This document shows positions 1 to 64,000 of a stretch of 64,000 nt of DNA, piece by piece. Each line of letters begins with the position of its first letter. The stretch's first letter is position 1. This DNA comes from a virus, in the IMG/VR virus record IMGVR_UViG_3300042934_001067, positions 32,001 through 96,000 of that record. The stretch is one strand, 5' to 3'. Below the pieces are notes generated by a model. The model did not search any database. It was not told the DNA's origin and saw nothing but the letters and a program-made list of their open reading frames with translations. The position numbers and the translations under genes were made by a program.

Positions 1-50
1 AGGCGGGCCACTTCTGGGGAAGCCTCCACCTGCTTCTCTTCTACGCTTAC

Positions 51-848
51 TTGATCTTCGGCCTGCTCTGCGCCTCCATGATGTGCGCGGCGGCCTCCCG
101 CGAGCCCTCCTCCCACGGCGCCTTCAAGTACGGCATGCAGGTCCTGTCCCTCGGATGCATCGTCGGCTCGATGTACGGCTTCGTCCGCTCTGGCTACCTG
201 ATCGCCCGCCTCTTCAAGAAGCCCTTCCTCGGCGGCGAAGTCTTCGTGGACACCGCGTCCAACTTCTGCCTCGCCGGATGCATCCTCCTCGTCCTGGCAG
301 GCGCGAACGCACCGAAGTGGGAACGCATGGACCAGCGGGTGAGAGCCCACGGTGCCGTCAACGACCTCTGGCCCATGTGGAACCGGCTGACCACCGCCGT
401 CCCCTCGGTCATCTACGAGGACGCCGACGCAAAGCCCCGCCAGCGCACGCTCCCCGCACCCCTCGTCCCTCTGGCCGGGCGCCTGCACGACTTCTGGAAC
501 TGGAAGCGCCTCGACGTCCGCCTCAGCAGGCGGATCACCGAAATCTGCGACGTCTCCATGCACCTGAGCCCGTACGTCCCTCCGCACCTTTACGAGCGCG
601 TCGGGACAGTCGTCCAGGACCTCGGCCTGCCCCGGCACACGGTGCCCGCCTACCTCCTGCGGACCGCCATGAAGCGCAAGGCGGCCGGAGAGCCGCCGTT
701 CGCCGAGCGACCGGACGCGGCCATCCTCGTGGCCGACACGGAACTCCTCGGCACCACGGCGAAGTTCCTCCCCGTCGGCAAGGCCATGAGCGACAACGAC
801 CTGATGGACCGACTGGACCGCAGCATCAAGGCCGGAGTGAACGCGTGA
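51..848 (+). CDS. MAB_1171c-family membrane protein with C-terminal DUF6545-like domain (probably 5'-truncated by window edge)
   Basis: TM helices followed by LWPMW..LTTAVPSV...RLSRRITEICD pattern; frame is open towards the window start. Confidence 0.65.
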   Translation: MIFGLLCASMMCAAASREPSSHGAFKYGMQVLSLGCIVGSMYGFVRSGYLIARLFKKPFLGGEVFVDTASNFCLAGCILLVLAGANAPKWERMDQRVRAHGAVNDLWPMWNRLTTAVPSVIYEDADAKPRQRTLPAPLVPLAGRLHDFWNWKRLDVRLSRRITEICDVSMHLSPYVPPHLYERVGTVVQDLGLPRHTVPAYLLRTAMKRKAAGEPPFAERPDAAILVADTELLGTTAKFLPVGKAMSDNDLMDRLDRSIKAGVNA

Positions 849-1417
849 CCCGCATCAAGGCCGCACGACTCCTCACGGACCTCGTCGACCCCAAGAACGT
901 CATCATCGTCCTGTGCCTGCTCATAGGCGCGCACTACGGCTGGAGCGGCATCGGCTGGAGCACGGCCGCAATCTTCTTCTGCGCGGTCGTCCCGATCGTT
1001 TTCATCGTCCTCACCAGTGACACCCGGACCTTCGCCGACCGGCACGTCCCCGAGCGTGCCCGCCGGATGGTCGTCATCCCTGTCATCGTGCTGTCGGTGC
1101 TGACCTGCCTGACCCTCATGGTCGTCGGCGGCGCCCCGGCGCCGATCCTGTCCATGGTCGGCGCCATGCTGGCCACGCTGGCCGTCCTGTGGCCCGTCAC
1201 CAAGTACACCAAGATCAGCTTCCACACGGCCGTCCTCACCGGCGCCCTGGCTATGCTCGGACTGCTCTACGGCCCCTGGTGGATACTCTCCGCAGCCCTC
1301 GTGCCGCTGGTCGCCTGGTCCCGCGCCCAGCTCCAGGACCACACCCCGGTCCAGACCGTAGCCGGAGCAGTCCTCGGCGCCGTCGTCGCCGGACCCGTCT
1401 TCCTCCTCGGCCTGTAA
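845..1417 (+). CDS. PAP2-like integral membrane phosphoesterase
   Basis: GTGA overlap with upstream stop; about 6 TM helices; KISFH and WSR....HT..Q motifs. Confidence 0.7.
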   Translation: MTRIKAARLLTDLVDPKNVIIVLCLLIGAHYGWSGIGWSTAAIFFCAVVPIVFIVLTSDTRTFADRHVPERARRMVVIPVIVLSVLTCLTLMVVGGAPAPILSMVGAMLATLAVLWPVTKYTKISFHTAVLTGALAMLGLLYGPWWILSAALVPLVAWSRAQLQDHTPVQTVAGAVLGAVVAGPVFLLGL

Positions 1418-1421
1418 CGAC

Positions 1422-1448
1422 GCCGGGCCCCTCAAAAAGGGGCCCGGC
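1422..1448. terminator. Hairpin between convergent genes
   Basis: GCCGGGCCCCT-caaaa-AGGGGCCCGGC. Confidence 0.7.
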
Positions 1449-1449
1449 A

Positions 1450-1470
1450 CTTCAACAGTTCGATGCTTTT
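1450..1470 (-). repeat. 21-bp A-rich motif, copy 1
   Basis: AAAAGCATCGAACTGTTGAAG; matches 21626-21646 and 61816-61836. Confidence 0.7.
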
Positions 1471-1896
1471 TCAGACGACCAGCATACGCAGCGCCATCTG
1501 CATCTCGCCCGGCGTCAGCTCACCGCCCGCCGCGATCTTCTCCCGCAACTGCGCCTGCTCCCGCTCCTCGTCCGTCATCCCGTAGTACGGGTCCGGCCGG
1601 TGCTCGGCCAGCACCCGGCGCACCGCCGCCAGGTCGACCGACGACGGCGTGACGTAGAAGATGACCGGGTCCTGCGCGCTCACCGGCCCCGGCAGGCCGT
1701 CCTCGTCGATGGGAATGACAGCAGCCACCTGGACGGACGGACCGAGCGCCTCGGTCACCTCCACCTGCAGCTGGCCGACCGCGACCTCGCGGTTCCAGGT
1801 GAAACGGTGGCTGTCCCCCCGGAAGGGGTCCACCGGGTCGCCGCTGCCGTTCTCCTCCGGCGTCGGCTCCACGTCGTGCTTGTTCAGGCCAGCCAT
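1471..1896 (-). CDS. Hypothetical phage protein
   Basis: GGAGG SD, typical GC3 bias, overlaps upstream gene end. Confidence 0.75.
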   Translation of the reverse strand: MAGLNKHDVEPTPEENGSGDPVDPFRGDSHRFTWNREVAVGQLQVEVTEALGPSVQVAAVIPIDEDGLPGPVSAQDPVIFYVTPSSVDLAAVRRVLAEHRPDPYYGMTDEEREQAQLREKIAAGGELTPGEMQMALRMLVV

Positions 1897-4004
1897 GTGA
1901 TGTCGTCCTCCTGCCCTGCCAGAACCTGCTCCAGGTCGGCGTAGTGAGTCCCCTTGATGTCCAGACGGTCCAGGTTGGCCGCCCGCACCCCCTCACCCTC
2001 ATTGATCAGCGCCTGCTGCTCCGCGAGGGTGAAGTCCTTCAGCGCCTGCCTGCGCAGGCCCGCCGTCATGTACGTCGGCGACAGATCCGCGTCCGCCGAC
2101 GGCACCTGCACCCCGTCCGTGGACGGCAAGGCGGCCTCCGGCTCGTCGTGCAGCAGCGCCTCCGTCCCGCCGGGCTCGAACAGCGAGTGCTCCGCCGCTG
2201 CCGTGTACGACTGCAGCGGCAGCTGCCGGTTCCAGCCCACCGGGTCGGCGCCCGCGAGGGGCCCGGCCGACGCGGGGTTCTCCCACGGCCGCTTCGGCGA
2301 CGTCGACCCCGGCGCCTTCGGCAGCTGGTACGAGGTCCCCGACGGCTCACCGAACGGCGCGTTGGCGTTCGCGGTGTGCTGCAGCGGCTTCTCGAAGTCG
2401 TGCCGCGTCCACTCGTGCTTGTGCGGCTCTTTCCACGACACACCGGCGATGTGCACCGGCTCACCCTCGGAGACCGGCACCTCCGCGTCTTCGTGGTGGT
2501 CGTAGCCGATGACCTCACGGTCGCGCAGGGTGTCGTCGTCGGTTTCGATCGACGCCCGGTCTGGGGTCTTGGCGTGCAGGATCACGTGCGTACCCGTGCG
2601 ACCCGAATCGCTGCTCGTGGGCGTGGGGTGGGAGATGTGTGCGTAGTGGTTGGCCTGCTCCGGGCTGCCCGACCAGTGCATGCCGAGGCCCCTGTCGCCG
2701 CCGGTGACCTCCTTTACCAGGGCGTGCGCACGCTCGGCCGTCGGCTTGGCGGGGTCGTGGACGTGGGAGTGGACATCGTCCGGCAGCGCAACGTTCATAC
2801 CCCGGTGCACGCCGTTGAGGTGCGGGTAGACGCGGTCCCAGTCCGTGCGGTGGGTGTCGTCCTCTTCCTCGTCGTCCCCCAAGGAGTCCCAGGATGCGTT
2901 GACCGTGCGGAGCGCCAGCACGACCTCGGCGCGGTCCTCACCGGCGGCCACGGCCGCGCGAGCGACGATGGAGAGCGGGGAGCTGGGGCTGGTCTGTCGA
3001 GCGGCGGCGGTCGCCGGTGCGAGCCGGTGCTGGTCGGCGTCGATGTCGTAGCGGACGACGACCTTGCGCGGCACCCAGGAGGGCTTGTGCTCGTCCACGT
3101 GGACGTCGCGGCCGAACATGCCCCGGGACTGGGCCTCGTACTGCAGGGCCAGCGCGTGTGAGCACATGCGCCCGGCGAACCGGCTGAAGTCGTCGCTGGC
3201 GCCCCAGTGGTAGGCGCCCCACTTGCAGCCGCAGGACCAGGCGTGTGCGGCCATCTTGCCGGGCATGCGCTGCAGACCGGTCTCGTAGACCTCGTGGTCG
3301 CCCTTGACCTCGGCGTAGACCAGGCCGTCGGAGGCCATGGTGACGCGCAGGCGGCCCTCGGTGCGGATCCGCTTCGCCTTGGCGACGACGTCGCGCCAGG
3401 CGGCCGTGACGTGGAAGCGGAAGTCAGCGTTGGTCGCGGCCGTCACGACCAGGTCGGAGAACAGCTTCGAGGCGTTCTTGGCCCACGGCGGCGCGTCGTC
3501 GTCGCTGTCCGAGTCGTCGTCGCTGTCGTCGGAGTCTGTGGAGTCGTCCCCGTCGTCATGAGAGTCGTCGTCCTCGTCATGCGAGTCGTCAGGGGCGTCG
3601 TCTTGCGAGTCGTCCTCGTCGTCGTTGTCGGCGAAGGGGTTGTCCTTCTTCGCCGCGAACACCTGCTGCATCGCCGGGTCGGGCCGGTCGACGAGGACCT
3701 GGGCCAGCTCGGGGTAGTCGGCCGCCGCCGTCTGCTCCATGGCCTCGGTGGTGATCGGCGCCGGGCGGAGCTGGGACGCCGTGTACCGGCCGCCGCCCAT
3801 GCCCCGGTCCAGGACGACGTGGTACTCCTCGGAGCCCGGGAAGGGGCCGTCCTCGACGTGGCTGACCACGCCGGGCAGGCCGTCCGTGGTGTGCACACGC
3901 TGCTCGGGCTTGTACTCCCAGTAGTCCTCGGAGCGCACGGCCAGCTTCTGCGCGCCCAGTGTCTGGTGCTCCAGGCGCTCGACGCGCTCAAACCTGCCGC
4001 TCAC
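1884..4004 (-). CDS. Multidomain phage protein: acidic linker, SWIM zinc finger, possible ADP-ribosyltransferase-like domain
   Basis: WSCGC...MCSHALAL SWIM; HRG...GMHWS.S..A..YA...EDAEV ART-like pattern; GTG start at 4004 with GGGAGG SD. Confidence 0.7.
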   Translation of the reverse strand: MSGRFERVERLEHQTLGAQKLAVRSEDYWEYKPEQRVHTTDGLPGVVSHVEDGPFPGSEEYHVVLDRGMGGGRYTASQLRPAPITTEAMEQTAAADYPELAQVLVDRPDPAMQQVFAAKKDNPFADNDDEDDSQDDAPDDSHDEDDDSHDDGDDSTDSDDSDDDSDSDDDAPPWAKNASKLFSDLVVTAATNADFRFHVTAAWRDVVAKAKRIRTEGRLRVTMASDGLVYAEVKGDHEVYETGLQRMPGKMAAHAWSCGCKWGAYHWGASDDFSRFAGRMCSHALALQYEAQSRGMFGRDVHVDEHKPSWVPRKVVVRYDIDADQHRLAPATAAARQTSPSSPLSIVARAAVAAGEDRAEVVLALRTVNASWDSLGDDEEEDDTHRTDWDRVYPHLNGVHRGMNVALPDDVHSHVHDPAKPTAERAHALVKEVTGGDRGLGMHWSGSPEQANHYAHISHPTPTSSDSGRTGTHVILHAKTPDRASIETDDDTLRDREVIGYDHHEDAEVPVSEGEPVHIAGVSWKEPHKHEWTRHDFEKPLQHTANANAPFGEPSGTSYQLPKAPGSTSPKRPWENPASAGPLAGADPVGWNRQLPLQSYTAAAEHSLFEPGGTEALLHDEPEAALPSTDGVQVPSADADLSPTYMTAGLRRQALKDFTLAEQQALINEGEGVRAANLDRLDIKGTHYADLEQVLAGQEDDITWLA

Positions 4005-4032
4005 CGGCGCCTCCCTCAACGACCGTGCCTTC

Positions 4033-4067
4033 TCAGCCCTTGGGGGTGACCGCCGGTGCGGCGACAG
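4033..4067 (-). promoter_or_regulatory. Bipartite late-promoter-like motif
   Basis: CTGTC-N19-CCAAGGGCTGA. Confidence 0.6.
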
Positions 4068-4075
4068 CAAGGGGG

Positions 4076-4372
4076 TCAGCGGGAGGCGAGGAAGATGGAC
4101 GCCACGGCGACGATCAGGGCGAGGGTCGGGATGATGCCCTTGTAGATGAACTCGCGCAGACCCTGGGCCCGGGAGGAACGATCCTCCCGGGCTGCGCGGC
4201 CCAGTTCGTCCAGCTTCTCCTCGGCCGTACGGATCCGGGCCTCCAGGAGACGCTTCTCCGCGTCGAACTGGTCCTTGGTGACGTAGCTGTCGAGGCGGCT
4301 CTTCACGTCGGTGAGTTCGCGCTCAATCAGGCGCCACAGCTGCCCGACGTTCTCGGGGCTCTCACTGGCCAT
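4076..4372 (-). CDS. Holin-like membrane protein (coiled coil plus C-terminal TM helix)
   Basis: Directly downstream of endolysin; single C-terminal TM helix. Confidence 0.55.
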   Translation of the reverse strand: MASESPENVGQLWRLIERELTDVKSRLDSYVTKDQFDAEKRLLEARIRTAEEKLDELGRAAREDRSSRAQGLREFIYKGIIPTLALIVAVASIFLASR

Positions 4373-4400
4373 GCGCGTAACTCCTAGGTGGGGGTGGTCT

Positions 4401-4436
4401 TCACCCCTTGGCGGTGGCCGCGCACATGCCAGACAG
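4401..4436 (-). promoter_or_regulatory. Bipartite late-promoter-like motif
   Basis: CTGTC-N20-CCAAGGGGTGA. Confidence 0.65.
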
Positions 4437-4439
4437 GGC

Positions 4440-4476
4440 GAGGGCCCGGATCGTGGAGATCACAATCCGGGCCCTC
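4440..4476 (-). terminator. Terminator hairpin after endolysin
   Basis: GAGGGCCCGGAT...ATCCGGGCCCTC. Confidence 0.7.
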
Positions 4477-4486
4477 ACTGAGGGTG

Positions 4487-5596
4487 CTACTTCTTGCGCA
4501 GACCGTTGGCGACCTCGAAGGCGTACTGCCAGGTCTTCGGGCCGGTGAGGCCGTCGGCCGGGCCGAGCGCCGAGAGGTAGTGCTTCTGCAGGGCCTTGAC
4601 CTTGTCGAGGTCCTTCTGCGTCATGGTGTTGGACGGGCCGACGGTGTACTTCGGGCCCCAGTCGCCCTCGTCGAGCCAGGTCTGCAGCTGGCGGGCGTGG
4701 GTGTTCTTCGCACCGAGCTTGAAGTACTGGCGGCCGGGGAACGCCGGGCACTTCGGCTTGGCCTTGGAGGGGAGCGAGCCCAGCAGGTTCTTCAGGCTAC
4801 CCTCGCCGGGCACGCCGTCGGCGGCCTTGCCGGTGTGGCCGAGGCTCTTCTGGTAGTCGGCGTAGTTCAGGGTGTCGGCGTCGGACCACTCGGGGCCGGG
4901 GCCCTCCTGGTAGTGCTTGCCGAAGCCGCGCTTGACGAGGGCCTTGCCGACGGCCGTGACGTGCGCGCCCTCGGCGCCGTAGCCGTACTCCAGGCCGCTG
5001 ATGGTGACCCGGTAACGGGCGGGCGTGGACGGCTTGCCGCCGTCGGTGGACGGCTTGTCCGTCGAGGGCTTCTCGGCGTCCTTGCCCGGCTCCTTCCAGC
5101 CCGGGTCGGCGGAGTCCATGGCGTGGTCGTACTTCGGGTAGCCGTAGCCGTACACGTACGAGTTGTCCCGGCGGTACGACTTCTCGTACACCCCGTCGCC
5201 CTCGGCCGACCCGGAGGTGTTCGTGTTGCCCTCGATTGTCCATATGTGAGTGGAGTTGTACCGGGTGACGAGGCCGGTGTGCGAGCCGCCGTTCTTCCCG
5301 AAGAAGACCTGCGCGCCGACGGCCGGGTACCAGGAGAACCGGCCCCACTGGCGGTAGGTGTTGACGGCGTTGATGCAGCTCGCCGTGACGGGGACGCGCT
5401 TGCGGTCGCCGTTCTTGTGGAAGCCCCAGACGACGAAGGTGCAGCACCACGCCATCCAGTCCGACCACTCCAGGGTCGGCGTCTCGTCGCTGTACTTCTG
5501 GTCGTTGTTCCAGTGGCCGCCTGACCGGCCCTCGTGGTAGCCCTTCTCACCGACGAGCGTCGCTATGACCTTGCTCGCCTTGACCTCGACAGGCAT
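4487..5596 (-). CDS. Endolysin: CHAP amidase domain plus two peptidoglycan-binding domains
   Basis: AWCCTFV.W, HTGLV, TIEGNT CHAP motifs; ADGVPG and ADGLTGPKTW PG-binding motifs. Confidence 0.9.
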   Translation of the reverse strand: MPVEVKASKVIATLVGEKGYHEGRSGGHWNNDQKYSDETPTLEWSDWMAWCCTFVVWGFHKNGDRKRVPVTASCINAVNTYRQWGRFSWYPAVGAQVFFGKNGGSHTGLVTRYNSTHIWTIEGNTNTSGSAEGDGVYEKSYRRDNSYVYGYGYPKYDHAMDSADPGWKEPGKDAEKPSTDKPSTDGGKPSTPARYRVTISGLEYGYGAEGAHVTAVGKALVKRGFGKHYQEGPGPEWSDADTLNYADYQKSLGHTGKAADGVPGEGSLKNLLGSLPSKAKPKCPAFPGRQYFKLGAKNTHARQLQTWLDEGDWGPKYTVGPSNTMTQKDLDKVKALQKHYLSALGPADGLTGPKTWQYAFEVANGLRKK

Positions 5597-5622
5597 CTGG
5601 CCCTCCCCAGGGATCGGTTTTC

Positions 5623-5658
5623 TCACCCCTTGGGGAGGGCCCAGACGCTGTGCAACAG
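5623..5658 (-). promoter_or_regulatory. Bipartite late-promoter-like motif
   Basis: CTGTT-N20-CCAAGGGGTGA. Confidence 0.6.
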
Positions 5659-5664
5659 GAGAGG

Positions 5665-7506
5665 TCAGGCCGCCAGCTGGGTGACCGGGGCATACGCGCG
5701 CACCGGCGCCGTGGTGTCGCCGGTCGCCACCATCACGTTGGTCCCCACGCTCAGCGCGCCGCCGCCGTCGTCGTTGATGCCCGCCTGTGCGGCGTGCAGG
5801 TAGCAGTCGCCGATCTGGACCACGGAGGCCCCGGCGACGGAGACCCCGTACTGCGGAGAAGAGACACCAACGCCGTCGTCGTCCACGCCCGGGTAGCAGC
5901 TGACGGCAGAGGCGATGACGGGCATGGTGGCGCCCGCGACGGCCAAGCCCGCGTAGCCGCCGCCGCCGGAGCCACCGTTGCGGCCGTCACGGCGCGTCAT
6001 GAGGTTGGTGATGGTGATCGGCGCGTTGCCGGTGGCGTCGATGAGGACGCCGTGGCCGCCGTTGCGGTCGGTCGAACAGGCCGCCATCTGCAGGCCGCCG
6101 GAGCCGGTGCCGTTGCCCCAGGCGCCCGTCAGGGTGTAGCCGTGGCTGCCGTTCCACTCGGACCGGCAGGCCACGATCTGGCTGTTGGCGATGTTGCTGA
6201 GGACGTAACCCTGCCCCCAGCAGCCGATGACCTGGCAGTCGAGCATCGTCAGGTCCGTCATCCGGGTCAGCAGCGCGCCGTTGGCCCGGCAGTTGTCGAT
6301 CATGACGTTGGTCATGCGCCACGAGTACGGGAAGACGTTGTCCCGGCCGCCGGTGACGATGCCGTTGTTCGACATGCGGCGGATCGTCACGTCGGACATC
6401 CGGACGTTCTGAATGTTGCCCTCGGCGTAGATCCCGTCGACCGGCTTGGTGCCGTCCAGCACAGAGCCGTCCAGCATCAGGCTCTCGATACGGTGCTCGG
6501 CGGACAGCGCCGGGTAGCCCCCGGTCACCTGGTCCCGCAGGATCATCAGCGCGTTGCCCGTGAAGGACGGCAGCGGCACGATGCGGCACTGAGGGTCGGT
6601 CAGGTCCTCCGCGCTCATCATGTCCGCGCGAGGCCCGCGCACCGTGATCCCCGGCTTGGGCGTGATGGTGGCGGAGACGGCGTACACGCCCTCGGGGAGG
6701 TACACCGTGCCGCCGACCGGGCACGCCTCGATCGCCTCGGTGATGGCGAAGTAGTCGTCCGTGACGCCGTCCGCCTTCGCCCCGTACAGGGGGTCCTGGA
6801 CGTTGAGCCAGCCGAACACGGACTGGCTGAGCTGGCCCACGGTCGCTGCGTCCGTCGGCTGCACGCCCGGGGCGAGGTTGACGAAGCGCTGGGCGCCTGC
6901 GTCCACAGCGGCCGTCGGCTTGAACAGCTGATGCAGCGCGGGCATGGCGTGCACGTGCCGGGCGTCGGCCGCCTTGCCGCTGGCACCGGCCGCCCGGGTG
7001 CCCAGCGCCTGGATGTCCGTGTCATCGCCGCTGATCGGCGTGGTGCCCCCACCGCCACCCGAGCCGATGTCGGCAGGCAGATGCTCGTAGGGGACACGGC
7101 CGGAGCCGTCCAGGCCCGCGTAGCCGTTGGGCAGGTTCCGCTGATTGACCGGCTGGAAGAACACGCCGGGCGCGACCGCCTCGGCCAGCCGGGGCACGGT
7201 GGCCAGATCGACCGGACCGGCATCGAAGGGCACCGCGATGAAGTACGTCTCGGTCGCCAGGCCCGACAGGGTCTCCGTCACCTCGTACGTGCCGCCTCCC
7301 ACGGGCAGCGTGTCCGGGTCGTTGGTGGCGGGGACGGTCAGCGAGATCGCCCCTTGGGCGTCCAGCGTCGCGGTGTACGGCTTGCGGTCGGCCGTCTCGC
7401 CGCCGTTGAACAGCACACCGACGAGCTGCAGACGGACCGTCCCGGTACGGGGCAGGTCCGCGTCGTCGAGGTAGGTCCGCGTGACCGGGACCAGGGTGAA
7501 CGTCAT
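5665..7506 (-). CDS. Right-handed parallel beta-helix protein (pectate-lyase-3-like; tailspike or virion depolymerase candidate)
   Basis: NV.D..YGAKADGVTDD..AI..AI...GGTVYLPEGVY followed by beta-helix repeats. Confidence 0.85.
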   Translation of the reverse strand: MTFTLVPVTRTYLDDADLPRTGTVRLQLVGVLFNGGETADRKPYTATLDAQGAISLTVPATNDPDTLPVGGGTYEVTETLSGLATETYFIAVPFDAGPVDLATVPRLAEAVAPGVFFQPVNQRNLPNGYAGLDGSGRVPYEHLPADIGSGGGGGTTPISGDDTDIQALGTRAAGASGKAADARHVHAMPALHQLFKPTAAVDAGAQRFVNLAPGVQPTDAATVGQLSQSVFGWLNVQDPLYGAKADGVTDDYFAITEAIEACPVGGTVYLPEGVYAVSATITPKPGITVRGPRADMMSAEDLTDPQCRIVPLPSFTGNALMILRDQVTGGYPALSAEHRIESLMLDGSVLDGTKPVDGIYAEGNIQNVRMSDVTIRRMSNNGIVTGGRDNVFPYSWRMTNVMIDNCRANGALLTRMTDLTMLDCQVIGCWGQGYVLSNIANSQIVACRSEWNGSHGYTLTGAWGNGTGSGGLQMAACSTDRNGGHGVLIDATGNAPITITNLMTRRDGRNGGSGGGGYAGLAVAGATMPVIASAVSCYPGVDDDGVGVSSPQYGVSVAGASVVQIGDCYLHAAQAGINDDGGGALSVGTNVMVATGDTTAPVRAYAPVTQLAA

Positions 7507-9662
7507 ACCTGCAGCTCCTCGTTGATCGTGTCCTCCTTGAGGTGACGGCGCATGCCGAGGTGACGCGGCCCCTGGTAGAGGCCGACGGCCTCCTTGCGCT
7601 GGATCGCCACCGGGATCTCCTCGACGTCGGTCGCGGCAGGCACCAGGACCTTCGGCTTGTGCACGTTGGCCAGCGACCGGATCCGCTCGTGGTTCTGGAA
7701 CAGCTGCGTCGGCTCGTTCGGCGCGGGCCGCTGGGCGTACGGCGACAGCGAGGACTGCTTGGGCATGTCCCCGCGCTGCTCGTCGGACTCCGGCGGCCGG
7801 GAGCCCTGGTCGGCGTCGACCGGCTCCGGCACGCTGCCCGGCTCGACGACACCGCCGTCGGCCGGGGTGGTCTGCAGGTCCTGCATCGTCGGCGCGATCG
7901 TCGGCTGAGAGGTGACCGGGTCCATGCCCAGCAGCGGAATCCGCAGCGGCGCGGTCGGCACCTGGTTCGGGTCCTGGGCCTCCGGCAGCGCGCGCGCCTC
8001 GAAGTCCTTCTTCAGGTCGTCCGGGATCGGCAGGCCCTTGTCCCTGAGGGCGACGTAGATGGCCTTGCGTGTCTCCTGCTCCTGGACCGCCAGTTCGACG
8101 GCCTCCTCGCGCGACTTCTCGATCTCGTCGTCGAAGTCGATCGACACGTTGTGCAGCCGCGTCTTCATCGAGATCGGCACCCCGGCCTCGCGCAGCGCCT
8201 CGAAGAACTCGTTCTGCGCGGCCTCGTCCTGCAGCGACATGGTCCGGAACTTCAGGTCCGGAATGAGCAGCTTGGGCTGCTCGACGATCCGGCCCTCGCC
8301 CGACTCTTCGTCGATCTCGTAGACCTCCTCCATCTTCACGTACCGCTTGCCGCCGCGCTCCTCGTAGTCGAAGTGCTCCTGCGCCTCGGCGACGACCAGC
8401 GCCCGCTCCCGGTAGTGGGCGGCCACCATGTCCTGGTAGTTCGTCAGCATCTGCGTGACCAGGTCGCGGTTGAGGGCGTCGGCCGCGTACGTCTCACCCG
8501 AGGACGCACCGGCGAGCATCGTCTTGGACAGGCCGAACGTCTGCAGGACCCGGCCCTCGATCCGTTCGAAGTCGGGGCTGAGGTCGGGGATGTCCTCCTT
8601 GCCCAGCACGGACTCCATCTCGACCGCGAAGTGCGTCATGATGATCCGGAAGTCACCCGCGAGGGCCGCGTCCACCGCCTCCTCGAAGTCCGCGAGGTCG
8701 TCCAGCGTCGGAATCCACGGCACCTGCGTGCCCAGGTCCGACGCCGACGCGCCGAGCTTGGCGTGGATCAGCGGCGTGTACAGGCGGTCCGCAATCGAGT
8801 CGACGGCCGCATTCAACATTTCTTCCTGCATGAGCGAACGCATCGCCCTATACAGGAGCGGAACGCCCCGCTTGTTGAATGTGTCGGCCTCGAATTTCAT
8901 CTGCCGCAACAGAATGTTCGACACCGGCATCAGCGCATTGTCGTCGGCGTAATACGTCAGCTCCGGGTACGCCTCGACGAGCTTCTCGTACTCCCAGGCG
9001 GGCTGCCGGGTGCGGATCAGCTCCCGCATCGTCTGCGGCAGCCGGATCAGGAACCGGGGCTCGCGCAGGAACGGCGACGGCTGCACCTCGACGTCGTCGG
9101 GATTCAGCAGCTCCTCGTCGTCCCATACGCCCAGGTCCTCGTTGAACGTGCCCAGTGGCCACGCCTCGCCGACCGTCCAGTACTCCCGGCCCAGGTCGAT
9201 GAGGAACTTCCGGTAGTCCAGGCCGTCCTTCGAGAGGAAATGGTCGGTGTAGAACTCCGTGAGCCGCTCGTCCTTGCATGACATCTTGAGCCCGAGCAGC
9301 GGGTATTTCGAGTAAATGTCGACGCATGATCCGACGATCGGATGGCTGATGTACAGCAGGCGGCAGTACGCCCGCATCTTCGCCATCTGCGCCGGGTCGT
9401 CGAACTGAAACGGGAGATTGTTCTGCCTCCAATAAAAAAGCGGATCCCGGGGCCGCACCGTCGCGAACGACACCGACGGATTCGAGCCCACCCCGCCCCC
9501 GCCACCGGCCGCCACCTTCCGGGTGACCCGGCGGTTCTTCCGCATCTCGGACTCCTCGCCCGACTCCCCGGGGCTGGAGGAGAAGCGCCGGAACAACCGG
9601 TCGATCCGGGACTGCTCGGCGTCGAAGTTCTTCGGCTGCTCCGGGCGGGGCTTCTGGGCCAT
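7503..9662 (-). CDS. Phage portal protein
   Basis: 719 aa; RDPLFYWRQNNLP...CRLLY..HP.V.SC.DIYSKYP, LLNPDDVEV, RG.PLL.R patterns recalled from large actinophage portals. Confidence 0.75.
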   Translation of the reverse strand: MAQKPRPEQPKNFDAEQSRIDRLFRRFSSSPGESGEESEMRKNRRVTRKVAAGGGGGVGSNPSVSFATVRPRDPLFYWRQNNLPFQFDDPAQMAKMRAYCRLLYISHPIVGSCVDIYSKYPLLGLKMSCKDERLTEFYTDHFLSKDGLDYRKFLIDLGREYWTVGEAWPLGTFNEDLGVWDDEELLNPDDVEVQPSPFLREPRFLIRLPQTMRELIRTRQPAWEYEKLVEAYPELTYYADDNALMPVSNILLRQMKFEADTFNKRGVPLLYRAMRSLMQEEMLNAAVDSIADRLYTPLIHAKLGASASDLGTQVPWIPTLDDLADFEEAVDAALAGDFRIIMTHFAVEMESVLGKEDIPDLSPDFERIEGRVLQTFGLSKTMLAGASSGETYAADALNRDLVTQMLTNYQDMVAAHYRERALVVAEAQEHFDYEERGGKRYVKMEEVYEIDEESGEGRIVEQPKLLIPDLKFRTMSLQDEAAQNEFFEALREAGVPISMKTRLHNVSIDFDDEIEKSREEAVELAVQEQETRKAIYVALRDKGLPIPDDLKKDFEARALPEAQDPNQVPTAPLRIPLLGMDPVTSQPTIAPTMQDLQTTPADGGVVEPGSVPEPVDADQGSRPPESDEQRGDMPKQSSLSPYAQRPAPNEPTQLFQNHERIRSLANVHKPKVLVPAATDVEEIPVAIQRKEAVGLYQGPRHLGMRRHLKEDTINEELQV

Positions 9663-9680
9663 GGATCCTCCTGTGGTGGC

Positions 9681-9715
9681 TCACCCCTTGGGCCCGGGGA
9701 AGCCGCCACAGACAG
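9681..9715 (-). promoter_or_regulatory. Bipartite late-promoter-like motif
   Basis: CTGTC-N19-CCAAGGGGTGA. Confidence 0.65.
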
Positions 9716-9740
9716 GGCGCGGACGTGGAACGATGCGCCC

Positions 9741-10115
9741 ATGAGCGAACCCACACACGAGCAGATCGTCCAGGCGCTGCGGGACGGAGCCCGGGGCCAC
9801 ATGCCGCAGGAGGCCGCCGTGGAACTCCTGATCGAGGAGGAGTGGTGGCTGCGGCGCCTGACGGCGGAGGGCCTGGTCGAGTACACGGACGACCCGGACA
9901 TGCTGGCGGCGGACGGGAAGCCCATGGCGTTCATCGACTGGGTCAAGGCGGCCAAGCACCCCTGGCGAGCGTCCGGCGGTGAACGCGCCCTCCTGCAGGC
10001 CGCCTGCTCCATCGGATCCAGTCAGGTGGAGCTGAGCCTGTCCGACGTCTTCACCAGCATGGACAAGCACAACGCCGGACTGGTCCTCAAGTGGCTCCCC
10101 TGGATCAAGAGGTAG
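9741..10115 (+). CDS. Hypothetical protein, counter-oriented in the structural module
   Basis: Fills the gap between portal and 10105; globular composition (EAAVELLI...SGGERALL.AA.SI). Confidence 0.7.
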   Translation: MSEPTHEQIVQALRDGARGHMPQEAAVELLIEEEWWLRRLTAEGLVEYTDDPDMLAADGKPMAFIDWVKAAKHPWRASGGERALLQAACSIGSSQVELSLSDVFTSMDKHNAGLVLKWLPWIKR

Positions 10116-10293
10116 AGCCCTTGCGCCGCCGAGGAGCCTTCACCGGCGCGGCCGGGGCCTCCTCGGCCATTCCGTAGGCGACCAGCGTCCGCGCCCGCTC
10201 CCGCTGCCCGTCGGGCAGCGTCACCCACTCACCCGGCTGGTGCGTCTTCCCGTCCAGCGACAGCTGCACGAGCGCCTTCACGGAGCAGCTCAC
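10105..10293 (-). CDS. Small phage protein
   Basis: GGAGG SD and GTGA coupling. Confidence 0.65.
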   Translation of the reverse strand: MSCSVKALVQLSLDGKTHQPGEWVTLPDGQRERARTLVAYGMAEEAPAAPVKAPRRRKGSTS

Positions 10294-10793
10294 CGCGCAC
10301 CTCCCAGGAGCCCGGCCAGGTAGTCGACGTACGCGTCCCGGGCCAGCTGTCGGCCGCCCGCGCGGTAGGAGGACTCCTTCTTCCCGAACGGCGGCCCACC
10401 GCCGGAGTCGTCGTCACCCCCGCCGGAGTCCGGCGGGCCGTCCCCGGAACCCGAGTCGCTTGAGTCGCTGTCCTGGCCGAACGGCGGCGCCCCGCCGTCC
10501 TCCTGGCTCTCCGCGCCGGGCGGCATCGCGTTCGGGTCGTTCGGGTCACCGCCGGGCGGCATACCCGGCATCGACGGGGGCGGCATCCCGGGGATCTGCA
10601 CCGGCATCCCGTCGACCGACTGCGGGAACGCCGAGAACATCGGCTGCACCCGCACGAGGAACGCCTGATTGCAGAACGAGCACTCCGTGTTGCCGTCCGA
10701 GCGGCCGATGACCTGCCCCGAGCCGCAGAACGGGCAGTGCGCGATGGTGACCCCATCGCCGGACTGATGCGCCACCACGGGCCGCAGCGTCAT
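10290..10793 (-). CDS. Zinc-ribbon protein with P/G/D-rich tail
   Basis: CPFCGS...CSFC; GGAGGTG SD. Confidence 0.75.
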   Translation of the reverse strand: MTLRPVVAHQSGDGVTIAHCPFCGSGQVIGRSDGNTECSFCNQAFLVRVQPMFSAFPQSVDGMPVQIPGMPPPSMPGMPPGGDPNDPNAMPPGAESQEDGGAPPFGQDSDSSDSGSGDGPPDSGGGDDDSGGGPPFGKKESSYRAGGRQLARDAYVDYLAGLLGGAR

Positions 10794-10804
10794 ACCGCTC
10801 ACCT

Positions 10805-10839
10805 CCACCCCCTACAGGCGAAGGACCGGCCTCGGACAG
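10805..10839 (-). promoter_or_regulatory. Bipartite late-promoter-like motif (variant)
   Basis: CTGTC-N19-GTAGGGGGTGG. Confidence 0.5.
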
Positions 10840-10843
10840 CACA

Positions 10844-10876
10844 ACGCCCCTCCCATATAGCCGATGGGAGGGGCGT
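10844..10876 (-). terminator. Terminator hairpin
   Basis: ACGCCCCTCCCAT-7nt-ATGGGAGGGGCGT. Confidence 0.75.
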
Positions 10877-10903
10877 CGCGGTGCAATGCAGGGGCCCAGT
10901 CTA

Positions 10904-11119
10904 TCAGCCGCCGTTGATGATGTGGGGGATGAACCAGGCCGTCAGTCCGAGCCAGGCCGCCGTGAAGACGACCTTGCCCGGTGTGGACTTCGTGCGGAAC
11001 CAGTCCCGGGTGCGCTCGGAGAGGGTGTCGCCCTCGACCTTGTTGAACACCCCGTACATCTCGTAGGCGAACGCGGCGCCCAGGATGGCGCCCCAGCCGA
11101 CGTTCGGGTCCAGGTCCAT
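10904..11119 (-). CDS. Small 2-TM membrane protein
   Basis: AGGAG SD; two hydrophobic helices flanking DTLSE. Confidence 0.75.
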   Translation of the reverse strand: MDLDPNVGWGAILGAAFAYEMYGVFNKVEGDTLSERTRDWFRTKSTPGKVVFTAAWLGLTAWFIPHIINGG

Positions 11120-11127
11120 GACTGCTC

Positions 11128-12300
11128 CTACTCGAACAGGCTCGCGCCGTGCTGGAAGTGGGTCGGGATGTTCCAGTCCCGCCGCTCGGGCGAGGTGTGG
11201 GCGGGCTCGGCGTGGGAGAAGCCGTGCCCGGCCGGGTCGGTCGGCAGCGGCGCCTGGCCGGTGCCGTGGCCGGTGTCGGCGTGGGAGAACCCGGAGGGCA
11301 CCGGCGGCCGGTAGTGCTCGGAGGCGCCCGGCCCGGCCAGGTTCGCGTCCCACTTCTCGCTCATCTCGCCCCTTGCCTTGTCGAAGCCGGACAGCAGGTC
11401 GTCCGACGCGTGCTGGGTGGTGTACTCGGGGGACGCGCCCGGAGCGGCGGCGTTCGCGTCCCACTTCTTGTCCATCTCGTGCTTCGCGTCGTCGAAGCCG
11501 TGGAGCAGCTCGTGCGACGCTGCCGGGGGCTCCGGGTGCGTCGCGGGCGCGAAGGTGCTCGGGGCCGCGTCGGGTCCGTGCCGCCACCAGTCCTTCAGGC
11601 GCTGGTAGAAGCCCGCCACGGTGGGCTCCAGCGACGCCGTGGCGGTCGTGGCCGCCGCCGGGTTCGTCCGCCCCTCCAGGTCGTCCAGACGCCGGTTGAC
11701 CTCGTCGAAGGTGCCCGTGCCACCAGCGGCGCCCGGGTCAGCCGCCGGACGTCCTGCACTCTCGGGAAGCGCCTTCGGCATCCCGCCCGGCCTCCAGTGC
11801 TTGGCCCGGTCCGTGATCGGGCCGTCGGCCGCGCCGCCCCACGACTCGTACGCCAGCGGATAGGCATCCGCGTGCTTGCGCACGGCCTCGGTGGCCAGCT
11901 TCAGGCAGGTGGCCATCGGCACGCTGGGGTTCTCCCGGGCGGCCGTCGCCGCCAGATGCGCCACGGCCGCGTCCATGCCCCGCTCCTGAGCGGCCGTCAC
12001 CGCCCGTCGCGCGGCCGTCTTCTGCGCGGCCTCCTTCTTCGCGGTGGACAGCAGCTGCCAGCGGCGGGTCAGGTCGGCGGTCAGCTCGGCGACCGGGTAG
12101 CCACGCAGGCTGGCCACCGCCTGCAGCTGGGACTCGGCCAGCGCCAGACGGTTGGCCAGGTCGATGTCGTTGGCCGCCAGGTAGACGAACTGGCCTACCA
12201 GGCGCTCGGTGTCGGCCAGCGCGGCCGTACGGGCCAGCTCGCGCCGTTCCGCGTTGAGGTCGGCGCTTGCGCCGTCCCACATCAGGTCGGAAGTGTCCAT
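11128..12300 (-). CDS. Putative head or internal virion protein with internal repeat
   Basis: Position in structural module; duplicated LL.GFD.A..EM..KWDAN. Confidence 0.6.
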   Translation of the reverse strand: MDTSDLMWDGASADLNAERRELARTAALADTERLVGQFVYLAANDIDLANRLALAESQLQAVASLRGYPVAELTADLTRRWQLLSTAKKEAAQKTAARRAVTAAQERGMDAAVAHLAATAARENPSVPMATCLKLATEAVRKHADAYPLAYESWGGAADGPITDRAKHWRPGGMPKALPESAGRPAADPGAAGGTGTFDEVNRRLDDLEGRTNPAAATTATASLEPTVAGFYQRLKDWWRHGPDAAPSTFAPATHPEPPAASHELLHGFDDAKHEMDKKWDANAAAPGASPEYTTQHASDDLLSGFDKARGEMSEKWDANLAGPGASEHYRPPVPSGFSHADTGHGTGQAPLPTDPAGHGFSHAEPAHTSPERRDWNIPTHFQHGASLFE

Positions 12301-12303
12301 GGG

Positions 12304-14517
12304 TCAGGCGCCCTTCTTCTCTTCGAGCAGGCCCGCCTGCACGCGGCGGCGGAACGCGGACGCCGTCGGCGAGAGGCCGGAGCCGGTGTTGGTCGCGGAC
12401 GCCATGCCGGTGTCGGGGATGGTCACCGGCGTGCCCTGCGGGACGGACGGCGCGGGCGGCACGACCGGCTGCCCGAACGGCTCGGCCCCGTTGTAGGGGG
12501 CGGCACCGGCGGGGGCCGCCGCGTTCTGCTGGCCGTCGAGCGGGCCGGGACGGCCGGGGCCGTTGATCGGGGTGTCACCGGTCGGCGACGGCGACGTGGA
12601 CGGGTTCGTCGTGTCCAGGTCGATGCCGGTGGCGGCCTCGACGCGCAGGTACGTCCCGTCCGTCGGCAGGACCTGGGCGGCGGCGACCTTGTGGGTCAGC
12701 TCCCGGTGCCGGGTGATCCGCTCGCCCAGGCCCGGCTCCACTTCAGCCAGCGAGGCGTGCACGGACAGCCACGCCAGCCGCTGGCTGGGCAGGTCGGTGA
12801 GCGCCGCGTAGATCCCGGCCTCCAGCTCCGGCGAGCCCGGCCGCACGACCGGCACGCCCGGCTTCCAGCGGGCCGCGTACTTGTAGCCGCGCTGGAAGTC
12901 CGGGTGGGCCATCTCCTGCTTCGAGGCGACCTTCCGGGACGCGAACGCCGGGTGCATCCGGCCGGTGCCGTTGTCGCCGCCCATCGACACCGGCACGTTC
13001 TGCGCGGGCGCGGACGGCGCCGCGTTGGTGTAGGACTGGGTGTAGGCGGGAGCGGCGTGGGCGTCACCGAAGGACGGCGCAGCGTCCGGGTTGGCGGCAT
13101 CCGCCGCGCCGCTCCCGGCCTCCTGGACGTTGCGCGGCGGCGTGGTCGCCGGGGAGTTCGCGATGTTCGGCTGCGGGAACTGGTGGGGCTGGGTCCACTG
13201 GTCGGCCTGCACCCGCCGCGAGGCGTGCGCCTGGTGGCCGCCGGAGACCTCCCCGCCCTGGTCGTAGTGGGCCTGGCCGGTCATGCCGTCGGCCTGCTCG
13301 CCCTCGTCGAGGAGCCACGGGAACGCCACGGTGGTCGGAAGCGGCGTCGTGTGCGCCTGGTTGTTGACGTCGGTGGTCTGCTGGACCTGCTGCAGCCCGG
13401 ACGCGGCCTCCTTCTTCCGGCCGGGGAACGCCGGGCCCGCCTGCTGGGTCTGCTCGGTCTCCTCCTGCGCGGGCTCGGCCTCCGGCTGCTGGGCAGGACC
13501 GCCCTGGACCGGGATGTCGGCGTAGTCGGAGTGCCCGCCCGCCCGTTCCGGCGTGGAGTTCCCCCCGGCCGGGCCCTCACCGGCGAGCGAGGAGCCGCCC
13601 TCACCCCCGCCGCCGCTTCCGCCCAGCGACGGCTCCGCGCCCGGGCCGGTCATGTTCCCGGTCTCCGAGTGCCCGCCGGGCACCTCGGGGCTGGAGTTCC
13701 CGCCGCCGTTGACGGCCTGCTGGATCGCCGGGGCCCGGCTGGAGGTCTCCGTCCCGACGACGCCCTCGTTCATGTCGTTGACCGGCGGCGCGAAGTTGTC
13801 GAAGACGTCCGGAGGCAGCGGCGTCGCCTTCTCCGTCACCCCGTCCGGGGCCGTGGTCTGCTGGATCTGGTCCAGCCCGGACGCCGCCTCGTGCACGACC
13901 GCCCGGGACCGCAGGAACGCCGCGTAGTCCACGAACACCGACTCCGCCGTGGCAGCCTGCGTGCCCAGGCTCGCCGCGACGTGCCGCGCCATGCCCTTGG
14001 CCTGCTCGGTGAACTCCTGCTCGTCCCGCACGACGTTCTCCGGCACGTTGCCGTACCACAGGGCGGCCTGCGCGACCATGCGGCCGTGGTCGAACTCGTC
14101 GTCGGCGACCTCGCTCCCCAGCCAGTCCGACTCGGTCGTCCCGCGCGCGGTCCGGGAGATGACCGGCGTCATCGCCTCCCGGATCGCGGTGTCGGCCAGG
14201 TCCGCCTCACGGTCCAGGGCGGCGGTCCGCTGGGCAGCCCGGTCGAGGTCGTCGAGCTGCTTGACGAGCTGCAGCTGCTCGTCGAACGTGGCGGCGCTCT
14301 CGATCCGCTTCAGCAGCTCGGAGCGTTGGGTGCTGGGCGACATGCTGTTCTCCTCCTGCGCGCCCGCGCGGCGCATCCGGCGGCGTACGGACTTGTCTTC
14401 GCGGGAGGGGTTGCGGCGCGCACCACGCACAGCAGGACGCATCGGCTCACGAACGGACTCGTCATCGGTCCACAGGTCGTCCAGCGCATCCCGGTCTGTG
14501 TCGTACACGCGAATCAC
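12304..14517 (-). CDS. Putative head-assembly/scaffold-like protein with internal repeats
   Basis: Duplicated EAASGL.Q.QQT...TPLP; alternative starts at 14508 and 14343 (strong GGAGG). Confidence 0.6.
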   Translation of the reverse strand: MIRVYDTDRDALDDLWTDDESVREPMRPAVRGARRNPSREDKSVRRRMRRAGAQEENSMSPSTQRSELLKRIESAATFDEQLQLVKQLDDLDRAAQRTAALDREADLADTAIREAMTPVISRTARGTTESDWLGSEVADDEFDHGRMVAQAALWYGNVPENVVRDEQEFTEQAKGMARHVAASLGTQAATAESVFVDYAAFLRSRAVVHEAASGLDQIQQTTAPDGVTEKATPLPPDVFDNFAPPVNDMNEGVVGTETSSRAPAIQQAVNGGGNSSPEVPGGHSETGNMTGPGAEPSLGGSGGGGEGGSSLAGEGPAGGNSTPERAGGHSDYADIPVQGGPAQQPEAEPAQEETEQTQQAGPAFPGRKKEAASGLQQVQQTTDVNNQAHTTPLPTTVAFPWLLDEGEQADGMTGQAHYDQGGEVSGGHQAHASRRVQADQWTQPHQFPQPNIANSPATTPPRNVQEAGSGAADAANPDAAPSFGDAHAAPAYTQSYTNAAPSAPAQNVPVSMGGDNGTGRMHPAFASRKVASKQEMAHPDFQRGYKYAARWKPGVPVVRPGSPELEAGIYAALTDLPSQRLAWLSVHASLAEVEPGLGERITRHRELTHKVAAAQVLPTDGTYLRVEAATGIDLDTTNPSTSPSPTGDTPINGPGRPGPLDGQQNAAAPAGAAPYNGAEPFGQPVVPPAPSVPQGTPVTIPDTGMASATNTGSGLSPTASAFRRRVQAGLLEEKKGA

Positions 14518-14525
14518 CCCTCCTT

Positions 14526-14560
14526 CCGCCCCTTGGAGGGCCGAAGGAGGGGTGAGACAG
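14526..14560 (-). promoter_or_regulatory. Bipartite late-promoter-like motif
   Basis: CTGTC-N19-CCAAGGGGCGG. Confidence 0.6.
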
Positions 14561-14580
14561 GAAGAGGGAGAGGGAGGCTG

Positions 14581-16353
14581 TCAGCGACCGCCCTTGTTCG
14601 GCAGGTGCGGTCCGATGTACCCGATCTGCACCCTGCCCGTGGGACCGGCCGTGTCGTCGTAGAAGTGCAGGCGCGGCGCCGGAGGGCCGCCGAGCCCGAT
14701 CCGCATGTGCGCGTCCATGCACACCTCGCCCAGCCCGGGCACCGCGAACATCCGCGTCCTGCGCACCCGGTGGTCGGACCCGCCGTTCTTCACCGACGTG
14801 TCCGACGCCTCATGCATCGTCTTCGGGATCAGCGCCGTGGCCTGCGGCCACTCCAGGTACGCCGTGAAGTGCGGGAGTACATCCGGCCCGTGCTCGGCCT
14901 TCGCCTGCCCGTACGCCTCCAGCGCCTCCAGCGCCTCCCATGTCCGCCGCAGCCACGTCCGGGTCTTCGTGTGCCCGTACAGCTTCTGCAGCGGCCCGTG
15001 CACGCTGTCGAGGACGACCACATGCTGCAGCAGCCCGCTGGCCAGCTCCAGCAGCTCCTGCCAGCTCTTCGGCCCCTCCGGCCGATCCGGCGCCGGATCG
15101 GCGTACGACTGGCCCGGCACCTGGGCCCGCTCCCGCCGCAGCCACGCCACCTCGCTGGTCAGCCGCTCCACCTCGGCCTCGGCTGCCTCGTGCGCAGCCC
15201 ACGCCTCCTCGGCCTGCTCCATGGCCCGCCGGGTCTCACTGGACTGCGCCTCCTCCAGGAGCCGCTTCACGGCACTCTCAGCCGCCTCCTTGAGCTGCAG
15301 CAGCTTCTGGCCGTGCTGCTGCTCGGCCGTCAGCTCACCCCGCAGCTCGGTGAGCATCAGGTTCAGCCGCTCGTTCTCCTCTTCCGCGCGCCGCTTTTCC
15401 TCCAGCAGCCGCGAGGGTGCCGGGGCGATCTGGGGCAGCGCCCAGTTCTCGTGGAAGTCCTCGATCTCGGAGCGGACCTCCCGTTCGTAGTGCACCGGCA
15501 GCCGGGAGTACCGGACGACCGCCTCGGCGATCTCCTTCCGCAGCTGCTCCACCCCGCCGCCCGGCGGCCGACGGATACTGCAGTCGGCGACCGACCATCC
15601 CTCGGGACGGGGCCGGTTCGGCACGATCACCGCGCCACCCCACGGCACCTGGACCTTCAGGTCTCCCAGCTCCGTGTTGGCCTCCTGGTCCTGGTCGCCC
15701 CACAGCAGCGTTTCCACGACCCTTCCGGTCAGGCTCGGCGGCAGCAGCTTCGCCAGCCCCGGACTGTCCTCCTCCCTGACGTCGTCGATGTGCCGCCAGT
15801 CGTGCGTCAGCACCGTGATGTACGGCGCGTACGCCGTCAGCTCGGTCAGAACGCTCTGGGTCGGAACGTTCGCGCCGAAGCTGGTGGAGTCGAGGAGCGT
15901 CATCTGCCCGGAGGCCCAGTCGCAGGTCAGAAAGGGGTCCTTCGACAGGTCGAAGAACATCTCCAGGGGCGAGGGCCACTGTTCCTGCCACGGCTGGTCG
16001 GCCTCGGCCGTCAGCATCCATTCCATGCCGATACGCACGGCGCCGGGCTGGGAGAGGGCCTTCCTCGTCAGGCTCCTGTCCGTGGCCTCGCTCTTGCTGG
16101 GACGGATCTGCAGCCGGGCCCGGATGCAGGCGCCGTCACCAGTCCTCCAGGCAGCGTCGAATCCCCACCACCAGTCGCGGCACGCTCCAGCATCGTCAGG
16201 GTTGAACTCACGCAATTGCAGGATCCGCGACTGCTGGTGCAGGTCCTCGGTCCGTGCCTGGATGGACCGGAGGAAGTTCGGAACCCGGGAGTACCCCCGG
16301 GTCGACCACACCGTGTCCGGGCGGGGCAGAAACTGGTCCTTGCGCTTCGCCAT
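14581..16353 (-). CDS. Coiled-coil protein with C-terminal RelE/BECR-like candidate nuclease domain
   Basis: Central coiled coil; C-terminal H.RIG...PRLHFYDD....V.IGYIGPHL. Confidence 0.55.
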   Translation of the reverse strand: MAKRKDQFLPRPDTVWSTRGYSRVPNFLRSIQARTEDLHQQSRILQLREFNPDDAGACRDWWWGFDAAWRTGDGACIRARLQIRPSKSEATDRSLTRKALSQPGAVRIGMEWMLTAEADQPWQEQWPSPLEMFFDLSKDPFLTCDWASGQMTLLDSTSFGANVPTQSVLTELTAYAPYITVLTHDWRHIDDVREEDSPGLAKLLPPSLTGRVVETLLWGDQDQEANTELGDLKVQVPWGGAVIVPNRPRPEGWSVADCSIRRPPGGGVEQLRKEIAEAVVRYSRLPVHYEREVRSEIEDFHENWALPQIAPAPSRLLEEKRRAEEENERLNLMLTELRGELTAEQQHGQKLLQLKEAAESAVKRLLEEAQSSETRRAMEQAEEAWAAHEAAEAEVERLTSEVAWLRRERAQVPGQSYADPAPDRPEGPKSWQELLELASGLLQHVVVLDSVHGPLQKLYGHTKTRTWLRRTWEALEALEAYGQAKAEHGPDVLPHFTAYLEWPQATALIPKTMHEASDTSVKNGGSDHRVRRTRMFAVPGLGEVCMDAHMRIGLGGPPAPRLHFYDDTAGPTGRVQIGYIGPHLPNKGGR

Positions 16354-16426
16354 GGCGATCTCCCTTTGCTGTGGCGGTAGTCAGATTGTGTCGAGAGGCA
16401 CCGACAACCACCGCCAAAGCACAGAA

Positions 16427-16972
16427 TCAGCGCATCTGGTAGCGAGATTCCGTCGGGCCGTACTGGCCCTGATAGTGGTTGCCCGCGCTCCCGTACGGCC
16501 GCTCGGGGGCGGCCGACATCGGGATCAGGCACAGCTGGGCGATCGGCATCATGCGGCGCAGCCGGATCGGGCGGCCCGACAGGTTGGCGATCTCCAGCGT
16601 GATCTGTCCGGTGAACCCGGGGTCGATGAAGCCCGCCGTCACGTGCACGGTCAGGCCCAACCGGCCCAGGGAACTCTTGCCTTCGACCCTGGCCGCCAGG
16701 TCCGGCGGCAGGGTCACGCGCTCGACGGTGCAGGCCAGGAGGAAGTCCCCCGGGTCCAGCAGCCAGCCGTCCTCGCCGATCTGGTCGAGTGCGGTGTGCC
16801 GGGGCTGGATGTCCGCGACGTCGATCTCGGCCCACTTCGGTCCGGCGAGGGTGCGCACGTACTGGTCGAGGAGCAGGTCGACCGAGGCGGGCTGTACCCG
16901 CTCGGGGTCGAACGGAGAGACGTCCAGGTCCCCTTGGGTGATGCGGTCGGTGATCTGCCAGTCGGCGAGCAT
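16427..16972 (-). CDS. dcd: dCTP deaminase
   Basis: VQPASVDL, RVEGKSSLGRLGL.VH.TAGFIDPGF.GQITLE, I.QL, Y.GQ.GPT.SR. Confidence 0.95.
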   Translation of the reverse strand: MLADWQITDRITQGDLDVSPFDPERVQPASVDLLLDQYVRTLAGPKWAEIDVADIQPRHTALDQIGEDGWLLDPGDFLLACTVERVTLPPDLAARVEGKSSLGRLGLTVHVTAGFIDPGFTGQITLEIANLSGRPIRLRRMMPIAQLCLIPMSAAPERPYGSAGNHYQGQYGPTESRYQMR

Positions 16973-16988
16973 GTGGTGGCCCCTTTCT

Positions 16989-17023
16989 CCACCCCATAGG
17001 CCCGCCGACCGGCGGAGCGACAG
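16989..17023 (-). promoter_or_regulatory. Bipartite late-promoter-like motif (variant)
   Basis: CTGTC-N19-CTATGGGGTGG. Confidence 0.55.
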
Positions 17024-17034
17024 CTACCCCCGCT

Positions 17035-17517
17035 TCACGCCGCACTCCGCAGCGGCCGGGCGTGGCCGGACGCCTTCTGGTCTGCGACACCGAGGACGAC
17101 GGCGGAAGCGCACGGCCACCTCACCGTGCTGATGCCTGTCATCGTCCACAGGTCACCATCGAGGCTGATTGTGGTGCTGCGGTGCACGATCTGGCACCGC
17201 CTGCAGATCAGGCCGATGGCCCGCCCGTCGATGAACCCGGACACCGGCCGGTGTCCGAAGTCGGCGGCCGACGCGAACGGCACACCCCGGCCCGGCAGGC
17301 ACGCCAGACACGGCCGCTTCCCGGACAGGTAGTACGCGTAGTGCTCAGGCGCCCGCCGGACGGCGTAGCCGCCGAACCACGGCGCGCCGAGCGGGTAGTC
17401 GTCGGGACTGTCGCCGTCCCACAGGGCCTGCGCCGACTCCAGCGCGTGGCAGTCCTGTGTTCCGTGGTACTTCCTGCCGCCCTGCGAGTAGAACACCATG
17501 GTCAGCTCGTCAGCCAC
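17035..17517 (-). CDS. Cys/His-rich hypothetical protein
   Basis: KYH...C..L...PC..C metal-binding pattern; coupled. Confidence 0.7.
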   Translation of the reverse strand: MADELTMVFYSQGGRKYHGTQDCHALESAQALWDGDSPDDYPLGAPWFGGYAVRRAPEHYAYYLSGKRPCLACLPGRGVPFASAADFGHRPVSGFIDGRAIGLICRRCQIVHRSTTISLDGDLWTMTGISTVRWPCASAVVLGVADQKASGHARPLRSAA

Positions 17518-17686
17518 GGCGCTCTCCCGCCTGCGCGAGGCGCGCAGGCAGCCCCCACGGCCAGAACCACACGGTGATGGCGACGAGCCAGCCGACGAAG
17601 ATCGCCACGTCGAGGAATCCCGTGAACCAGTCTGCGGCGGCGCCAGCGGCGACTCCGGCCGCCGCGCCCCCTACAGTGCGCCACAT
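17510..17686 (-). CDS. Small membrane protein
   Basis: GGAGG SD, TGATG overlap. Confidence 0.65.
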   Translation of the reverse strand: MWRTVGGAAAGVAAGAAADWFTGFLDVAIFVGWLVAITVWFWPWGLPARLAQAGERRG

Positions 17687-17883
17687 CAGTCGGACCTCCC
17701 GCCGTTCATCAGCCAGATCATGGCCGCACCCAGGCCGTAGGCGATGACGTCGAAGAGCCGGGCCCATACCGCGAGCACCACTGCGGCGCCGACGAGGACG
17801 GCAACCTCGGTGCTGTCCGTGGCGGCCTGGGCGATGCCTCCACAGGCGGCACCGGCGACGAGACCTATCGGGAACCGCTTCAT
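17686..17883 (-). CDS. Small membrane protein
   Basis: AAGGAG SD, ATGA overlap. Confidence 0.65.
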   Translation of the reverse strand: MKRFPIGLVAGAACGGIAQAATDSTEVAVLVGAAVVLAVWARLFDVIAYGLGAAMIWLMNGGRSD

Positions 17884-18467
17884 GCCACGGTCTCCTTCAC
17901 CAGCGCGACGACCGGGTGCTCGGGGCAGTGCGGGACGTCCTCGACACCCACGGTCCAGCCCTCGGGCAGCGGCTCGCCGAGGAGCACGGCCGCCGTGCAC
18001 GTCGAGGTAGGAGTACCACCGCAGCGGACCCGGGGCCCGTTCTCCGGCGCCGAGCGGACCCGCCGCGAGACGAGCGGAGCACCCCCGCTGGCACGGGCGG
18101 CCTCACCGTGCAGAGCGACCAACTCGTCGGTCCACACGGTCGTGAGGTCACGAAGGTAGTCCATCTGCGCCTGCACAATCCGCACCCGGACCCGCATCGG
18201 CAGCAGCCGCCGCCAGCCACCGAGCCCGTCGTACAGGGCCTCGATCATCCGGTCGGCGTACCAGGCGATCTGACCCTGCCGGGTCTTCTTCAGCTGCTGC
18301 AGGTCCTGGCGCTGCCGGGTACGCATCCGGCGGGCGTACAGTCCCGCGATGAGGAACGCCAGATCGTCGTCGGTCATCGCGTCGAAGACCCGCTCCTGCG
18401 GGAAGAACTGCCCGTGCGGGTAGTAGACGAGCGACACGCGCCCCACGTTCTCGTTGCTGCTGTTCAT
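17880..18467 (-). CDS. Hypothetical protein
   Basis: SD and ATGA coupling. Confidence 0.7.
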   Translation of the reverse strand: MNSSNENVGRVSLVYYPHGQFFPQERVFDAMTDDDLAFLIAGLYARRMRTRQRQDLQQLKKTRQGQIAWYADRMIEALYDGLGGWRRLLPMRVRVRIVQAQMDYLRDLTTVWTDELVALHGEAARASGGAPLVSRRVRSAPENGPRVRCGGTPTSTCTAAVLLGEPLPEGWTVGVEDVPHCPEHPVVALVKETVA

Positions 18468-18988
18468 GCGACCTTCTCCTCGGTCACGGCGGTGGGGGCC
18501 TGCGCGCGCAGCTGCCGCTGGTAGGTGTTGACGACGGTCTCCCAGGGCATCCCGCACGCGCGGCTGAGGAGCTTCTCAGCCGCTGCGGCGGTGTCCGGGT
18601 CGACGCGGATCTTGCGGTGGAGGGCCTCCCGCAGGACGGCGCCCATCTGCTCGGTGCGGTCCCCACTGGTGTTCAGGTTCAGCAGGTCCAGCGGCATGTT
18701 GTCCTCGAACAGGAACAACTGGGCTCCCTGCGCGCCCCACACGCGGATCCCGCGTGCGGACAGACCGATGGCGCGCTGAGAGCGCCGGTAGTCGAGGTAG
18801 TTCGTCACCAGCGCCGTGAACGCGGGCGCCACGCCGAGCGTCCTGGCCACCTTCTGGTGGGTCCACTGCAGGCGGGTGTGACGACGGCTGGAGAAGTCGT
18901 CCAGGGCCAGACATGCCACGAACCGGTGGGCCTCCATGTCGCGGAGGCCGACGTTGTCGCGTACGGCGTGAAGGTCCGGGTGGGGCAT
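18464..18988 (-). CDS. Hypothetical protein
   Basis: AAAGGGGG SD, codon bias. Confidence 0.7.
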   Translation of the reverse strand: MPHPDLHAVRDNVGLRDMEAHRFVACLALDDFSSRRHTRLQWTHQKVARTLGVAPAFTALVTNYLDYRRSQRAIGLSARGIRVWGAQGAQLFLFEDNMPLDLLNLNTSGDRTEQMGAVLREALHRKIRVDPDTAAAAEKLLSRACGMPWETVVNTYQRQLRAQAPTAVTEEKVA

Positions 18989-19013
18989 GGCGGGTTGCCC
19001 CCCTTTCGTTCAG

Positions 19014-19268
19014 TCAGAGGGTGGAGGCCGTCAGACGGCGGCGGTAGGCGAACAGCGACGTCAGGGTGATGTTCGGCGTCCCGGGAATCAGCTCCAGCGG
19101 GCCGTCGATGCCGCGTGCGGCGTTCTTCCGGGACTTCTCCACCAGGTCGTCCATCTTCTCGGTGCTCCATCCCAGCCACTGCGCTGCCTGGTCGGGCAGC
19201 ATCGTGAAGGTTCCGATGTCGACTCCGGATGCGGAGGCGCGCTCGGAAGCAGGGCGTGGTCCAGACAT
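19014..19268 (-). CDS. Hypothetical protein
   Basis: CCCGCCAGGAG leader. Confidence 0.65.
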   Translation of the reverse strand: MSGPRPASERASASGVDIGTFTMLPDQAAQWLGWSTEKMDDLVEKSRKNAARGIDGPLELIPGTPNITLTSLFAYRRRLTASTL

Positions 19269-19427
19269 GGTGGATCTCCTGGCGGGTGGAGACAGACGTA
19301 ACTGATGAGCAGATGCACAGACTTGGCGGGATCTGTTCGCCTCACTCTACACGCGCCGAACACCTGGTTGAGGCATATGCAAAAAACTGACACGGCGTGT
19401 CATCCGCTGGCCAGAGGGCTGCGTGAC

Positions 19428-19458
19428 GACGCCCCGCCCCAGAACGGGACGGGGCGTC
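19428..19458 (-). terminator. Terminator hairpin
   Basis: GACGCCCCG.CC...GG.CGGGGCGTC. Confidence 0.6.
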
Positions 19459-19470
19459 AGCGGCATCGGA

Positions 19471-19884
19471 CTACGACGGCGCGTGCACCAGCAAGGGGGG
19501 CCCGACGCTGTCGATCCGCGCTCCGGTCCCGGTCAGGTCCGCGTCGGCCAGCAGGTCCCGCACCGTCACCGACGCATGCTGGCCGTTCGTCGGGCCCACG
19601 TCCCTCCGCCACGCCGTCAGGTCAATGAGCACCACCACGATCGTTGTCCAACCGGTGTAGTGCGAGCCGGACGGCGGCAGCATGCTCTCCACCTGATGGA
19701 CCACCGCACTCCCCGCCTCACCCGGGTACGACTCCGCCACGGCGCGCCGCAGGGGCGCCTCCAGGGCCTCGGCCGCCGCCGGAATCTGGTCCGGCCTGTC
19801 CACCTCCACCCTCACGTGGTACGCCGCCGACAACTTCCCTGTCGTCTCCTCCATGGGAGACACGCCCTTCGCCATGCCGGTCAT
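19471..19884 (-). CDS. Hypothetical protein
   Basis: GAGAGG SD, tight packing. Confidence 0.65.
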   Translation of the reverse strand: MTGMAKGVSPMEETTGKLSAAYHVRVEVDRPDQIPAAAEALEAPLRRAVAESYPGEAGSAVVHQVESMLPPSGSHYTGWTTIVVVLIDLTAWRRDVGPTNGQHASVTVRDLLADADLTGTGARIDSVGPPLLVHAPS

Positions 19885-19888
19885 CCTC

Positions 19889-20326
19889 TCAGGCCGCCGT
19901 CGCCATGTCGGCGGCCGTCAGCGGCTTGTACTGGTTGCGGATCCGGCCGCCGTACAGGTGGGCGATCTCCCCGAGCCGGGTGACATGGAACGTCCCGGGC
20001 TGGCGCCGGAGCAGGACCTGCAGCGCCTTGCCCTCCATGTGCGGCTGCTCGTGGAACTTCTGGCCGTTGCCCGGCGCCGTCCAGTGCTTGTACGAGTCGG
20101 CCAGCTGCCGCAGGTCCTGCTCCGGGGCCAGCGGCGTGTACTGGATGACGGTCCAGTCGTCGGCGGTGACAACGAACCCGCCGCCGGGCTGCTGCCGGAC
20201 CTGCTGGTCCTCGTAGACCTCGGTGAGGACGAAGTTCACCTGGGCGCCGTGGACGACCTCGGCGTGCTTGGTGCGGTGGTTGACGCGAAGGTAGGCGGAG
20301 GCCTTCGCGAGGGGGTACGTGGACAT
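19889..20326 (-). CDS. Hypothetical protein
   Basis: GAGGAG SD. Confidence 0.75.
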   Translation of the reverse strand: MSTYPLAKASAYLRVNHRTKHAEVVHGAQVNFVLTEVYEDQQVRQQPGGGFVVTADDWTVIQYTPLAPEQDLRQLADSYKHWTAPGNGQKFHEQPHMEGKALQVLLRRQPGTFHVTRLGEIAHLYGGRIRNQYKPLTAADMATAA

Positions 20327-20395
20327 GGGTGTTCTCCTCGTTGGCGGTCGAGGTGATGGATGTGGTGGCGGCCGGTTGGCGGTCCGGCCGGTGAA

Positions 20396-20809
20396 TCAGG
20401 ATTCCACGGGCTCGTAGCGGACGGTCTGGCGGCGGCCGTCAATGAGGACCATGGTGCCGCTGGCCAGGTACCAGAGGTGCGCCCAGCCCCGGCTGACCTG
20501 CCGGGCGCAGAAGCGACCAGCAGCGCTGGAGGACACGATGCCGATGCTCTCCCAGACCAGCCCGTCTGCGTCGTTCTGGGCGTACAGCTCGCGGAACCTC
20601 GCACTTGCGGACGGCTCCGTGACGACCGGCTCGTACCGGCGGGTGCGGCCGTCCTCGGTGGACGTCAGCTCGAAGGAGCCCCCGTCGAGGTCGCGACGGG
20701 TGGAGAACCCACGCGAGACGCTGAACGAGGTCTGCTCCTCGACGTCGGCTCCGTCCTGCACGACCGTGTGGCCGTTGGCGTAGGTGATCAGGTAGGCGAC
20801 GGGACTCAC
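20396..20809 (-). CDS. Hypothetical protein
   Basis: AAGGAG SD, GTGA overlap. Confidence 0.7.
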   Translation of the reverse strand: MSPVAYLITYANGHTVVQDGADVEEQTSFSVSRGFSTRRDLDGGSFELTSTEDGRTRRYEPVVTEPSASARFRELYAQNDADGLVWESIGIVSSSAAGRFCARQVSRGWAHLWYLASGTMVLIDGRRQTVRYEPVES

Positions 20810-21192
20810 AGCTCTCCTTGACGGGACAACGAACCTGCGAGCACCCCACGGAACTCCAGCGCGGCCAGGACGGCCTTGTCCGACGCCCTGGTGCGCTGAG
20901 TGATCTCCTGGATGCTCTTGCCGCTCAGGTACAGCTCGGTGATGTGGTCGATCACCCGGAACGGCAGGCCCTCGACGATGACCTCCCGGCGCGCGGCGAG
21001 TATACGGTTGCGCACCCGGCGGCCGGTGCTGGTGAGGTAGTAGCCCGAGCCCTTCCGGGTCACGTACTTCCTGGACACCATCGCGGGGAACTGGGCGCTC
21101 GTGCCGCTGACCAGTCCGGAGACCGGGTCGGCGTGGATCAGCATCTGGCGGATCGGAGCGGGCACGGACGGGGGTGCGGTGCGAGTGGCCAT
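20806..21192 (-). CDS. Winged-helix plus HTH DNA-binding protein
   Basis: YYLTSTG wing; ELYLSGKSIQEI.....S...V...L..RGV HTH. Confidence 0.65.
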   Translation of the reverse strand: MATRTAPPSVPAPIRQMLIHADPVSGLVSGTSAQFPAMVSRKYVTRKGSGYYLTSTGRRVRNRILAARREVIVEGLPFRVIDHITELYLSGKSIQEITQRTRASDKAVLAALEFRGVLAGSLSRQGEL

Positions 21193-21241
21193 GAGCGGCG
21201 GCCTCCTTGGCGGCGAGGCGGACTGGCGGAACGTTCTGAGG

Positions 21242-21520
21242 CTAGCGCGCGGACGCCTCGGTGAGGCCCTTTCGGGCGATGTCGAGTGCCGCCCGCGTAA
21301 CGGCGACCGCCTCCGGCTCGGGCCCGGCCAGCGGCCAGGAACGAACGGAGGCGGAGACGAGACGGCCGTCGGCGTCGGTGACGGCCCGGGTCGTGCTGCC
21401 CCGCTCCGCCCCCTCGGTCAGGGAGATCTCGACGGTGCAGCCGTCGCTGCGCCGGGCGGTCAGGCGGATCGTGCCGCCCAGCGTGACGAGCTTCAGGTCG
21501 TGCGCGGTCATCTCCGGCAT
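21242..21520 (-). CDS. Hypothetical protein
   Basis: GGAGG SD. Confidence 0.65.
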   Translation of the reverse strand: MPEMTAHDLKLVTLGGTIRLTARRSDGCTVEISLTEGAERGSTTRAVTDADGRLVSASVRSWPLAGPEPEAVAVTRAALDIARKGLTEASAR

Positions 21521-21625
21521 GGCGTCCTCCCGTGGCGGTCAAGAGGTGAACGAGAAAAGCCGCGTCCTGTTGGCGGTCAGGAAGGTGCGGCCACACCGGA
21601 GATCATGCCAGAAGGAATGACACCG

Positions 21626-21646
21626 CTTCAGCATTTCGATTCTTTT
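21626..21646 (-). repeat. 21-bp A-rich motif, copy 2
   Basis: AAAAGAATCGAAATGCTGAAG. Confidence 0.7.
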
Positions 21647-21988
21647 TTACTCTTGCTTTGCTTTCTCGGGCTGCTCGTGCTCGAACGCACGGGGCTGGTC
21701 TTCCTCGTGCAGCAGCCGGTAGCAGCGCCCGCACAGCTGGCCATCATGGAAGCGGTCCGTGAACCGGTGCTTCGTCTCCCCGGCCGGGTACGTGCGCTGT
21801 CCGCACAGCACCACCACCGGCGTCTCCAAGAGCGCCTGGAGGACCCGCCCGGTGCCGTCGCCCATCCTGATCGTCTCTGCAGGCTCCGGCCTGGCCCACA
21901 CGGGCACCCGCACCTCAATGTGCACGGTGCCCGAGTAGAGCGTCTCCACGAAGTACAGCTCGGCGTGCTCCGGCAGCCGCTCAGGCAC
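21647..21988 (-). CDS. Hypothetical Zn-binding protein
   Basis: H...LCG...LCGRC. Confidence 0.7.
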   Translation of the reverse strand: MPERLPEHAELYFVETLYSGTVHIEVRVPVWARPEPAETIRMGDGTGRVLQALLETPVVVLCGQRTYPAGETKHRFTDRFHDGQLCGRCYRLLHEEDQPRAFEHEQPEKAKQE

Positions 21989-22334
21989 CGGGCACCTCCC
22001 CGTACCCGGGCTTGCCTCGGTCGACGATGTCCGTGGGGATCACTCGGTCGCGGAGGAGCGCGGCCCGGCCGAGCAGCTCATCGACCGACGGCCGGACGTA
22101 CGCGGGCTGCGTCATGTACGACGCCCACTGCGTCCGGCGGTCCATCGGATTGTCCGGCCCCGGCCGCCGCGAGAACTCCTGACAGGCGTCCACCACGTAC
22201 TCGTACGCGCCGTCGCGGTACGGACCGGCCACCTCCACGATGACCGCCGTGCCACCGTCCAGCCCCCTGGCCCACAACTGGCCCACGTGGTAGACCCGCG
22301 CGCCGACCGGCAGCGGGTGGACCGACTCAGCCAT
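21981..22334 (-). CDS. Hypothetical SH3-like barrel protein
   Basis: PVGARV...GTAVIVEV...YEYVV; GGAGG SD. Confidence 0.65.
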   Translation of the reverse strand: MAESVHPLPVGARVYHVGQLWARGLDGGTAVIVEVAGPYRDGAYEYVVDACQEFSRRPGPDNPMDRRTQWASYMTQPAYVRPSVDELLGRAALLRDRVIPTDIVDRGKPGYGEVPGA

Positions 22335-23061
22335 GGTCGGGCTCCTCCGCCTCGGCGCCGCAGCGACGGCACTCGTTGCCCTCGCCCTGCGGCGGGTAGT
22401 CGTGCTCGGGGTACTCGTTGCCGTCGGCGTCGAGGCATGCGTCCTCGGCGGGCTCATCGCCCGTGCCCCCGACGATGCCGTCCACGGTCTCCTGGTAGCC
22501 CGACAGCAAGTGCTCCAGCGCATCGTCGGTGACCCCGTCCGGGTGGTCCGGTCCGCCCAGCGCGTCGACCAGCTCGTGCTTGCGCACGACGACGTCGGCG
22601 TACAGCGCGTAGGCGTCGTCCCACACGTCGAGCCGGACCGGCTCCCCGGTGTTCTCGTCCCGGGAGACGTACAGCACCGGGCTGTCACTCGGGCCGTCCA
22701 GCAGCTTCTTCAGATCAGCGATGGTCACGTTCAGCATGTCCTCGAACTCCTCTTCCAGTACGTCCCACGTGGTCCCGTCCACATCCTCGTGGCTGCCGCT
22801 CCGGTGCGGAGGGCGAACGCAGAACACTTCCTGCGCATCCATGACGATGTCCATGCTGTTGCACAGCGGCCCGCCGGGAATCCGGGCCTCGATCCACGCC
22901 TCGGCCCGCTGCAGCTCCTCCAGCCGGGCCCTGCGCGTCTCGGCGGCCTTCGCCGACCGGGCGGAGCGGGCGGCCTTCGCCTCCGGCGAGTTGTAGCGCC
23001 GGTTCTTCTCGGCCGTGTCGAGGATGGCCCTCAGGAGCCCGTCCAGCCTGATCTCAGCCAT
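22327..23061 (-). CDS. Hypothetical protein
   Basis: Coupled; C-terminal H...CRRCG. Confidence 0.65.
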   Translation of the reverse strand: MAEIRLDGLLRAILDTAEKNRRYNSPEAKAARSARSAKAAETRRARLEELQRAEAWIEARIPGGPLCNSMDIVMDAQEVFCVRPPHRSGSHEDVDGTTWDVLEEEFEDMLNVTIADLKKLLDGPSDSPVLYVSRDENTGEPVRLDVWDDAYALYADVVVRKHELVDALGGPDHPDGVTDDALEHLLSGYQETVDGIVGGTGDEPAEDACLDADGNEYPEHDYPPQGEGNECRRCGAEAEEPDHG

Positions 23062-23368
23062 GACGCATCGCCTCGTAGACCTCGCTGGCAGGGTCGATGA
23101 CGATGTCGCCGTACAGATCAGGGTGCGCGGCCAACGGCACGTTCACCAGCTCGCTCATGGTCCACTGCGAGCCGATCGCCAACGGCCGCCCCTCGGAGTC
23201 CTGACGCAGAGGGATGCCGTCCTCGCAGACGACGTGCCACACCCATGCGCCCTGCGTGCGGTTGTCGCCTCGGTACGATCCCGCCGACCGCTCCAGCCGG
23301 GCGCCCTCCGGGATGTCCAGCTCCAGCTCGCTGCGCAGGCGCTGCAGGAGCTTCTCGGAGGTCTTCAC
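23054..23368 (-). CDS. Hypothetical protein
   Basis: GGAGG SD, GTGA overlap. Confidence 0.7.
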   Translation of the reverse strand: MKTSEKLLQRLRSELELDIPEGARLERSAGSYRGDNRTQGAWVWHVVCEDGIPLRQDSEGRPLAIGSQWTMSELVNVPLAAHPDLYGDIVIDPASEVYEAMRHG

Positions 23369-23781
23369 GATCCCTCCGGCCCGTACATGACGTCGTCCGC
23401 CCGGGGCCGCAGTTCCTTCGGGTCCTCGCCCTTCACGACGGTCAGGAGCTGGCGGAGCTGCTCGGTGGTGATGTCACTGCGGAACTCGTGTCGGACGTCG
23501 ATCCCGGCCTCGCGCAGGGAGTGGAACAGGGCGCGGCGCTGCGCCGCCTCGTCGTACTGCTCCTGGGTCTGCAGCGCGTCCTTGGCCCCGGTGGAGGTGT
23601 CCTCCAAGCCGGTCTCCCTGGAGAACCGGGCGTTCTTCTCGGTACCCCGGTCGTTCATGACGTACAGCCACTTCCGGCCGACACGACACACGGTGACGCG
23701 TTCGTCGGACTGGTAGCGGCTCGACGTGACCAGGATCAGCGGGTCGCCGACCTTGACGGCGGGGAACGTGCTCCAGCTCAT
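23365..23781 (-). CDS. Hypothetical beta-barrel protein
   Basis: VKVGDP...V.RVGRKWLYV. Confidence 0.7.
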   Translation of the reverse strand: MSWSTFPAVKVGDPLILVTSSRYQSDERVTVCRVGRKWLYVMNDRGTEKNARFSRETGLEDTSTGAKDALQTQEQYDEAAQRRALFHSLREAGIDVRHEFRSDITTEQLRQLLTVVKGEDPKELRPRADDVMYGPEGS

Positions 23782-23783
23782 GA

Positions 23784-24455
23784 TCAGTTCCCCTCGGGTG
23801 CGGACTTGCCGTGCTTGTTCACCCAGGCGCGGGCGGCGTCGCTGTCGGCGAACTCGGTCTCGACCTCGACCTTGCCGACGGTGTCGTACACCGTGCCGCC
23901 GTTGATGCGGTACCGGCGTGCCCGGTACATCTCGGCGCCCTTCCCGGCGTCCATCTGCCGGACGGCCTCGATCACACCCCAGGGGTCCTCGACGTTGCGG
24001 TCGTACTCCTCCAGGTGTCCGTCGATGATGCCCGCGACAATCTTGGCCACCCTGCGCGGCATCTGCACGGTGACGAGGTCCTCGTCGTCCTGGTCACACA
24101 GGTCAGCGAGGACGCAGGCCGTCCCCCAGGTCACCTGGGCCTTCTCGTATCCGTGCTGGGCGCTGAACCGGGTCCACAGGTCCGGGAACGGCGCTTCGCA
24201 TCCCTGCACGGGGTCGTCCATCAGGCCGATCAGGGTGTCGACGCTGGCCGGGACGAGCGGCAGGTGCTCGACGTCCGGGTCGTACTGGCAGATCTCCACG
24301 GCGGCGTCGGCGGCCCCGGCCGTGTGCACCCGCGCCTCGCCGGTGAAGTACCGGTGCATGTCCTCGGCGATGTGCAGGAAGGGGATCGGTCCGATCCGGG
24401 TGACGGACTCGTCGGCCCGGGTCACGGTGATGGCGTACTCGTTTTCGCTGGTCAT
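23784..24455 (-). CDS. Hypothetical protein
   Basis: CCCGCCAAGGAG leader. Confidence 0.7.
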   Translation of the reverse strand: MTSENEYAITVTRADESVTRIGPIPFLHIAEDMHRYFTGEARVHTAGAADAAVEICQYDPDVEHLPLVPASVDTLIGLMDDPVQGCEAPFPDLWTRFSAQHGYEKAQVTWGTACVLADLCDQDDEDLVTVQMPRRVAKIVAGIIDGHLEEYDRNVEDPWGVIEAVRQMDAGKGAEMYRARRYRINGGTVYDTVGKVEVETEFADSDAARAWVNKHGKSAPEGN

Positions 24456-24533
24456 GCTGCTCCTTGGCGGGATCAGGAAGGAGGGCGGCGGCGCCGAGCG
24501 GCCCACAGGCGCCGCCACCGGTTCAGCGACGGG

Positions 24534-24983
24534 TCAGCAGGACTCGTCGAGCTTCACGGAGTTGATCGTGACGCGCAGGACGTCCGTGGCGCCGGGCTGC
24601 GGGTCCTGGCTGCACACGTGCCAGTTGCTGTTGTTGAGGATGAAGGTGTTCCCGGGGCTGACGGACTCCTCGTCGACCAGGAACCCGGCCGTGTGCAGGA
24701 CGGTCATCGCGTCGGCGTGGTTCATGCCGACGACGTCCGGCACCGGCTCCGACGCCTCCTCGGCGGCCGGGGTGTCCTCCTCGACCGGCTCCTCGGCCGG
24801 GGCGGACTCCTCCTCCTCGGCGGGCGTCGCGGGCGTGGCCGGGGCGGCCGTCTCGGTGACGGTGACGGCGGGCTCCGGCTTCGCGTCGGTGCCGCTGCCG
24901 TCCTCGCAGGCGGCTGCCGTCAGCAGGACGGCCGCCACGGCGGCGGCGGGGAACAGAGTGCGGTTGAAACGGGTGACCTTCAC
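24534..24983 (-). CDS. PASTA-domain lipoprotein
   Basis: Signal peptide with lipobox (TAAAC), P/A/E linker, VPDVVGMN..DA...L...G...VCSQ.P.PG. Confidence 0.8.
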   Translation of the reverse strand: MKVTRFNRTLFPAAAVAAVLLTAAACEDGSGTDAKPEPAVTVTETAAPATPATPAEEEESAPAEEPVEEDTPAAEEASEPVPDVVGMNHADAMTVLHTAGFLVDEESVSPGNTFILNNSNWHVCSQDPQPGATDVLRVTINSVKLDESC

Positions 24984-25043
24984 GGTCGTATCCCCCCTGG
25001 GATGAGAGTGGTGTGGCGACTGCGCACAGTAGTCGTGTGCGCA

Positions 25044-25097
25044 TGGTGTCCGCCCCCGGTTCGACCCCGGGGCCCCAGACAACAGGCAGGGGCGGAC
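25044..25097 (-). ncRNA. Possible divergent tRNA-like structure
   Basis: GTCCGCC/GGCGGAC 7-bp stem, 5-bp stem with 7-nt loop, then A-CCA; loop non-canonical. Confidence 0.3.
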
Positions 25098-25104
25098 GGA
25101 TGGT

Positions 25105-25611
25105 TCAGACCTGGCCGATCCCGTGGCGGTAGATGTCCTGCAGCGCCTCATGGATGTCCTGCAAGACCTCGACGAGGGCTCCCATGTCGGAGGACAGAGG
25201 CCCGGCCTGCGGCAGCGGCCCGTTCTCCCGGACCTTGAGGATCACATCCCGGGCGGAGGCCGCGTCCCGTCCGGTGAGCGCGAAGCCCGTCGGCCTCAGC
25301 CCCCTGAACTGACGGAAGCTGGGAAGCTGGAAGTCCCCGACAAAAAGGTCCACCTTCCCCTCGTCCTCGTCGAAGTCGGCGTGCACGCTGTAGTACTTCT
25401 TCTCCAGGCTGGCCTCGGTCAGCTGCGCCGCGACCACGTTGCCCTTGCCGTCGGTCGTGGCCGGGGTCAGCGGCGTGATCCCCAGCGTGGCCAGGAGGGT
25501 GTTGACCTCGTCCGCAAGGCTGTCGGCGAGGAGATCCGCCTCCATCTCCCTGACGCCCCTCTCCTCCTCGGCCAGCTCCAGCCAGGACTGCGTGGTGGCT
25601 TCCGTGCTCAT
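25105..25611 (-). CDS. Hypothetical protein
   Basis: GGAGG SD. Confidence 0.7.
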   Translation of the reverse strand: MSTEATTQSWLELAEEERGVREMEADLLADSLADEVNTLLATLGITPLTPATTDGKGNVVAAQLTEASLEKKYYSVHADFDEDEGKVDLFVGDFQLPSFRQFRGLRPTGFALTGRDAASARDVILKVRENGPLPQAGPLSSDMGALVEVLQDIHEALQDIYRHGIGQV

Positions 25612-25664
25612 GATGTCCTCCGGGACAGCGGGGCGCTGTCGAGCGCCCCGCGCGGTAGGGATGG

Positions 25665-25850
25665 TCAGCCGGACGGCTGCGGCTCCCACGGTGCAGGGCC
25701 GAGCTTCGATTCGGCTTCCTTACAGAAAGTGACGGGGACCAGACGACCGGACTCCAAGTCGCTGCAGCCCAGGCAGATCTCCGACGGCGGTGCGATGTGC
25801 TCCGGGTCGGCCGTGTCGTACACGACTCCCGGCTCGTGCTCTTCAGCCAC
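25665..25850 (-). CDS. Small hypothetical protein
   Basis: GAGAGG SD, CxxC. Confidence 0.5.
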   Translation of the reverse strand: MAEEHEPGVVYDTADPEHIAPPSEICLGCSDLESGRLVPVTFCKEAESKLGPAPWEPQPSG

Positions 25851-25859
25851 GACGCCCTC

Positions 25860-26201
25860 TCAGAACGGCGGCGGGCAGGACTCGGACGGCACGTGCAGGT
25901 CCCAGCAGCCGCCCTCATGCGCACGCCAGCGCCCGGGCAGGCCGAGGAACTCGAACGTCCGCGCCGGGCCCTGGCACGGCTCCGGCTCGCGCACCCACTC
26001 CGGGTCGGGCTCCTCAGACCAGCCGGGCGGCTCGGTCGGCTCGTCGTCGTACAGGTAGGAGGCGTCGGAGCCCCAGTCCGGCTCGACAGGGCCCGCGTAC
26101 GGCGGCAGCCCACCGGTGCGCTCCAGGAACGCGTACTCCTCGGAGAAGCACTCCGGCGCGCCCATCTCCCGGGCCTCCTGCATGGTGATCGGAGTACTCA
26201 C
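25860..26201 (-). CDS. Acidic/Pro-rich hypothetical protein
   Basis: GTGA overlap. Confidence 0.55.
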   Translation of the reverse strand: MSTPITMQEAREMGAPECFSEEYAFLERTGGLPPYAGPVEPDWGSDASYLYDDEPTEPPGWSEEPDPEWVREPEPCQGPARTFEFLGLPGRWRAHEGGCWDLHVPSESCPPPF

Positions 26202-26413
26202 CGGCCAGCCCCGTCCTGCGCGCCCCGGGCCGGGACGAAGGTGCTGATCGCCCGGATCACGACGAACGTGCCGAGGAAGTACGCGATGGTGAGCTGGTCG
26301 CGCAGCACGCCGTCCTGCGGGGTGTCCGGCAACAGCCGGTCCAGCAGGTAGTAGACGGCCGGGGTGGCGAGCAACAGGACGAGAATCGCCCACTTGAACA
26401 TACGACGGATCAT
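26198..26413 (-). CDS. Small 2-TM membrane protein
   Basis: CCCGCCACGAGGAG leader. Confidence 0.7.
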   Translation of the reverse strand: MIRRMFKWAILVLLLATPAVYYLLDRLLPDTPQDGVLRDQLTIAYFLGTFVVIRAISTFVPARGAQDGAGR

Positions 26414-26492
26414 GAAGTGCTCCTCGTGGCGGGTCGAGGCGGAAAGACGGGGTCCCCGGTCTCCGTGGCGGCCGGAGTGCGTGGGGATCCCC

Positions 26493-26521
26493 ACCCTAAT
26501 GCACATCGATATGCGTGTCTA
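26493..26521 (-). promoter_or_regulatory. Promoter with palindromic spacer, copy 1
   Basis: TAGACA-CGCATATCGATGTGCAT-TAGGGT. Confidence 0.8.
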
Positions 26522-26920
26522 GCCGGTGGCAGCACTCTTCCCGGCCATCACGTCCCACGCCTGGACACCCACCCGCAGACGCACCCGCTGGAACCCCTTC
26601 GCCCCCACCCGGGCCTCGTCCCGCAGCCACGCCGCAGACCGCGCCGTCAACTGAGCCAGCGTCACCACCCCCGACCGCAAAAGGCAGTTCGCCACCCGGT
26701 GCCCCGTCGCGTCGTGCCCCAGCAGGTCATACAGCTCACCCCCGCCGCACCGCCCGCACCAGACCCGCTCCCGCGCCGCAGGCCCGTCAGCCACCAGCGG
26801 CAGCGGACCGGCCGGAAACGCCCGCACCAGAGCAGCGAACGCCTCCACCTCCTCCAGCGGCGCCCCCCGCTCCAGCAGACGGCCCGCCGCCGCCTGCAAC
26901 TCCTCCACCGGCCCGCTCAC
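26519..26920 (-). CDS. RNA polymerase alpha-CTD-like domain protein
   Basis: RVANCLLRSGVVTLAQL.ARS...L.....VGAKG aligns with RpoA CTD pattern R..NCL.R.GI.T..EL...S...L.....G.KS. Confidence 0.7.
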   Translation of the reverse strand: MSGPVEELQAAAGRLLERGAPLEEVEAFAALVRAFPAGPLPLVADGPAARERVWCGRCGGGELYDLLGHDATGHRVANCLLRSGVVTLAQLTARSAAWLRDEARVGAKGFQRVRLRVGVQAWDVMAGKSAATG

Positions 26921-27330
26921 GACCGGCCCTCCGCCGCACGGGCCCGAGCCTCGGCCGCCCAGATCCGGCCCAGCTCCGCCAACTGCTCCTCGTGCGCCAG
27001 AAACATCACGTACGGCAACGGCGGCCGGGTGCGCGGGACGGTGGTGGACAGCCGCATGGACTCCTCGCGGTGCGCGTACACGTCCATGCCGACCCACTCC
27101 TGGTTGCCCGGGATTGCGTAGGCGACACTCCAGTCCGCATGCGGCCGGAACGCGGTCAGCAGCCCTGCGTCCACGGCCGCCAGCACCCACCGGCGAGCTG
27201 TCGCCGGAGACACCCCCCGCTCCTCGGCGATCACGGCCCTCGCCAGGTCGACGGTCACCAGCCGCAGAGGCTTCTCGACGCCCAGCCGCCGGACAGTCTT
27301 GGCGGCCTCGGCCGCCCGCTCGTCGGACAT
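26917..27330 (-). CDS. Hypothetical protein, possible winged HTH
   Basis: GVSPATARRWV..AV..GLL; AAGGAG SD. Confidence 0.65.
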   Translation of the reverse strand: MSDERAAEAAKTVRRLGVEKPLRLVTVDLARAVIAEERGVSPATARRWVLAAVDAGLLTAFRPHADWSVAYAIPGNQEWVGMDVYAHREESMRLSTTVPRTRPPLPYVMFLAHEEQLAELGRIWAAEARARAAEGRS

Positions 27331-27767
27331 CAGGACTCCTTCAGGGTCAGGTCGTGGCGGACGCGTTCGATCTTGTCCATGGCGGCGAGGGCCTCGGGCG
27401 ACGGATTGTGGATCTCCCGCATGCCGTGCACGGCGGCCTCGGCACCCGACGCGAACAGCGGCACGGGCGACTCGTAGTGACAGATGTCCCGGGCCGTCTC
27501 CACGGTGATCTCGCCGGAGGCGACCGCGATGCGCACGGCCGTGCTCTCGTCCATGTCGTGACACCCGGCCCACCCCGCGCACACCCGGGCACGCTCATCG
27601 TCACGGTCGTGTAGGTGGCACTGGAACAGCCGGGGTGTCTGCTGCCAGGTCGGCCCGTCGAACCCGGGCAGCTTCGCATAGTCCTCGGGCGACCAGACCC
27701 CCGACGGAACATCCTGACGGTACGGACACGCCCCGCACGGGCGCGGCGCGGGCGGCAGCGTCGTCAC
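27330..27767 (-). CDS. DUF6283-like Cys-rich protein
   Basis: PRPC..CPYR.DVPSGVW..E.Y.KL..D...FQCH...CAGWAGCH. Confidence 0.75.
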   Translation of the reverse strand: MTTLPPAPRPCGACPYRQDVPSGVWSPEDYAKLPGFDGPTWQQTPRLFQCHLHDRDDERARVCAGWAGCHDMDESTAVRIAVASGEITVETARDICHYESPVPLFASGAEAAVHGMREIHNPSPEALAAMDKIERVRHDLTLKES

Positions 27768-28357
27768 GACTGCTCCCCCACTTCGGTGCGGCGCAGAGCG
27801 CACAGGATGCACTCGCAGGTGTCCGGGTCGTGCCCGGCCGCCTCCGTCGCGTCCACGATGGCATCCCAGGCGGCGGCGACCGCCTCGGAGTTGCCAGGGG
27901 CGTCCGGCCGGGCCCGGTGCTCGGTCTGGGCGTCGCGGTAGCGGGCGGCGAGCCGCTGGGGGGCCTGCGGGTAGTCCACCCGCTCGAACAGCCTCCACCG
28001 GCCGTCCTCCCACTGCTCCACCACGGCGGCCACCTCATCGGTGACACCCGCCTCCGCTCCCCGGCGGCCGAGCGTCACGGCCTCGTACGCCGCGCGCTGC
28101 GACCGGAACGCAGTGGTGGGCAGCACACCCCGGGAGGTGTGCTTGGTGACGCACCACGGCTTGGACGGCTTGTTCATCGGCGTGAACTCCTGATCCTGCT
28201 TCGGGCAGTGCCGGGCATCGAAGTAGGCGGCGGCTCCCCGCCAGTCGGTGGGCATGTCGCCGGACGGCTGCGTCTCCCCGGGGAAGCGCTCCTCGGCGGG
28301 AGCCTGCCTGCGGGAGAGGCCCGCGAGCGCGGCGGCCCGCCGGTCGGCGAGCGTCAC
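27764..28357 (-). CDS. Hypothetical protein
   Basis: Coupled; C-terminal CECILC. Confidence 0.65.
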   Translation of the reverse strand: MTLADRRAAALAGLSRRQAPAEERFPGETQPSGDMPTDWRGAAAYFDARHCPKQDQEFTPMNKPSKPWCVTKHTSRGVLPTTAFRSQRAAYEAVTLGRRGAEAGVTDEVAAVVEQWEDGRWRLFERVDYPQAPQRLAARYRDAQTEHRARPDAPGNSEAVAAAWDAIVDATEAAGHDPDTCECILCALRRTEVGEQS

Positions 28358-28686
28358 TGCTGCTCCTGGGCGTGGAGGGCGGCGCGGGCGGTGATGAGGC
28401 GCAGCCGCGCGCGGATGGCGGCCTCGCGGGTGTTGTGGCCGGTGGCCTTGCGGCCGAGGTTGACGCAGTCGACGGCGAGGGCGGTGAGCGTTTCCATCAC
28501 GGGCGCGGTGGCGTCGAGGGTGAGGAAGTAGCCGATCCGGCGTTCGGTGCGCCGGGCGCGGTGCAGGGCGGCCCGGACGTCGTCCAGGGACGGGGAGGGG
28601 CCGAGTCCGGCGAGGGTGGCGGAGAGCCAGTCGGCGAAGCTGCCGGGGAGCTTCACGGTCGCGGTGGGCGCGGTCGGGGTGCTCAC
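28354..28686 (-). CDS. Hypothetical protein (paralogous to a domain of 31941-33197)
   Basis: V.LP..F..W motif; GTGA overlaps. Confidence 0.7.
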   Translation of the reverse strand: MSTPTAPTATVKLPGSFADWLSATLAGLGPSPSLDDVRAALHRARRTERRIGYFLTLDATAPVMETLTALAVDCVNLGRKATGHNTREAAIRARLRLITARAALHAQEQQ

Positions 28687-28943
28687 TGGTGCTCCCGGGG
28701 CTCGGAGAGAACGACCAGGGTGCGGGTGAGGGCGTAGCCGTCGGTGCGGGGCGTGCCGTCGTCGTGGACGGGGCTGGCGTGGAGGTCGGCGACGAGGACG
28801 ACGCACCCGGCGCCGCTGTCGCGGTCGGCGGCGTCGGCGGTCGCTGCGCCGGGTTCGTACGCGGTGATGCGGATGCGGGCCGGGCCGAGCGGGTAGCGGG
28901 CGCACGTTCGGTAGGTCTGTCCGGCGGCGATGGTGTGGGGCAT
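28683..28943 (-). CDS. Hypothetical protein
   Basis: GAGGAG SD; I.AGQTYR. Confidence 0.7.
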   Translation of the reverse strand: MPHTIAAGQTYRTCARYPLGPARIRITAYEPGAATADAADRDSGAGCVVLVADLHASPVHDDGTPRTDGYALTRTLVVLSEPREHQ

Positions 28944-29024
28944 CAGGTGCTCCTCTTGTGGTCCTCGTGGCGGGTCGAGGGGCCGCACCCCGGCATCGGC
29001 GGGCGGGGCGCGGCCGTGGGCAGG

Positions 29025-29960
29025 CTACTGGTAGGGGGCGGGGCGGTCGGTGGCGGGGGCGTGGCCGTCGTCGAGGATGATGCGCCCGGCGAGGCTGGTG
29101 ACGATCCATGCGGTCTGGTCGGTGGGCCAGCCGTCGGTGCTCCAGCGGCCTGCGCTGTCCTTGTGTGCGGCGGCGGCGATGCCTTCCAGCTCCCGGGCGC
29201 GGCGGCGGGCGGTGGCCTGGTCGAGGCCTGGGCCACGGGCGGGCAGGCTGGCGAGGTACGCGGTGGAGGCACGCTCCTGGGGGTCGGGGTCCGGCTCGGG
29301 GATGTTGGCGGGCATCCGCCGGTACGTGCCGTCAAGGCCGAGCACCAGGGCCTCACCGCCGTGCTCGGCGACCAGGTAGCCGTGCTCGGTGCGCTCCTGC
29401 GGGCCCTCGGCCCATGCGACGTACGTGCCGAGGGGCGTGGCGGGCTGCTCCTGGGCGTCGTCGGTCTCGTCATCGTCGTGGATGCCGGGGGCGTTGTCGG
29501 CCGGAGCGGTGTACCGGGCGGCGGGCGACTCGAAGGGGGGCGGGATGTCGGCGGGGTCGATCGACTCGCCGTAGCCGGGCGAGTCACCGAGCGGGCGGTA
29601 CGGGGCGGGGTCGGTCGCGGGGCGCTCCTGGTCGGCGGTCGAGGGTGGTTCGGCTTCGAACGCGATGCGGTCGAGGGGGTAGACGGTCCATCCGGCGGCG
29701 GTGAGCTGCTCGCGGGCGGTGTCGACTGCGGCGGGGTCGTCGGTGATCTGGACGGTGGAGACGTACAGGCGACCGTGAGAGACCTGGGCGCGCACGGTGG
29801 GGGTGATCTCCAGGTATCGGCCGTCGGCGGTCGGCTGCACGCCGAGGAGGGGCGCGGCGGCGGTGATCAGGGTGCGAGTGCGCTCCTGGCGCTCCTCCTC
29901 GGTGAGGGCGCGCCAGGCGTCGAGGTCGGGCCAGTGGGCGGGGCGGCGAGGGGCGGGCAT
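29025..29960 (-). CDS. Hypothetical mosaic protein
   Basis: AGGAG SD, strong C3 bias. Confidence 0.7.
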   Translation of the reverse strand: MPAPRRPAHWPDLDAWRALTEEERQERTRTLITAAAPLLGVQPTADGRYLEITPTVRAQVSHGRLYVSTVQITDDPAAVDTAREQLTAAGWTVYPLDRIAFEAEPPSTADQERPATDPAPYRPLGDSPGYGESIDPADIPPPFESPAARYTAPADNAPGIHDDDETDDAQEQPATPLGTYVAWAEGPQERTEHGYLVAEHGGEALVLGLDGTYRRMPANIPEPDPDPQERASTAYLASLPARGPGLDQATARRRARELEGIAAAAHKDSAGRWSTDGWPTDQTAWIVTSLAGRIILDDGHAPATDRPAPYQ

Positions 29961-30001
29961 GTCGGGCTTCTCCTGGGCATGTGGCGAGCTGTCAGGGGCG
30001 G

Positions 30002-30040
30002 GGAGCGCCCGGCGGTCGGCGGGGGACTGCCGGGCGCTCC
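30002..30040 (-). repeat. Intergenic GGAGCGCCC...GGGCGCTCC hairpin
   Basis: Same arms recur at 30916-30955 and partly at 31583-31624. Confidence 0.65.
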
Positions 30041-30048
30041 TGCGGGCG

Positions 30049-30468
30049 TCAGGCGGCCGGGATGGTGTGCTCGGCGAGCCGGGCGACGTACTGCCGTCCG
30101 GTCTCGCGCATGGTGTTGGCGTGCGGGGTGACGGGAACGTCCGCCTTGCAGCCGGGGCAGGGGACGCGCTCGCCCTCGGTGTACGGGCCGGGGTCGGTGA
30201 CGTCGTCGGGGGCGGTGTGCGCCCAGCCGTGCGGGGCGTACCAGCGGGACACGGTGCCGCCGCTCTTGGGGCAGGGTGCGGCGGGCGCGGTGCTGATCAT
30301 GTAACCCTCCAGCGCCCACTGCTGCGCGGCGGCCATGATCGCTTCCGCTGCCGTGTAGGGGTCGGTGGTGTGGTCGTGGGCGTTCAGCAGGTTGTCGATG
30401 ACAACGGCGCGCAGGCGCTCGCGGGATGCGGCGCGGGCGTCGGCCTCGGTGTCGGTGATCGTGCTCAT
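30049..30468 (-). CDS. Hypothetical Zn-ribbon protein
   Basis: CP.SG...VPCPGC...LAEH. Confidence 0.7.
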   Translation of the reverse strand: MSTITDTEADARAASRERLRAVVIDNLLNAHDHTTDPYTAAEAIMAAAQQWALEGYMISTAPAAPCPKSGGTVSRWYAPHGWAHTAPDDVTDPGPYTEGERVPCPGCKADVPVTPHANTMRETGRQYVARLAEHTIPAA

Positions 30469-30507
30469 GTCGGGCGCTCCTGGGGTCTGTGACGGATCGG
30501 TGGGCGG

Positions 30508-30873
30508 TCAGTCGTCGGGCCAGCCGTCCCAGGCGGGGCGGTTGAGCTGGACGGAGAAGGTGTACGCGCTCTCGTTGGCGCTGACCTGGCGGACGATCGG
30601 GGCGTATTCCAGGGCGGCGAGGAACTCACAGACGGTGAGGCTGGCGTGCGTGCTGTCGTCGGCGGTGTGGTCCAGGGGCACGAGGGGCTCGCCGGGGTGC
30701 CGGGGCCACTGGAAGGCGCCGAGCACCTCGGCGCGCACCCATGTTCCCGGGCGCTTGGGCATGGTCGGCTGGGCGCGGACGCGGATGACGTCGGCGGTGT
30801 CGGGGGCCAGGGCGCGCAGCGTGTCGACTTCGGGGGTGCGGCGGGGCTGGTCGGGGTGGGCGTGCGGTCCCAT
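30508..30873 (-). CDS. Hypothetical protein
   Basis: GAGGAG SD. Confidence 0.7.
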   Translation of the reverse strand: MGPHAHPDQPRRTPEVDTLRALAPDTADVIRVRAQPTMPKRPGTWVRAEVLGAFQWPRHPGEPLVPLDHTADDSTHASLTVCEFLAALEYAPIVRQVSANESAYTFSVQLNRPAWDGWPDD

Positions 30874-30915
30874 GGGCGGCTGCTCCTCGGGTCTTTGGCG
30901 GGCGGTGAGGGGGTC

Positions 30916-30955
30916 GGAGCGCCCCGGGGGCCGGGCTGGCCGTGCGGGGCGCTCC
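30916..30955 (-). repeat. Intergenic GGAGCGCCCC...GGGGCGCTCC hairpin
   Basis: 11-bp perfect arms. Confidence 0.65.
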
Positions 30956-30964
30956 TGGGGGCGT

Positions 30965-31159
30965 CTAGCGGCCGAGGGGGGCGCCGTGGTGGAGGCGGGC
31001 GGCGGCCCCGGCGCGGTGGGCGCCGATGGACTCGCCGTAGGTGCCGACTCCCCCGGCGGGGTACAGGCGGCGCTGGACGGGGCCGACGCGGCGGGGGTCG
31101 TATCCGGCGGCGTAGGGGCGGAGGGTGTGTGCGCGGGCGGCCTTGATGGTCTGTCGCAT
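30965..31159 (-). CDS. Small basic protein
   Basis: AGGAG SD. Confidence 0.6.
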   Translation of the reverse strand: MRQTIKAARAHTLRPYAAGYDPRRVGPVQRRLYPAGGVGTYGESIGAHRAGAAARLHHGAPLGR

Positions 31160-31197
31160 GGCGGTGTGCTCCTGGGGTGTGGTCGGTGGGTGGGTGT

Positions 31198-31545
31198 TCA
31201 GGCGCTGTCGCGCCACTCGTGGACGGTGACGACGTTGACGGGGCGGCCGGTGTAGCCGAGCCAGTTAGCGGCGAGTCGCGCGGCCATGGCTTCGGTGGAG
31301 CGGGTGATCGTGTGGGTGTCGGCGGTGTCGTAGTCGTTGACCGCGTCGAGGGTGGCGCGGCGGGTGCCGCCGGTGATGTGCCACTGGGGCTCGCGGTCGC
31401 GGGCGGGGGCGCGGTCGGCCGGGGTGATGACGTTCATGAGTCCGGTGAGGCGGGTGCCGTCGCGGCGGGTCCAGACGATCTCGACGCGGACGGGCGCGGG
31501 GGTGGTGTCGGTGGCAGGGGCGGGCTGGCCGAACGTGACGGTCAC
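31198..31545 (-). CDS. Hypothetical protein (paralogous to C-terminus of 31941-33197)
   Basis: WT......G...A.AA...GYTG.PV. Confidence 0.7.
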   Translation of the reverse strand: MTVTFGQPAPATDTTPAPVRVEIVWTRRDGTRLTGLMNVITPADRAPARDREPQWHITGGTRRATLDAVNDYDTADTHTITRSTEAMAARLAANWLGYTGRPVNVVTVHEWRDSA

Positions 31546-31633
31546 CGGGGCTCCAGTGGGTCTAGGGCGGGCTGGCGGGCGGTCGGTGGGCAGCCGGGGC
31601 CGGTGGGGTCGGCCCCGGCGCTCCTGGGGGTGT

Positions 31634-31849
31634 TCAGGCGGGGGTGGCGGTGGGGCGCTGCTCCTCGTGGTGGTGGCACGGGGTGCGGTCGTCGTTGTGG
31701 TGCCAGGTGCCGGACGCGTGGGGGATGTCGGGGCGGCTGTAGGTGACGTCGCGGGCGGCGCGGCAGATGCCCCGGGCTCCGTTGGCGGGGCGGGCGGGGG
31801 TTTCGGGGAAGCTGCGGGGCTCGGGCATGTGGGTGAGGGGCTGGGCCAT
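31634..31849 (-). CDS. Small hypothetical protein
   Basis: AGGAG SD. Confidence 0.55.
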   Translation of the reverse strand: MAQPLTHMPEPRSFPETPARPANGARGICRAARDVTYSRPDIPHASGTWHHNDDRTPCHHHEEQRPTATPA

Positions 31850-31940
31850 GGCGGGCGCTCCTGGAGGCTGTGTGCGGGCGTGTGGCGGGTTATGGGGGCC
31901 CGGCCGGGGTGACGGTCCGGCCGGGCCCGTGCGGGGCGGT

Positions 31941-33197
31941 CTAGCGGAGGGTGAGTCGCTGGCGGCCGGTCTGCTCGATGGTGACGGGGCCGGTGTATCC
32001 GGCGTGGCGGGCGCAGTCGGCGGCAAGGGCGTCGAGTCCCCAGGCGCGGGCGATGCGGCGGGCGGGGCCGACGTCGGCGGTGGGGTCGTGGGCGATGTGG
32101 TCGGCGAGGGCGCCCCGGGCGGGGGTGGCGTGCTCGATGTGGGTGATCTTGTAGGTGGTGCCGTTGGGGAAGCTCACGACGCCGTTGTGGTGGCCGCGCA
32201 CGGTCTTGGTCCAGTCGACGCGGGCGGTGACGGGGGCGGGGCCCTCGGGGGTGTCGGCGGGGGTGGTGACTTCATGGGAGTCGGCCCACACCAGGGCCGG
32301 GCGGCCGGGGACGCGGATGCCGATGCGCTGGGTGCGGATGCCCTGGCGGGCGTGGGCGGTGGTGGCAGCGCGCAGGGGCCCGGCGGTTTCGACGATGCCG
32401 GTGTACTCCTGGCCGCGCACGGTGGCGGTGACTGCTGCGCCGACGGGGACGGTGATGTCGCGGGGAGCGGGGGTGTCGTCGTCCTGGGGGGCCGTGGCGG
32501 GCTCCTGGGGCCCCTGCTGCGCCTTGTGGGCGGTGAGGGCGGTGCGCAGCTTGGTGAGGGCGGTGCGGGCGCGCTGGGCGGTGGTCTGGGCGGCGTCGAG
32601 TTCACGGGCGGCGGCGGGGTCGCGGTCGGCCTCGTCGGCGTTGGAGTCGGCGAGGGTCTCGGCGTACTCGGTGATCATCTTCAGGACCGTGGGGCTGCTG
32701 GTGGTGATCTTGGCGGAGTGGCCGTGGGCGGTCTTGCGGAGGGTGGCGGCTTCGTAGGCGAGGCGCAGGGCCTTGCAGTCGGGGTCGTTGTCGTCCTGGC
32801 CCTCGACGAGGTTGGTGCCGTCGAACCATGCGCAGAAGTCGGCGGGGAGGGTGACGGACACGGTGGGGGTGGCGGGCACGGTGGGCTCCTCGTGGGCGGG
32901 GGCGGGCTTGCGGGTGATGTAGACCATGGCGCAGCCGTGGTAGTCGTCGGGCAGTGCGGAGTAGTCGGAGCACACGGGGACGTACTCGAAGGTGTAGCGG
33001 TCGCCGAGGGCGCTGGTGATCTTGTTGAGGGCGGCGCGGTCGTCGTCGTCGCTGAAGTGGTTCAGGGTGATCACGGCGGGGGCGTCGAAGGTGATGACGT
33101 CCCATCCGTTGGCGGCGCTGCGGTGCTGCTTGCCGAGGATGCGGCCGACCATGCGGCTTACGTCGCTCTTGCGGAGGGGGGCGGCGGTGGTGGTCAT
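31941..33197 (-). CDS. Mosaic multidomain hypothetical protein
   Basis: GAGGAG SD; first gene after promoter copy 2. Confidence 0.75.
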   Translation of the reverse strand: MTTTAAPLRKSDVSRMVGRILGKQHRSAANGWDVITFDAPAVITLNHFSDDDDRAALNKITSALGDRYTFEYVPVCSDYSALPDDYHGCAMVYITRKPAPAHEEPTVPATPTVSVTLPADFCAWFDGTNLVEGQDDNDPDCKALRLAYEAATLRKTAHGHSAKITTSSPTVLKMITEYAETLADSNADEADRDPAAARELDAAQTTAQRARTALTKLRTALTAHKAQQGPQEPATAPQDDDTPAPRDITVPVGAAVTATVRGQEYTGIVETAGPLRAATTAHARQGIRTQRIGIRVPGRPALVWADSHEVTTPADTPEGPAPVTARVDWTKTVRGHHNGVVSFPNGTTYKITHIEHATPARGALADHIAHDPTADVGPARRIARAWGLDALAADCARHAGYTGPVTIEQTGRQRLTLR

Positions 33198-33236
33198 CGT
33201 GGGCTCCTCGGTGCGTTCTCGGCGGGGCGGAGCCCC

Positions 33237-33266
33237 AGCCTAATGCACATCGATATGCATGGGGGC
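33237..33266 (-). promoter_or_regulatory. Promoter with palindromic spacer, copy 2 (poor -35)
   Basis: GCCCCC-ATGCATATCGATGTGCAT-TAGGCT. Confidence 0.75.
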
Positions 33267-33277
33267 GGGAAGGGCCC

Positions 33278-33369
33278 AATCAAATCAAGTCAACGGAATC
33301 CGCACCCCTAGGGGCGAGCCACAACGGATATCGTGGCTCACCCCTAGCGGGTGCACAACGGAATCCGCA
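33278..33369. repeat. Origin-like locus: three CAACGGA direct repeats, ~21-bp-arm inverted repeat, AT-rich flank
   Basis: CAACGGAATCCGCA at 33291 and 33356, CAACGGATATCG at 33322; arms 33302-33322 and 33333-33354. Confidence 0.6.
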
Positions 33370-33370
33370 G

Positions 33371-35077
33371 CTACGCCACCCGGTCACCCGCCGGGCGCAC
33401 CGTGATCATGGTCCCGTCGGTCAACGTCACCCGCAACGCCCCCCGCGCGTGCCGGTGCACCGTCTGCCCGGTGCTCAGAGCCTGGGCCACGAACACCGCC
33501 ACGGCCTCAGCCGCGATCACGTCACCCCCCGCACGCTCCACCCCGGCCGCCGTGGTGACGCTCGCCGACCACACGGCCACCTCGCCCGCCTCACTCATCG
33601 CCCGATCCACCACAGGGCGCAGCGCCTCAACCCGCTCACCCGACCGGTTACACCCCACCAGCGCCCACACGCCCCCCTGAGCAGCCCCCCGGCCCTCCTG
33701 CGGCTCCACGGCCACACGCGGCGCTGCGAGGCGCTCCACGCCCCCCTGAGACGCCTCCACGGACGGCACCCGCCCCCGCCGCGCATCGAACATCCGAAAG
33801 TACTGCTGCGCCCGCCACAACGCCTCAGCCGGACCATTCCCCGACGCCACATCCTCACGGGTGACACCCCCGTACTGCTGCCCCTCCTGGGGCTCCTCGG
33901 CCGCCACAGGCGCGCTCACGGGCTCCTCGGCCGCCTCCAGGTTGCTGGACGCCGACCAGAAGCACACGACCACACGGCCACCCTCCTCGGCCACCCACGC
34001 CACACGCCAATACGCGTTGTCCCACCCCAGCACACGCGCACCCCCCACCACGAGCCGCGCCCCACGCTCCACACGGTTCACCCGCACCGTGGCAGCAGCC
34101 ATCCCGTCCGCGTCGGCCACCTCCCGGGAAAACTCCCTCAGCGTGTCCACGCCCCCACCCTGCCGCTCCTCCTCCAGCACAGCAGCGCAGTACCCGCACA
34201 GGTGACCGCTCTCCGTCTCACGGTGAGGCAAGGAGTCATCCCCCACAGCGTCACAACGGATACACAGGGGCTCCAGATGCGGGGCACGCACGTCAACCGG
34301 AAGAGCATCGCCATGGCGCGCACCGTCCGGCACGAACGTCACCCGCTCCACCCCGTCCGCGTGAACGAACCGATCCGTGATCTTCCCCTTACCAGCCAGG
34401 CACCGCGCACGCACCCCCGGCACCGCCCACACCGCCGGACGCTCCTTCTCCTGCTGCGCCCCCTTGGCCGCGTCAGCAATGGCGCGCCCCATGCGCTTCA
34501 CGTCCCCCTCAGAGACCTGGAACACGTCACGGGCGATTCGCTCCCCCTGCTGCTCCCTGTCCAGCTTGGCCAGGTACGCCCGACCCCGGTCGTTGATCAC
34601 CAGGTACGACAACCACGGGCCCGCATCCGCCGTGTCCGCCATGTCCCGGCGCAGAATGCCGTCCTGAGTACGGTCGTTGTGGTCGACCATGGTCATGCGC
34701 CCCTTGGGATCGGCCGCGCCCTTGCGGAGCAGCTCCACCATGGCGGGCGTCGGCTTGCGGGTGATCTCGACCGCCGGGCGCTCCTCCTGCTGCTGCGCCT
34801 TGCGGGCCGCGCGCTTCTGGGCGTGCGCGGCAACGGCCTCACGCGTCCAGTGCTCGTCGCCCAGGCGGAAGTAAGCGATGCGGTTGCGGACGAACCCGTC
34901 GGCGGCGACGTACCCGGCGCGCTCCCGGTCCCAGCGCCACGCGCTCTTCAGCGCCTCCATACGGTCGAACGCTGCGCCGACCGTGTCAAAGGTCTCGAAC
35001 TGGGGGCCGTCGGCGTCGGGGGTGATGAAGAGCTGTTCACCCTGGGCGTTGTAGGCGCGGAGTTCGGTGCGGTCCAT
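33371..35077 (-). CDS. Mosaic multidomain hypothetical protein
   Basis: GAGGAG SD; contains wHTH-like and CxxC segments; G/T-ending codons in the 3' two-thirds. Confidence 0.75.
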   Translation of the reverse strand: MDRTELRAYNAQGEQLFITPDADGPQFETFDTVGAAFDRMEALKSAWRWDRERAGYVAADGFVRNRIAYFRLGDEHWTREAVAAHAQKRAARKAQQQEERPAVEITRKPTPAMVELLRKGAADPKGRMTMVDHNDRTQDGILRRDMADTADAGPWLSYLVINDRGRAYLAKLDREQQGERIARDVFQVSEGDVKRMGRAIADAAKGAQQEKERPAVWAVPGVRARCLAGKGKITDRFVHADGVERVTFVPDGARHGDALPVDVRAPHLEPLCIRCDAVGDDSLPHRETESGHLCGYCAAVLEEERQGGGVDTLREFSREVADADGMAAATVRVNRVERGARLVVGGARVLGWDNAYWRVAWVAEEGGRVVVCFWSASSNLEAAEEPVSAPVAAEEPQEGQQYGGVTREDVASGNGPAEALWRAQQYFRMFDARRGRVPSVEASQGGVERLAAPRVAVEPQEGRGAAQGGVWALVGCNRSGERVEALRPVVDRAMSEAGEVAVWSASVTTAAGVERAGGDVIAAEAVAVFVAQALSTGQTVHRHARGALRVTLTDGTMITVRPAGDRVA

Positions 35078-35121
35078 CGTGGCTCCTCGTTGCTGCTGCG
35101 TTCTTGGCGGGTACTCCCGCG

Positions 35122-35151
35122 ACCCTAATGCATATCGATGTGCATTGGAAG
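35122..35151 (-). promoter_or_regulatory. Promoter with palindromic spacer, copy 3
   Basis: CTTCCA-ATGCACATCGATATGCAT-TAGGGT. Confidence 0.8.
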
Positions 35152-35314
35152 GCGAACGGCCAAGATCTCTCCCCCGGCCCCGCCCACGCCCCGTCGCTGC
35201 GCCCCGTCGGCCACCCCCTCACGCACGCACACGAGGCAGCGTGGGCCCGGCCCGCATTCGCACCCGTCCCCAGGGCAGTGAACCCGCCTTATATCTGTAC
35301 TAACCACTACATAA

Positions 35315-35349
35315 AGGCAGGGGCGGGATCACTGTCCCTGCCCCTGCCT
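35315..35349 (-). terminator. Hairpin followed by T-rich tract on minus strand
   Basis: AGGCAGGGGCAGGGA/TCCCGCCCCTGCCT then TTATGTA. Confidence 0.6.
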
Positions 35350-35478
35350 CCACTGCTCCCTGCCCCTGGGCTCAGCCGTCCGTCGGCCCCCAGTGGTGCC
35401 CCGTGTAGACGTGCCCCGGGTACCCCTCCTCCACCCTCCTGATATGCCCCTGGTGCGTCGTCGCTCCGCACTTACAGC

Positions 35479-35967
35479 TCATGCCGCCCCCTTCCGTTCC
35501 GTCTCCGTCTCCACCACGCCCACCGACCACGTCAGCAGATACACCCTGAACGCCTCCCCACTGTCCACCGTGCGCGCCTCCAGGTTCGCCCGTGCGGCCC
35601 GCTCAATAGGCTCCAGGGGTTCCGGGAACGTCCAATACCCGTCGAACCTCTCAGCGTCCGGGAAGGGGCTGTAGCGGTTGGGCTTGCTCCACACGTTGGC
35701 GCGGCCCTCAGTGCTGTACGTGAACACCCACTCCTCCCCCTGGGGCGCGGGCGTGCTCTCGTCGGCCAGGATGCTCGTGCGCTCCACCCGGTACAGCGCG
35801 TGGCCGATACGGTTGTCGGTGTCGGCGCGCTCCGCGTCTTCCCGGGAGTCGTGGACAAACCTTGCGAGGGGCGCGTGCCTGCCGTCGTCCGTGAGCGTGA
35901 CCAGTCCCCATGCGGATGAGGGGGTGTCGGCCCACACGTACCGCGTCAGCGTCTCCCCGGTGCTCAC
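35479..35967 (-). CDS. Hypothetical protein
   Basis: GTGA overlap. Confidence 0.65.
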   Translation of the reverse strand: MSTGETLTRYVWADTPSSAWGLVTLTDDGRHAPLARFVHDSREDAERADTDNRIGHALYRVERTSILADESTPAPQGEEWVFTYSTEGRANVWSKPNRYSPFPDAERFDGYWTFPEPLEPIERAARANLEARTVDSGEAFRVYLLTWSVGVVETETERKGAA

Positions 35968-36734
35968 CACTCCCACGTTCCGAACACGGTCTTCCCGTTG
36001 ACGCTGATCTCCATGGGCACCGTGCGGTCAGCGTCCTTGCGCGCCTCCGGCCCCTCCACGTCCACGCCGCTCGTGTCCACCGACACGCGCAACGCCCCGT
36101 CCTTGCGGTAGGTGTAGACCTGCACCGTGCCGATCTCGACGCACGGGCGGGTGTTCTCGTCGTGGGGGTTCTGCGGGAGGAAACGCGCGTTGAGGCTGGC
36201 GGCCGTGTCGAAGTCGGCCCCTTCGGGGGCGTGGTCGCCGTAGCCGTCCCACGGGGCGGGCAGACACTCGACACCCCCGTTGGTCAGCGTCTCGTCCAGA
36301 CGCTTCCATGCGGCGGCGAACGCGCTTCCCTCGGGCAGCTCTCCCACGTGGGCGCGCAGCACACGCAAGAGGTCATCGGTCCCCATCTCGTCCAGGGGCG
36401 TGGCGTCCACGTCGTGGCGCTCGATGATCGCCTGCAAGTTGATTGCCTTGATCGCTGCGGCGATGTCGAAGTCACCGACCGCGTCCGTGTAGCCGGGGTC
36501 CGTGTGGTGCATCCCGATGAACTCGTTTCCGGAAAGGGCGATCCCCTCGGGAAGGGCGTCGTCGATGGCGGAGCGGTAGTCGGCGGCGATCCGGTCGAAC
36601 GCGCCCGACTCCTCCATACGCTCGTGCCAGTCGCGCGGCGCGCCGTTCACCGCGTCAGCAATGCTGGCCTCAATGGTGACGTTGTCGCGGTCGCCGTGGT
36701 TGTTCCACGAGCCGTATCCGGTGGTGATCTGCAT
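35964..36734 (-). CDS. Hypothetical mosaic protein
   Basis: CCCGCCGAGGAG leader. Confidence 0.75.
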   Translation of the reverse strand: MQITTGYGSWNNHGDRDNVTIEASIADAVNGAPRDWHERMEESGAFDRIAADYRSAIDDALPEGIALSGNEFIGMHHTDPGYTDAVGDFDIAAAIKAINLQAIIERHDVDATPLDEMGTDDLLRVLRAHVGELPEGSAFAAAWKRLDETLTNGGVECLPAPWDGYGDHAPEGADFDTAASLNARFLPQNPHDENTRPCVEIGTVQVYTYRKDGALRVSVDTSGVDVEGPEARKDADRTVPMEISVNGKTVFGTWEW

Positions 36735-36805
36735 GGTGTGTCTCCTCGGCGGGATGAGATGCGGTGTGGTGGTGTCTGGTCTAGCGGACGGGTCTGACAG
36801 CGGGC

Positions 36806-37594
36806 CTACTGCCACTCGGCGGGGGCAAGCCGCCTCACGACGTTCAGCGGGTGCTCGCTCTTGTACTCGTCGCCGCTGTAGCCGATGGCGAACGGGCCCG
36901 TCGGCTCCACGATGTACACGTGGCCCCCGCTCTGGCGGGCGTAGGCGGCGGCGACGTCCAGGCGGGTGGTGAAGTGGACGTAGCGGCTCTTGGGCCCCTC
37001 GTCGCCCCACGGGTTGGTACGGCGCCCGGCGGTGAGCTGTGCACCCTCACGGAGCCGTCGGCCACCCCCGTGGTACAGCGGGCCCTCGACGGTGAATTCC
37101 CGCTCCACGTACCCGGTGTCCCTGTAGGTCTGCGCGGTGTAGGTGTACGTCGTGGGCGTGTCGGCGGGCTTGGGCGGCTCGATGGCGTCGGCGTCCCGGT
37201 GGGGCTTGTAGCCGCACTGCGGGCACCCGGCCCCCTGGCATTCCTGGCACCTCTTGGCGAGGATCTCTGCCACGTGCCCGGGGTCGGCGCGCTTGCGGTT
37301 CTTCAGGGAGTCCAGGTGGCCCCTGGCGGGCTTGGTGTACCGGCGCACGCTGCGCGACCCCCAGTCGGCGCGGCGCAGCACGGCCACGGTGCCCCTGGGG
37401 GTGTCGTCGTCGCACCACACGCGCACCGTCTTGGCGGTCACGGCGGTCACACGGCCGGTGCGCTCATAGATGCCACGCCCGCCGTAACCGGTCTCCCTGG
37501 TGAGGAATCGCAGGGTGTCACCCTCGGCGACGTCATCGAACGCCACGGCGTCCCACCCCTTCACGCGGGGATCGTCAGGACTGATGAGCGTCAC
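36806..37594 (-). CDS. Fusion protein with C-terminal Arr-like (rifampin ADP-ribosyltransferase family) domain
   Basis: GPLYHG....L..G..L.AG..TN...V.FT......A...VY.VEPTG.F.......YKS..PL.VV matches the Arr pattern. Confidence 0.75.
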   Translation of the reverse strand: MTLISPDDPRVKGWDAVAFDDVAEGDTLRFLTRETGYGGRGIYERTGRVTAVTAKTVRVWCDDDTPRGTVAVLRRADWGSRSVRRYTKPARGHLDSLKNRKRADPGHVAEILAKRCQECQGAGCPQCGYKPHRDADAIEPPKPADTPTTYTYTAQTYRDTGYVEREFTVEGPLYHGGGRRLREGAQLTAGRRTNPWGDEGPKSRYVHFTTRLDVAAAYARQSGGHVYIVEPTGPFAIGYSGDEYKSEHPLNVVRRLAPAEWQ

Positions 37595-37929
37595 TTGCTC
37601 CCCCTGGGCTTGAAGCGGTCGGCGACGGCCCAGCGCAGTTCGCGCATGGCCTCACGCTTGTTCGGGATCCGGTCGCCGTAGTTGCGTCCGCACGTGACCA
37701 CCCAGCCGGAGAAATCGGCACCCTCGTAGCGGTAGTGGCGCGTTGCCTCGGCGATCACCTCCACCTCGTACGGGAGGTCACGGTGAAGGATCTTGTCGAG
37801 TGCTTCGGCGGGGTCGACGGCGGGGTCGGACACCCACACGGCGGTCACGATCTTCCCTCCGGCGCTCTCGACGTACGCGACGTTGGCGGCGTCGTACGGG
37901 CGGCGGGCGGGCGTGTCGGCGGTGCTCAC
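37591..37929 (-). CDS. Hypothetical protein
   Basis: GTGA coupling. Confidence 0.7.
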   Translation of the reverse strand: MSTADTPARRPYDAANVAYVESAGGKIVTAVWVSDPAVDPAEALDKILHRDLPYEVEVIAEATRHYRYEGADFSGWVVTCGRNYGDRIPNKREAMRELRWAVADRFKPRGSK

Positions 37930-38225
37930 TGCTGCCCCTCGACAGCGTCCGCGACGGCGGCGAACTGGTCGTCGGTGAATCCGGTCAGCTCAGCCTCGGC
38001 GGTCATCTCCTCGCCCCGGCCGAAGTCGGTGATCTTGGGCTCCTCGGTGACGTACTGCGATCCCCGGTCGTGGCGGGTGCATCCGGCGTTGCGCAGTTCC
38101 TCGGCGGCCCACTGGACGGGGGTGCGGTAGTCGTCGGAGTCGTAGGTGATCTCCTCGACCGCCGGGCGCCCGCGCCCCTCGCGGCTGTGGGGCAGGGTGT
38201 AGGTGCGGGTGATCTTGATCCGCAT
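37926..38225 (-). CDS. Hypothetical protein (paralogous to C-terminus of 38673-40064)
   Basis: ITR...EEIT.D.DD...PV.WAA...LTG.T..Q. Confidence 0.75.
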   Translation of the reverse strand: MRIKITRTYTLPHSREGRGRPAVEEITYDSDDYRTPVQWAAEELRNAGCTRHDRGSQYVTEEPKITDFGRGEEMTAEAELTGFTDDQFAAVADAVEGQQ

Positions 38226-38234
38226 GGGTGGCTC

Positions 38235-38600
38235 CTAGGCGTTGTCGGCGGGGCGGACGGGGTAGGCGTGCGCGCTGCGGTACAGGAAGTCCACGGCGCC
38301 GTTCAAGTCGCTGATGCCGTCCCAGTCCCGGCCGTGGTGCTCGTCGTCGCGGATGATGCCCCGGGCGTACTCCAGCCTCAGCGCGTCGGCGGTGCGCACC
38401 GTGGTGATCAGTCCGTCTACCAGGGTGGCGGCCGTGTCGGCGGGGGTGCCGTTGGCGGTGAGTGCTGCCAGCAGCGCCGTGCGGGCCGTGTCGGCGGCCA
38501 CCTGGGCGTCATAGCGGCGGGCGTGCGCGCGGCGGCGGTAGTCGACGGTGATGCTCGCGGGGTCGGTGCGCATCGGCGTGACGTCGGCGGGGTCCAGCAT
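38235..38600 (-). CDS. Hypothetical protein
   Basis: AGGAG SD. Confidence 0.7.
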   Translation of the reverse strand: MLDPADVTPMRTDPASITVDYRRRAHARRYDAQVAADTARTALLAALTANGTPADTAATLVDGLITTVRTADALRLEYARGIIRDDEHHGRDWDGISDLNGAVDFLYRSAHAYPVRPADNA

Positions 38601-38672
38601 GGCGGGGCGTCTCCTGGGGGCGGTCGGCGGGGGCGCCGGGCGGTGTGGTGGCCCGGCGCCCCGTGGGGGTGG

Positions 38673-40064
38673 CTAGAACGTCGTGGCGGCGGTGAACACC
38701 TGGGCGCGCTGCTCCTCGGTCCAGTCGCCCGTGAGCCGCACCATGGTGAGCGTCTCCTTGGCGCCGTCGTACGGGTCGGTGTAGGTGCCGGACAGCCACT
38801 CGTGCTCGCGCACGGTGTCACCGATGGGGCTCGCCGACGGCTCGGTAACGTCGGTCTTGCTGCGGATGTAGTCGGCGGCCCAGGCGACGGGGTCACCGTC
38901 GTGCGCCTCGATGTCGTCGGCGTCGGCGGTGATTTCCTCGGTGCTGGGCGTCTCCAGCTCCCGCACGTCCCCGTCCAGCGACAGGCAGTCGCCCGTGCAC
39001 TCGTGGTCATCCTCGCCCGCGTAGGCGCACTCCTCGGCCTCGGTGCTCACCACGCGGCGGGTGATCTCCAGGGTGTAGGCGGGCTCCTCGGCGGCCGGGG
39101 TCGGGGTGGCGGGCTTGCGGGTCTTCCGGGCGGGCTTGGCGGGGGCGCGGCGAACGGTGCCCCATTCCGTGGTGATGGCAGCCGTGTCGAGAATGGTGTC
39201 CGTGGTGCCGTCGGGGGCGGTCCACGTGCCATCGGTGAAGGGGAAACGGAGGCCGTTCAGGAACTCGTCGTAGTTGTTGCCGTGGCGCTCCATCACGCGC
39301 CCCTCGCCGGTGACGGTGAAGCGCACGGTGACCGTGCGGGCGGAGCCCGGTCCCTGTCCGATCGGCTCCATACCCATGAACCCGTACCGGGTCTTGGTAA
39401 GGGTGTAGCGGAAGCTGATGCGGTCGCCAGGGCGGACGTCGTGGACGTCAACGGTGTCGGTGTATCCGGCGGCTTCCTCGCGGGCGGTGTGGGCGGCGTG
39501 CTCGGCGCGGGCGGTGTCGGTGCTGGTGATGGACTGGCGGCACCAGCCGTGCGGGTCGGCGGCGGGCACGGCGGCCAGGGCGCGCATCACGGCGTCAGTG
39601 ATGCGGTCGCCGTTGTCGGCGCGGAAGTCCCGCACGGCGGTCTTCAGGGTGTCCGCGTCGGCGTTCCACGGCAGGGAGGGCAGGGCGGCGGCGATGACGT
39701 CGCGGGCGGCGCGGGCGGCCCGCATGGTCGGCAGGGAGTACAGGGTGACGCGAAGGGTGGACGGCTGCGCGATCACGTGCCACTCGCCGCGCTTGACCGG
39801 CTCCGCAAACAGGAACTTCCCGTTGTCGGCGGCCGGGGCGGGCGCGGGGGTCGGCTCCTCGGCCGGGGCGGTGGTGCCCGCGAGGCGGCGGGCGGTGGCC
39901 TTGCCGTCGGCGCTGAGCGTGTAGCCGTTGCCGTCGAAGGTGGCCAGACCCCGGGCGGCCAGGGCGCGGAGGGTGGTCGTGCGGGCGGTGATCATGTGGG
40001 CGTCGTTGGTCAGCGCCTCGGTGAGGGCGGCTTCCATGGTCTTGCTGATCTTTGCGTTCATCAC
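38673..40064 (-). CDS. Mosaic protein with N-terminal winged-helix-like domain
   Basis: TTLRALAARGLA....YTLS..G. Confidence 0.75.
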   Translation of the reverse strand: MMNAKISKTMEAALTEALTNDAHMITARTTTLRALAARGLATFDGNGYTLSADGKATARRLAGTTAPAEEPTPAPAPAADNGKFLFAEPVKRGEWHVIAQPSTLRVTLYSLPTMRAARAARDVIAAALPSLPWNADADTLKTAVRDFRADNGDRITDAVMRALAAVPAADPHGWCRQSITSTDTARAEHAAHTAREEAAGYTDTVDVHDVRPGDRISFRYTLTKTRYGFMGMEPIGQGPGSARTVTVRFTVTGEGRVMERHGNNYDEFLNGLRFPFTDGTWTAPDGTTDTILDTAAITTEWGTVRRAPAKPARKTRKPATPTPAAEEPAYTLEITRRVVSTEAEECAYAGEDDHECTGDCLSLDGDVRELETPSTEEITADADDIEAHDGDPVAWAADYIRSKTDVTEPSASPIGDTVREHEWLSGTYTDPYDGAKETLTMVRLTGDWTEEQRAQVFTAATTF

Positions 40065-40101
40065 ATGCTCCTGGCGGTCGTTCTCGGCGGGTACTCAGGC
40101 C

Positions 40102-40131
40102 AAGCTAATGCACATCGATATGCATTGTCTA
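40102..40131 (-). promoter_or_regulatory. Promoter with palindromic spacer, copy 4
   Basis: TAGACA-ATGCATATCGATGTGCAT-TAGCTT. Confidence 0.85.
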
Positions 40132-40194
40132 GCGGGGTTCGGGAATCCGTCCCACGGGCGCCCGGCGGGCGGGGCCGGGCGCCCGTGGCGGGGA

Positions 40195-41379
40195 TCAGTC
40201 GGCGGGCATCGTGGTCTTCCACCCCTCGACGATGCGCACGCGGCGGCCGTACTTGCGGCGCAGCATGTCTCGCAGCGACGCGAGACCGGTACCGTAGCCG
40301 ATCGCGGGGGCGCCGTTCACGGCGTATTCGTAGGTCCAGCGCCACGCCGGGCCGGGGCGGGCGACTTCCGGGTACAGCCTGGAGCGCGTGATCAGAACGG
40401 CGGGCGTGCCGTCGGCGGCCGGGCCGGGCGGCGCCGGGCACGTTCCCGTGGAGTGCCGAGTGACCCACTCACCCTCGACGTGGACCCGCTCTCCCTTCTC
40501 GGCCGCCACCAGGACGCCGCAGCGCACACACTCCCCCTCGAACCTGTTCCCCTGGGCCGGGCGCCCCGCCTGCGGCTGCTGGGGCTCCTCGGCGGCCGGG
40601 CGCTCCTGGCACTCACCGGGCTTGTGCTGAACGGTCCAGCGGCCGTCAACACGCTCGCGCTCACCCTCGCCCGCTTCGACCAGGGCGCCGCAGTTGCGGC
40701 ACTCGCCCGCGTAGCGGTTGGCGGGGAGCGGCTTGGGTGCGGGGGCGGGCTTGGGCTCCTCGGCCTTGACCGGACGGGGCTTGCGCACGGGTGGGGCCGG
40801 GGGCTCCTCGCCTTCCAGCCATGCGCCCTTGTAACGGCGGGCGATCGCGCGGCGTGCTTCCTCACGGGCGGCCTGCGCCTCGGGGCCGCCGACGGCGTGA
40901 GCGCGAATCGTGTAGATGGTGTGGAACGCGCCTTTGGCCCAGTAGGCGGGGTGGTCGGACGACTCCGACGTCCAGGACTTGCCGTCCTCGAACGTGATCG
41001 CAGCGCGCACGCACGGAACGTCGACGTACTTGTCGTCCTCGACGCCGCGCCCGGTGAACTCCGTCACCTCCACCGTGGCCACCGTGCGCCATGCTGCCTT
41101 GTAGTCCCACGGCTTGTTGCCGCTCACTCCGCCGTGCGCCTGCGACATGATGCGCATGCCGGGCTTGATGTCCCGGACGGCCACGGTCGCGGCGGAGTCG
41201 GCGAGCGCCTTTTCGTACGCTTCGAACGCGGTGCGCCCCCGGCGGGAAAGGCGGACCTTCTTGCCGGAGCAGCTCCAGCACACGTTGCCGTCACGCTCGT
41301 TGTAGGAGTACCGGCCGGTACCGCCGCAACGGCCGCAGGGCTCTTCATCGAAATGGATCTTGACGATGGTTACGGTCAC
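40195..41379 (-). CDS. Multi-zinc-finger protein
   Basis: CGRCGGTG / CWSCSG plus tandem NR..GEC..CG.LV....GER...G.W...H...C repeats. Confidence 0.75.
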   Translation of the reverse strand: MTVTIVKIHFDEEPCGRCGGTGRYSYNERDGNVCWSCSGKKVRLSRRGRTAFEAYEKALADSAATVAVRDIKPGMRIMSQAHGGVSGNKPWDYKAAWRTVATVEVTEFTGRGVEDDKYVDVPCVRAAITFEDGKSWTSESSDHPAYWAKGAFHTIYTIRAHAVGGPEAQAAREEARRAIARRYKGAWLEGEEPPAPPVRKPRPVKAEEPKPAPAPKPLPANRYAGECRNCGALVEAGEGERERVDGRWTVQHKPGECQERPAAEEPQQPQAGRPAQGNRFEGECVRCGVLVAAEKGERVHVEGEWVTRHSTGTCPAPPGPAADGTPAVLITRSRLYPEVARPGPAWRWTYEYAVNGAPAIGYGTGLASLRDMLRRKYGRRVRIVEGWKTTMPAD

Positions 41380-41417
41380 CGTGTGCTCCTCGTGCTGTCG
41401 TCCTCGGCGGGACCGCC

Positions 41418-41447
41418 AGACTAATGCATATGGATGTGCATTGAAAG
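41418..41447 (-). promoter_or_regulatory. Promoter with palindromic spacer, copy 5
   Basis: CTTTCA-ATGCACATCCATATGCAT-TAGTCT. Confidence 0.8.
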
Positions 41448-41473
41448 CCTGTTGGGGAAGATCTTCGACGCAC

Positions 41474-41513
41474 AGCACCCGGGGCGGGCCGACCGCTCCC
41501 GCCCCGGGTGCTG
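41474..41513 (-). terminator. Hairpin
   Basis: AGCACCCGGGGCGGG...CCCGCCCCGGGTGCT. Confidence 0.7.
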
Positions 41514-41519
41514 GCACCC

Positions 41520-43250
41520 CTACGCCACCAGGGACACGGTTACCGTTTCGCCGTCGTGGCGCAGCACCAGGGACTCATCACTGCGGGTGTAGCGGGCGCC
41601 CGCCCGCACCATGCCTGCCACCATGCCCACCACGTAATCGCGGTCCTCGGTGCTCACGCTGTTGTCCATCCCCCGCACCACCCGCACCGCGAGCCGGTCA
41701 CGGTGCGGCGTGACGTCGTCGGCGAGCGCCATGGCCGCACCCTCGGACGCGTTCAGGGTGCTCACGGGCGCGGGCGCGTCGGCGGGCTGCTGCGGCTCCT
41801 CGGCGGGGGCGGCGGCGCGGTCGGGCTTGCTGTCCTCGACCCAGTAGCCGTGCTCGGTACCGTCCGAACCGCACCCCTCGCACCCCTCGCCCTCACTGTC
41901 GATGATGTGGCGGCCCACCAGGACGTCAACGGCGTCACGCGCGTCCGACTCGTCGTCGTAGGAGTCGAACGCCCCCTCACGCTCAAAGCGGATCTTGTAG
42001 CGGTGGTTCGTGCATCCGTCGCTGTCGCCCTCGTGCTCCTCACACTCCTCGGCGCCACTCTCGTCGGCGGGCGCCGGGCGCCGTGGCACGTAGCGACGCT
42101 CGCACGTCTGGCCGTCGTGCGGGTCGGTGTCGCTCATGACGATCACGCCATCCGGGCCCTTGCGGAAGTCGAGTCCCTTGGCAATGCGCGACTTCAGCAC
42201 ACGGCACACCCATTCGGCGTCCCGGGTGTAGCGGGGCTCAGGCTCCCCGTTGCTGAACACGTCGTACCACTCCGCGTCAACGGCGTACGCGGCGCCGCCC
42301 TCGATGCTCTCGCCGGTGTTCGTGATGCGGTGCGCGCCCGACGGCATGCCCTTGTCGGTGGGGGTCTCCTCGGCGTCGTCGTCGGACAGCGCGGCGCCGC
42401 ACATGCTCAGCTCAGTGCACGCCTGCCCGGACTCGGCGCCGCACCCCTCGCACGGCTGCCTCTCGGCGGCCGGGCTCCCGTTCAGTTCTCCCAGGTAGGA
42501 AATTGTCACCTCGGGCTTCGGCGTGCGGTGCGTACGGCGCCAGTGCGCCGCAGCCTCACGCACGGCCTCCTCGCTGTCCGCTGCGAGGTACCTTTCACCG
42601 GCCGCGTAGCCGTAGTGCGCGGGCCACGTGGCATGCACCCAGTGGCCCGCGCCGCCCTCCTCGGCCCGCTGCAAGGCGCCGTCGATGGCCGCGTGAATGC
42701 GGGTTTGCTCCTGCGCCCAGCCGTTGGGGAAAATGGGGCGCTGCGGGACGAGCCAGATGGGGCACGGCTCGCCCGCGCCGTCGAAACCGGGGTCGGTGAC
42801 GCCCGCACCGTCGATCCGGATGAGACCGCTGTCCCCGACGGTAACGGCGAAACCCTTGCGACGGGCGGCGGCGATGCGGAGCCGGACCGACGCGGCGTTC
42901 TCGTCGCACAGCTTGCGGGCCCAGCCGAAACCGTTGGCACCCGTGTGGCAGGCGTACATAACCGACTCGACGTCGACCGCCGGGGGCTCCTCGGTCGGCT
43001 TCTCGCGGACCAGGGCGACCGCGTCGGCGGTGAGGTAGGTACGGGTGACGGTGCGCACCGGCTTCCCCGTCTCGTAGTCCCGGACGGTGACGACTTCCAC
43101 CCGCTCGGCCATGCTGCGCTTCTTCAGCGCCTCGACGGTGCGGGGGTTGGCGGAGCCGGGGCGGATCTCGTAGCGCCCCTCGTCGTCGGGACCGGCCTCG
43201 ACGGCGGCGCGGATGGTGCGGATCATCGGCTCACTGAGCTTTGCGGCCAT
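41520..43250 (-). CDS. Mosaic multidomain hypothetical protein
   Basis: AAGGAG SD; RTVEAL.KR wHTH-like N-terminus; repeated CEGCG. Confidence 0.75.
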   Translation of the reverse strand: MAAKLSEPMIRTIRAAVEAGPDDEGRYEIRPGSANPRTVEALKKRSMAERVEVVTVRDYETGKPVRTVTRTYLTADAVALVREKPTEEPPAVDVESVMYACHTGANGFGWARKLCDENAASVRLRIAAARRKGFAVTVGDSGLIRIDGAGVTDPGFDGAGEPCPIWLVPQRPIFPNGWAQEQTRIHAAIDGALQRAEEGGAGHWVHATWPAHYGYAAGERYLAADSEEAVREAAAHWRRTHRTPKPEVTISYLGELNGSPAAERQPCEGCGAESGQACTELSMCGAALSDDDAEETPTDKGMPSGAHRITNTGESIEGGAAYAVDAEWYDVFSNGEPEPRYTRDAEWVCRVLKSRIAKGLDFRKGPDGVIVMSDTDPHDGQTCERRYVPRRPAPADESGAEECEEHEGDSDGCTNHRYKIRFEREGAFDSYDDESDARDAVDVLVGRHIIDSEGEGCEGCGSDGTEHGYWVEDSKPDRAAAPAEEPQQPADAPAPVSTLNASEGAAMALADDVTPHRDRLAVRVVRGMDNSVSTEDRDYVVGMVAGMVRAGARYTRSDESLVLRHDGETVTVSLVA

Positions 43251-43293
43251 GGTGTCGCTCCTTGTGGTGGCTGTTCTTGGCGGGAACGGCACC

Positions 43294-43323
43294 AACGTAA
43301 TGCATATCGATGTGCATTGGAAG
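43294..43323 (-). promoter_or_regulatory. Promoter with palindromic spacer, copy 6
   Basis: CTTCCA-ATGCACATCGATATGCAT-TACGTT. Confidence 0.8.
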
Positions 43324-43353
43324 TGATTCGCTGAAGAATCTTTCCGGGCATGC

Positions 43354-43398
43354 GAACGGGGCAGGAGCGGGCACGTAGCCCTGTCTCCTGCCCCGTTC
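43354..43398 (-). terminator. Hairpin
   Basis: GAACGGGGCAGGAG...CTCCTGCCCCGTTC. Confidence 0.7.
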
Positions 43399-43508
43399 TT
43401 CCCCGCCGTGGCTACCGTCTAGGCGCCCCCTCTCCTGTCGTGGCCGTCGACCCTAGTGCGGGCGCGTGGGCCGCTTCGGTCGACGCGGTCGGCGCGGGTG
43501 GCTCATGG

Positions 43509-43766
43509 TCACCTCCTCGGCGGGTGGAGGATGACGCCGGGCGCGTGGCCGGGCATCGGTCCGTCGTCGGGGTTGGGCGCCTGCTCGCACTCGGTGCCGT
43601 TGCGTCCCACGGTCCAGGCGTCGCCGTCGGCGGCCAGCTCCATGGCGTCGCCGCAGTGCTGGCACACGCTCCGCTTCGGGTAGCCGTCGGGGTCGGGCTC
43701 CGGCGGCGCCGGGGCGGGGCCCTGCACGGTGGGCAGTGCGGACGGGGGCGGGATGAACGGAATCAT
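43509..43766 (-). CDS. Small Zn-binding protein
   Basis: GAGGAGG SD; CQHCG...C...H. Confidence 0.6.
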   Translation of the reverse strand: MIPFIPPPSALPTVQGPAPAPPEPDPDGYPKRSVCQHCGDAMELAADGDAWTVGRNGTECEQAPNPDDGPMPGHAPGVILHPPRR

Positions 43767-43788
43767 CGGACAGCCTCCTCGCGGGAGT

Positions 43789-44793
43789 TCAGTGCAGGAC
43801 CAGGCTGCGCATTCCGTAGCCGCGCAGGGGATAGCGGTCCTCGAACAGCTCGGACGTGTGGTCGCATCCGGGGCAGGAGTCGCGGCCGGTGCCGTAGTCA
43901 TGGGCGCACCGCGTGCCGTACAGGGCGCGCGCCATGGCCTTGACGGCGACGTCTGCGCGGTGCCCGGTCCAGACGGCGGGGTCGGGGGGCGTGATCCATC
44001 CGGCGTCCGGGGCGGGCGTGACGGTGACGCGGTAACGGCCGTTGTCGTCGAGGTCGAGGCGGACGTCACGGCTGAAGTGGTGGAAGATCCACGCGACCGG
44101 CGGCCGGTACTCATCCCGGGGGCCGTCGGCCTCGATCACGGCCAGGCGGAACGGGGCTCCGGGGGTCTGGTCGCACAGGTCGGCCCAGACGGCGTCAGCG
44201 TGCCCCAGAGCGTTCACCGCGTCGTGGTCGAGGGGGAACGGCGTGCCAGGGGTGGTGTGTTCAGGCTCGGGCGCCCAGGACGGCCGGAACTCCGGCGCGA
44301 AGTAGATGCGGGCGCCGTCCTGCTCGGCGTAGCCGCCCAGCTTGCTGAACACCTGGAACGGGATGTTGACCCAGGTCGAACCCGTGTGGTTGGCGTCGTG
44401 GAACTGCTTGGGCGAGGTGTGCGGAAGGCGAACCCGCTCGATGTACGGGCGCCCCATGAGGGTGACGCCTGCGATCCAGCCGGACGCCTTACCCTGGGCT
44501 CGTCCGGCCAGGCTGAGGATGATTTTCAGGTACTCATCCGGGATGATCAGCCGCTCACGCTCGCGGAGCGCCTCGGCGGCGGCGCGGCCGTCCTCGGTCA
44601 GGAAGTAGTGTCCGCGCTCCTCGTCGGCCGTGGCCAGGCCCTGAGCGACCAGCCGCGCGCCGTCGGGGGCGTGCACGTTGCCGCTCTTGACCTCAAGGGC
44701 GGCCAGAAGGGCCGAGTCCTCCAGGGCGTCAGCGTCCGTGAACGGCGGCTCCATCTCGGCGTCGGTCGGCGCCTGAGCGTCGGTGGTGTCCAT
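43789..44793 (-). CDS. Mosaic hypothetical protein with winged-helix-like N-terminus
   Basis: RLV..GLA....YFLTEDG; C-terminal CAH...CPGC. Confidence 0.75.
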   Translation of the reverse strand: MDTTDAQAPTDAEMEPPFTDADALEDSALLAALEVKSGNVHAPDGARLVAQGLATADEERGHYFLTEDGRAAAEALRERERLIIPDEYLKIILSLAGRAQGKASGWIAGVTLMGRPYIERVRLPHTSPKQFHDANHTGSTWVNIPFQVFSKLGGYAEQDGARIYFAPEFRPSWAPEPEHTTPGTPFPLDHDAVNALGHADAVWADLCDQTPGAPFRLAVIEADGPRDEYRPPVAWIFHHFSRDVRLDLDDNGRYRVTVTPAPDAGWITPPDPAVWTGHRADVAVKAMARALYGTRCAHDYGTGRDSCPGCDHTSELFEDRYPLRGYGMRSLVLH

Positions 44794-44827
44794 GCGGCGG
44801 GTCCCCTCGTGGTGGTGGGTCGGGTGG

Positions 44828-44897
44828 TGGAGAGCGCCCCGGGCCGGAGTCGAACCGGACCCGAACCGCCACGCCCCTCGCGGGGGCGGGCCGGGGC
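44828..44897 (-). ncRNA. tRNA-like element lacking anticodon arm, copy A
   Basis: GCCCCGG/CCGGGGC acceptor stem, 6-bp hairpin, T-arm CCGG-TTCGACT-CCGG, 3' GCTCTCCA. Confidence 0.65.
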
Positions 44898-44904
44898 TGT
44901 GGTG

Positions 44905-45651
44905 CTACTCGGCGAGCAGCTCGGCGCGGACGTACGCCCAGTTGATCGCGTCGAAGCCTTCGGAGGCGTCGCGGCCGTCGGCGGCCTCGCTCAAACTGTC
45001 CCGAATCAGGGCGATGGTGTGGCGGTCGTCGGCCGAACGGTGGGCGCGGGGGCCGAAGACCACCGGGCGGAGGTGGTCGCGCAACTCGTCCTCACCGGCG
45101 CGCGCAGCGTTGCGGGCGTCCTCAATGAACGTTCCGTCGTTGGTGATCCACACGGCAACCGAGTGCGTGGCGAAGTTCTGGCCGTCGTACGGGCCGCCCT
45201 CGACGCGGCGCGGCGTAGCGGCCTGGTGGCGGTTGGCCAGGCGGAAGGCGGCGCGACGGACCTCAATGGGGAGGGACTCGTCGTTGATCTTGGCCCTGTT
45301 GGCCTCGACCTTTTCAGGGGTGGAGAGAATCGGCCGCTCGACGCACAGCAGGTCACCGCACCGGAGCAGGTCCGTGGAGCCGTCGGCGTAGAACACCTCG
45401 GCCGTGCCGGGGTCGGCGTCCTTGGCCCACTCAACGCGGATGATGTCCTTGAACTTGTCCAGGTGGCCGTGAGCGTCCTGGCCCCGTCCGCTCTCGGGCT
45501 TGCGGGCAGTACCGGCCGCAGTGCGGGTGATCATGTGGGGGATCCTGTCGGCGTCCACGCCCTTGAGGCCGTCGATACGCAGGTGTCCGGGGGCGGTGTT
45601 GCCGCTGGCGGCAACGGCCTCGGCGGGGGTCAGGTAGTCGAAGATGCTCAC
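44905..45651 (-). CDS. Hypothetical two-domain protein
   Basis: GAGGAG SD; C-terminal Y.G.N..T..V..WI.ND...INW pattern. Confidence 0.75.
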   Translation of the reverse strand: MSIFDYLTPAEAVAASGNTAPGHLRIDGLKGVDADRIPHMITRTAAGTARKPESGRGQDAHGHLDKFKDIIRVEWAKDADPGTAEVFYADGSTDLLRCGDLLCVERPILSTPEKVEANRAKINDESLPIEVRRAAFRLANRHQAATPRRVEGGPYDGQNFATHSVAVWITNDGTFIEDARNAARAGEDELRDHLRPVVFGPRAHRSADDRHTIALIRDSLSEAADGRDASEGFDAINWAYVRAELLAE

Positions 45652-45678
45652 GGGTGTTCTCCTCGGTAGGCGGGATGG

Positions 45679-45746
45679 TGGGGAGCGCCCCGGTCGGGCA
45701 TCGAACCCGGCTCGGGCCGCCCCGCCCGTGTGGGCGGGGCCGGGGC
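45679..45746 (-). ncRNA. tRNA-like element lacking anticodon arm, copy B
   Basis: Same acceptor stem; T-arm CGGG-TTCGATG-CCCG; stems covary with copy A. Confidence 0.65.
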
Positions 45747-45752
45747 CGTCTG

Positions 45753-46379
45753 TCAGTCGTCGTGGTCGGCCATGGCGTACTCGTCGAAGCGGTCGGCGCC
45801 GAACAGCGTGCGCAGGCCCTCGGCCATCTTCACGTTTTCGCTGTAGGTCTCGCGGGGCATCCAGTTGGCGGGGTCCGTGGCGAAGTCGCTCGCCCAGTCC
45901 TCGAAGTTGTCGGCGTAGTAGGCGGTCGCCGACTGGCGGACCAGCATGCCCACGGTCTCGACCAGCTCCGGCGCGTCGCCCTCCTCGCCGCCGTGCTTGA
46001 CGGTCTGGGTGTAGGTGCGGCCGTCGTAGGCAAGCGTGACGCGGTACTCGCGGTGCACCCAGCCCTCGGCGTCGGCGCCCATGGCGATCAGCTCGGAGGT
46101 AAGGGTGACACCGTCGCGGCGCAGCAGCAGGGACAGGGGGAGGTCGGAAACCTTGCCGCCGATCTGACCGTCGGCCGGGTACTGCTCGCGGGTCCACTCG
46201 TCGCAGGCGGCCTCGAACGCCTCCTGGGTGCGCTCGATGGCGGGTCCCTGGGTCCTGCCGTCGTCGCTGATGTGCCAGACGTTGACGACCGCGCCGGTGT
46301 TGGTGCTGATGTACTCGCCGCCGTCCCAGGTGAAGGTGAGGCCGGTGCGGTACTGCGGGGTGTAGATGAAGGCGGGCAT
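45753..46379 (-). CDS. Hypothetical protein
   Basis: GAGGAG SD. Confidence 0.75.
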   Translation of the reverse strand: MPAFIYTPQYRTGLTFTWDGGEYISTNTGAVVNVWHISDDGRTQGPAIERTQEAFEAACDEWTREQYPADGQIGGKVSDLPLSLLLRRDGVTLTSELIAMGADAEGWVHREYRVTLAYDGRTYTQTVKHGGEEGDAPELVETVGMLVRQSATAYYADNFEDWASDFATDPANWMPRETYSENVKMAEGLRTLFGADRFDEYAMADHDD

Positions 46380-46421
46380 GCTGGTCTCCTCGGTCGTTCT
46401 TCCCTGGCGGGCTCAAGAAGG

Positions 46422-46451
46422 AATCTAATGCATATCGATGTGCATTGTCTA
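46422..46451 (-). promoter_or_regulatory. Promoter with palindromic spacer, copy 7
   Basis: TAGACA-ATGCACATCGATATGCAT-TAGATT. Confidence 0.85.
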
Positions 46452-46514
46452 GCCGGTTCCGGGATCCCTTCCCGGACGGGCGCGCCCCAGCCGTCGGGGC
46501 GCGCCCAGGGTGGC

Positions 46515-47861
46515 CTACTGGGGCCGGTCGTGCTTGCGGAACTTGTAGGCGGAGGTGACGGAAATCCTCTGGCCGCACTCGGGGCAGGTGCCGCGCTTGC
46601 TGTACAGGCGGCGCTCGCCCTCCGTCATGTGCTTGTACGCGTCCGTGCGCGAGCCGGGGCACTCCGTCTCCGGCGCCTGCCGCTCGGTCCATTCCGTGGG
46701 CGCGTCGGGGTAGCACTTCGTGCACATGATTGCCTCGGTGCCCGCCGTGGCGTCCCTGATCACCCGCTGGTACGCCTCGCGCCATTCCATGCCGGAGACC
46801 TCGGGAAGCCAGCGCAGTGGCGTACTGGGGCCGATGCTCGGGCAGTTACGGCCGGTGTGAACGTGCCCGCCGTCGGACAGGCACAGGTGCATACGCGACC
46901 AGCCGCCCCGGCGGCGGAACTCGCCGTCGAGGATGGCGAGGGGGCCGTCCATGACGATGCGCAGTTCCATGCGCAGGGAGTCGAGGAGACGGACGGCCGC
47001 GCGGAGCTGCTTCGTGTAGGCCCCGGGCGCCGTGAGCCCCTCGCGCACACGGGTCATCTTGTCGGGGAGGTAGCCACTGGCCAGGTGCTCGCGGGCGGTG
47101 CGCTCGGCCTTGTCGAACGACGTTGGCCAAACCTGACGATAGCCTCGGCCGTACCGCTCTCTCGTCTTGCGCCAGAGGAGCGCGCGATACACGCCGTCGG
47201 TGGCCTTCTCTGTCTCGGCGGCGAGCCGGGACAGTTCGTCGGCAAGGACGGCGTTGTACCGGTCGACCTCGACCGCCGTGAGGTTCGTGAGCTGCTCGGG
47301 CCGGACAGCAAGCGTTTCGGCGAGGGTGGGCACGACGGCCGGGGCGGGCTGCCCGGGCGGCAGGATGCGGAAGCTGTGACCGTCCTCGGAGGTGAGGATC
47401 TCACCATTGGTCATGGCCTCCATGCTGGCCTTCATGATGTCGTAGTGGCCGCCGAGCCCGTGCCTTCCCAGGATGGACGACGCGAAGTACTCCGCCTGAT
47501 GGCCCGTCGTGGCCTCGTCGACGGTGGCCCCGTGGCCGACGGTGACCCAGTCGAGACCCTGGGGCGGGCGGACCTGAGCACGGTAGTCGGTGGCCGGGGC
47601 CTCGACACCCAGGCGGCTCCTGCGCTCCTCGGGGACGAGGGCCATCAGGGTCGTCTTCTTCGTGCGGCGCTCGTACTCCTCGCCCGTCCTGGTGTTCACC
47701 TCGTAGATCTTGAGGAACTTTGGCGACGCGTTTTCAATCTTCACGATCTGGTAGACGCGGCCGTAGTTGTACATGAGCTGATCGCCGGGCTTCAGGTCCT
47801 TGGCCGGGACGGCCGGGACCCGGCCGACGGCCTGGAGGTGGATCGTCTGGGACTCCTGCAT
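46515..47861 (-). CDS. Mosaic protein with C-terminal Zn-binding domains
   Basis: GGWSR...GGHVH...C...LP.VSG...CTKCYP.AP; CPGS...CPECG...RKH. Confidence 0.75.
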   Translation of the reverse strand: MQESQTIHLQAVGRVPAVPAKDLKPGDQLMYNYGRVYQIVKIENASPKFLKIYEVNTRTGEEYERRTKKTTLMALVPEERRSRLGVEAPATDYRAQVRPPQGLDWVTVGHGATVDEATTGHQAEYFASSILGRHGLGGHYDIMKASMEAMTNGEILTSEDGHSFRILPPGQPAPAVVPTLAETLAVRPEQLTNLTAVEVDRYNAVLADELSRLAAETEKATDGVYRALLWRKTRERYGRGYRQVWPTSFDKAERTAREHLASGYLPDKMTRVREGLTAPGAYTKQLRAAVRLLDSLRMELRIVMDGPLAILDGEFRRRGGWSRMHLCLSDGGHVHTGRNCPSIGPSTPLRWLPEVSGMEWREAYQRVIRDATAGTEAIMCTKCYPDAPTEWTERQAPETECPGSRTDAYKHMTEGERRLYSKRGTCPECGQRISVTSAYKFRKHDRPQ

Positions 47862-47896
47862 GGTCGTTCTCTCCTCCGTGGCGGGATGACGCGATC

Positions 47897-47926
47897 AACC
47901 TAATGCACATGGATATGCATTGTCTA
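47897..47926 (-). promoter_or_regulatory. Promoter with palindromic spacer, copy 8
   Basis: TAGACA-ATGCATATCCATGTGCAT-TAGGTT. Confidence 0.85.
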
Positions 47927-47979
47927 GCCGGTGAGTGAAGGCGACGGCGCCGCCCCGGGGAAGGGACGGCGCCGGGCGG

Positions 47980-48228
47980 TCAACCGTCGCGCCGTCTCCA
48001 GGTGGTGACAGCCTCGGCGGCGGGGCCGGTGTGGTGGTGACGGGTGGTGCGGGCGGCGATGGCGGCCAGAGCGCCCCGGCCGGTCCCCTGCACGAGGGGC
48101 AGCGGGTCGGCGGCCCACACGGCCCCCGTGGCCCGCTCGCGGTGGTATCCGGCGTTCTGGTGCGGCTCCCGGTCGCACACCGTGCCGGGCCGGTCGGGAT
48201 GCTCGGCACCGCAGGTCTCGCCGCTCAC
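47980..48228 (-). CDS. Small Cys/His protein
   Basis: CG......C.R.PH....H......W; GTGA overlap. Confidence 0.6.
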   Translation of the reverse strand: MSGETCGAEHPDRPGTVCDREPHQNAGYHRERATGAVWAADPLPLVQGTGRGALAAIAARTTRHHHTGPAAEAVTTWRRRDG

Positions 48229-48608
48229 ACGATCACCTTCGGCGCGAGGGCCTCGAACGCGCGGAGGGCGGCGAGCGCCTCGGGGTACCGCTCGAACTCC
48301 GGCCCGTACGCCTTGACGACCATCCGGCGTGCCCACTCCAGACGGGCGACGACGTCGCTACCGGCAAGGCTGTCCTCGTCGTACTCCTCGCCCTGCTGGA
48401 TGTAGTCAGCGACCCTGGTGATCAGCTCGACGCCGTGGTAGGTCAGCTCGTCGGCGACGGCCTTGCGGACGGCGCGGACGGACAGCTCCGCCCCCAGCTC
48501 CTCGTTCGAGTGGTACAGCGCCAGCGTCAGCGCGCGCAGGTCCATCCGGTGCTCGACGCGCACGGGGACCATCATGGCTCCGTCTTGCCGACGTCGGTAG
48601 ATGGTCAC
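48225..48608 (-). CDS. Hypothetical protein
   Basis: GAGGAG SD, GTGA overlap. Confidence 0.7.
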   Translation of the reverse strand: MTIYRRRQDGAMMVPVRVEHRMDLRALTLALYHSNEELGAELSVRAVRKAVADELTYHGVELITRVADYIQQGEEYDEDSLAGSDVVARLEWARRMVVKAYGPEFERYPEALAALRAFEALAPKVIV

Positions 48609-49165
48609 CGGGCACTCTCCTCGGGAGTCGGCGCGGGCCGGTCGACCTGCTCGAACGGGTCGTCGGGGAACGGGTGCAGCGGCTGCTGTACGGGGTCAAA
48701 GCCGTGCCTTGAAGCGTGGTCTGCACGCATGACGAATACGCTCGTGGTCGAGTCCTCTCCCGGGTGCCCAAAGACGTAGTCATAGCAGGTGGAGCCCTTG
48801 CCGTGGTGGCGCTCGCGCAGGGGGGCGCAGGCGTACGAGGAGGCCCACTCGACGGCGGCGGCCCGGGTCGGCTCGACGCGCATCACGCCGTCATCCATGT
48901 CGCACACCAGCCACGGCACCCTGCCACCAGGGGCGCAGTACAGTTCACGGACCGTGCGGAGGTCCCCGTATTCCCGCGCCTTTTGCACACCGGTGGTGTC
49001 CTTGACGACCCAGAACGACGGCCGCGCGGCGCTGCCCCTCTGGAGGGTCGGCGAGTACGCCGGGGTGACCTCGTACCGGCCGTCGGTGGTGATGTAGCCG
49101 TATCCGTCGCGGGCACGCTTCAGTGTGCGGGGCTTGATCGGCTCGGGCAGCTTGCGCGTGCTCAT
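48605..49165 (-). CDS. Hypothetical protein
   Basis: AGGAG SD, ATGA overlap. Confidence 0.7.
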   Translation of the reverse strand: MSTRKLPEPIKPRTLKRARDGYGYITTDGRYEVTPAYSPTLQRGSAARPSFWVVKDTTGVQKAREYGDLRTVRELYCAPGGRVPWLVCDMDDGVMRVEPTRAAAVEWASSYACAPLRERHHGKGSTCYDYVFGHPGEDSTTSVFVMRADHASRHGFDPVQQPLHPFPDDPFEQVDRPAPTPEESAR

Positions 49166-50259
49166 GCGTGGCTCCTGGCGAGGTCCGCGACGGACGCGGT
49201 GGCGTGGTCGACGGCGGGACGGTGAAGGAGAAGGTACCGGTTGTCGAAACCGGTCTGCGTGCGCACGGGGCGGCCGTCGACCGTGGTGGAGTGGACGTGC
49301 ATGCTGGTGCGCTGGGGGTCGAGGGCGCCCGGCTGCTGATGCCAGATCTCGTCCACGGTGGCGACGTTGCTGTACGGGGTGCCCCAGGCGGCGATGACCG
49401 TGTCGCCGACGAGGAGTTCGGCGGCCGACCGCAGTTCGGCGGCGCGGGGCTCGGTGGCGTAGAGCAGGCCCTGACGGCCGGAGTCCTCGACCTCGATGCG
49501 GTCGCCCGCGCGGCTGGCCCACGTGAGATGGCGGCCGGTGTGCGCGGACGCGGTGAGGACGGTCAGGCGCAGAGTGCGGCCGTCGGCGTGCCGGGTGACA
49601 GAGTCGACCTGGAGCCGTCCGCCGCCGGGCATGAGGATGACGTCCCTCCCGGCGAGCCGGTCGGCGGTGCGGGCGGGGACCGGGCGGCCGTCGGCGTACA
49701 GGTGCGGCATGTGTCCAGCGGGCAGGTAGACGTGCCAGCCGACGGAGCTGGCGTACGTCGTCGGCCTGACGATGGTCTCGATGCTGCGCGTGCTGAAGGT
49801 GCGGACCTCGGTGTGGCCGCTGGCGGTCGTCACGGCCTGCTGCCAGCTGTCGCCGGTGAACGTGTAGGCGCTGGCGCCGACGCCGAGCCGGTCGGCCGTG
49901 TAGGGCTGGCGGATGACGCGGTCGCCGACGGCCGGGGTCTCGGGGATCACGCAGCGCGGGATGACCGGCACCTGGTGCAGGGCGGCCCTGTCGGCGCGGA
50001 CGGCGTAGACGTAGACCGGCCGACCGGCATGGAACGGGAGACTCAGGGCGTGGCCGCCGTGGAGGTGGCGCACCGGCACGGTCATCAGCTCGGCGCCGTG
50101 CTCACGCCGGGGCGTCGGCAGGCCGGTGACAATGTGGCGGTCCCAGGAGCCGGAGGCCAGGACGTGGCCGGGCACCAGGTCTTCGACGAGCGGCGATTCC
50201 GTTTCCGCGTTCACGGAATGCAGCGCGTCCATGAGCTGGGAGAAATTCACGGGGTCCAT
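49162..50259 (-). CDS. Protein with repeated small beta-barrel units
   Basis: EDLVPGHVL / DRLAGRDVI / ELLVGDTVI; AGGAG SD. Confidence 0.7.
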   Translation of the reverse strand: MDPVNFSQLMDALHSVNAETESPLVEDLVPGHVLASGSWDRHIVTGLPTPRREHGAELMTVPVRHLHGGHALSLPFHAGRPVYVYAVRADRAALHQVPVIPRCVIPETPAVGDRVIRQPYTADRLGVGASAYTFTGDSWQQAVTTASGHTEVRTFSTRSIETIVRPTTYASSVGWHVYLPAGHMPHLYADGRPVPARTADRLAGRDVILMPGGGRLQVDSVTRHADGRTLRLTVLTASAHTGRHLTWASRAGDRIEVEDSGRQGLLYATEPRAAELRSAAELLVGDTVIAAWGTPYSNVATVDEIWHQQPGALDPQRTSMHVHSTTVDGRPVRTQTGFDNRYLLLHRPAVDHATASVADLARSHA

Positions 50260-50388
50260 AAACGGGACTCCTGACGGTGAGGATGTGGCGGGATCCTTAC
50301 GCGGCGGGCTGCTCACGCTACGCATCTCCGATTGGCGGCCGGAGGACGAGATGAAAACAACTCGCTGACAAGAGCGACTTTTCCATAC

Positions 50389-50408
50389 GGGTTGCGTTAG
50401 CGCAACCC
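50389..50408. promoter_or_regulatory. Palindromic site at the divergence point of left and right transcription
   Basis: GGGTTGCG-TTAG-CGCAACCC. Confidence 0.5.
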
Positions 50409-50456
50409 CTGTGCGAGAGTCTTCCCTGTCACCACCACCCGCCGAGGAGACACACC

Positions 50457-51503
50457 ATGGGAAACTCTGGCCGAGGCCAGCGTCAGCCGTACCGAGTACT
50501 CGCGACCAGGCCGCCCAAGGGCAGCCAGCCGGAGCGGGTCTTCTCCTCCTCTTCGACGAGCCTGGCGAACATCGACCACGAGGCCCGGGAGTACGCCCGC
50601 AACGGCGCCACCTGCGAGATTCTCTACGTCCGCGACGACGGCACGTTCCACCGCCTGTTCGTCTACACGCCGGACAACGTCGCCGCCTTCGACGAGGACG
50701 CGGAGCGCGCCTCGGTCTACAAGCCGGAAGACATCATCCGCTGGTACCGCAAGCACCACGGCGCCCCCGAGCTGCTGGAGGGCATCACCGCCCGCAACCT
50801 CCGCACGAAGAAGCGCCCCGCGCCGACGGGCACGCCGACGGACAACGTGGTCCCCATCCAGTACCCGCAGGACGACGACGGCGGCGACGACGCGCCCCCG
50901 CTGGACGACTTCCGCCGACCGCCCTCCATCCAGGAGACGACGATGTCCGAGCAGGACCAGGCGCAGCCGACGCCGACCGCCAGCCCCGGGACGATCGAGC
51001 TGCACTTCGACGTCACGGGCTTCCCCGTCGTCGAGGCCAAGGACTTCAAGCCCGTGATCGCTGAAGTCATGGAGGTCAGCCTGTACCGCCGCAAGGACGG
51101 CACCCGCTACGTGGGGCGGATCCAGTTGCGGGGGCGGGCAGCGAAGAAGGACCACACCCCCGCCAACTCGCTCGGCAACCTCTGGTTCAACCCGGGCTCG
51201 CGGTACGCGGACGACAACACCCCGCGCTGGCTCCTCGACTTCGCCACCGAGCAGTGCGCCCCTTACCTCGCCCCGGCGGCGGAGGAACCGCCGACGGAGG
51301 CCCCGGCCGCCGTGGCGAAGCGACCGGCCACCCTCGCGGACATCAGGCGCGCTCTGAGCTACCTGCTCACCGGCCAGGAGGACTCCAGCGAGGGCCCGTT
51401 CGCCGTCCATGCGGCCGACGGCTTCCACGACGAGCCGTACGTGATCCTCCCCGCCAGGTCGATGGGCAAGATCCTCAACGAGATCGCCAAGGAGCGGTGG
51501 TGA
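50457..51503 (+). CDS. Hypothetical mosaic protein
   Basis: CCCGCCGAGGAG leader. Confidence 0.75.
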   Translation: MGNSGRGQRQPYRVLATRPPKGSQPERVFSSSSTSLANIDHEAREYARNGATCEILYVRDDGTFHRLFVYTPDNVAAFDEDAERASVYKPEDIIRWYRKHHGAPELLEGITARNLRTKKRPAPTGTPTDNVVPIQYPQDDDGGDDAPPLDDFRRPPSIQETTMSEQDQAQPTPTASPGTIELHFDVTGFPVVEAKDFKPVIAEVMEVSLYRRKDGTRYVGRIQLRGRAAKKDHTPANSLGNLWFNPGSRYADDNTPRWLLDFATEQCAPYLAPAAEEPPTEAPAAVAKRPATLADIRRALSYLLTGQEDSSEGPFAVHAADGFHDEPYVILPARSMGKILNEIAKERW

Positions 51504-52135
51504 CGATGTCCGGCTACCGACCCCAGAACCGGGGTAACAAGAAGGAACTCCGCCTCGGCCCCGGCGTGACCCGACGGCTGAAGGCGGCTGGGGTCAACAT
51601 CTCCCCGAATGCCGCGAAGCACACCCGGTATGGCACCTTCGTCTCCGCCCGGGGCGAGTACATCTCGGTCTACGTCGACCTTGGCGCCACTGACACGGTC
51701 AGGGAGGTCGCCCAGGACATTGCTCGCATCGTGACGTCCTGGGGCCTCAGCCCCGAGGTCAGCGAGAAAACGCACGAGGACGGCATCCTGACGGCGCACG
51801 TGCGCTTCCGCCACCCCGCCCCGCCCCCGCCCGCCGAGCGCCGCAGGACGGCCCCGGCCGAGCCGGACCCGGAGTGGACCCGGCTCCAGGCCGACGCCGT
51901 TCAGGCCAACCTCATGATCGCGGGCTACTGGCGCAGCGAGGGCGTGACCGTGGAGCAGACGGCCCCCACGACCGTGACCGTCCTCGTGGCCGACGACGCC
52001 GCCGACGAGGTCCTGACGGGCGTCATCGAGGCGCTGCGCCGCAAGAAGTACACGGTCGCCGCCGACGGCCGCACGGTGACCGTCCGCAAGCCCAAGAAGG
52101 CCAAGAAGCCCCGCCCGCCCCAGATCGGATGGTAG
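51500..52135 (+). CDS. Hypothetical protein
   Basis: AAGGAG SD, GTGA overlap. Confidence 0.7.
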   Translation: MTMSGYRPQNRGNKKELRLGPGVTRRLKAAGVNISPNAAKHTRYGTFVSARGEYISVYVDLGATDTVREVAQDIARIVTSWGLSPEVSEKTHEDGILTAHVRFRHPAPPPPAERRRTAPAEPDPEWTRLQADAVQANLMIAGYWRSEGVTVEQTAPTTVTVLVADDAADEVLTGVIEALRRKKYTVAADGRTVTVRKPKKAKKPRPPQIGW

Positions 52136-52137
52136 CC

Positions 52138-52596
52138 ATGCCGAAGACGACCATGACCAACAGTTGGCCGTGTCCGGGCTGCCGCGATCGCGTCACCCTC
52201 ACCCGCACCCAGCGGCTGCGCGCCCATGACGACCCCCGCACCGGCCAGCCGTGCCCTGGCAAGGGTCTCTGCATTGCCGAGCCTGAGTACCCGCAGCTCA
52301 TCAAGCTCTGGGGCTGGGAGACCGGCCAGGAGCTGATGAAGCAGCAGTCGCCGGGCTGGGTGACGCCGATGGAGTCCGGTCCGCACCCGCTCGGCGCCCT
52401 GCAGCAGATCGCCATGAAGGCGTACCCCAACGCGGAGAGCTTCGGATACGGCGCCGGTAAGGGCATCACGTTCCGCGTCAGCCGCTGGTGGTACTTCGCC
52501 GCGTCGGACGGCCACGTCGGCGAGAAGTACCCGTTCCGCCCGGATGCCGCCGATGCTCTCCACGAGTACGTGAAGACCAAGGAGGCGACGTCGTGA
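52138..52596 (+). CDS. Hypothetical Zn-ribbon protein
   Basis: CPGC...LRAH......CPG. Confidence 0.65.
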   Translation: MPKTTMTNSWPCPGCRDRVTLTRTQRLRAHDDPRTGQPCPGKGLCIAEPEYPQLIKLWGWETGQELMKQQSPGWVTPMESGPHPLGALQQIAMKAYPNAESFGYGAGKGITFRVSRWWYFAASDGHVGEKYPFRPDAADALHEYVKTKEATS

Positions 52597-52976
52597 GCAA
52601 GTTCACCGACGACGCCCGGAAGGCGCTGGGTGTCAGCAACGAGATCCACATCGCCCAGCGGTACGACTGCGTCACCGTCGGCTACACAACGGCCCACGCT
52701 CACGCCATCTCCTACAGCGACCGGCACGCCACGACGTACCGCTACGTGGACGGCAAGCGGCGACAGAAGGAGTTCCGCGCGCGCTCGGCGCCGACGGCTG
52801 TTGAGGAGCGCCGCCAGTGCGTCGAGCAGGCCAAGGTGTGGGCCAGCGAGCAGTTCGAGATCGCCGAGTGGGTGCCGACCGGTTTCCCGAACTCGTGGAT
52901 GCCCAAGGACGCCAAGGACCGCATGACGGCCGACCTGAAGGCATGGCGCAAGGCTCAGAAGGAGACGACGTCGTGA
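52593..52976 (+). CDS. Hypothetical protein
   Basis: AAGGAGG SD, GTGA overlap. Confidence 0.7.
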   Translation: MSKFTDDARKALGVSNEIHIAQRYDCVTVGYTTAHAHAISYSDRHATTYRYVDGKRRQKEFRARSAPTAVEERRQCVEQAKVWASEQFEIAEWVPTGFPNSWMPKDAKDRMTADLKAWRKAQKETTS

Positions 52977-53461
52977 CGGAGACGTGGACGGTCTACCTGG
53001 AGGCCGGTGCCGAGGTCACCGACGACGAGGTGAAGCGCATCGGTGACCTGCTGGAGGAGGAGGCGCCCGGGGCCGTAATGGCCCCGGCGCCGGTCCTCGG
53101 CTGCCGGTTCGTCCTCGACGACGAGCCGCTGCCGTCGCGGGCCCTGGTGGCCGCGCAGAGCCTGTTCGTAACGGCGGTCCGCAAGGCACTGCGGACCCGG
53201 CGGGTGGCCGAGGAGTGGGACGACGTCACGATCACCCGGGCCGAGCTGGCCTTGGGCGCCGACCCGGGCTGGGTGCCCCGGGGACTGATCACGCACCGGG
53301 GGCTGGCCGCCCGGTGCGGGTTCAGCGAGACGTACGTCCGGCGCCTGATGCACTACAAGGGGGCTCCGGAGCCGGTCGCCGTCGAGGGCGGCGACCGGGC
53401 GGCCATCTACGACACGGAGTCGGCGGTGCGGCACCTGGAGCGGATCAGAGCGAAGGCGTAG
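52973..53461 (+). CDS. Protein with C-terminal AlpA/excisionase-like HTH
   Basis: L.....LA.R.G.S..YV..L.....P.PV......IY...V. Confidence 0.65.
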   Translation: MTETWTVYLEAGAEVTDDEVKRIGDLLEEEAPGAVMAPAPVLGCRFVLDDEPLPSRALVAAQSLFVTAVRKALRTRRVAEEWDDVTITRAELALGADPGWVPRGLITHRGLAARCGFSETYVRRLMHYKGAPEPVAVEGGDRAAIYDTESAVRHLERIRAKA

Positions 53462-54008
53462 CCGACGCGGCCCAGGAGGCCACGCGGGGGCGGCAGTAGT
53501 CTCCCTGCGTGGCCTCCTGGCCGTCCAGGGGCCAGCTGCACCAGATGACCTTGCCGTTGAAGAACGGGCCGTGGTCGACCCCGGCGGCCGTGGCCATGTG
53601 GGCGACCAGGAGCAGGCCCCGGCCGCGTTCGCTGTCCTCGGGCAGGTTCATGAGCATCTCGGGGGCTCTGAACCGGTCGGGGAGTTCGGGGATGTGGTCG
53701 CGGTCGCGGTCGTGGACGCCGATCCGCAGCCAGCGGCACCGGGCGCCGACGATGGCGCTGGTGACGTGGAAACGAGGACGCTCGCGGACGTCGCATGCGT
53801 GCCGGACGACGTTGGTCGACAGCTCCGATAAGCACAACAGGGCGGCCTCGGTGATTTCCTCGTCGAGGCCGCCCTGTTTCGCCCGGTGGCTGAAGTCGTC
53901 CCTGACGACGGCGATACTGTGCTCATCGGTGTCGTAGACGTGGCGGTAGACCAGGCTGCGGAGCGATCCCAGTGGCGGTCTGGGCGCCTGGTGGTGCGGG
54001 GAGTGCAT
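53445..54008 (-). CDS. ATP-binding (HATPase_c-like, anti-sigma/AbaA-like) protein
   Basis: LSEL.TNVVRHA, V.D, E.GRGLLLV, GKVIWC. Confidence 0.85.
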   Translation of the reverse strand: MHSPHHQAPRPPLGSLRSLVYRHVYDTDEHSIAVVRDDFSHRAKQGGLDEEITEAALLCLSELSTNVVRHACDVRERPRFHVTSAIVGARCRWLRIGVHDRDRDHIPELPDRFRAPEMLMNLPEDSERGRGLLLVAHMATAAGVDHGPFFNGKVIWCSWPLDGQEATQGDYCRPRVASWAASATPSL

Positions 54009-54229
54009 GACGGTAACTCCCAGGCAGGAGTGGCGGATGAGTCCGGCTCACACCGTTGCGGTACCCAGCGTAAGCAGGTTGGTACCTACCGTTCCGGAAG
54101 ATCTCGCAACTTGCAAGTCCTCATGATGAGAATGTGCACGAACGTGTGGCTGGCCTGATCACCCTTCCGGGGTGCAGACTGACTCCAGCCCAGGACACCA
54201 ACACCCGGGCCGACAAGGGGAGGAGAGAC

Positions 54230-55096
54230 GTGGCGTACAGTGCGCGGCCGACGATCCGCACCCGGATCCTGGGCAAGATGCTCAAGACCGCTCGTGAAGG
54301 AGCGGGACTGACTGCTGCCGAGGTGGAGGAGAAGCTAGGCATCTCCAAGCCGACTCTCTATCGCTACGAGTCTGGCCACACCACCCCGAAGAAGGTGCTG
54401 ATCTGGCCTCTCTGCGATCTCTACGGGATCGACAAGGAGGAGCGGATCCGACGTCTGGAGGAATGGGCCGAGCGTGCGAAGAACCGCACTCCGCTCGGCG
54501 AGGCCAGCAACGTCGGCCCCACCTACACCGACTACGCGGACGCGGAGAGCCTGTCGACTGCTCTGCGTACGTGGGAGCCGTACGTGATTCCAGGGCTGCT
54601 CCAGACCACGAGGACGTCCGAGGAGGCCATCAGCCGGGGCCTGCTTGCGCAGCCTGGTCAGCCCCTCGTCGGCTCCGACGTGGTTGCGGGGCATCTGGCT
54701 TTGCGCGAGACCCGCAAGAAGCTCTTGGAGGCCGAGGTGCGCCCGCAGGTGTGGGCCATCATCGGAGAGGCGGCCATCATGACGCCGCCCGCCAAAGGCG
54801 ACACCGACGCTCACCGTGAGCAGATTCAGCACCTGCTCAACGTGGGTGAGACGAAGGCCAGCATCCAGATCCTCCCCTTCAGCTCCGGTATGCACGCCGG
54901 GCTGTCGGGTTCCTTCACCATCCTGACCGTCGTAGACGTTGAGATGGCGCACCGAGAGGGCTACGGCGACGGCATTTTCGTGGAAGATGAAGAGCAAGTC
55001 GCCATCTACCGCGCCCGCTACGAACGGCTTCAGAGCGAAGCTCTGACCGTGCCGGAGTCGCGCCGGTACCTGCATGACTTCCTCGGCCGCCTGTGA
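54230..55096 (+). CDS. WhiJ-like XRE HTH regulator with DUF5753 domain
   Basis: LG..L...RE.AGLT...YE.G...P; IPGLLQT; WAIIGEAA; IQILPFS.G.H. Confidence 0.9.
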   Translation: MAYSARPTIRTRILGKMLKTAREGAGLTAAEVEEKLGISKPTLYRYESGHTTPKKVLIWPLCDLYGIDKEERIRRLEEWAERAKNRTPLGEASNVGPTYTDYADAESLSTALRTWEPYVIPGLLQTTRTSEEAISRGLLAQPGQPLVGSDVVAGHLALRETRKKLLEAEVRPQVWAIIGEAAIMTPPAKGDTDAHREQIQHLLNVGETKASIQILPFSSGMHAGLSGSFTILTVVDVEMAHREGYGDGIFVEDEEQVAIYRARYERLQSEALTVPESRRYLHDFLGRL

Positions 55097-55121
55097 GCCG
55101 AGGAGAACCGAAAGGAACACC

Positions 55122-55319
55122 ATGGAGTACACCGACTTCCACAAGTCAAGTGCAAGCGGCTCGGGCGAGAACTGCGTCTATCAGGGTGTCGCCCGCGACG
55201 CCGACGGCGCCGTTGCCAAGGTCGGCTTCTACGACAGCAAGCAGGAGGAGGGCCAGCGCGTCATCGTCGGCGTCGCCCCGGCCGCCTGGACCGCGTTCGT
55301 GGACAGCGTCCGCGCCTGA
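55122..55319 (+). CDS. DUF397 (BldB-like) protein
   Basis: FHKSS.S....NCV...DSK......AW.AFV. Confidence 0.9.
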   Translation: MEYTDFHKSSASGSGENCVYQGVARDADGAVAKVGFYDSKQEEGQRVIVGVAPAAWTAFVDSVRA

Positions 55320-55341
55320 CACACCCGCTCAGCACGCAGGA

Positions 55342-55372
55342 AGGCCCCCGGCAGACGAAGTGCCGGGGGCCT
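55342..55372. terminator. Hairpin between convergent genes
   Basis: AGGCCCCCGGCA-7nt-TGCCGGGGGCCT. Confidence 0.75.
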
Positions 55373-55403
55373 CTCCCGTATCAGAATCGACCAGTGGCGG
55401 CCG

Positions 55404-55874
55404 TTACTCAACCCCGCCCGTCCGGGGACCTTGCGGGATCTTCGCCCGCTCCCAGACCAGGCAGTTGCTGCTGTCGAAGAACTCGCCCGCGTGCAGCTCG
55501 ACATACGCGTCACCCCGGGACGTGTTCTGGGCGATGACGGACCGCAGCTCGCCGCTGGCGTCCTCGGCACGCGTCCAGGTGCAGGGGCGGGAGTTGCCTG
55601 TCGAGTGGTAGATCCCCGGCCGGACGTCGGCGTGATCGGTCGTGCCGACGAGGAACGTTCCGTCGCCGGGGATCGTCGTCTCCGTCGGTGTGCCGACGTT
55701 CGTGGCGCTCGGCGACGGCGCCGGGGGGATCGACTTCGACGCTATGGAGAAACCGGCGAATATCCCGACGACAAGCAGAGTGAAACCCAATACGTAGGCG
55801 CGGGGCGGCATTCTCCTGGGGTGCCCTGCACGGGAGTCCGAGTCGCCGTTGACCTCGGTGGATTCCCCACTCAT
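55404..55874 (-). CDS. Membrane-anchored extracellular protein
   Basis: One TM helix then IPGDGTFLVG..D..PG.Y....C.W.R....G....I domain common in actinobacterial surface proteins. Confidence 0.75.
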   Translation of the reverse strand: MSGESTEVNGDSDSRAGHPRRMPPRAYVLGFTLLVVGIFAGFSIASKSIPPAPSPSATNVGTPTETTIPGDGTFLVGTTDHADVRPGIYHSTGNSRPCTWTRAEDASGELRSVIAQNTSRGDAYVELHAGEFFDSSNCLVWERAKIPQGPRTGGVE

Positions 55875-56167
55875 GAACCAGCCTTTTCCCTGTCAGCGCG
55901 TGCGCGGATATCGCCTTCATTCACTCGATGGAGAATGCGTCCGGTGGCGGGTGTCCGAACGACTGCAGAACGCATCGAGGTCGGGTGGTTGAATATGCAG
56001 GCAAATGGAACCTACCCCATCTCTGGGGTGACCGCAACGCTCCGACTGCGGTCTCGCGATCTTGCTCCCGTTCACCACTTCAACATCTTCATGTCGACAT
56101 AGTTCTGTCAGAACGATTCTCCGCTCGGGACGGTTGAGCACCTCCTTCCGGTTCCCGGACCACCGTA

Positions 56168-56183
56168 TCGAACACTCATTCGA
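56168..56183. promoter_or_regulatory. Putative actinobacterial LexA (SOS) box
   Basis: TCGAAC-ACTC-ATTCGA, 1 mismatch to TCGAAC-N4-GTTCGA; abuts a leftward TACGGT -10. Confidence 0.55.
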
Positions 56184-56304
56184 ACACGCGAGTGGAACGG
56201 TGGCGTGTCGTCGCCTTGGTCAACGAACAGACCTCGAACAAGGTCACGCCGGGTGGCGTGACCGTTCCGTGAAAGAGGCGTGAGGGAGACGAGGAGTCGC
56301 TACG

Positions 56305-56541
56305 GTGACACCAGCTACGGCCCTCCCCGGTCTCGACGGAGAGGGCCGTACGCTCTTCCTCATGGCCGCCACCATGCCCCACCGCTGCGACGAGACCTGC
56401 GTGTGCCCGATCCATGGCACCCCGATGTGGTACTCGCCCGCCTCCGACGACCACGCCTGTCAGGACGCTAACTGCGTCTACGCGGGCGGCGTGCGGGCGC
56501 TGTACGGCGTCTGGATGGACGTCTTCCGCCCCTTCCTGTGA
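56305..56541 (+). CDS. Small Cys-rich protein
   Basis: GAGGAG SD; C...C.CP.H...HAC...C. Confidence 0.65.
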   Translation: MTPATALPGLDGEGRTLFLMAATMPHRCDETCVCPIHGTPMWYSPASDDHACQDANCVYAGGVRALYGVWMDVFRPFL

Positions 56542-56601
56542 CCCCCGGCCGCAGAGTTAGTTACCTCCTGGGCGTAACGAACTCTGCAGACCAGCGTGGG
56601 A

Positions 56602-57753
56602 TCACGCTTCTTCGTCGGGCAGGAGGCGGCGCCACGTTCCATCGACGAGCGCCTGCTTCAGGGTGGGGATCAGGACTCCTGTCACCGGCCCGCGCTTCCT
56701 CAATTCGTCCCGCCGGATCTCTGTCGTCCCCGGCACGCAGAAGGGCTCGAACGCCGACATGAGGGCCTGGAGCTGCTCCGGGTGCCGCCGTGCGAGTTCT
56801 TCCCGGGAGTCACCCCGGGCCTCGTGCCAGGGGCGCTCGATCTCCTCACGTCGGGCGGAGACCGCCCGGGCCAGCTGCCGGGCGTGCATCATGCACTCCC
56901 GGTGCCGCTGGGCCAGTCCTCGGACGAACCTGCGCCGGTTGATGATCTGGCGGGCCTCTTCGGTACGCATGTCCTGCAGGCTGGAGACGTCCAGTCTGGG
57001 CAGGCTCACACTGAACGCCGGGGTTACGCCTGCCAGTTCGCAGTGCCTGTCCCGCAGGTGCTCCAGGGCGCCGTACCAGCGGCCCAGCAGCAGGGGATGC
57101 CTCAGCTCGGAGCACCGCTCCTCCTGCTGCGTCACATCCCTGGCCGCATGGTGCGTCAGGGCTGGCGTCGGCATGTCCAGGAAGGCCTGGACACCAGGCG
57201 TGACGGGCGCGTGGATCATTCCCCTGCGGACCGCGTCCTCAATCGATTCGAACCTGTCGGCGTAGCGGGCGTCGGCAAAGGGCATCTTGGCGGGCAGGCC
57301 CCGGCGTGCGATCTCGGCGGCGGCCAGCTCGTCGCGCTCCTCCTTGTAGTGCCGGGACAGGAGCGCGAGGCAAGCCAGTCTGGCGTCCTTCATGTGGGCG
57401 GGCAGCATGTCCCAGCCCTGCTTGCCGTCCCTCTCCCTCATCAGCCGGTGGACATGCCCCAGCCGCTGGGAGACGAGGCCGGAGTGCTTCACGGTGCTCT
57501 CCAGCCGCCGGTCGCGGGTGTAGTCCATCCGCTCCACGCTGGACTTCAGCTCTCCCGACGCCGCGTACAAGGCATCCGCCCACTGCTCCAGCCAGTCGTC
57601 GCTGCACAGAGCCTCGGTCACGGTGGGGTGCACCAGGCCGGTGGCCTCCGCCACGGCGGTGGAGGTGAGGACGGAGAAGTCGACTTCCCACCACCGCTCC
57701 AGCTCCTCGTACGGCATGGTGCGGATGACGGACATGGGCAGGTACGAAGGCAT
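56602..57753 (-). CDS. Helical hypothetical protein with internal duplication
   Basis: L.S..WLEQWADAL and LRHP.LL.RW..AL repeats. Confidence 0.7.
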   Translation of the reverse strand: MPSYLPMSVIRTMPYEELERWWEVDFSVLTSTAVAEATGLVHPTVTEALCSDDWLEQWADALYAASGELKSSVERMDYTRDRRLESTVKHSGLVSQRLGHVHRLMRERDGKQGWDMLPAHMKDARLACLALLSRHYKEERDELAAAEIARRGLPAKMPFADARYADRFESIEDAVRRGMIHAPVTPGVQAFLDMPTPALTHHAARDVTQQEERCSELRHPLLLGRWYGALEHLRDRHCELAGVTPAFSVSLPRLDVSSLQDMRTEEARQIINRRRFVRGLAQRHRECMMHARQLARAVSARREEIERPWHEARGDSREELARRHPEQLQALMSAFEPFCVPGTTEIRRDELRKRGPVTGVLIPTLKQALVDGTWRRLLPDEEA

Positions 57754-57904
57754 CGCAAGGTGTCCCTTCGGGCAATGGCGGGCGCCGCACGGGAAGTTGG
57801 CCTGGCGAGGGCCACCCCTGGGCGTAGTCGGCAGTCTAGAACGCCCGAGGGCACAGCGAGGGCCGTTCCGCCCACGGACCCGCGACACTTGCGGTAACCG
57901 GCAG

Positions 57905-58333
57905 TTACCGATGCTTACGACGCTCGACTCCAGAGCTGCGCCTCGCGGGACCGCGCGGTTGGGGCCTGCGGCGGCCATGACGGCACCTGTCCCCGTTTCG
58001 GATCTTGCCGAGAGTGGGTTTACACGTCCGCCCGCACTCGATGCAGACGACGGGCCACCCCTTGCTCAGCGCGCCGGGATAGTCCTCCAGGGGCACATAC
58101 CCGGCCCTGCGGATCTCGGCCTCGGCCTCCTCGGCAGTGGGGGCGGCAGGCAGACAAGCGCACCCCTGACGCAGCAGGCTGAACGAACGCACCTGCACGC
58201 GCCGCTCCCGCCCACACTTCGGGCACTTCAGCAACCAGGGGGTGCTCGTGTCCCCTGGATAGGGCTCGGCAGGTATCAGTCCCAGTGCGTTGGCACGCCG
58301 TCGTGCCTCGTTGTGATCGACTCGCTCAGCCAT
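57905..58333 (-). CDS. Tandem zinc-ribbon repeat protein
   Basis: Two A......G..P.E.YPG....W...C..CGR repeats; GGAGG SD. Confidence 0.7.
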   Translation of the reverse strand: MAERVDHNEARRRANALGLIPAEPYPGDTSTPWLLKCPKCGRERRVQVRSFSLLRQGCACLPAAPTAEEAEAEIRRAGYVPLEDYPGALSKGWPVVCIECGRTCKPTLGKIRNGDRCRHGRRRPQPRGPARRSSGVERRKHR

Positions 58334-58424
58334 GACCTCCCCCTCGTCGGCACGCAGCATCCTAGGCCCCAGCGCTGGTCGATAACTGGCATTATTGACC
58401 CGAACTCCCGGGGGGTATGTAAAA

Positions 58425-58739
58425 ATGTCGTCCGTGACCGCCAACACAGAGAAGCTCTGCGAGAGCTGCCGACGCGAACCCGCCACCGCTGTCAACCAGT
58501 GGACCGGCCACCTCGTCGGAGAGAGATGCGCGCGCATCAGCAGCCGCATCCAGACGGACACCATCACCGTGCAGAACATCGAGAGTGTGCTGCGCAACGC
58601 TGTCACCGAGGACGGCGAGGACTACACCGGCTACCAGAGCACAGCCATCGAACTCATCGCCGAACTGCTCGTCTACCAGACCAAGCGCATCGCCGACCTG
58701 GAGGCCGTCGTGGCCAAGCTGACCAAGGAGAACTCATGA
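58425..58739 (+). CDS. Hypothetical protein
   Basis: Codon bias, coupled to next gene. Confidence 0.65.
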   Translation: MSSVTANTEKLCESCRREPATAVNQWTGHLVGERCARISSRIQTDTITVQNIESVLRNAVTEDGEDYTGYQSTAIELIAELLVYQTKRIADLEAVVAKLTKENS

Positions 58740-59080
58740 CCACCACCCTGACCCTGCCGTCCGTACGCAACCTCGCCCCGTACGGCTACAACGAGACCTG
58801 CGACATGGCGGACGAGACGTACCTGCGGGAGATCGAGGACGCCATCTGCGCGGGCCGAGTCCTCGACACCGTCGCCAGCTCGAAGGACCGCAGGGAGACG
58901 CCCCGGCAGGAGGTGTCGGTGACCTGCTTCCGGGACCCCCGCGCGGGCGAGATCCGGTATGCGGTCGAGATCTGGAATGGCGGCCGGAACGGCAGGTACG
59001 ACTACGCCGACAGGAAGACGGCCGGTGAGGAAGCGGAGCAGTGGGTCCGGTCGATCAGCATCCAGCCCACCGGCCGGTGA
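58736..59080 (+). CDS. Hypothetical protein
   Basis: AAGGAG SD, ATGA overlap. Confidence 0.7.
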   Translation: MTTTLTLPSVRNLAPYGYNETCDMADETYLREIEDAICAGRVLDTVASSKDRRETPRQEVSVTCFRDPRAGEIRYAVEIWNGGRNGRYDYADRKTAGEEAEQWVRSISIQPTGR

Positions 59081-59379
59081 CGGACGTGACCACCGAGAGC
59101 AAGACCCGACTCCGGAAGATCGACACGATCAACAAGCAGTTCGCCGTGGTGACGTACGAGGCCACCCGCGACGGAGTCGTCCTCGGCACCGTCACGAAGT
59201 ACGACGAGCCCGCCCACACGACGGTGAGGTCCTGGAAGTCGGGGAGGCCCCAGCAGGTGCTGCGCGAGTACCGCGAGATCTACTGGGCGTGCGACCCAGA
59301 CCCCTACAGGGAGGGGTACCGCCTCCGCTCGGACTGCGTGAAGGCCCTGGAGCGCATCGCCGGGGTGGTGGGCTCGTGA
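59077..59379 (+). CDS. Hypothetical protein (paralog of 59567-59851)
   Basis: K.RLRK....NK.....TY....D....G.V.KY. Confidence 0.7.
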   Translation: MTDVTTESKTRLRKIDTINKQFAVVTYEATRDGVVLGTVTKYDEPAHTTVRSWKSGRPQQVLREYREIYWACDPDPYREGYRLRSDCVKALERIAGVVGS

Positions 59380-59570
59380 GCACCCTGACCTTCCGGTGGC
59401 CGATGCCGCGCGACACCGTCGTCACCCAGGAGGCCGCCGACGGCCTGGTCGGCAAGAACTTCCATACAGGTGGCATCGCAGGCGTTGCACGCGGCACTGT
59501 CACCGCCGCCACGGTGGTCGACGAAGGCAAGGCCGTCGAACTGGCCGTAGACCTGGGCGCGACCTCGTGA
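59376..59570 (+). CDS. Small hypothetical protein
   Basis: GTGA overlaps at both ends. Confidence 0.6.
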   Translation: MSTLTFRWPMPRDTVVTQEAADGLVGKNFHTGGIAGVARGTVTAATVVDEGKAVELAVDLGATS

Positions 59571-59851
59571 GTACCAAGGCCCGGCTCCGCAAGGTCGAGC
59601 CCCGGAACAAGTCGGGCTGCCAGGCCACCTACGCCGTTCTGATCGACAACAAGATCGAGGGGTACGTCGACAAGTACGTGCACCAGGAGGTCACGCGCGG
59701 GGGTGGCCAGCGCAGCGGGCGCACCACCCGGACGGCCATGTACACCACCTGGGGCTATCGGCGGCCCGGCACGCTGGAGGTACCCCCGGGCTGCAGCCGC
59801 CGCAGCGACGCCGTCGATCGGCTCGTCGCCTCTTTGGAGAGGTCCTCGTGA
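59567..59851 (+). CDS. Hypothetical protein (paralog of 59077-59379)
   Basis: Shared N-terminal pattern; GTGA overlaps. Confidence 0.7.
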   Translation: MSTKARLRKVEPRNKSGCQATYAVLIDNKIEGYVDKYVHQEVTRGGGQRSGRTTRTAMYTTWGYRRPGTLEVPPGCSRRSDAVDRLVASLERSS

Positions 59852-60255
59852 CCACCGACGCGCCACCGTTCGAGGTGCTGCCGAAGCAGACGTACGTGCC
59901 GTGCAAGACGGACTACCTCTGGGGGGAGACGGTCCACAAGCCCTTCGTCGTGTGGGTCGTGGACGGCGACCGGGTCAAGGTCTGGGATCCGACCGGCGGT
60001 CAGCGTATGGGCGGCTTCCGGTGGATCGCGCGCCGCAACCTGCACGAGAGCGGCACCACCGCACGGGGCAAGGAGCGACGGACCGGCTTCCGCCTGCGCT
60101 GCGGGCCGCCGACGTCGAAGGACCAGGAGCTGTGCGGCTCCTGCTTCCGCTGGGTCGACCCCGAGGGGATGGCCGTGTCGGCCTGGACGCTCGGGCACAG
60201 CACCTGCAAGCCGTGCAAGGCCGAGATCGACGAGAGGTACGGGACACTGTCGTGA
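59848..60255 (+). CDS. Hypothetical protein with C-terminal Zn finger
   Basis: CGSC...CKPC. Confidence 0.7.
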   Translation: MTTDAPPFEVLPKQTYVPCKTDYLWGETVHKPFVVWVVDGDRVKVWDPTGGQRMGGFRWIARRNLHESGTTARGKERRTGFRLRCGPPTSKDQELCGSCFRWVDPEGMAVSAWTLGHSTCKPCKAEIDERYGTLS

Positions 60256-60851
60256 CCGGACAGATCAAGGAATACGGCCTGGTCGAGGGACACCAGCAGG
60301 ACGAGCGCCTGGTCGTCGCCACTGACGCTTCCGTCAACGACACTCACGTGGCGATCGCCTATGTCAGCAGCCAGGGCCACTACGGCATGCGCGCTCACCC
60401 TTACTCCCTGCACCTTATGAGCGGCAAGCACCGCTCGACCGTCAACGAGTTGCGAGCGGTCATGGACGCTCTGGAGAACCTCGTAGATGAGACCGACCGC
60501 AAGCCGATCCGCGTGCTGACCGACAGCGAAGACGCCCTGAGCTACCTGACCAGGTGGAAGGAGGGCGAGGAGGACATGCCGCCTGGATACTCGCTGCGCT
60601 CACGGTCCCAGGGAGGAGTTGCCACCCTGGTCGCTCTGCAGCGCAAGGTGCGCCGCCTCCAGGAACTCAGCTTCCGCCTCGTCCTCGGTCACACCGGCCA
60701 TCCGCTCAACGAGACCGCCGACTCGCTCGCCAAGCTCGGCCTGCGGTACAGCACGGGCAAGGTCAAGGGGGACGTCGTCCGACGGCATGCTCCGCAGTGG
60801 GCCGCCCTCGCGGTCGGCGACTTCAGCCGCTACACAGCGGAGACCATGTGA
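60252..60851 (+). CDS. RNase HI-family protein
   Basis: VATDAS, ELRAV..AL, VLTDS, GHTGHPLNETADSLA. Confidence 0.85.
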   Translation: MTGQIKEYGLVEGHQQDERLVVATDASVNDTHVAIAYVSSQGHYGMRAHPYSLHLMSGKHRSTVNELRAVMDALENLVDETDRKPIRVLTDSEDALSYLTRWKEGEEDMPPGYSLRSRSQGGVATLVALQRKVRRLQELSFRLVLGHTGHPLNETADSLAKLGLRYSTGKVKGDVVRRHAPQWAALAVGDFSRYTAETM

Positions 60852-61834
60852 ACCCTCAGCCCGTCAGCACAGTGACCACCGACCTTGTCGTTGCTCCGTC
60901 TGCCCTGCCTCTCCTGCATGCGGACGCTGCCCGCGTCCGAGCCACTTGCGAGGAGATCAGGCGGCAGTGGCTGGTGGAACTCAAGAACGCCCACACTCAG
61001 CGGGCCTACGGAAGGTGCGCCGGGAACTGGTTCGACTGGTGCTTCGACAACATGGTCAGCCCGCTGGCCGCCCGCCGCTACCACTCCGCACGGTGGTCGG
61101 CCGACCTGCAGGAGGTCCTCGGTGCCTCGGCGGTGAACCAGGCCCTCTCGGCCATGAACTCCTGGTACGAGTTCGGCCTGGACGAGTACCCGCAGGCGTT
61201 CGAGATCGAGCACACGCCGTGGCGCAGGAAGCACCGGGTCGACGTCTCCGACGAGTCGCAGACGCTCGGCCTGGACAAGGAGGAGGCCCAGCGCCTGCGG
61301 GCGATGAGCTGGGAGTACGGGGCGGTCGACGCGGCCGTGGTCGAGGTGCTGCTGGGCATGGGCCTGCGGTCGGCCGAGCTGGAAGCGGCGAACGTGGCCA
61401 GCTACGGCGGCGCGCGCGGCCACCGGACTCTGAAGATCGTCCGCAAGCGCACGAAGAAGCAGACCCTCGTCGTGCCGCCGGACGCGGCCCGCGCGCTGGA
61501 CGAGCACCTCGCGCGGCGGCCCGGCCGCCGCGACGACGACGCCCTGGTGCTGTGCGCCGATGGCAAGCGGCTGACCAACCGGCGCATCGCTGGCATCGTC
61601 CAGCGCTGCTGCAGGGCCGCCCGCATCGACAAGGCGCTCTCCCCGCACGGCCTGCGCCACACCTGCGCCACGCTGATGCTCGACGCGAAGGTGCCCCTGC
61701 GGAAGGTGCAGCGGTTCCTCGGTCACGCCGACCCTCGGACGACGAACCGCTATGACCTGGCCCGGCACGACCTGGACGGCTCACCGGTGTATGACCTCGC
61801 CGAGTTCCTCAGTGGAAAAGCATTGAACGCCTGA
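60848..61834 (+). CDS. Tyrosine recombinase/integrase (XerC/D-like)
   Basis: GLRSAEL, RK, HGLRH, LGHADPRTTNRY catalytic residues plus N-terminal SAM-like domain. Confidence 0.92.
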   Translation: MNPQPVSTVTTDLVVAPSALPLLHADAARVRATCEEIRRQWLVELKNAHTQRAYGRCAGNWFDWCFDNMVSPLAARRYHSARWSADLQEVLGASAVNQALSAMNSWYEFGLDEYPQAFEIEHTPWRRKHRVDVSDESQTLGLDKEEAQRLRAMSWEYGAVDAAVVEVLLGMGLRSAELEAANVASYGGARGHRTLKIVRKRTKKQTLVVPPDAARALDEHLARRPGRRDDDALVLCADGKRLTNRRIAGIVQRCCRAARIDKALSPHGLRHTCATLMLDAKVPLRKVQRFLGHADPRTTNRYDLARHDLDGSPVYDLAEFLSGKALNA

Positions 61835-61836
61835 AG
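61816..61836 (+). repeat. 21-bp A-rich motif, copy 3
   Basis: AAAAGCATTGAACGCCTGAAG. Confidence 0.7.
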
Positions 61837-61880
61837 CGGTAGAATGCTGATCTACCCACCACCGAGGAGACCGCCCGCCC

Positions 61881-62378
61881 ATGGCCAGCAGTGCAGCCCG
61901 TCGCGCCCGCCGTAACGCCGAGAAGGCAGCCCGGGAGAAGGAGCAGGCCCCGGCCGTCCCCAAGCCGCAGGCGCCTGCTCCGAAGCCCGTACAGCCCGTC
62001 CTGGCGGCCGTCCCCGAGCCGGAGCCTGAGCCGGAGGCCCAGGAGCTGAACTTCATGGTGCCGCCGGGCGACCTGCTCCTCCCGGAGGGCGTGTACCCGG
62101 CGGACAAGCAGAAGCCGCTCGTCGTCGACTACGCGCTCGACGCGCACTGGCAGCAGTTCAGGGGCCGCAACCCGGACCTGCGGATCTTCCAGAAGACGAT
62201 GCGGGCGATGATGCGGGTGCTGATGCGTGAGGAGCACGCGGCCGTGGAGGCGGCCCGCGCGGAGGTCCGGCGCACGGGAGTCCCGGTCCGGCCGCAGGTG
62301 CCGCCGCTGCTGAAGGCCATCCGCGAGGAGCTGCGGCAGATGAAGGCCGAGGAGTCCGGCGCGATCTTCGACGACTGA
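61881..62378 (+). CDS. Hypothetical protein
   Basis: GAGGAG SD; TAGAAT -10 at 61840. Confidence 0.7.
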   Translation: MASSAARRARRNAEKAAREKEQAPAVPKPQAPAPKPVQPVLAAVPEPEPEPEAQELNFMVPPGDLLLPEGVYPADKQKPLVVDYALDAHWQQFRGRNPDLRIFQKTMRAMMRVLMREEHAAVEAARAEVRRTGVPVRPQVPPLLKAIREELRQMKAEESGAIFDD

Positions 62379-62388
62379 CTGTACCCGG

Positions 62389-62436
62389 CAGCGAGGCCCC
62401 CTCTCCGTCCCGTGTCTGGGAGAGGGGGCCTCGCTG
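62389..62436. terminator. Terminator hairpin
   Basis: CAGCGAGGCCCCCTCTCC...GGAGAGGGGGCCTCGCTG. Confidence 0.8.
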
Positions 62437-62590
62437 TTACTCGATGATCGGCCTCAGCGCGCATGGCGGCAGAGTCTGCGGCACCGCACGCGCTGTGAGG
62501 GCCAGGCCGTCTCCGGCCGTGAAGCCGGAGTGGGACCAGTGTGCACGATCCGGGGCCGTGCGGGTGACAGTTTCTCAGTTCTGCCCGTGG

Positions 62591-62788
62591 CTACGGGCGT
62601 TCGGGCGACAGCTGCTGCAGCAGATGGACCGCGAGGTCGACGGCGTCGCCGTCGAACGTCGCCAGGGCCTTGGGCCGGTGCACGGCGAGGTGGTTGTGCA
62701 GGCGCTGCAGGGACGCCACGGCGTCGTCGTGGAGGGCGGCGGCCGGGTCCTGGGTCGGGGGCGCCGGGAAGGCGCCTGGGGCGGTCAC
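62591..62788 (-). CDS. Small hypothetical protein
   Basis: GTGA overlap. Confidence 0.5.
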   Translation of the reverse strand: MTAPGAFPAPPTQDPAAALHDDAVASLQRLHNHLAVHRPKALATFDGDAVDLAVHLLQQLSPERP

Positions 62789-63033
62789 CAGCCGCTCACG
62801 AACGGGTCGGCGGCCACCGGCTCCAGCTTGTCCAGGTTGCGGTTCTCCCACGCGAGACGGGCCGTCATCGACGTCGCCACCGACTGCGAGGCGTGCGGGC
62901 CCTGGTGGCCCTCGACGACCTCGCAGGAGTGGATGGCGAACTCGCCGGACACCTGGTCGCGGCAGGCCCGCTCCGGGAAGACGGGGGTGCGGATCTCGGT
63001 GCGGGCGGGGGACTTCTTCGTACGCGGCGGCAT
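62785..63033 (-). CDS. Small Cys/His protein
   Basis: GAGGAG SD; C.......C....H.GPH. Confidence 0.6.
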   Translation of the reverse strand: MPPRTKKSPARTEIRTPVFPERACRDQVSGEFAIHSCEVVEGHQGPHASQSVATSMTARLAWENRNLDKLEPVAADPFVSGW

Positions 63034-63258
63034 GGCGGACTCCTCTCCACCCACTGGGGCCACGCGAACCCCTGTGGACAGCGTCGCGGCAATTGGTCAT
63101 ATGCCATGTTCGCCAGGGGTCTTTTCTCGATCTGAGAATGTGTCATACCTTCGACGTGCGGACACACAGAGTGATCAAGTGAGTACGCGTCGGTCACACG
63201 CGTGCCCGCACCTGCCCCGCCACGGGACAGGTCCACCTCCACACCAGAGGAGCAGGAC

Positions 63259-63522
63259 ATGCCACAGAAGGACCCCGCCAGCACCGACCTGTACGCCCGC
63301 GACCTCCTCGGCCCGTACGACTACATGTGCAACACCGACGGCAGCAACACCGACATGGAAAGCTGCCTCGGCATCGCCGAGCTGGCAGGCGGCGGCTACT
63401 CCATCACCGGCAATAAGCCCGAGGACACCGGCCGCGAGCTGCGCGGCAGCGTCGGCGAGCTGCGCGACCTCTACAGGGTCCTCCGCAACAAGCCGGAGAT
63501 CGCCGGGAACCCCACCCTCTGA
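63259..63522 (+). CDS. BldB-like / DUF397-related protein
   Basis: DLYA.DL ... C..IAEL.GGG.....NKP....ELR....EL resembles the BldB pattern. Confidence 0.6.
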   Translation: MPQKDPASTDLYARDLLGPYDYMCNTDGSNTDMESCLGIAELAGGGYSITGNKPEDTGRELRGSVGELRDLYRVLRNKPEIAGNPTL

Positions 63523-63611
63523 TCTCCACGCACCCCCGCTCCACGGCGCCCAGGACCGGTCCATGATCCTGGGCGCCGCTCCGCCCACGCTACCCGAACA
63601 GGAGCGCCACC

Positions 63612-64000
63612 ATGCCGTTGAAGGACCTGGTCCCAGACGCCGCCGAACTCCTCGGCTCCTGGCCCACCGAACCCCGCATCTACCATCACGGCGCCCACGC
63701 CTTCGACGGCCTCCTCACCATGGCCGAGACGGACGCCCTCATCGACCACGACTGCCTGCCCAACCGCAACGTGCGCCTCATCCGCGACGGCGAGACGGTC
63801 GACGACCGTGAGTACAGCGCCACCCCGGACATGCCCAACCCCGGCGCCGTCCGCCGCTACCTCAACGAGGGCTGCTCGCTGTCCATCAGGCGCCTGCAGA
63901 CCATCAAGCCCTCGCTGAGCATCCTGCGCCGGGAGGTCGCCGCCGAGACCGGCTACGAGACCCACTTCAACGCCTACCTCACCCCGCCGAAGCAACACGG
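63612..64000 (+). CDS. JmjC/cupin 2OG-Fe(II) oxygenase (NO66/YcfD-like), 3'-truncated by window edge
   Basis: AGGAG SD; LL.....D.LI...R.IRDG...G.S...NAYLTPP...G. Confidence 0.75.
   Translation, partial: MPLKDLVPDAAELLGSWPTEPRIYHHGAHAFDGLLTMAETDALIDHDCLPNRNVRLIRDGETVDDREYSATPDMPNPGAVRRYLNEGCSLSIRRLQTIKPSLSILRREVAAETGYETHFNAYLTPPKQH

What the first reader, a model, noticed from the sequence alone, without database searches (positions are those of the whole stretch)
4033..17023. Second promoter class, CTGTC-N19/20-nnAnGGGGTG, precedes nearly every virion and lysis transcription unit
Seen: seven (-) strand copies at 4033, 4401, 5623, 9681, 10805, 14526 and 16989. Five read CCAAGGG in the proximal box. 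Spacing is fixed at 19-20 nt, and each lies about 10-32 nt before a gene start, two of them right after a terminator hairpin. The motif resembles no standard sigma70 -10. Inference: a late promoter read by a phage-encoded sigma factor, RNA polymerase or activator encoded outside the window. dcd carries it too, which is unexpected for a nucleotide-metabolism gene.
Basis: partly seen in the sequence, partly recalled or inferred. Interest (0 to 1): 0.75.

Follow-up and report, generated by a model that had tools for sequence, protein, structure and literature searches.

The report
Late promoter class of actinobacterial myophages
A two-part DNA signal (CTGTC, 21-22 bases, AAGGGGTG) sits in front of about 25 virion, packaging and lysis operons of a 156-kb Streptomyces phage-plasmid and recurs as far away as mycobacteriophage Myrna. 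It is most likely their late promoter, read with a small phage protein that carries only the -35-binding domain of a sigma factor.

Summary
All seven copies are real. The whole 156-kb genome has about 25 copies against 0-1 in a reversed-sequence control. All lie on the gene strand, and nearly all lie between genes just ahead of a ribosome site. They precede portal, endolysin, protease, capsid operon, sheath, baseplate, terminase and dcd.

The two boxes and their 21-22-bp spacing are kept in five complete relatives (66-70% GC and one at 45%) while the spacer drifts. Myrna has the same architecture; E3 has two full two-box copies.

The genome has no sigma region 2, no T7-type RNA polymerase, and no sigma70-like promoter in this stretch. 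The only regulator found in every motif-bearing genome is a 128-aa protein with a sigma region-4 fold, encoded outside the window.

New here: at about a third of the Streptomyces-clade sites the spacer pairs with the downstream Shine-Dalgarno or start codon, and the pairing covaries among orthologues. This resembles T4 gene e, where read-through RNA is masked and promoter-initiated RNA is open.

No transcription start site has been mapped, so promoter function remains an inference. Other first readers noted the same motif in other windows of this genome.

The parts
4034..4067 (-). Late-promoter copy 1: CTGTC at 4067-4063, 21-nt spacer, AAGGGCTG at 4041-4034. It precedes the 706-aa gene 1884-4004 (phrog_2940). 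Spacer bases 4058-4051 pair with 4009-4002, which include the GTG start.
   Evidence: orthologue covariation p=0.02
4402..4436 (-). Copy 2: CTGTC at 4436-4432, 22-nt spacer, AAGGGGTG at 4409-4402. It precedes the 98-aa gene 4076-4372. The spacer does not pair with the ribosome site.
4438..4478 (-). Perfect 41-nt terminator-like hairpin (-37 kcal/mol) ending 1 nt before copy 2.
   Evidence: conserved position in relatives
5624..5658 (-). Copy 3: CTGTT at 5658-5654, 22-nt spacer, AAGGGGTG at 5631-5624. It precedes the endolysin gene 4487-5596. Spacer bases 5641-5632 pair perfectly (10 bp) with the Shine-Dalgarno stretch 5608-5599. This is the strongest mask in the genome.
   Evidence: self -37.7 kcal/mol, better than all 32 cross pairs; kept in L041
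9682..9715 (-). Copy 4: CTGTC at 9715-9711, 21-nt spacer, AAGGGGTG at 9689-9682. It precedes the portal gene 7503-9662 and lies at a divergent junction with the + strand gene 9741-10115. Bases 9710-9701 pair with 9681-9672, which abut the Shine-Dalgarno sequence.
   Evidence: orthologue covariation p=0.0004
10806..10839 (-). Copy 5: CTGTC at 10839-10835, 21-nt spacer, AGGGGGTG at 10813-10806. The Shine-Dalgarno sequence abuts the box and the ATG lies 16 nt after it. It precedes the gene ending at 10290. The spacer does not pair with the ribosome site.
10840..10880 (-). Perfect 41-nt terminator-like hairpin (-33 kcal/mol) ending right at copy 5. Its arms differ among relatives but stay complementary.
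14527..14560 (-). Copy 6: CTGTC at 14560-14556, 21-nt spacer, AAGGGGCG at 14534-14527. It precedes the roughly 735-aa gene ending at 12304. By alignment with relatives the start is the GTG at 14508. Bases 14554-14543 pair perfectly (12 bp) with the Shine-Dalgarno stretch 14526-14515.
   Evidence: L040 carries changes on both arms
16990..17023 (-). Copy 7: CTGTC at 17023-17019, 21-nt spacer, ATGGGGTG at 16997-16990. It precedes dcd (16427-16972) and is the first late unit after the early block. Bases 17013-17003 pair with codons 2-6 (16967-16957).
   Evidence: three different covarying solutions in orthologues, p=0.005
63048..63081 (-). Weak extra copy (17.9-22 bits): CTGTC, 21 nt, AGTGGGTG. 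It lies before the 89-aa ORF 62785-63054, next to a + strand gene.
   Evidence: function of the ORF unknown

Best explanation
The motif is the late promoter of this phage family. It is a bipartite double-stranded DNA signal: a -35-like box, (T/C)(G/C)CTGTC(C), and a G-rich proximal box. The proximal box reads AARRGGTRR across the family and AAGGGGTGA here. The two boxes are held exactly 21-22 bp apart.

Inferred mechanism: host RNA polymerase is directed to the motif by the phage's 128-aa sigma-region-4-like protein (genome 114718-115104, outside the window). That protein would sit on the beta flap and read CTGTC. What reads the proximal box is unknown.

Inferred geometry: transcription starts at or within a few bases after the proximal box. 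This would put CTGTC at about -35. It also fits the tightest sites, where the Shine-Dalgarno sequence abuts the box.

Inferred second layer: at about a third of the sites in the Streptomyces clade, the spacer is complementary to the downstream Shine-Dalgarno or start codon. The spacer would lie upstream of the start site. RNA reading through from upstream would therefore fold and hide the ribosome site, while RNA started at the late promoter would lack the 5' arm and be translated. T4 genes e, soc, 49 and I-TevI work this way.

Shown: the motif, its regulon, its conservation, the covarying pairing, and the sigma-4 fold and distribution of the candidate protein. Inferred: initiation at the motif, the factor, and the masking function.

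The confidence of 0.7 is for the motif being a late promoter. I put the sigma-4-like protein as its factor at about 0.45 and the masking function at about 0.5.
For: Statistics and placement:
- About 25 copies against 0-1 in controls. All copies scoring 16.6 bits or more are on the gene strand, and nearly all lie just ahead of a gene start.

Regulon:
- Portal, endolysin and minor tail.
- Prohead protease, sheath, baseplate and tape-measure-like genes.
- Capsid operon.
- Large terminase, which sits alone among replication genes.

No alternative promoter or polymerase:
- No sigma70-type promoter in window 3900-17200.
- No sigma region 2 and no T7-like polymerase.

Sites that need their own promoter:
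- The portal site, genome 29471/30159 and 95055 head leftward units directly after rightward genes.

Conservation:
- Information content is confined to the two boxes.
- The spacing is fixed in five complete relatives from 45 to 70% GC.
- The motif is kept before orthologues of one gene in 26 loci.
- Myrna has 11 forward and 1 reverse copy, with controls at 0 and 1.
- E3 has two full two-box copies, which does not exceed shuffles.

The candidate factor:
- Pfam Sigma70_r4_2 at 28 bits against a cut-off of 25.7.
- The model has pLDDT 88.5, and its best structural matches are all sigma region 4 (Z 6-7).
- Its invariant residues cluster in the recognition helix.
- It is present in G001-G005, E3 (gp160) and Myrna (gp201).
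- The WhiB-like and alpha-CTD-like genes are not universal.

The mask:
- Spacer-to-ribosome-site pairing is stronger within a site than between sites: p=5e-5, 1e-4 and 3.5e-4 in G000, G001 and G002.
- It covaries within orthologue groups: portal p=0.0004, dcd p=0.005.
- It is strongest at the endolysin gene and at the early-late boundary (dcd).
- T4 precedent: PMC3014915.
Against: - No 5'-end or expression data exist for any member, so initiation at the motif is untested.
- The 21-22-bp gap is 4-5 bp longer than in any sigma70 or ECF promoter.
- The proximal box looks like a Shine-Dalgarno sequence, not a -10 element.
- The candidate protein has no region 2, so it cannot melt DNA alone, and no partner was found. 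The syntenic 234-aa neighbour weakly resembles T4 UvsY instead.
- The pairing is not significant in G003 or G005.
- The idea that terminators and masks are alternatives is not supported genome-wide (Spearman 0.21, p=0.3).
- Gene starts came from my own crude caller.
Confidence: 0.7

Rival explanations
1. The motif works in RNA. It would be a processing site or a translational operator or enhancer in long late transcripts. The conserved boxes would be bound by a phage or host protein, or by the 16S 3' end, and the hairpins would be part of the element.
For: GGGGTGA can pair with the anti-Shine-Dalgarno sequence over 7 bases (sequence inspection). The box always lies just 5' of the true ribosome site. 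Many copies sit in covarying hairpins, so RNA containing the spacer is under selection.
Against: The two boxes keep a fixed linear distance while the hairpin geometry around them varies, and hairpins are absent from two of the seven window sites. No site-specific pairing is seen in G003 or G005, yet the motif is fully kept there. Several copies head units with no co-directional gene upstream. No Rfam family matches. The only conserved candidate factor has a DNA-binding sigma-4 fold.
Confidence: 0.12
2. The motif is a DNA site for a regulator that is not itself the promoter. It could be an activator, antiterminator-loading or repressor site next to a weak, unrecognised host-sigma promoter. One candidate is a stress sigma of the SigB/SigF class, whose -10 reads GGGTA (from my own knowledge).
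For: The proximal box contains GGGTG here and GGGTA in G005 and Myrna. The candidate protein lacks region 2, so a host sigma may still be needed.
Against: Nothing is conserved in the spacer at 14-17 nt upstream of GGGT, where a SigB/F -35 would lie. The motif is kept in phages whose own GC content ranges from 45 to 70% and whose known hosts span Streptomyces, Mycobacterium and Rhodococcus. The boxes are asymmetric, unlike the sites of typical dimeric regulators.
Confidence: 0.12
3. The motif is a chance or compositional artefact of a GC-rich genome.
For: Single exact matches occur by chance in very large collections.
Against: 4 exact matches against 0.04 expected. About 25 PWM hits against 0-1 in controls, with complete strand bias. 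Conserved in a relative with 45% GC.
Confidence: 0.01

Closest known systems
Phage T4 late promoters, and the masked ribosome sites of T4 genes e, soc, 49 and I-TevI (PMC3014915)
   Same: A phage-specific late signal lies immediately upstream of the ribosome site. The DNA that encodes the 5' arm of an inhibitory hairpin carries the late promoter, so only late-initiated RNA is translatable. Here too the lysis enzyme has the strongest mask.
   Different: The T4 signal is a single -10 box (TATAAATA) read by gp55 (region-2-like) with gp33 and the sliding clamp. Here the signal is bipartite, with a -35-like box. The candidate factor is region-4-like, and no gp55-like protein was found.
ECF sigma promoters and sigma region 4 bound to the -35 element (e.g. 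2H27, 6JHE, 6DV9)
   Same: A short asymmetric -35-type box and rigid spacing. The candidate protein's C-terminal 70 residues superpose on these region-4 domains (Z 6-7).
   Different: ECF spacing is 16-17 bp and the -10 is CGTC-like (from my own knowledge). ECF sigmas have region 2, which this 128-aa protein lacks.
Rhodococcus phage E3 gp160 ('putative RNA polymerase sigma-70 factor, region 4') and Myrna gp201
   Same: They are orthologues of the candidate factor: profile E 5.9e-10 for E3, 45% identity between E3 and Myrna, and the same neighbours. Myrna carries the same two-box architecture; E3 has two full copies.
   Different: The proximal box differs: AAKNRGTRG in Myrna and TCAATWGG in E3, where the distal box is often absent. 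No function or promoter is recorded for them in the records or in the papers I could search.
RinA/ArpU/LtrC late activators of Gram-positive siphophages, and Mu Mor/C (from my own knowledge, not tested)
   Same: Small phage proteins with a sigma-4-like or HTH domain that switch on packaging, virion and lysis operons.
   Different: Those usually act at one or a few promoters with a host-type -10. Here about 25 sites have their own conserved proximal box. No sequence relation was tested.
Start-associated sequences (SAS/ESAS) of Cluster K mycobacteriophages (from my own knowledge)
   Same: A repeated conserved motif close to the translation starts of a subset of genes.
   Different: SAS overlaps the Shine-Dalgarno sequence at a fixed short distance from the start. 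Here the distance to the start varies (about 8-56 nt), a separate Shine-Dalgarno sequence follows, and a second box lies 21-22 bp upstream.

Membership tests
Housekeeping sigma70 (HrdB-type) promoter | TTGACN, 16-18 bp, TANNNT | tested here: not met
   0 consensus matches in window 3900-17200. The logos show neither hexamer.
ECF-sigma-type promoter | Rigid 16-17-bp spacing between a -35 box and a short -10 box | tested here: not met
   The spacing is rigid, but it is 21 bp (18 sites) or 22 bp (7 sites) in G000. Only a weak C-rich patch lies about 16 nt after CTGTC.
Complete sigma70-family factor (candidate 128-aa protein) | Region 2 (core binding, -10 melting) together with region 4 | tested here: not met
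   PF04542 gives no match anywhere in the genome at E<=1. The protein has only 55 residues ahead of region 4, and they match no sigma-2 structure.
Sigma70 region 4 domain (PF08281) | Pfam score above the curated cut-off, and a region-4 fold | tested here: met
   28.0 bits against a cut-off of 25.7. The top 14 VIA matches and most of the top 30 are sigma region 4: Z 5-7, rmsd 1.9-4.5 A, 57-82 residues aligned. Z below 8 is modest on its own, but it agrees with the Pfam hit.
T4-type masked ribosome site with an embedded late promoter | The 3' arm covers the Shine-Dalgarno or start codon, and the pairing is under selection | tested here: met
   Five of seven window sites. Covariation at portal p=0.0004, dcd p=0.005 and gene 1884-4004 p=0.02.
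T4-type masked ribosome site with an embedded late promoter | Late transcripts start between the two arms | not testable with these tools
   No 5'-end data exist for any member.
T4 late promoter (gp55/gp33) | A single -10 box TATAAATA with no -35 element | tested here: not met
   The motif is bipartite and G-rich. A gp55 homologue was not searched for specifically.
Known RNA family (Rfam 15) | A match at the gathering score | tested here: not met
   Only two sub-threshold chance hits in window 1-20000.
Single-subunit phage RNA polymerase promoter | A phage-type RNA polymerase gene in the genome | tested here: inconclusive
   PF00940 found nothing, but the same search rang in none of the control genomes either.

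The most novel reading that the evidence does not exclude
A sigma-region-4-only protein, with no region-2 partner, retargets host RNA polymerase to bipartite promoters with a 21-22-bp gap. Their G-rich, Shine-Dalgarno-like proximal box would be read in a non-canonical way: by core polymerase, by a remodelled host sigma, or as the start of the transcript. This would be a previously undescribed mode of promoter recognition. It would be shared by a large lineage of actinobacterial myophages (Streptomyces phage-plasmids, Rhodococcus E3, Cluster C mycobacteriophages). It would be coupled to a T4-like system that masks read-through translation.
Probability: 0.3. Interest if true: 0.8.

Novelty: new variant of a known kind. 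Interest (0 to 1): 0.62.

Why it matters
The late gene control of this lineage appears undescribed; I found no paper on it. The lineage includes more than 200 isolated Cluster C mycobacteriophages and many 150-157-kb elements carried by Streptomyces isolates.

The motif gives a ready map of late transcription units. It also gives a compact candidate promoter-plus-factor pair for orthogonal expression in Streptomyces and Mycobacterium.

It offers a testable case of a minimal sigma-like factor. It also shows that hiding the ribosome site inside a promoter-bearing hairpin, known from T4, arose again in high-GC Gram-positive phages.

For a phage that can live as a plasmid, such masking would help keep lysis and virion genes silent.

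Tried and rejected
- **234-aa syntenic neighbour as the missing region-2 subunit.** I folded it (pLDDT 81). The best, weak match is T4 UvsY, which fits its place next to a resolvase. Rejected.
- **Alpha-CTD-like ORF (window 26519-26920) as a co-factor.** Its rpoA hits are only weak (E 0.02-0.08). It is present only in the closest relative, G001, and not in G002, G003, G005 or Myrna. Rejected as a conserved factor.
- **WhiB-like gene (genome 130967-131125).** Absent from G003 and Myrna. Not the common factor.
- **E3 gp134/gp135 ('SigBFG' annotation).** No relation to the candidate protein.
- **Terminator versus mask as alternatives.** Three of the four sites that follow perfect hairpins lack a mask, but the genome-wide correlation is not significant.
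- **Exact-pattern scan of all prokaryote genomes.** Uninformative.
- **Megablast against isolated phages.** Only short endolysin matches, so there is no close isolate.
- **Single-sequence tblastn of the sigma-4-like protein against isolated phages.** No match. Only the profile search reached E3.
- **My first hairpin scan.** It missed odd-length stems. I repeated it.
Full report
**What the element is.**
- The window is bases 32001-96000 of a 156,276-bp virus record with 69% GC.
- The portal protein is 36-40% identical to those of Gordonia phage Stormageddon, Rhodococcus phages E3 and Finch, and Cluster C mycobacteriophages.
- No isolated phage is close at the DNA level.
- Near relatives are 150-157-kb contigs in Streptomyces isolate assemblies. 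One was deposited as the circular plasmid pRLB1-9.1 (PMC11571958).

**The observation.**
- All seven copies are in the sequence. The literal pattern occurs 4 times against 0.04 expected, and the other three copies differ by one base.
- Counted from CTGTC to AAGGGGTG, the gap is 21 or 22 nt.
- AGGGGTG and CAAGGGG are the most intergenic-enriched 7-mers of the genome.
- A two-block weight matrix finds about 25 copies. Every hit of 16.6 bits or more is on the minus strand, and nearly all lie just ahead of a minus-strand gene. Reversed-sequence controls give 0-1.
- Almost all copies fall in the block that runs from about genome 50,000 down through the record ends to about 142,000. Four lie outside it: before the large terminase (111122), at 128909 before a 49-aa ORF, at 95055 (window 63055), and at 149397.

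**The regulon.** Genes directly downstream of a copy:
- Portal, endolysin and a pectate-lyase-like minor tail protein in the portal operon.
- A prohead-protease polyprotein, the tail sheath, virion proteins, a tape-measure/lysozyme-like protein and baseplate W- and J-like proteins.
- The operon that ends in the major head protein.
- The large terminase.
- dcd.

The motif passes that test.

**Conservation.**
- A portal search returned 36 viral loci at 51-95% identity. The motif is on the gene strand in all high-GC relatives. It is kept before orthologous genes while the flanks and spacer diverge.
- I fetched four complete relatives. Refined scans give 28 sites in G001, 26 in G002, 23 in G003 and 17 in G005, which has 44.7% GC. 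Controls give 0-5.
- Information content sits only in the two boxes, and the gap stays at 21-22 nt. The G005 value is corrected for a 1-nt anchor shift.
- The proximal box drifts: AAGGGGTGA in G000/G001, GAAGGGGTGA in G002, GAAGAGGTGA in G003 and AAAGGGTAGA in G005.
- Mycobacteriophage Myrna has the same layout. A relaxed pattern gives 8 forward copies in 41 kb against a shuffle mean of 0.5. In the whole genome it gives 11 forward and 1 reverse, with controls at 0 and 1.
- Rhodococcus phage E3 has six TCAATWGG boxes before structural genes. Two carry CTGTC at the matching distance. Its two-box count (3 forward) does not exceed shuffles.

**DNA signal or RNA signal?**
- Folding the sites showed that the spacer is often complementary to the downstream Shine-Dalgarno or start region. 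Pairing within a site is stronger than between sites in G000, G001 and G002 (p=5e-5, 1e-4, 3.5e-4). It is not stronger in G003 or G005.
- Within orthologue groups the pairing covaries for portal (p=0.0004), dcd (p=0.005) and gene 1884-4004 (p=0.02). For dcd, three different N-terminal coding sequences each have a matching spacer.
- So RNA that contains the spacer exists and is under selection. The hairpins, however, are an add-on:
  - they are absent from two window sites;
  - their geometry relative to the boxes varies;
  - the motif is fully kept in genomes without them.
- Several copies also head leftward units straight after rightward genes, where a promoter is required.
- The simplest reading is a DNA promoter whose spacer lies upstream of the start site. 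Read-through RNA would then be masked and promoter-initiated RNA open. This is documented for T4 genes e, soc, 49 and I-TevI (PMC3014915).
- The strongest masks are at the endolysin gene and at dcd, the first late unit after the co-directional early genes.

**Where the start site probably lies.** In the tightest sites the Shine-Dalgarno sequence abuts the proximal box. A start at or just after the box keeps the ribosome site in the RNA and places CTGTC near -35. This is inference only.

**The factor.**
- The genome has no sigma region 2 and no T7-like polymerase (the control for that search was uninformative).
- It has one region-4 match: a 128-aa protein at genome 114718-115104.
- The protein has 74 homologues of 113-160 aa, many on Streptomyces contigs of about 150 kb.
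- The model is confident (pLDDT 88.5). Its best structural matches are all sigma region 4.
- Its invariant residues cluster in the recognition helix, which fits an almost invariant CTGTC.
- It is present in all five relatives (50-80% identity). E3 gp160 and the N-terminus of Myrna gp201 are orthologues in the same gene neighbourhood.
- The WhiB-like and alpha-CTD-like genes are not universal. The 234-aa neighbour weakly resembles T4 UvsY.
- How the proximal box is read, and whether a host sigma is still needed, remains open.

**Known or new?**
- Phage late promoters, phage sigma-like factors and T4-type masking are established ideas.
- I found no description of this motif, of its factor, or of the masking in this lineage. 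That search covers open-access text only.
- The long rigid gap, the Shine-Dalgarno-like proximal box and a region-4-only factor set it apart from known promoter classes.
- Other first readers of this scan noted the same motif in other windows of this genome. I confirmed their terminase copy and did not confirm the alpha-CTD co-factor idea.

Noticed in passing
whole genome; L038-L041: Relatives of this phage are separate 150-157-kb contigs in many Streptomyces isolate assemblies. One is deposited as the circular plasmid pRLB1-9.1, which was lost from two-thirds of recombinants in mating experiments (PMC11571958). The papers I read do not mention that it is phage-like.
   Followed up: partly
L080:2253-2755 (genome 22253-22755): A 500-nt gap after the major head gene holds two tandem motif copies (genome 22410 and 22293). 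A perfect hairpin lies between them, ahead of a 127-aa gene with no family match.
   Followed up: no
window 9741-10115 (+): A 124-aa gene on the opposite strand is inserted divergently next to the portal promoter. The 95%-identical relative L002 has a different divergent gene there, and more distant relatives have a co-directional gene.
   Followed up: partly
L001:1925-2629 (genome 115250-115954, minus): A conserved 234-aa protein next to the sigma-4-like gene. Its model weakly resembles the T4 recombination mediator UvsY (TM 0.66 on the target). In E3 and Myrna it sits beside a resolvase.
   Followed up: partly
L090 (Myrna) and L088/L089 (E3): Myrna gp201 is a 297-aa protein. Only its first 130 or so residues match the sigma-4-like family, and the rest is a charged extension. 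E3 annotates a second small 'SigBFG' sigma fragment (gp134) that is unrelated to the candidate.
   Followed up: partly
G005 (L017 record, 123,830 bp, 44.7% GC): A low-GC relative with direct terminal repeats. It keeps the motif, the sigma-4-like gene and a WhiB-like gene, which suggests a low-GC actinobacterial host.
   Followed up: no
intergenic regions genome-wide: A second set of intergenic-enriched words (TGCATTAG, CAATGCA, GCTAGAC) marks another motif class. It is probably the early promoter/operator cassette noted by other readers.
   Followed up: no

Follow-up and report, generated by a model that had tools for sequence, protein, structure and literature searches.

Predicted host-type promoters built around a shared spacer palindrome in a 156-kb Streptomyces phage-plasmid

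The temperate Streptomyces phage phiC31 carries many inverted repeats of about 17 bp at its early promoters, which are bound by the c repressor, and these promoters are not known to be of the host consensus type. For C1 of phage P1, 22 operators of 17 bp are dispersed at the promoters of separate operons (PMC8546580). The cluster A mycobacteriophages (L5 gp71) have up to about 30 copies of the repressor site per genome, with heteroimmune lineages differing in both the site consensus and the repressor (PMC6550527, PMC9283540). The PeSLs of T4-type phages are repeated modules of a hairpin and an early promoter which are located at the borders of variable genes and mark points of exchange between close relatives (PMC2839356, PMC4122927). 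Among the WhiJ regulators, the only mapped site, that of WhiJ9, consists of three direct repeats far upstream and is apparently activating (PMC10294661). Here, a repeated palindrome is described from a window of 64,000 nt, the whole stretch of DNA that was analysed, which belongs to a 156-kb Streptomyces myophage-like phage-plasmid.

Sites and promoter anatomy

Eight ATGCAYATSSATRTGCAT-type sites with zero or one mismatch were recovered in the window (Table 1), all of them at the positions reported in an earlier note on this DNA. By chance 0.02 would be expected, and none of 100 shuffled sequences reached this count. That note had described eight promoters; a ninth site of the same anatomy lies past the end of the window and brings the number to nine. 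In a weight matrix scan of the 156-kb genome, these nine sites scored at least 29 bits, with the next best match at no more than 10.7 bits. Neither weaker copies of ATGCAYATSSATRTGCAT nor solitary half-sites were found across the genome, and the 8-base half-site does not occur outside the nine sites. As had been claimed, all of the sites are intergenic, the flanking genes being supported by GC3, and a similar frequency of the motif inside genes, which the note had named as a refuting outcome, was not observed, with no copy outside the promoters genome-wide. The symmetry is imperfect, each copy in this genome being composed of one ATGCAC half and one ATGCAT half. A restriction-site reading of ATGCAT and ATCGAT was rejected: neither is required, since the halves and the centre of the palindrome vary, and only mild depletion was seen elsewhere.

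Each of the nine palindromes fills the spacer between a −35-like and a −10 hexamer ahead of a leftward gene; for the eight in the window, the start codon follows 41–85 nt past the palindrome, close to the 40–85 nt first estimated. The −10 hexamer is TAnnnT at all nine sites and TAGnnT at eight; the Streptomyces −10 consensus is TAGRRT, and the hexamers here fit it. At the −35 position, TAGACA (four sites) and CTTGCA (one site) are good, with CTTCCA (two sites), CTTTCA and GCCCCC being weak. Eight of the promoters have a spacer of 18 bp, and the remaining one can be read with either 17 or 18 bp. All of the hexamers in the window match those listed in the earlier note, with TAGACA at the copy at 26499 only if a 17-bp spacer is taken, and the HrdB-type geometry proposed there is supported, with −35 hexamers of mixed quality. 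A scan with the E. coli consensus picked promoter 2 only. The pattern T[AT]GAC[AG]-N16-19-TAnnnT has five matches in the whole genome, four of which are these promoters. Strong GC hairpins (−24 to −48 kcal/mol) stand ahead of most of the promoters and would thus insulate each unit. Boxes of the type AAGGGGTG, also seen in this DNA, represent a different, late motif.

Table 1. Predicted promoters, their units, and the candidate regulator gene with its partners (window coordinates; promoter entries give −35 / palindrome / −10)
Feature	Position	Strand	Description
Promoter 1	47897–47926	−	TAGACA (47921–47926) / 47903–47920 / TAGGTT (47897–47902); core identical in MH60 orthologue
Promoter 2	46422–46451	−	TAGACA / 46428–46445 / TAGATT
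Promoter 3	43294–43323	−	CTTCCA / 43300–43317 / TACGTT
Promoter 4	41418–41447	−	CTTTCA / 41424–41441, centre CC / TAGTCT
Promoter 5	40102–40131	−	TAGACA / 40108–40125 / TAGCTT
Promoter 6	35122–35151	−	CTTCCA / 35128–35145 / TAGGGT
Promoter 7	33237–33266	−	GCCCCC (poor) / 33243–33260 / TAGGCT
Promoter 8	26493–26522	−	TAGACA with 17-bp spacer (or CTAGAC with 18) / 26499–26516, one mismatch / TAGGGT
Ninth site	71602 (genome 103602)		7.6 kb past window end
Unit 1, first gene	46515–47861	−	448 aa, phrog_2433, no assigned function
Unit 2	43509–46379	−	Four genes without assigned function, tRNA-like elements between
Unit 3	41520–43250	−	576-aa orphan protein
Unit 4	40195–41379	−	394-aa protein, zinc-ribbon-like stretch at N-terminus
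Unit 5	35479–40061	−	Seven genes, one with Arr-like ADP-ribosyltransferase domain (36806–37594)
Unit 6	33371–35077	−	568-aa orphan protein
Unit 7	27330–33197	−	418-aa protein, then about nine small genes
Unit 8	17035–26413	−	Small-gene run, presumed extent; no promoter of the same class until late-type promoters
WhiJ-like gene	54230–55096	+	XRE HTH + DUF5753, 288 aa (Pfam)
DUF397 gene	55074–55319	+	BldB-like partner
HATPase_c_2 gene	53445–54008	−	AbaA/anti-sigma-like partner, divergent from XRE gene; rank 5 for tracking operator type

Conservation of the frame and exchange of the palindrome

A sister element in Streptomyces sp. MH60 shares about 88% DNA identity with this element, and all nine sites have orthologues there. 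Identity is 0.96 in the −35, 0.97 in the palindrome and 0.96 in the −10, falling to 0.73 just upstream and 0.57 farther upstream, and between the sisters the genes downstream, like the flanking DNA, have drifted or been replaced. The five changes in the palindrome are all central or inner (positions 6, 8, 10 and 13), four of them being consensus-degenerate (Y/S/R). Each promoter retains its own −10 and −35 variant in MH60, so homogenisation between paralogues does not explain the identity. Similarity could also arise if these were mobile promoter-terminator cassettes resembling the PeSLs, kept alike by duplication and recombination and bearing a palindrome without a binding partner. Modules of hairpin and promoter do border variable genes, with the modules kept and the intervening genes replaced between this element and that of MH60, and the same pattern has been described in T4-type phages (PMC2839356, PMC4122927). 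However, the identity peak coincides exactly with the 30-bp core and not with the hairpins, the −10 and −35 variants are private to each copy, dyad symmetry is preserved across six unrelated sequences, and there is one palindrome type per genome, the isolated distant copy included. Such an origin is considered quite improbable as an explanation for the palindrome; a cassette role is nonetheless compatible with an operator role, and the two can coexist.

In relatives from equidistant lineages (67–73% protein identity), the −35/−10 frame is kept but the palindrome has changed in all promoters. At least six palindrome types were found among at least 12 relatives, with 6 to at least 20 sites per genome and spacers of 17–19 bp. 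The other types are GGCAAC-N4-GTTGCC, CGCACT-N4-AGTGCG with a variant ending in AGTACG, ACCYWGATATCWRGGT, GCGCATCT-N2-AGATGCGC and CTCCAA-N6-TTGGAG, and the isolated ninth unit switches type along with the others. The CTCCAA-type clade shows the same design without a WhiJ-like gene and without ParA (partition ATPase). Locus L207 of S. cucumeris has a few genes in common with the element and was dropped on account of its differing promoter style. That the palindrome differs by relative with the design kept points to a virus-encoded, lineage-specific regulator. The idea put forward in the earlier note, that one dimeric regulator serves all of the sites, gains support from this simultaneous swap and from the absence of the motif from the host chromosome.

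Alternatively, the spacer might belong to the promoter proper, with no separate operator, and be recognised by a sigma-like factor of the phage or by a polymerase that the phage has modified. Transcription factors encoded by phages typically have promoter sequences that differ from lineage to lineage, and a protein with sigma region 4 only is encoded here. Sigma region 2, however, was not found in a search whose control succeeded in 10 of 14 genomes, sigma recognition makes no use of dyad symmetry, and the −35 and −10 are host-like in every lineage, all of which makes a phage factor very unlikely. Still harder to credit is exploitation by the phage of a global host regulator that recognises the palindrome. 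The palindrome bears a loose likeness to actinobacterial boxes with TGCAT arms, for example the ARG boxes, but its spacing is unlike theirs. No copy with up to two mismatches was found on the rest of the 8.1-Mb genome of MH60, the host of the sister element, and the palindromes of relatives infecting the same genus are unrelated to this one.

Genes under the promoters and candidate regulators

The nine units comprise about 40 genes, nearly all without known function and many of them exchanged between close relatives. Pfam, PHROGs and PADLOC searches with the regulated proteins were almost empty, no usable information on the 576-aa protein came from a protein atlas, and a megablast search of phage records with the region produced no match. 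Among the genes in the units of one relative are a PNKP-phosphatase-like one and one with a TerD domain, in keeping with early or take-over functions, and it is presumed that the genes under these promoters are early or lytic. The regulated region, put at about 22 kb in the earlier note, probably extends over about 17–48 kb of the window together with the separate ninth unit.

The best, albeit weak, candidate for the regulator is the WhiJ-like XRE protein. Of 58 universal families, its own followed operator type most closely, and its recognition helix varies with operator type. The gene adjoins DUF397 and HATPase_c_2 genes, which together give the composition of a WhiJ/BldB/AbaA module. No operator copy or half-site was found at the candidate regulator genes, this one included, and there is thus no sign of autoregulation. 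As the CTCCAA-type clade has neither the WhiJ-like gene nor ParA, some protein not yet recognised may be the regulator, and its role may not be in lysogeny. The WhiJ-like protein is proposed as the partner of the palindrome only tentatively.

Several other candidates were rejected. The 391-aa two-winged-helix protein (genome 140639–141814) failed to track operator type (delta −0.4); the isolation of its gene, which follows 1 kb of non-coding DNA, suggests that the protein may be a replication initiator, but no iterons were found. The recognition helices of the 204-aa double-XRE protein (genome 120992–121606) are nearly invariant and do not track the type, nor does that of the EspR-like repressor in the protease cassette follow it. 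No DNA-binding signature was detected in the ninth-unit protein or the product of the 'head' gene (49162–50259), and no DNA-binding matches in the small proteins common only to the T5 relative (59041–59379). In the CTCCAA-type relative, no HTH gene was found adjoining the regulon.

Proposed mechanism and comparison with known systems

It is probable that the sites are early promoters of a temperate phage-plasmid in which the spacer serves as operator for a phage-encoded dimeric repressor. Host RNA polymerase with the principal sigma factor (HrdB type) would read the TTGACA-like −35 and the TAGnnT −10, and the 18 bp between them would act as a single operator for a sequence-specific dimeric phage protein. 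The bound dimer would mask the face needed by sigma and core polymerase, so that the nine units would be silenced together and released together. Each lineage, having a palindrome of its own and presumably a regulator of matching specificity, would form a separate immunity group, the specificity of the regulator co-evolving with its operators in the manner of P1 C1 or of cluster A immunity. Such repression may serve to maintain the plasmid prophage, to turn off early genes in lytic growth, or both. A lysis-lysogeny role is plausible; early-gene shut-off in the lytic cycle is an equally open alternative, given that the clade without ParA and the best candidate retains the design.

The spacers of 17–19 bp and the −10s near the Streptomyces consensus suggest that no activator is needed, yet the several weak −35s (CTTCCA, GCCCCC) leave room for activation. 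A phage dimer acting from the spacer in the manner of MerR, or one touching the polymerase, could activate these sites as delayed-early or middle promoters. The dyad is centred in the spacer, four of the nine −35 hexamers are weak, as are nearly all in the A0642 relative, and the design persists in the clade without the partition ATPase, which may be lytic. Against this, the best promoters are close to consensus, and if no other host-type promoters exist the source of the first activator is unexplained. A MerR-type activator is unlikely because twisting of that type goes with spacers of 19–20 bp, and no match to the MerR family was found among about 80 scanned proteins. Activation in either form is accordingly considered improbable in comparison with repression by a dimer filling the spacer.

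More broadly, it is conceivable, though doubtful, that a family of actinobacterial myophages and phage-plasmids of about 150 kb builds every early promoter around an exchangeable spacer dyad of 16–18 bp, with either a WhiJ/BldB/AbaA-like immunity trio or a universal, fast-evolving DNA-binding protein of unrecognised fold as the partner. Were it the trio, a large and puzzling Streptomyces regulator family would gain its first operator and a clear job, and the WhiJ-like proteins a defined DNA target and biological role; in the other case, the DNA-binding protein would also work in relatives without a plasmid lifestyle. The sites provide a map of the putative early regulon for an unstudied family of large Streptomyces phage-plasmids, in which nine promoters share a single putative operator and at least six specificity variants occur naturally on one promoter frame. 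They also offer a natural experiment in the co-change of operator sets and regulator over nine to at least 20 dispersed sites. Once the regulators are found, the variants could serve Streptomyces engineering as a set of orthogonal promoters that can be repressed.

Phage phiC31 likewise has repeated inverted repeats at early promoters, which, unlike the promoters here, are not known to be of the host type. The element resembles P1 in that both are phage-plasmid myophages with one site repeated genome-wide at promoters; the P1 operators, however, are asymmetric and variously placed, whereas here a near-palindrome always fills the −35/−10 spacer. With the cluster A phages it shares an actinobacterial host and one repeated site with a consensus differing by lineage. 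Their stoperators, in contrast, are 13 bp, asymmetric, bound by a monomer, oriented with transcription and mostly outside promoters, where they block elongation, while all copies here are dyads within promoters and none lie elsewhere. As in the PeSLs, hairpins with early promoters recur here beside genes that differ from one close relative to the next. The PeSLs have no operator, whereas in the present modules nothing is conserved better than the operator-like dyad. The WhiJ/BldB/AbaA systems of Streptomyces (PMC10294661) likewise consist of XRE-DUF5753, DUF397 and HATPase_c_2, but WhiJ9 has direct repeats in place of a palindrome, and the link of the phage copy to the palindrome is a proposed one. 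The centred spacer dyad is shared with MerR-type promoters, the over-long spacer of 19–20 bp is not. As in an immunity repressor regulon, the site is repeated in the phage and absent from the host, relatives have distinct consensuses and the sites overlap promoters, with genes that are presumably lytic or early. Promoters with a putative operator filling the spacer follow a familiar logic, here in an unusually strict form.

Promoter modules of the element

The virus record is 156,276 bp long, with its bases 32001–96000 forming the window. Its relatives include a contig of Streptomyces sp. MH60 (156,949 bp) and pRLB1-9.1, a circular 154-kb plasmid of Streptomyces sp. RLB1-9 whose annotation lists ParA, an HK97-fold capsid protein, baseplate J, a DnaB-like helicase and DNA polymerase III alpha, so the element is a Streptomyces myophage-like phage-plasmid.

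A search of the window with ATGCAYATSGATRTGCAT, allowing up to three mismatches, returned exactly the eight sites claimed by the earlier note and no others, against 0.02 expected in shuffled sequence. Each reads on the minus strand as a −35-position hexamer, the palindrome and TAnnnT, with the very hexamers reported. The described placement also held, with all eight sites lying between genes (called by third-position G+C; window G+C 70%) and 41–85 nt separating palindrome and start codon, where about 40–85 nt had been claimed. By these calls all genes of the regulated region are leftward. The −10 is followed by a conserved leader, often CCCGCC(A/G)AGAAC, then by a GGAG ribosome site and the start codon. 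A ninth site with the same anatomy lies beyond the window (see table of features). When the 156-kb genome was scanned with a weight matrix derived from the nine, these scored 29–36 bits and everything else at most 10.7 bits, and no further occurrence of the 8-base half-site was found anywhere in the genome. The pattern T[AT]GAC[AG]-N16-19-TAnnnT has five matches in 156 kb, four of them these promoters, which are essentially the only host-consensus promoters of the phage. GC-rich hairpins (−24 to −48 kcal/mol) lie upstream of most of them, so that each unit, the gene run behind one such promoter, is insulated.

It should also be noted that all nine sites combine one ATGCAC half and one ATGCAT half, and that the two occur in both orders with respect to the promoter. 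Three of the MH60 sites are symmetric (ATGCAT/ATGCAT), and two ATGCAC halves were found together in none of the sites of this genome or MH60. In the more distant cg35 plasmid the asymmetry CGCACT...AGTACG has a mostly fixed orientation. Most promoters of the present genome also have, 10–30 nt 5′ of the −35, a GGAAGATCTTCC / GGATTCCCGRAAC-like element whose conservation is loose. Across the whole genome a CCGCC(A/G) box, which resembles a leader or translation-initiation signal, was found 7–45 nt 5′ of 31–38% of start codons versus 12–17% of random windows. Relatives have the box too, with CCGACTCC in its place in the CTCCAA clade.

Features of the element (window positions unless stated)
Feature	Motif	Position	Remarks
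Ninth site	CTTGCA / palindrome / TAGGGT	genome 103602	
GGAAGATCTTCC / GGATTCCCGRAAC-like element, promoter copies		35155-35170, 40135-40150, 41450-41465, 43327-43345, 46455-46475	
Same, further copy		54100-54120	control region between WhiJ-like and HATPase genes
CCGCC(A/G) box, examples		46395-46410, 47870-47885	
Unit 5 gene		36806-37594 (−)	C-terminal domain like rifampin ADP-ribosyltransferase (Arr-ms, E 8e-7)
tRNA-like T-arm sequences	GGTTCGA..	44800-45750	gaps between unit 2 genes
Leftward 'head' gene		49162-50259	
20-bp dyad	GGGTTGCG-TTAG-CGCAACCC	50389-50408	8-bp perfect arms
Rightward five-gene operon		50457-53461	
WhiJ-like gene		54230-55096 (+)	
Membrane-anchored protein gene		55404-55874 (−)	
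LexA-type SOS box	TCGAAC-N4-ATTCGA	56168-56183	TACGGT −10 adjoining, minus strand

Conservation and lineage-dependent palindromes

Where the two can be aligned, this element and MH60 are about 88% identical in DNA, and each of the nine sites has its orthologue in MH60. In ungapped comparison the −35 and −10 are both 0.96 identical and the palindrome 0.97; the leader reaches 0.86, the 30 nt upstream 0.73 and the stretch further upstream 0.57. The palindromes differ at five of 162 positions, all central or inner (positions 6, 8, 10, 13) and four at consensus-degenerate Y/S/R positions. Several downstream genes have been swapped while the promoter modules are retained. Each promoter has retained its private −10 and −35 variant, so the likeness of the 18-mers is not accounted for by homogenisation among copies. 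Within the 8.1-Mb MH60 genome the motif (up to two mismatches) was found on the phage contig only.

Among lineages about equidistant from each other (median protein identity 67–73%), a −35, a 16–18-bp near-palindrome filling the spacer and TAGnnT form a common frame, and the palindrome depends on the lineage. In pRLB1-9.1, NPDC021080 and cg35 this extends to the isolated ninth unit, whose palindrome is of the type of its lineage. Such concerted change of many dispersed dyads, while the host-type frame stays constant, would be expected from a trans-acting, lineage-specific dimeric DNA-binding protein, and other explanations appear hard to construct.

Palindrome types by lineage
Type	Palindrome	Genomes and sites
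T1	ATGCAYATSSATRTGCAT	this genome and MH60, 9 each
T2	GGCAAC-N4-GTTGCC	pRLB1-9.1, at least 15; also two metagenomic contigs
T3	CGCACT-N4-AGTGCG	NPDC021080 contig, 17; A0642 contig, 10
T3b	CGCACT-N4-AGTACG, orientation mostly fixed	cg35 plasmid, 10 (8 AGTACG-type, 1 AGTGCG, 1 degenerate)
T4	ACCYWGATATCWRGGT	one IMG/VR genome, 6 (plus one dubious match)
T5	GCGCATCT-N2-AGATGCGC	one contig, 4 in 20 kb
T6	CTCCAA-N6-TTGGAG	three genomes, 20 in one

Further dyads were seen 3′ of the −10: TGAC-N3/4-GTCA directly after it in most of the 20 promoters of the CTCCAA-type IMGVR_UViG_3300044691_000566 (21-66 kb), and a GGCCTAGGCC palindrome (−10 TAGACT/TACAAT) in S. cucumeris scaffold14, a more remote element with a few regulon genes in common.

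Putative repression and its candidate regulator

The Streptomyces −10 consensus is TAGRRT. As the −10s fit it and the spacers are 17–19 bp, host polymerase alone should be enough for transcription from these promoters, in which case a dimer filling the spacer would repress them. No sigma region 2 was found encoded in the phage. Activation of MerR type is disfavoured, the spacer length being against it, and repression of the early promoters by a putative phage protein is the somewhat likelier reading. Because the elements are found as plasmids in isolates, early genes need to be silenced in the carrier state, which would fit a role like that of P1 C1 (PMC8546580). The presence of the design in the ParA-less clade suggests that it may also, or instead, serve early-gene shut-off in lytic growth. 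Almost every regulated gene is an orphan. The set regulated in one relative contains PNKP-phosphatase-like and TerD-domain genes, consistent with early or take-over functions. The tRNA-like T-arm sequences recur at the same places in pRLB1-9.1.

As regulator, the WhiJ-like protein (XRE helix-turn-helix, DUF5753) is a possible but rather doubtful candidate. Of 58 gene families shared by six genomes, compared for likeness among the three CGCACT-type genomes versus the others, its gene ranked first (+9.2 points, closer among the three) and its neighbours second and fifth. The predicted recognition helix varies by operator type: SKPTLYRY (T1), S(Q/R)PVVYRQ (T2), S(E/G)A(A/T)IYR (T3), AKPTVMRQ (T4) and SVPAIYRH (T5). 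The gene adjoins the early region and stands next to its DUF397 and HATPase_c_2 partner genes. Counting against the candidate, its own control region has no operator and is conserved across types, the one WhiJ site that has been mapped consists of direct repeats (PMC10294661), and the CTCCAA clade has neither a WhiJ-like homologue nor ParA, yet has the promoter design. Other helix-turn-helix candidates did not track operator type.

Nearby, the SOS box lies about 290 nt upstream of the membrane-anchored protein gene, and each of the six phage-plasmid relatives examined has one such box no more than about 2 kb from its WhiJ-like gene. The 20-bp dyad, in the divergent region between the 'head' gene and the five-gene operon, probably binds a second regulator, since A0642 has the same dyad despite its different spacer-operator type.

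Comparison with known systems

The logic agrees with that of P1 C1 and of cluster A mycobacteriophage immunity, in which one site recurs over the genome and heteroimmune lineages differ in site and repressor (PMC6550527), and the PeSL cassettes of T4-type phages are similarly hairpin-promoter modules bordering swapped genes (PMC4122927). Distinct here are the strict geometry, with the dyad as the entire spacer and found at promoters only, the host-consensus frame and the wide range of natural specificity variants.
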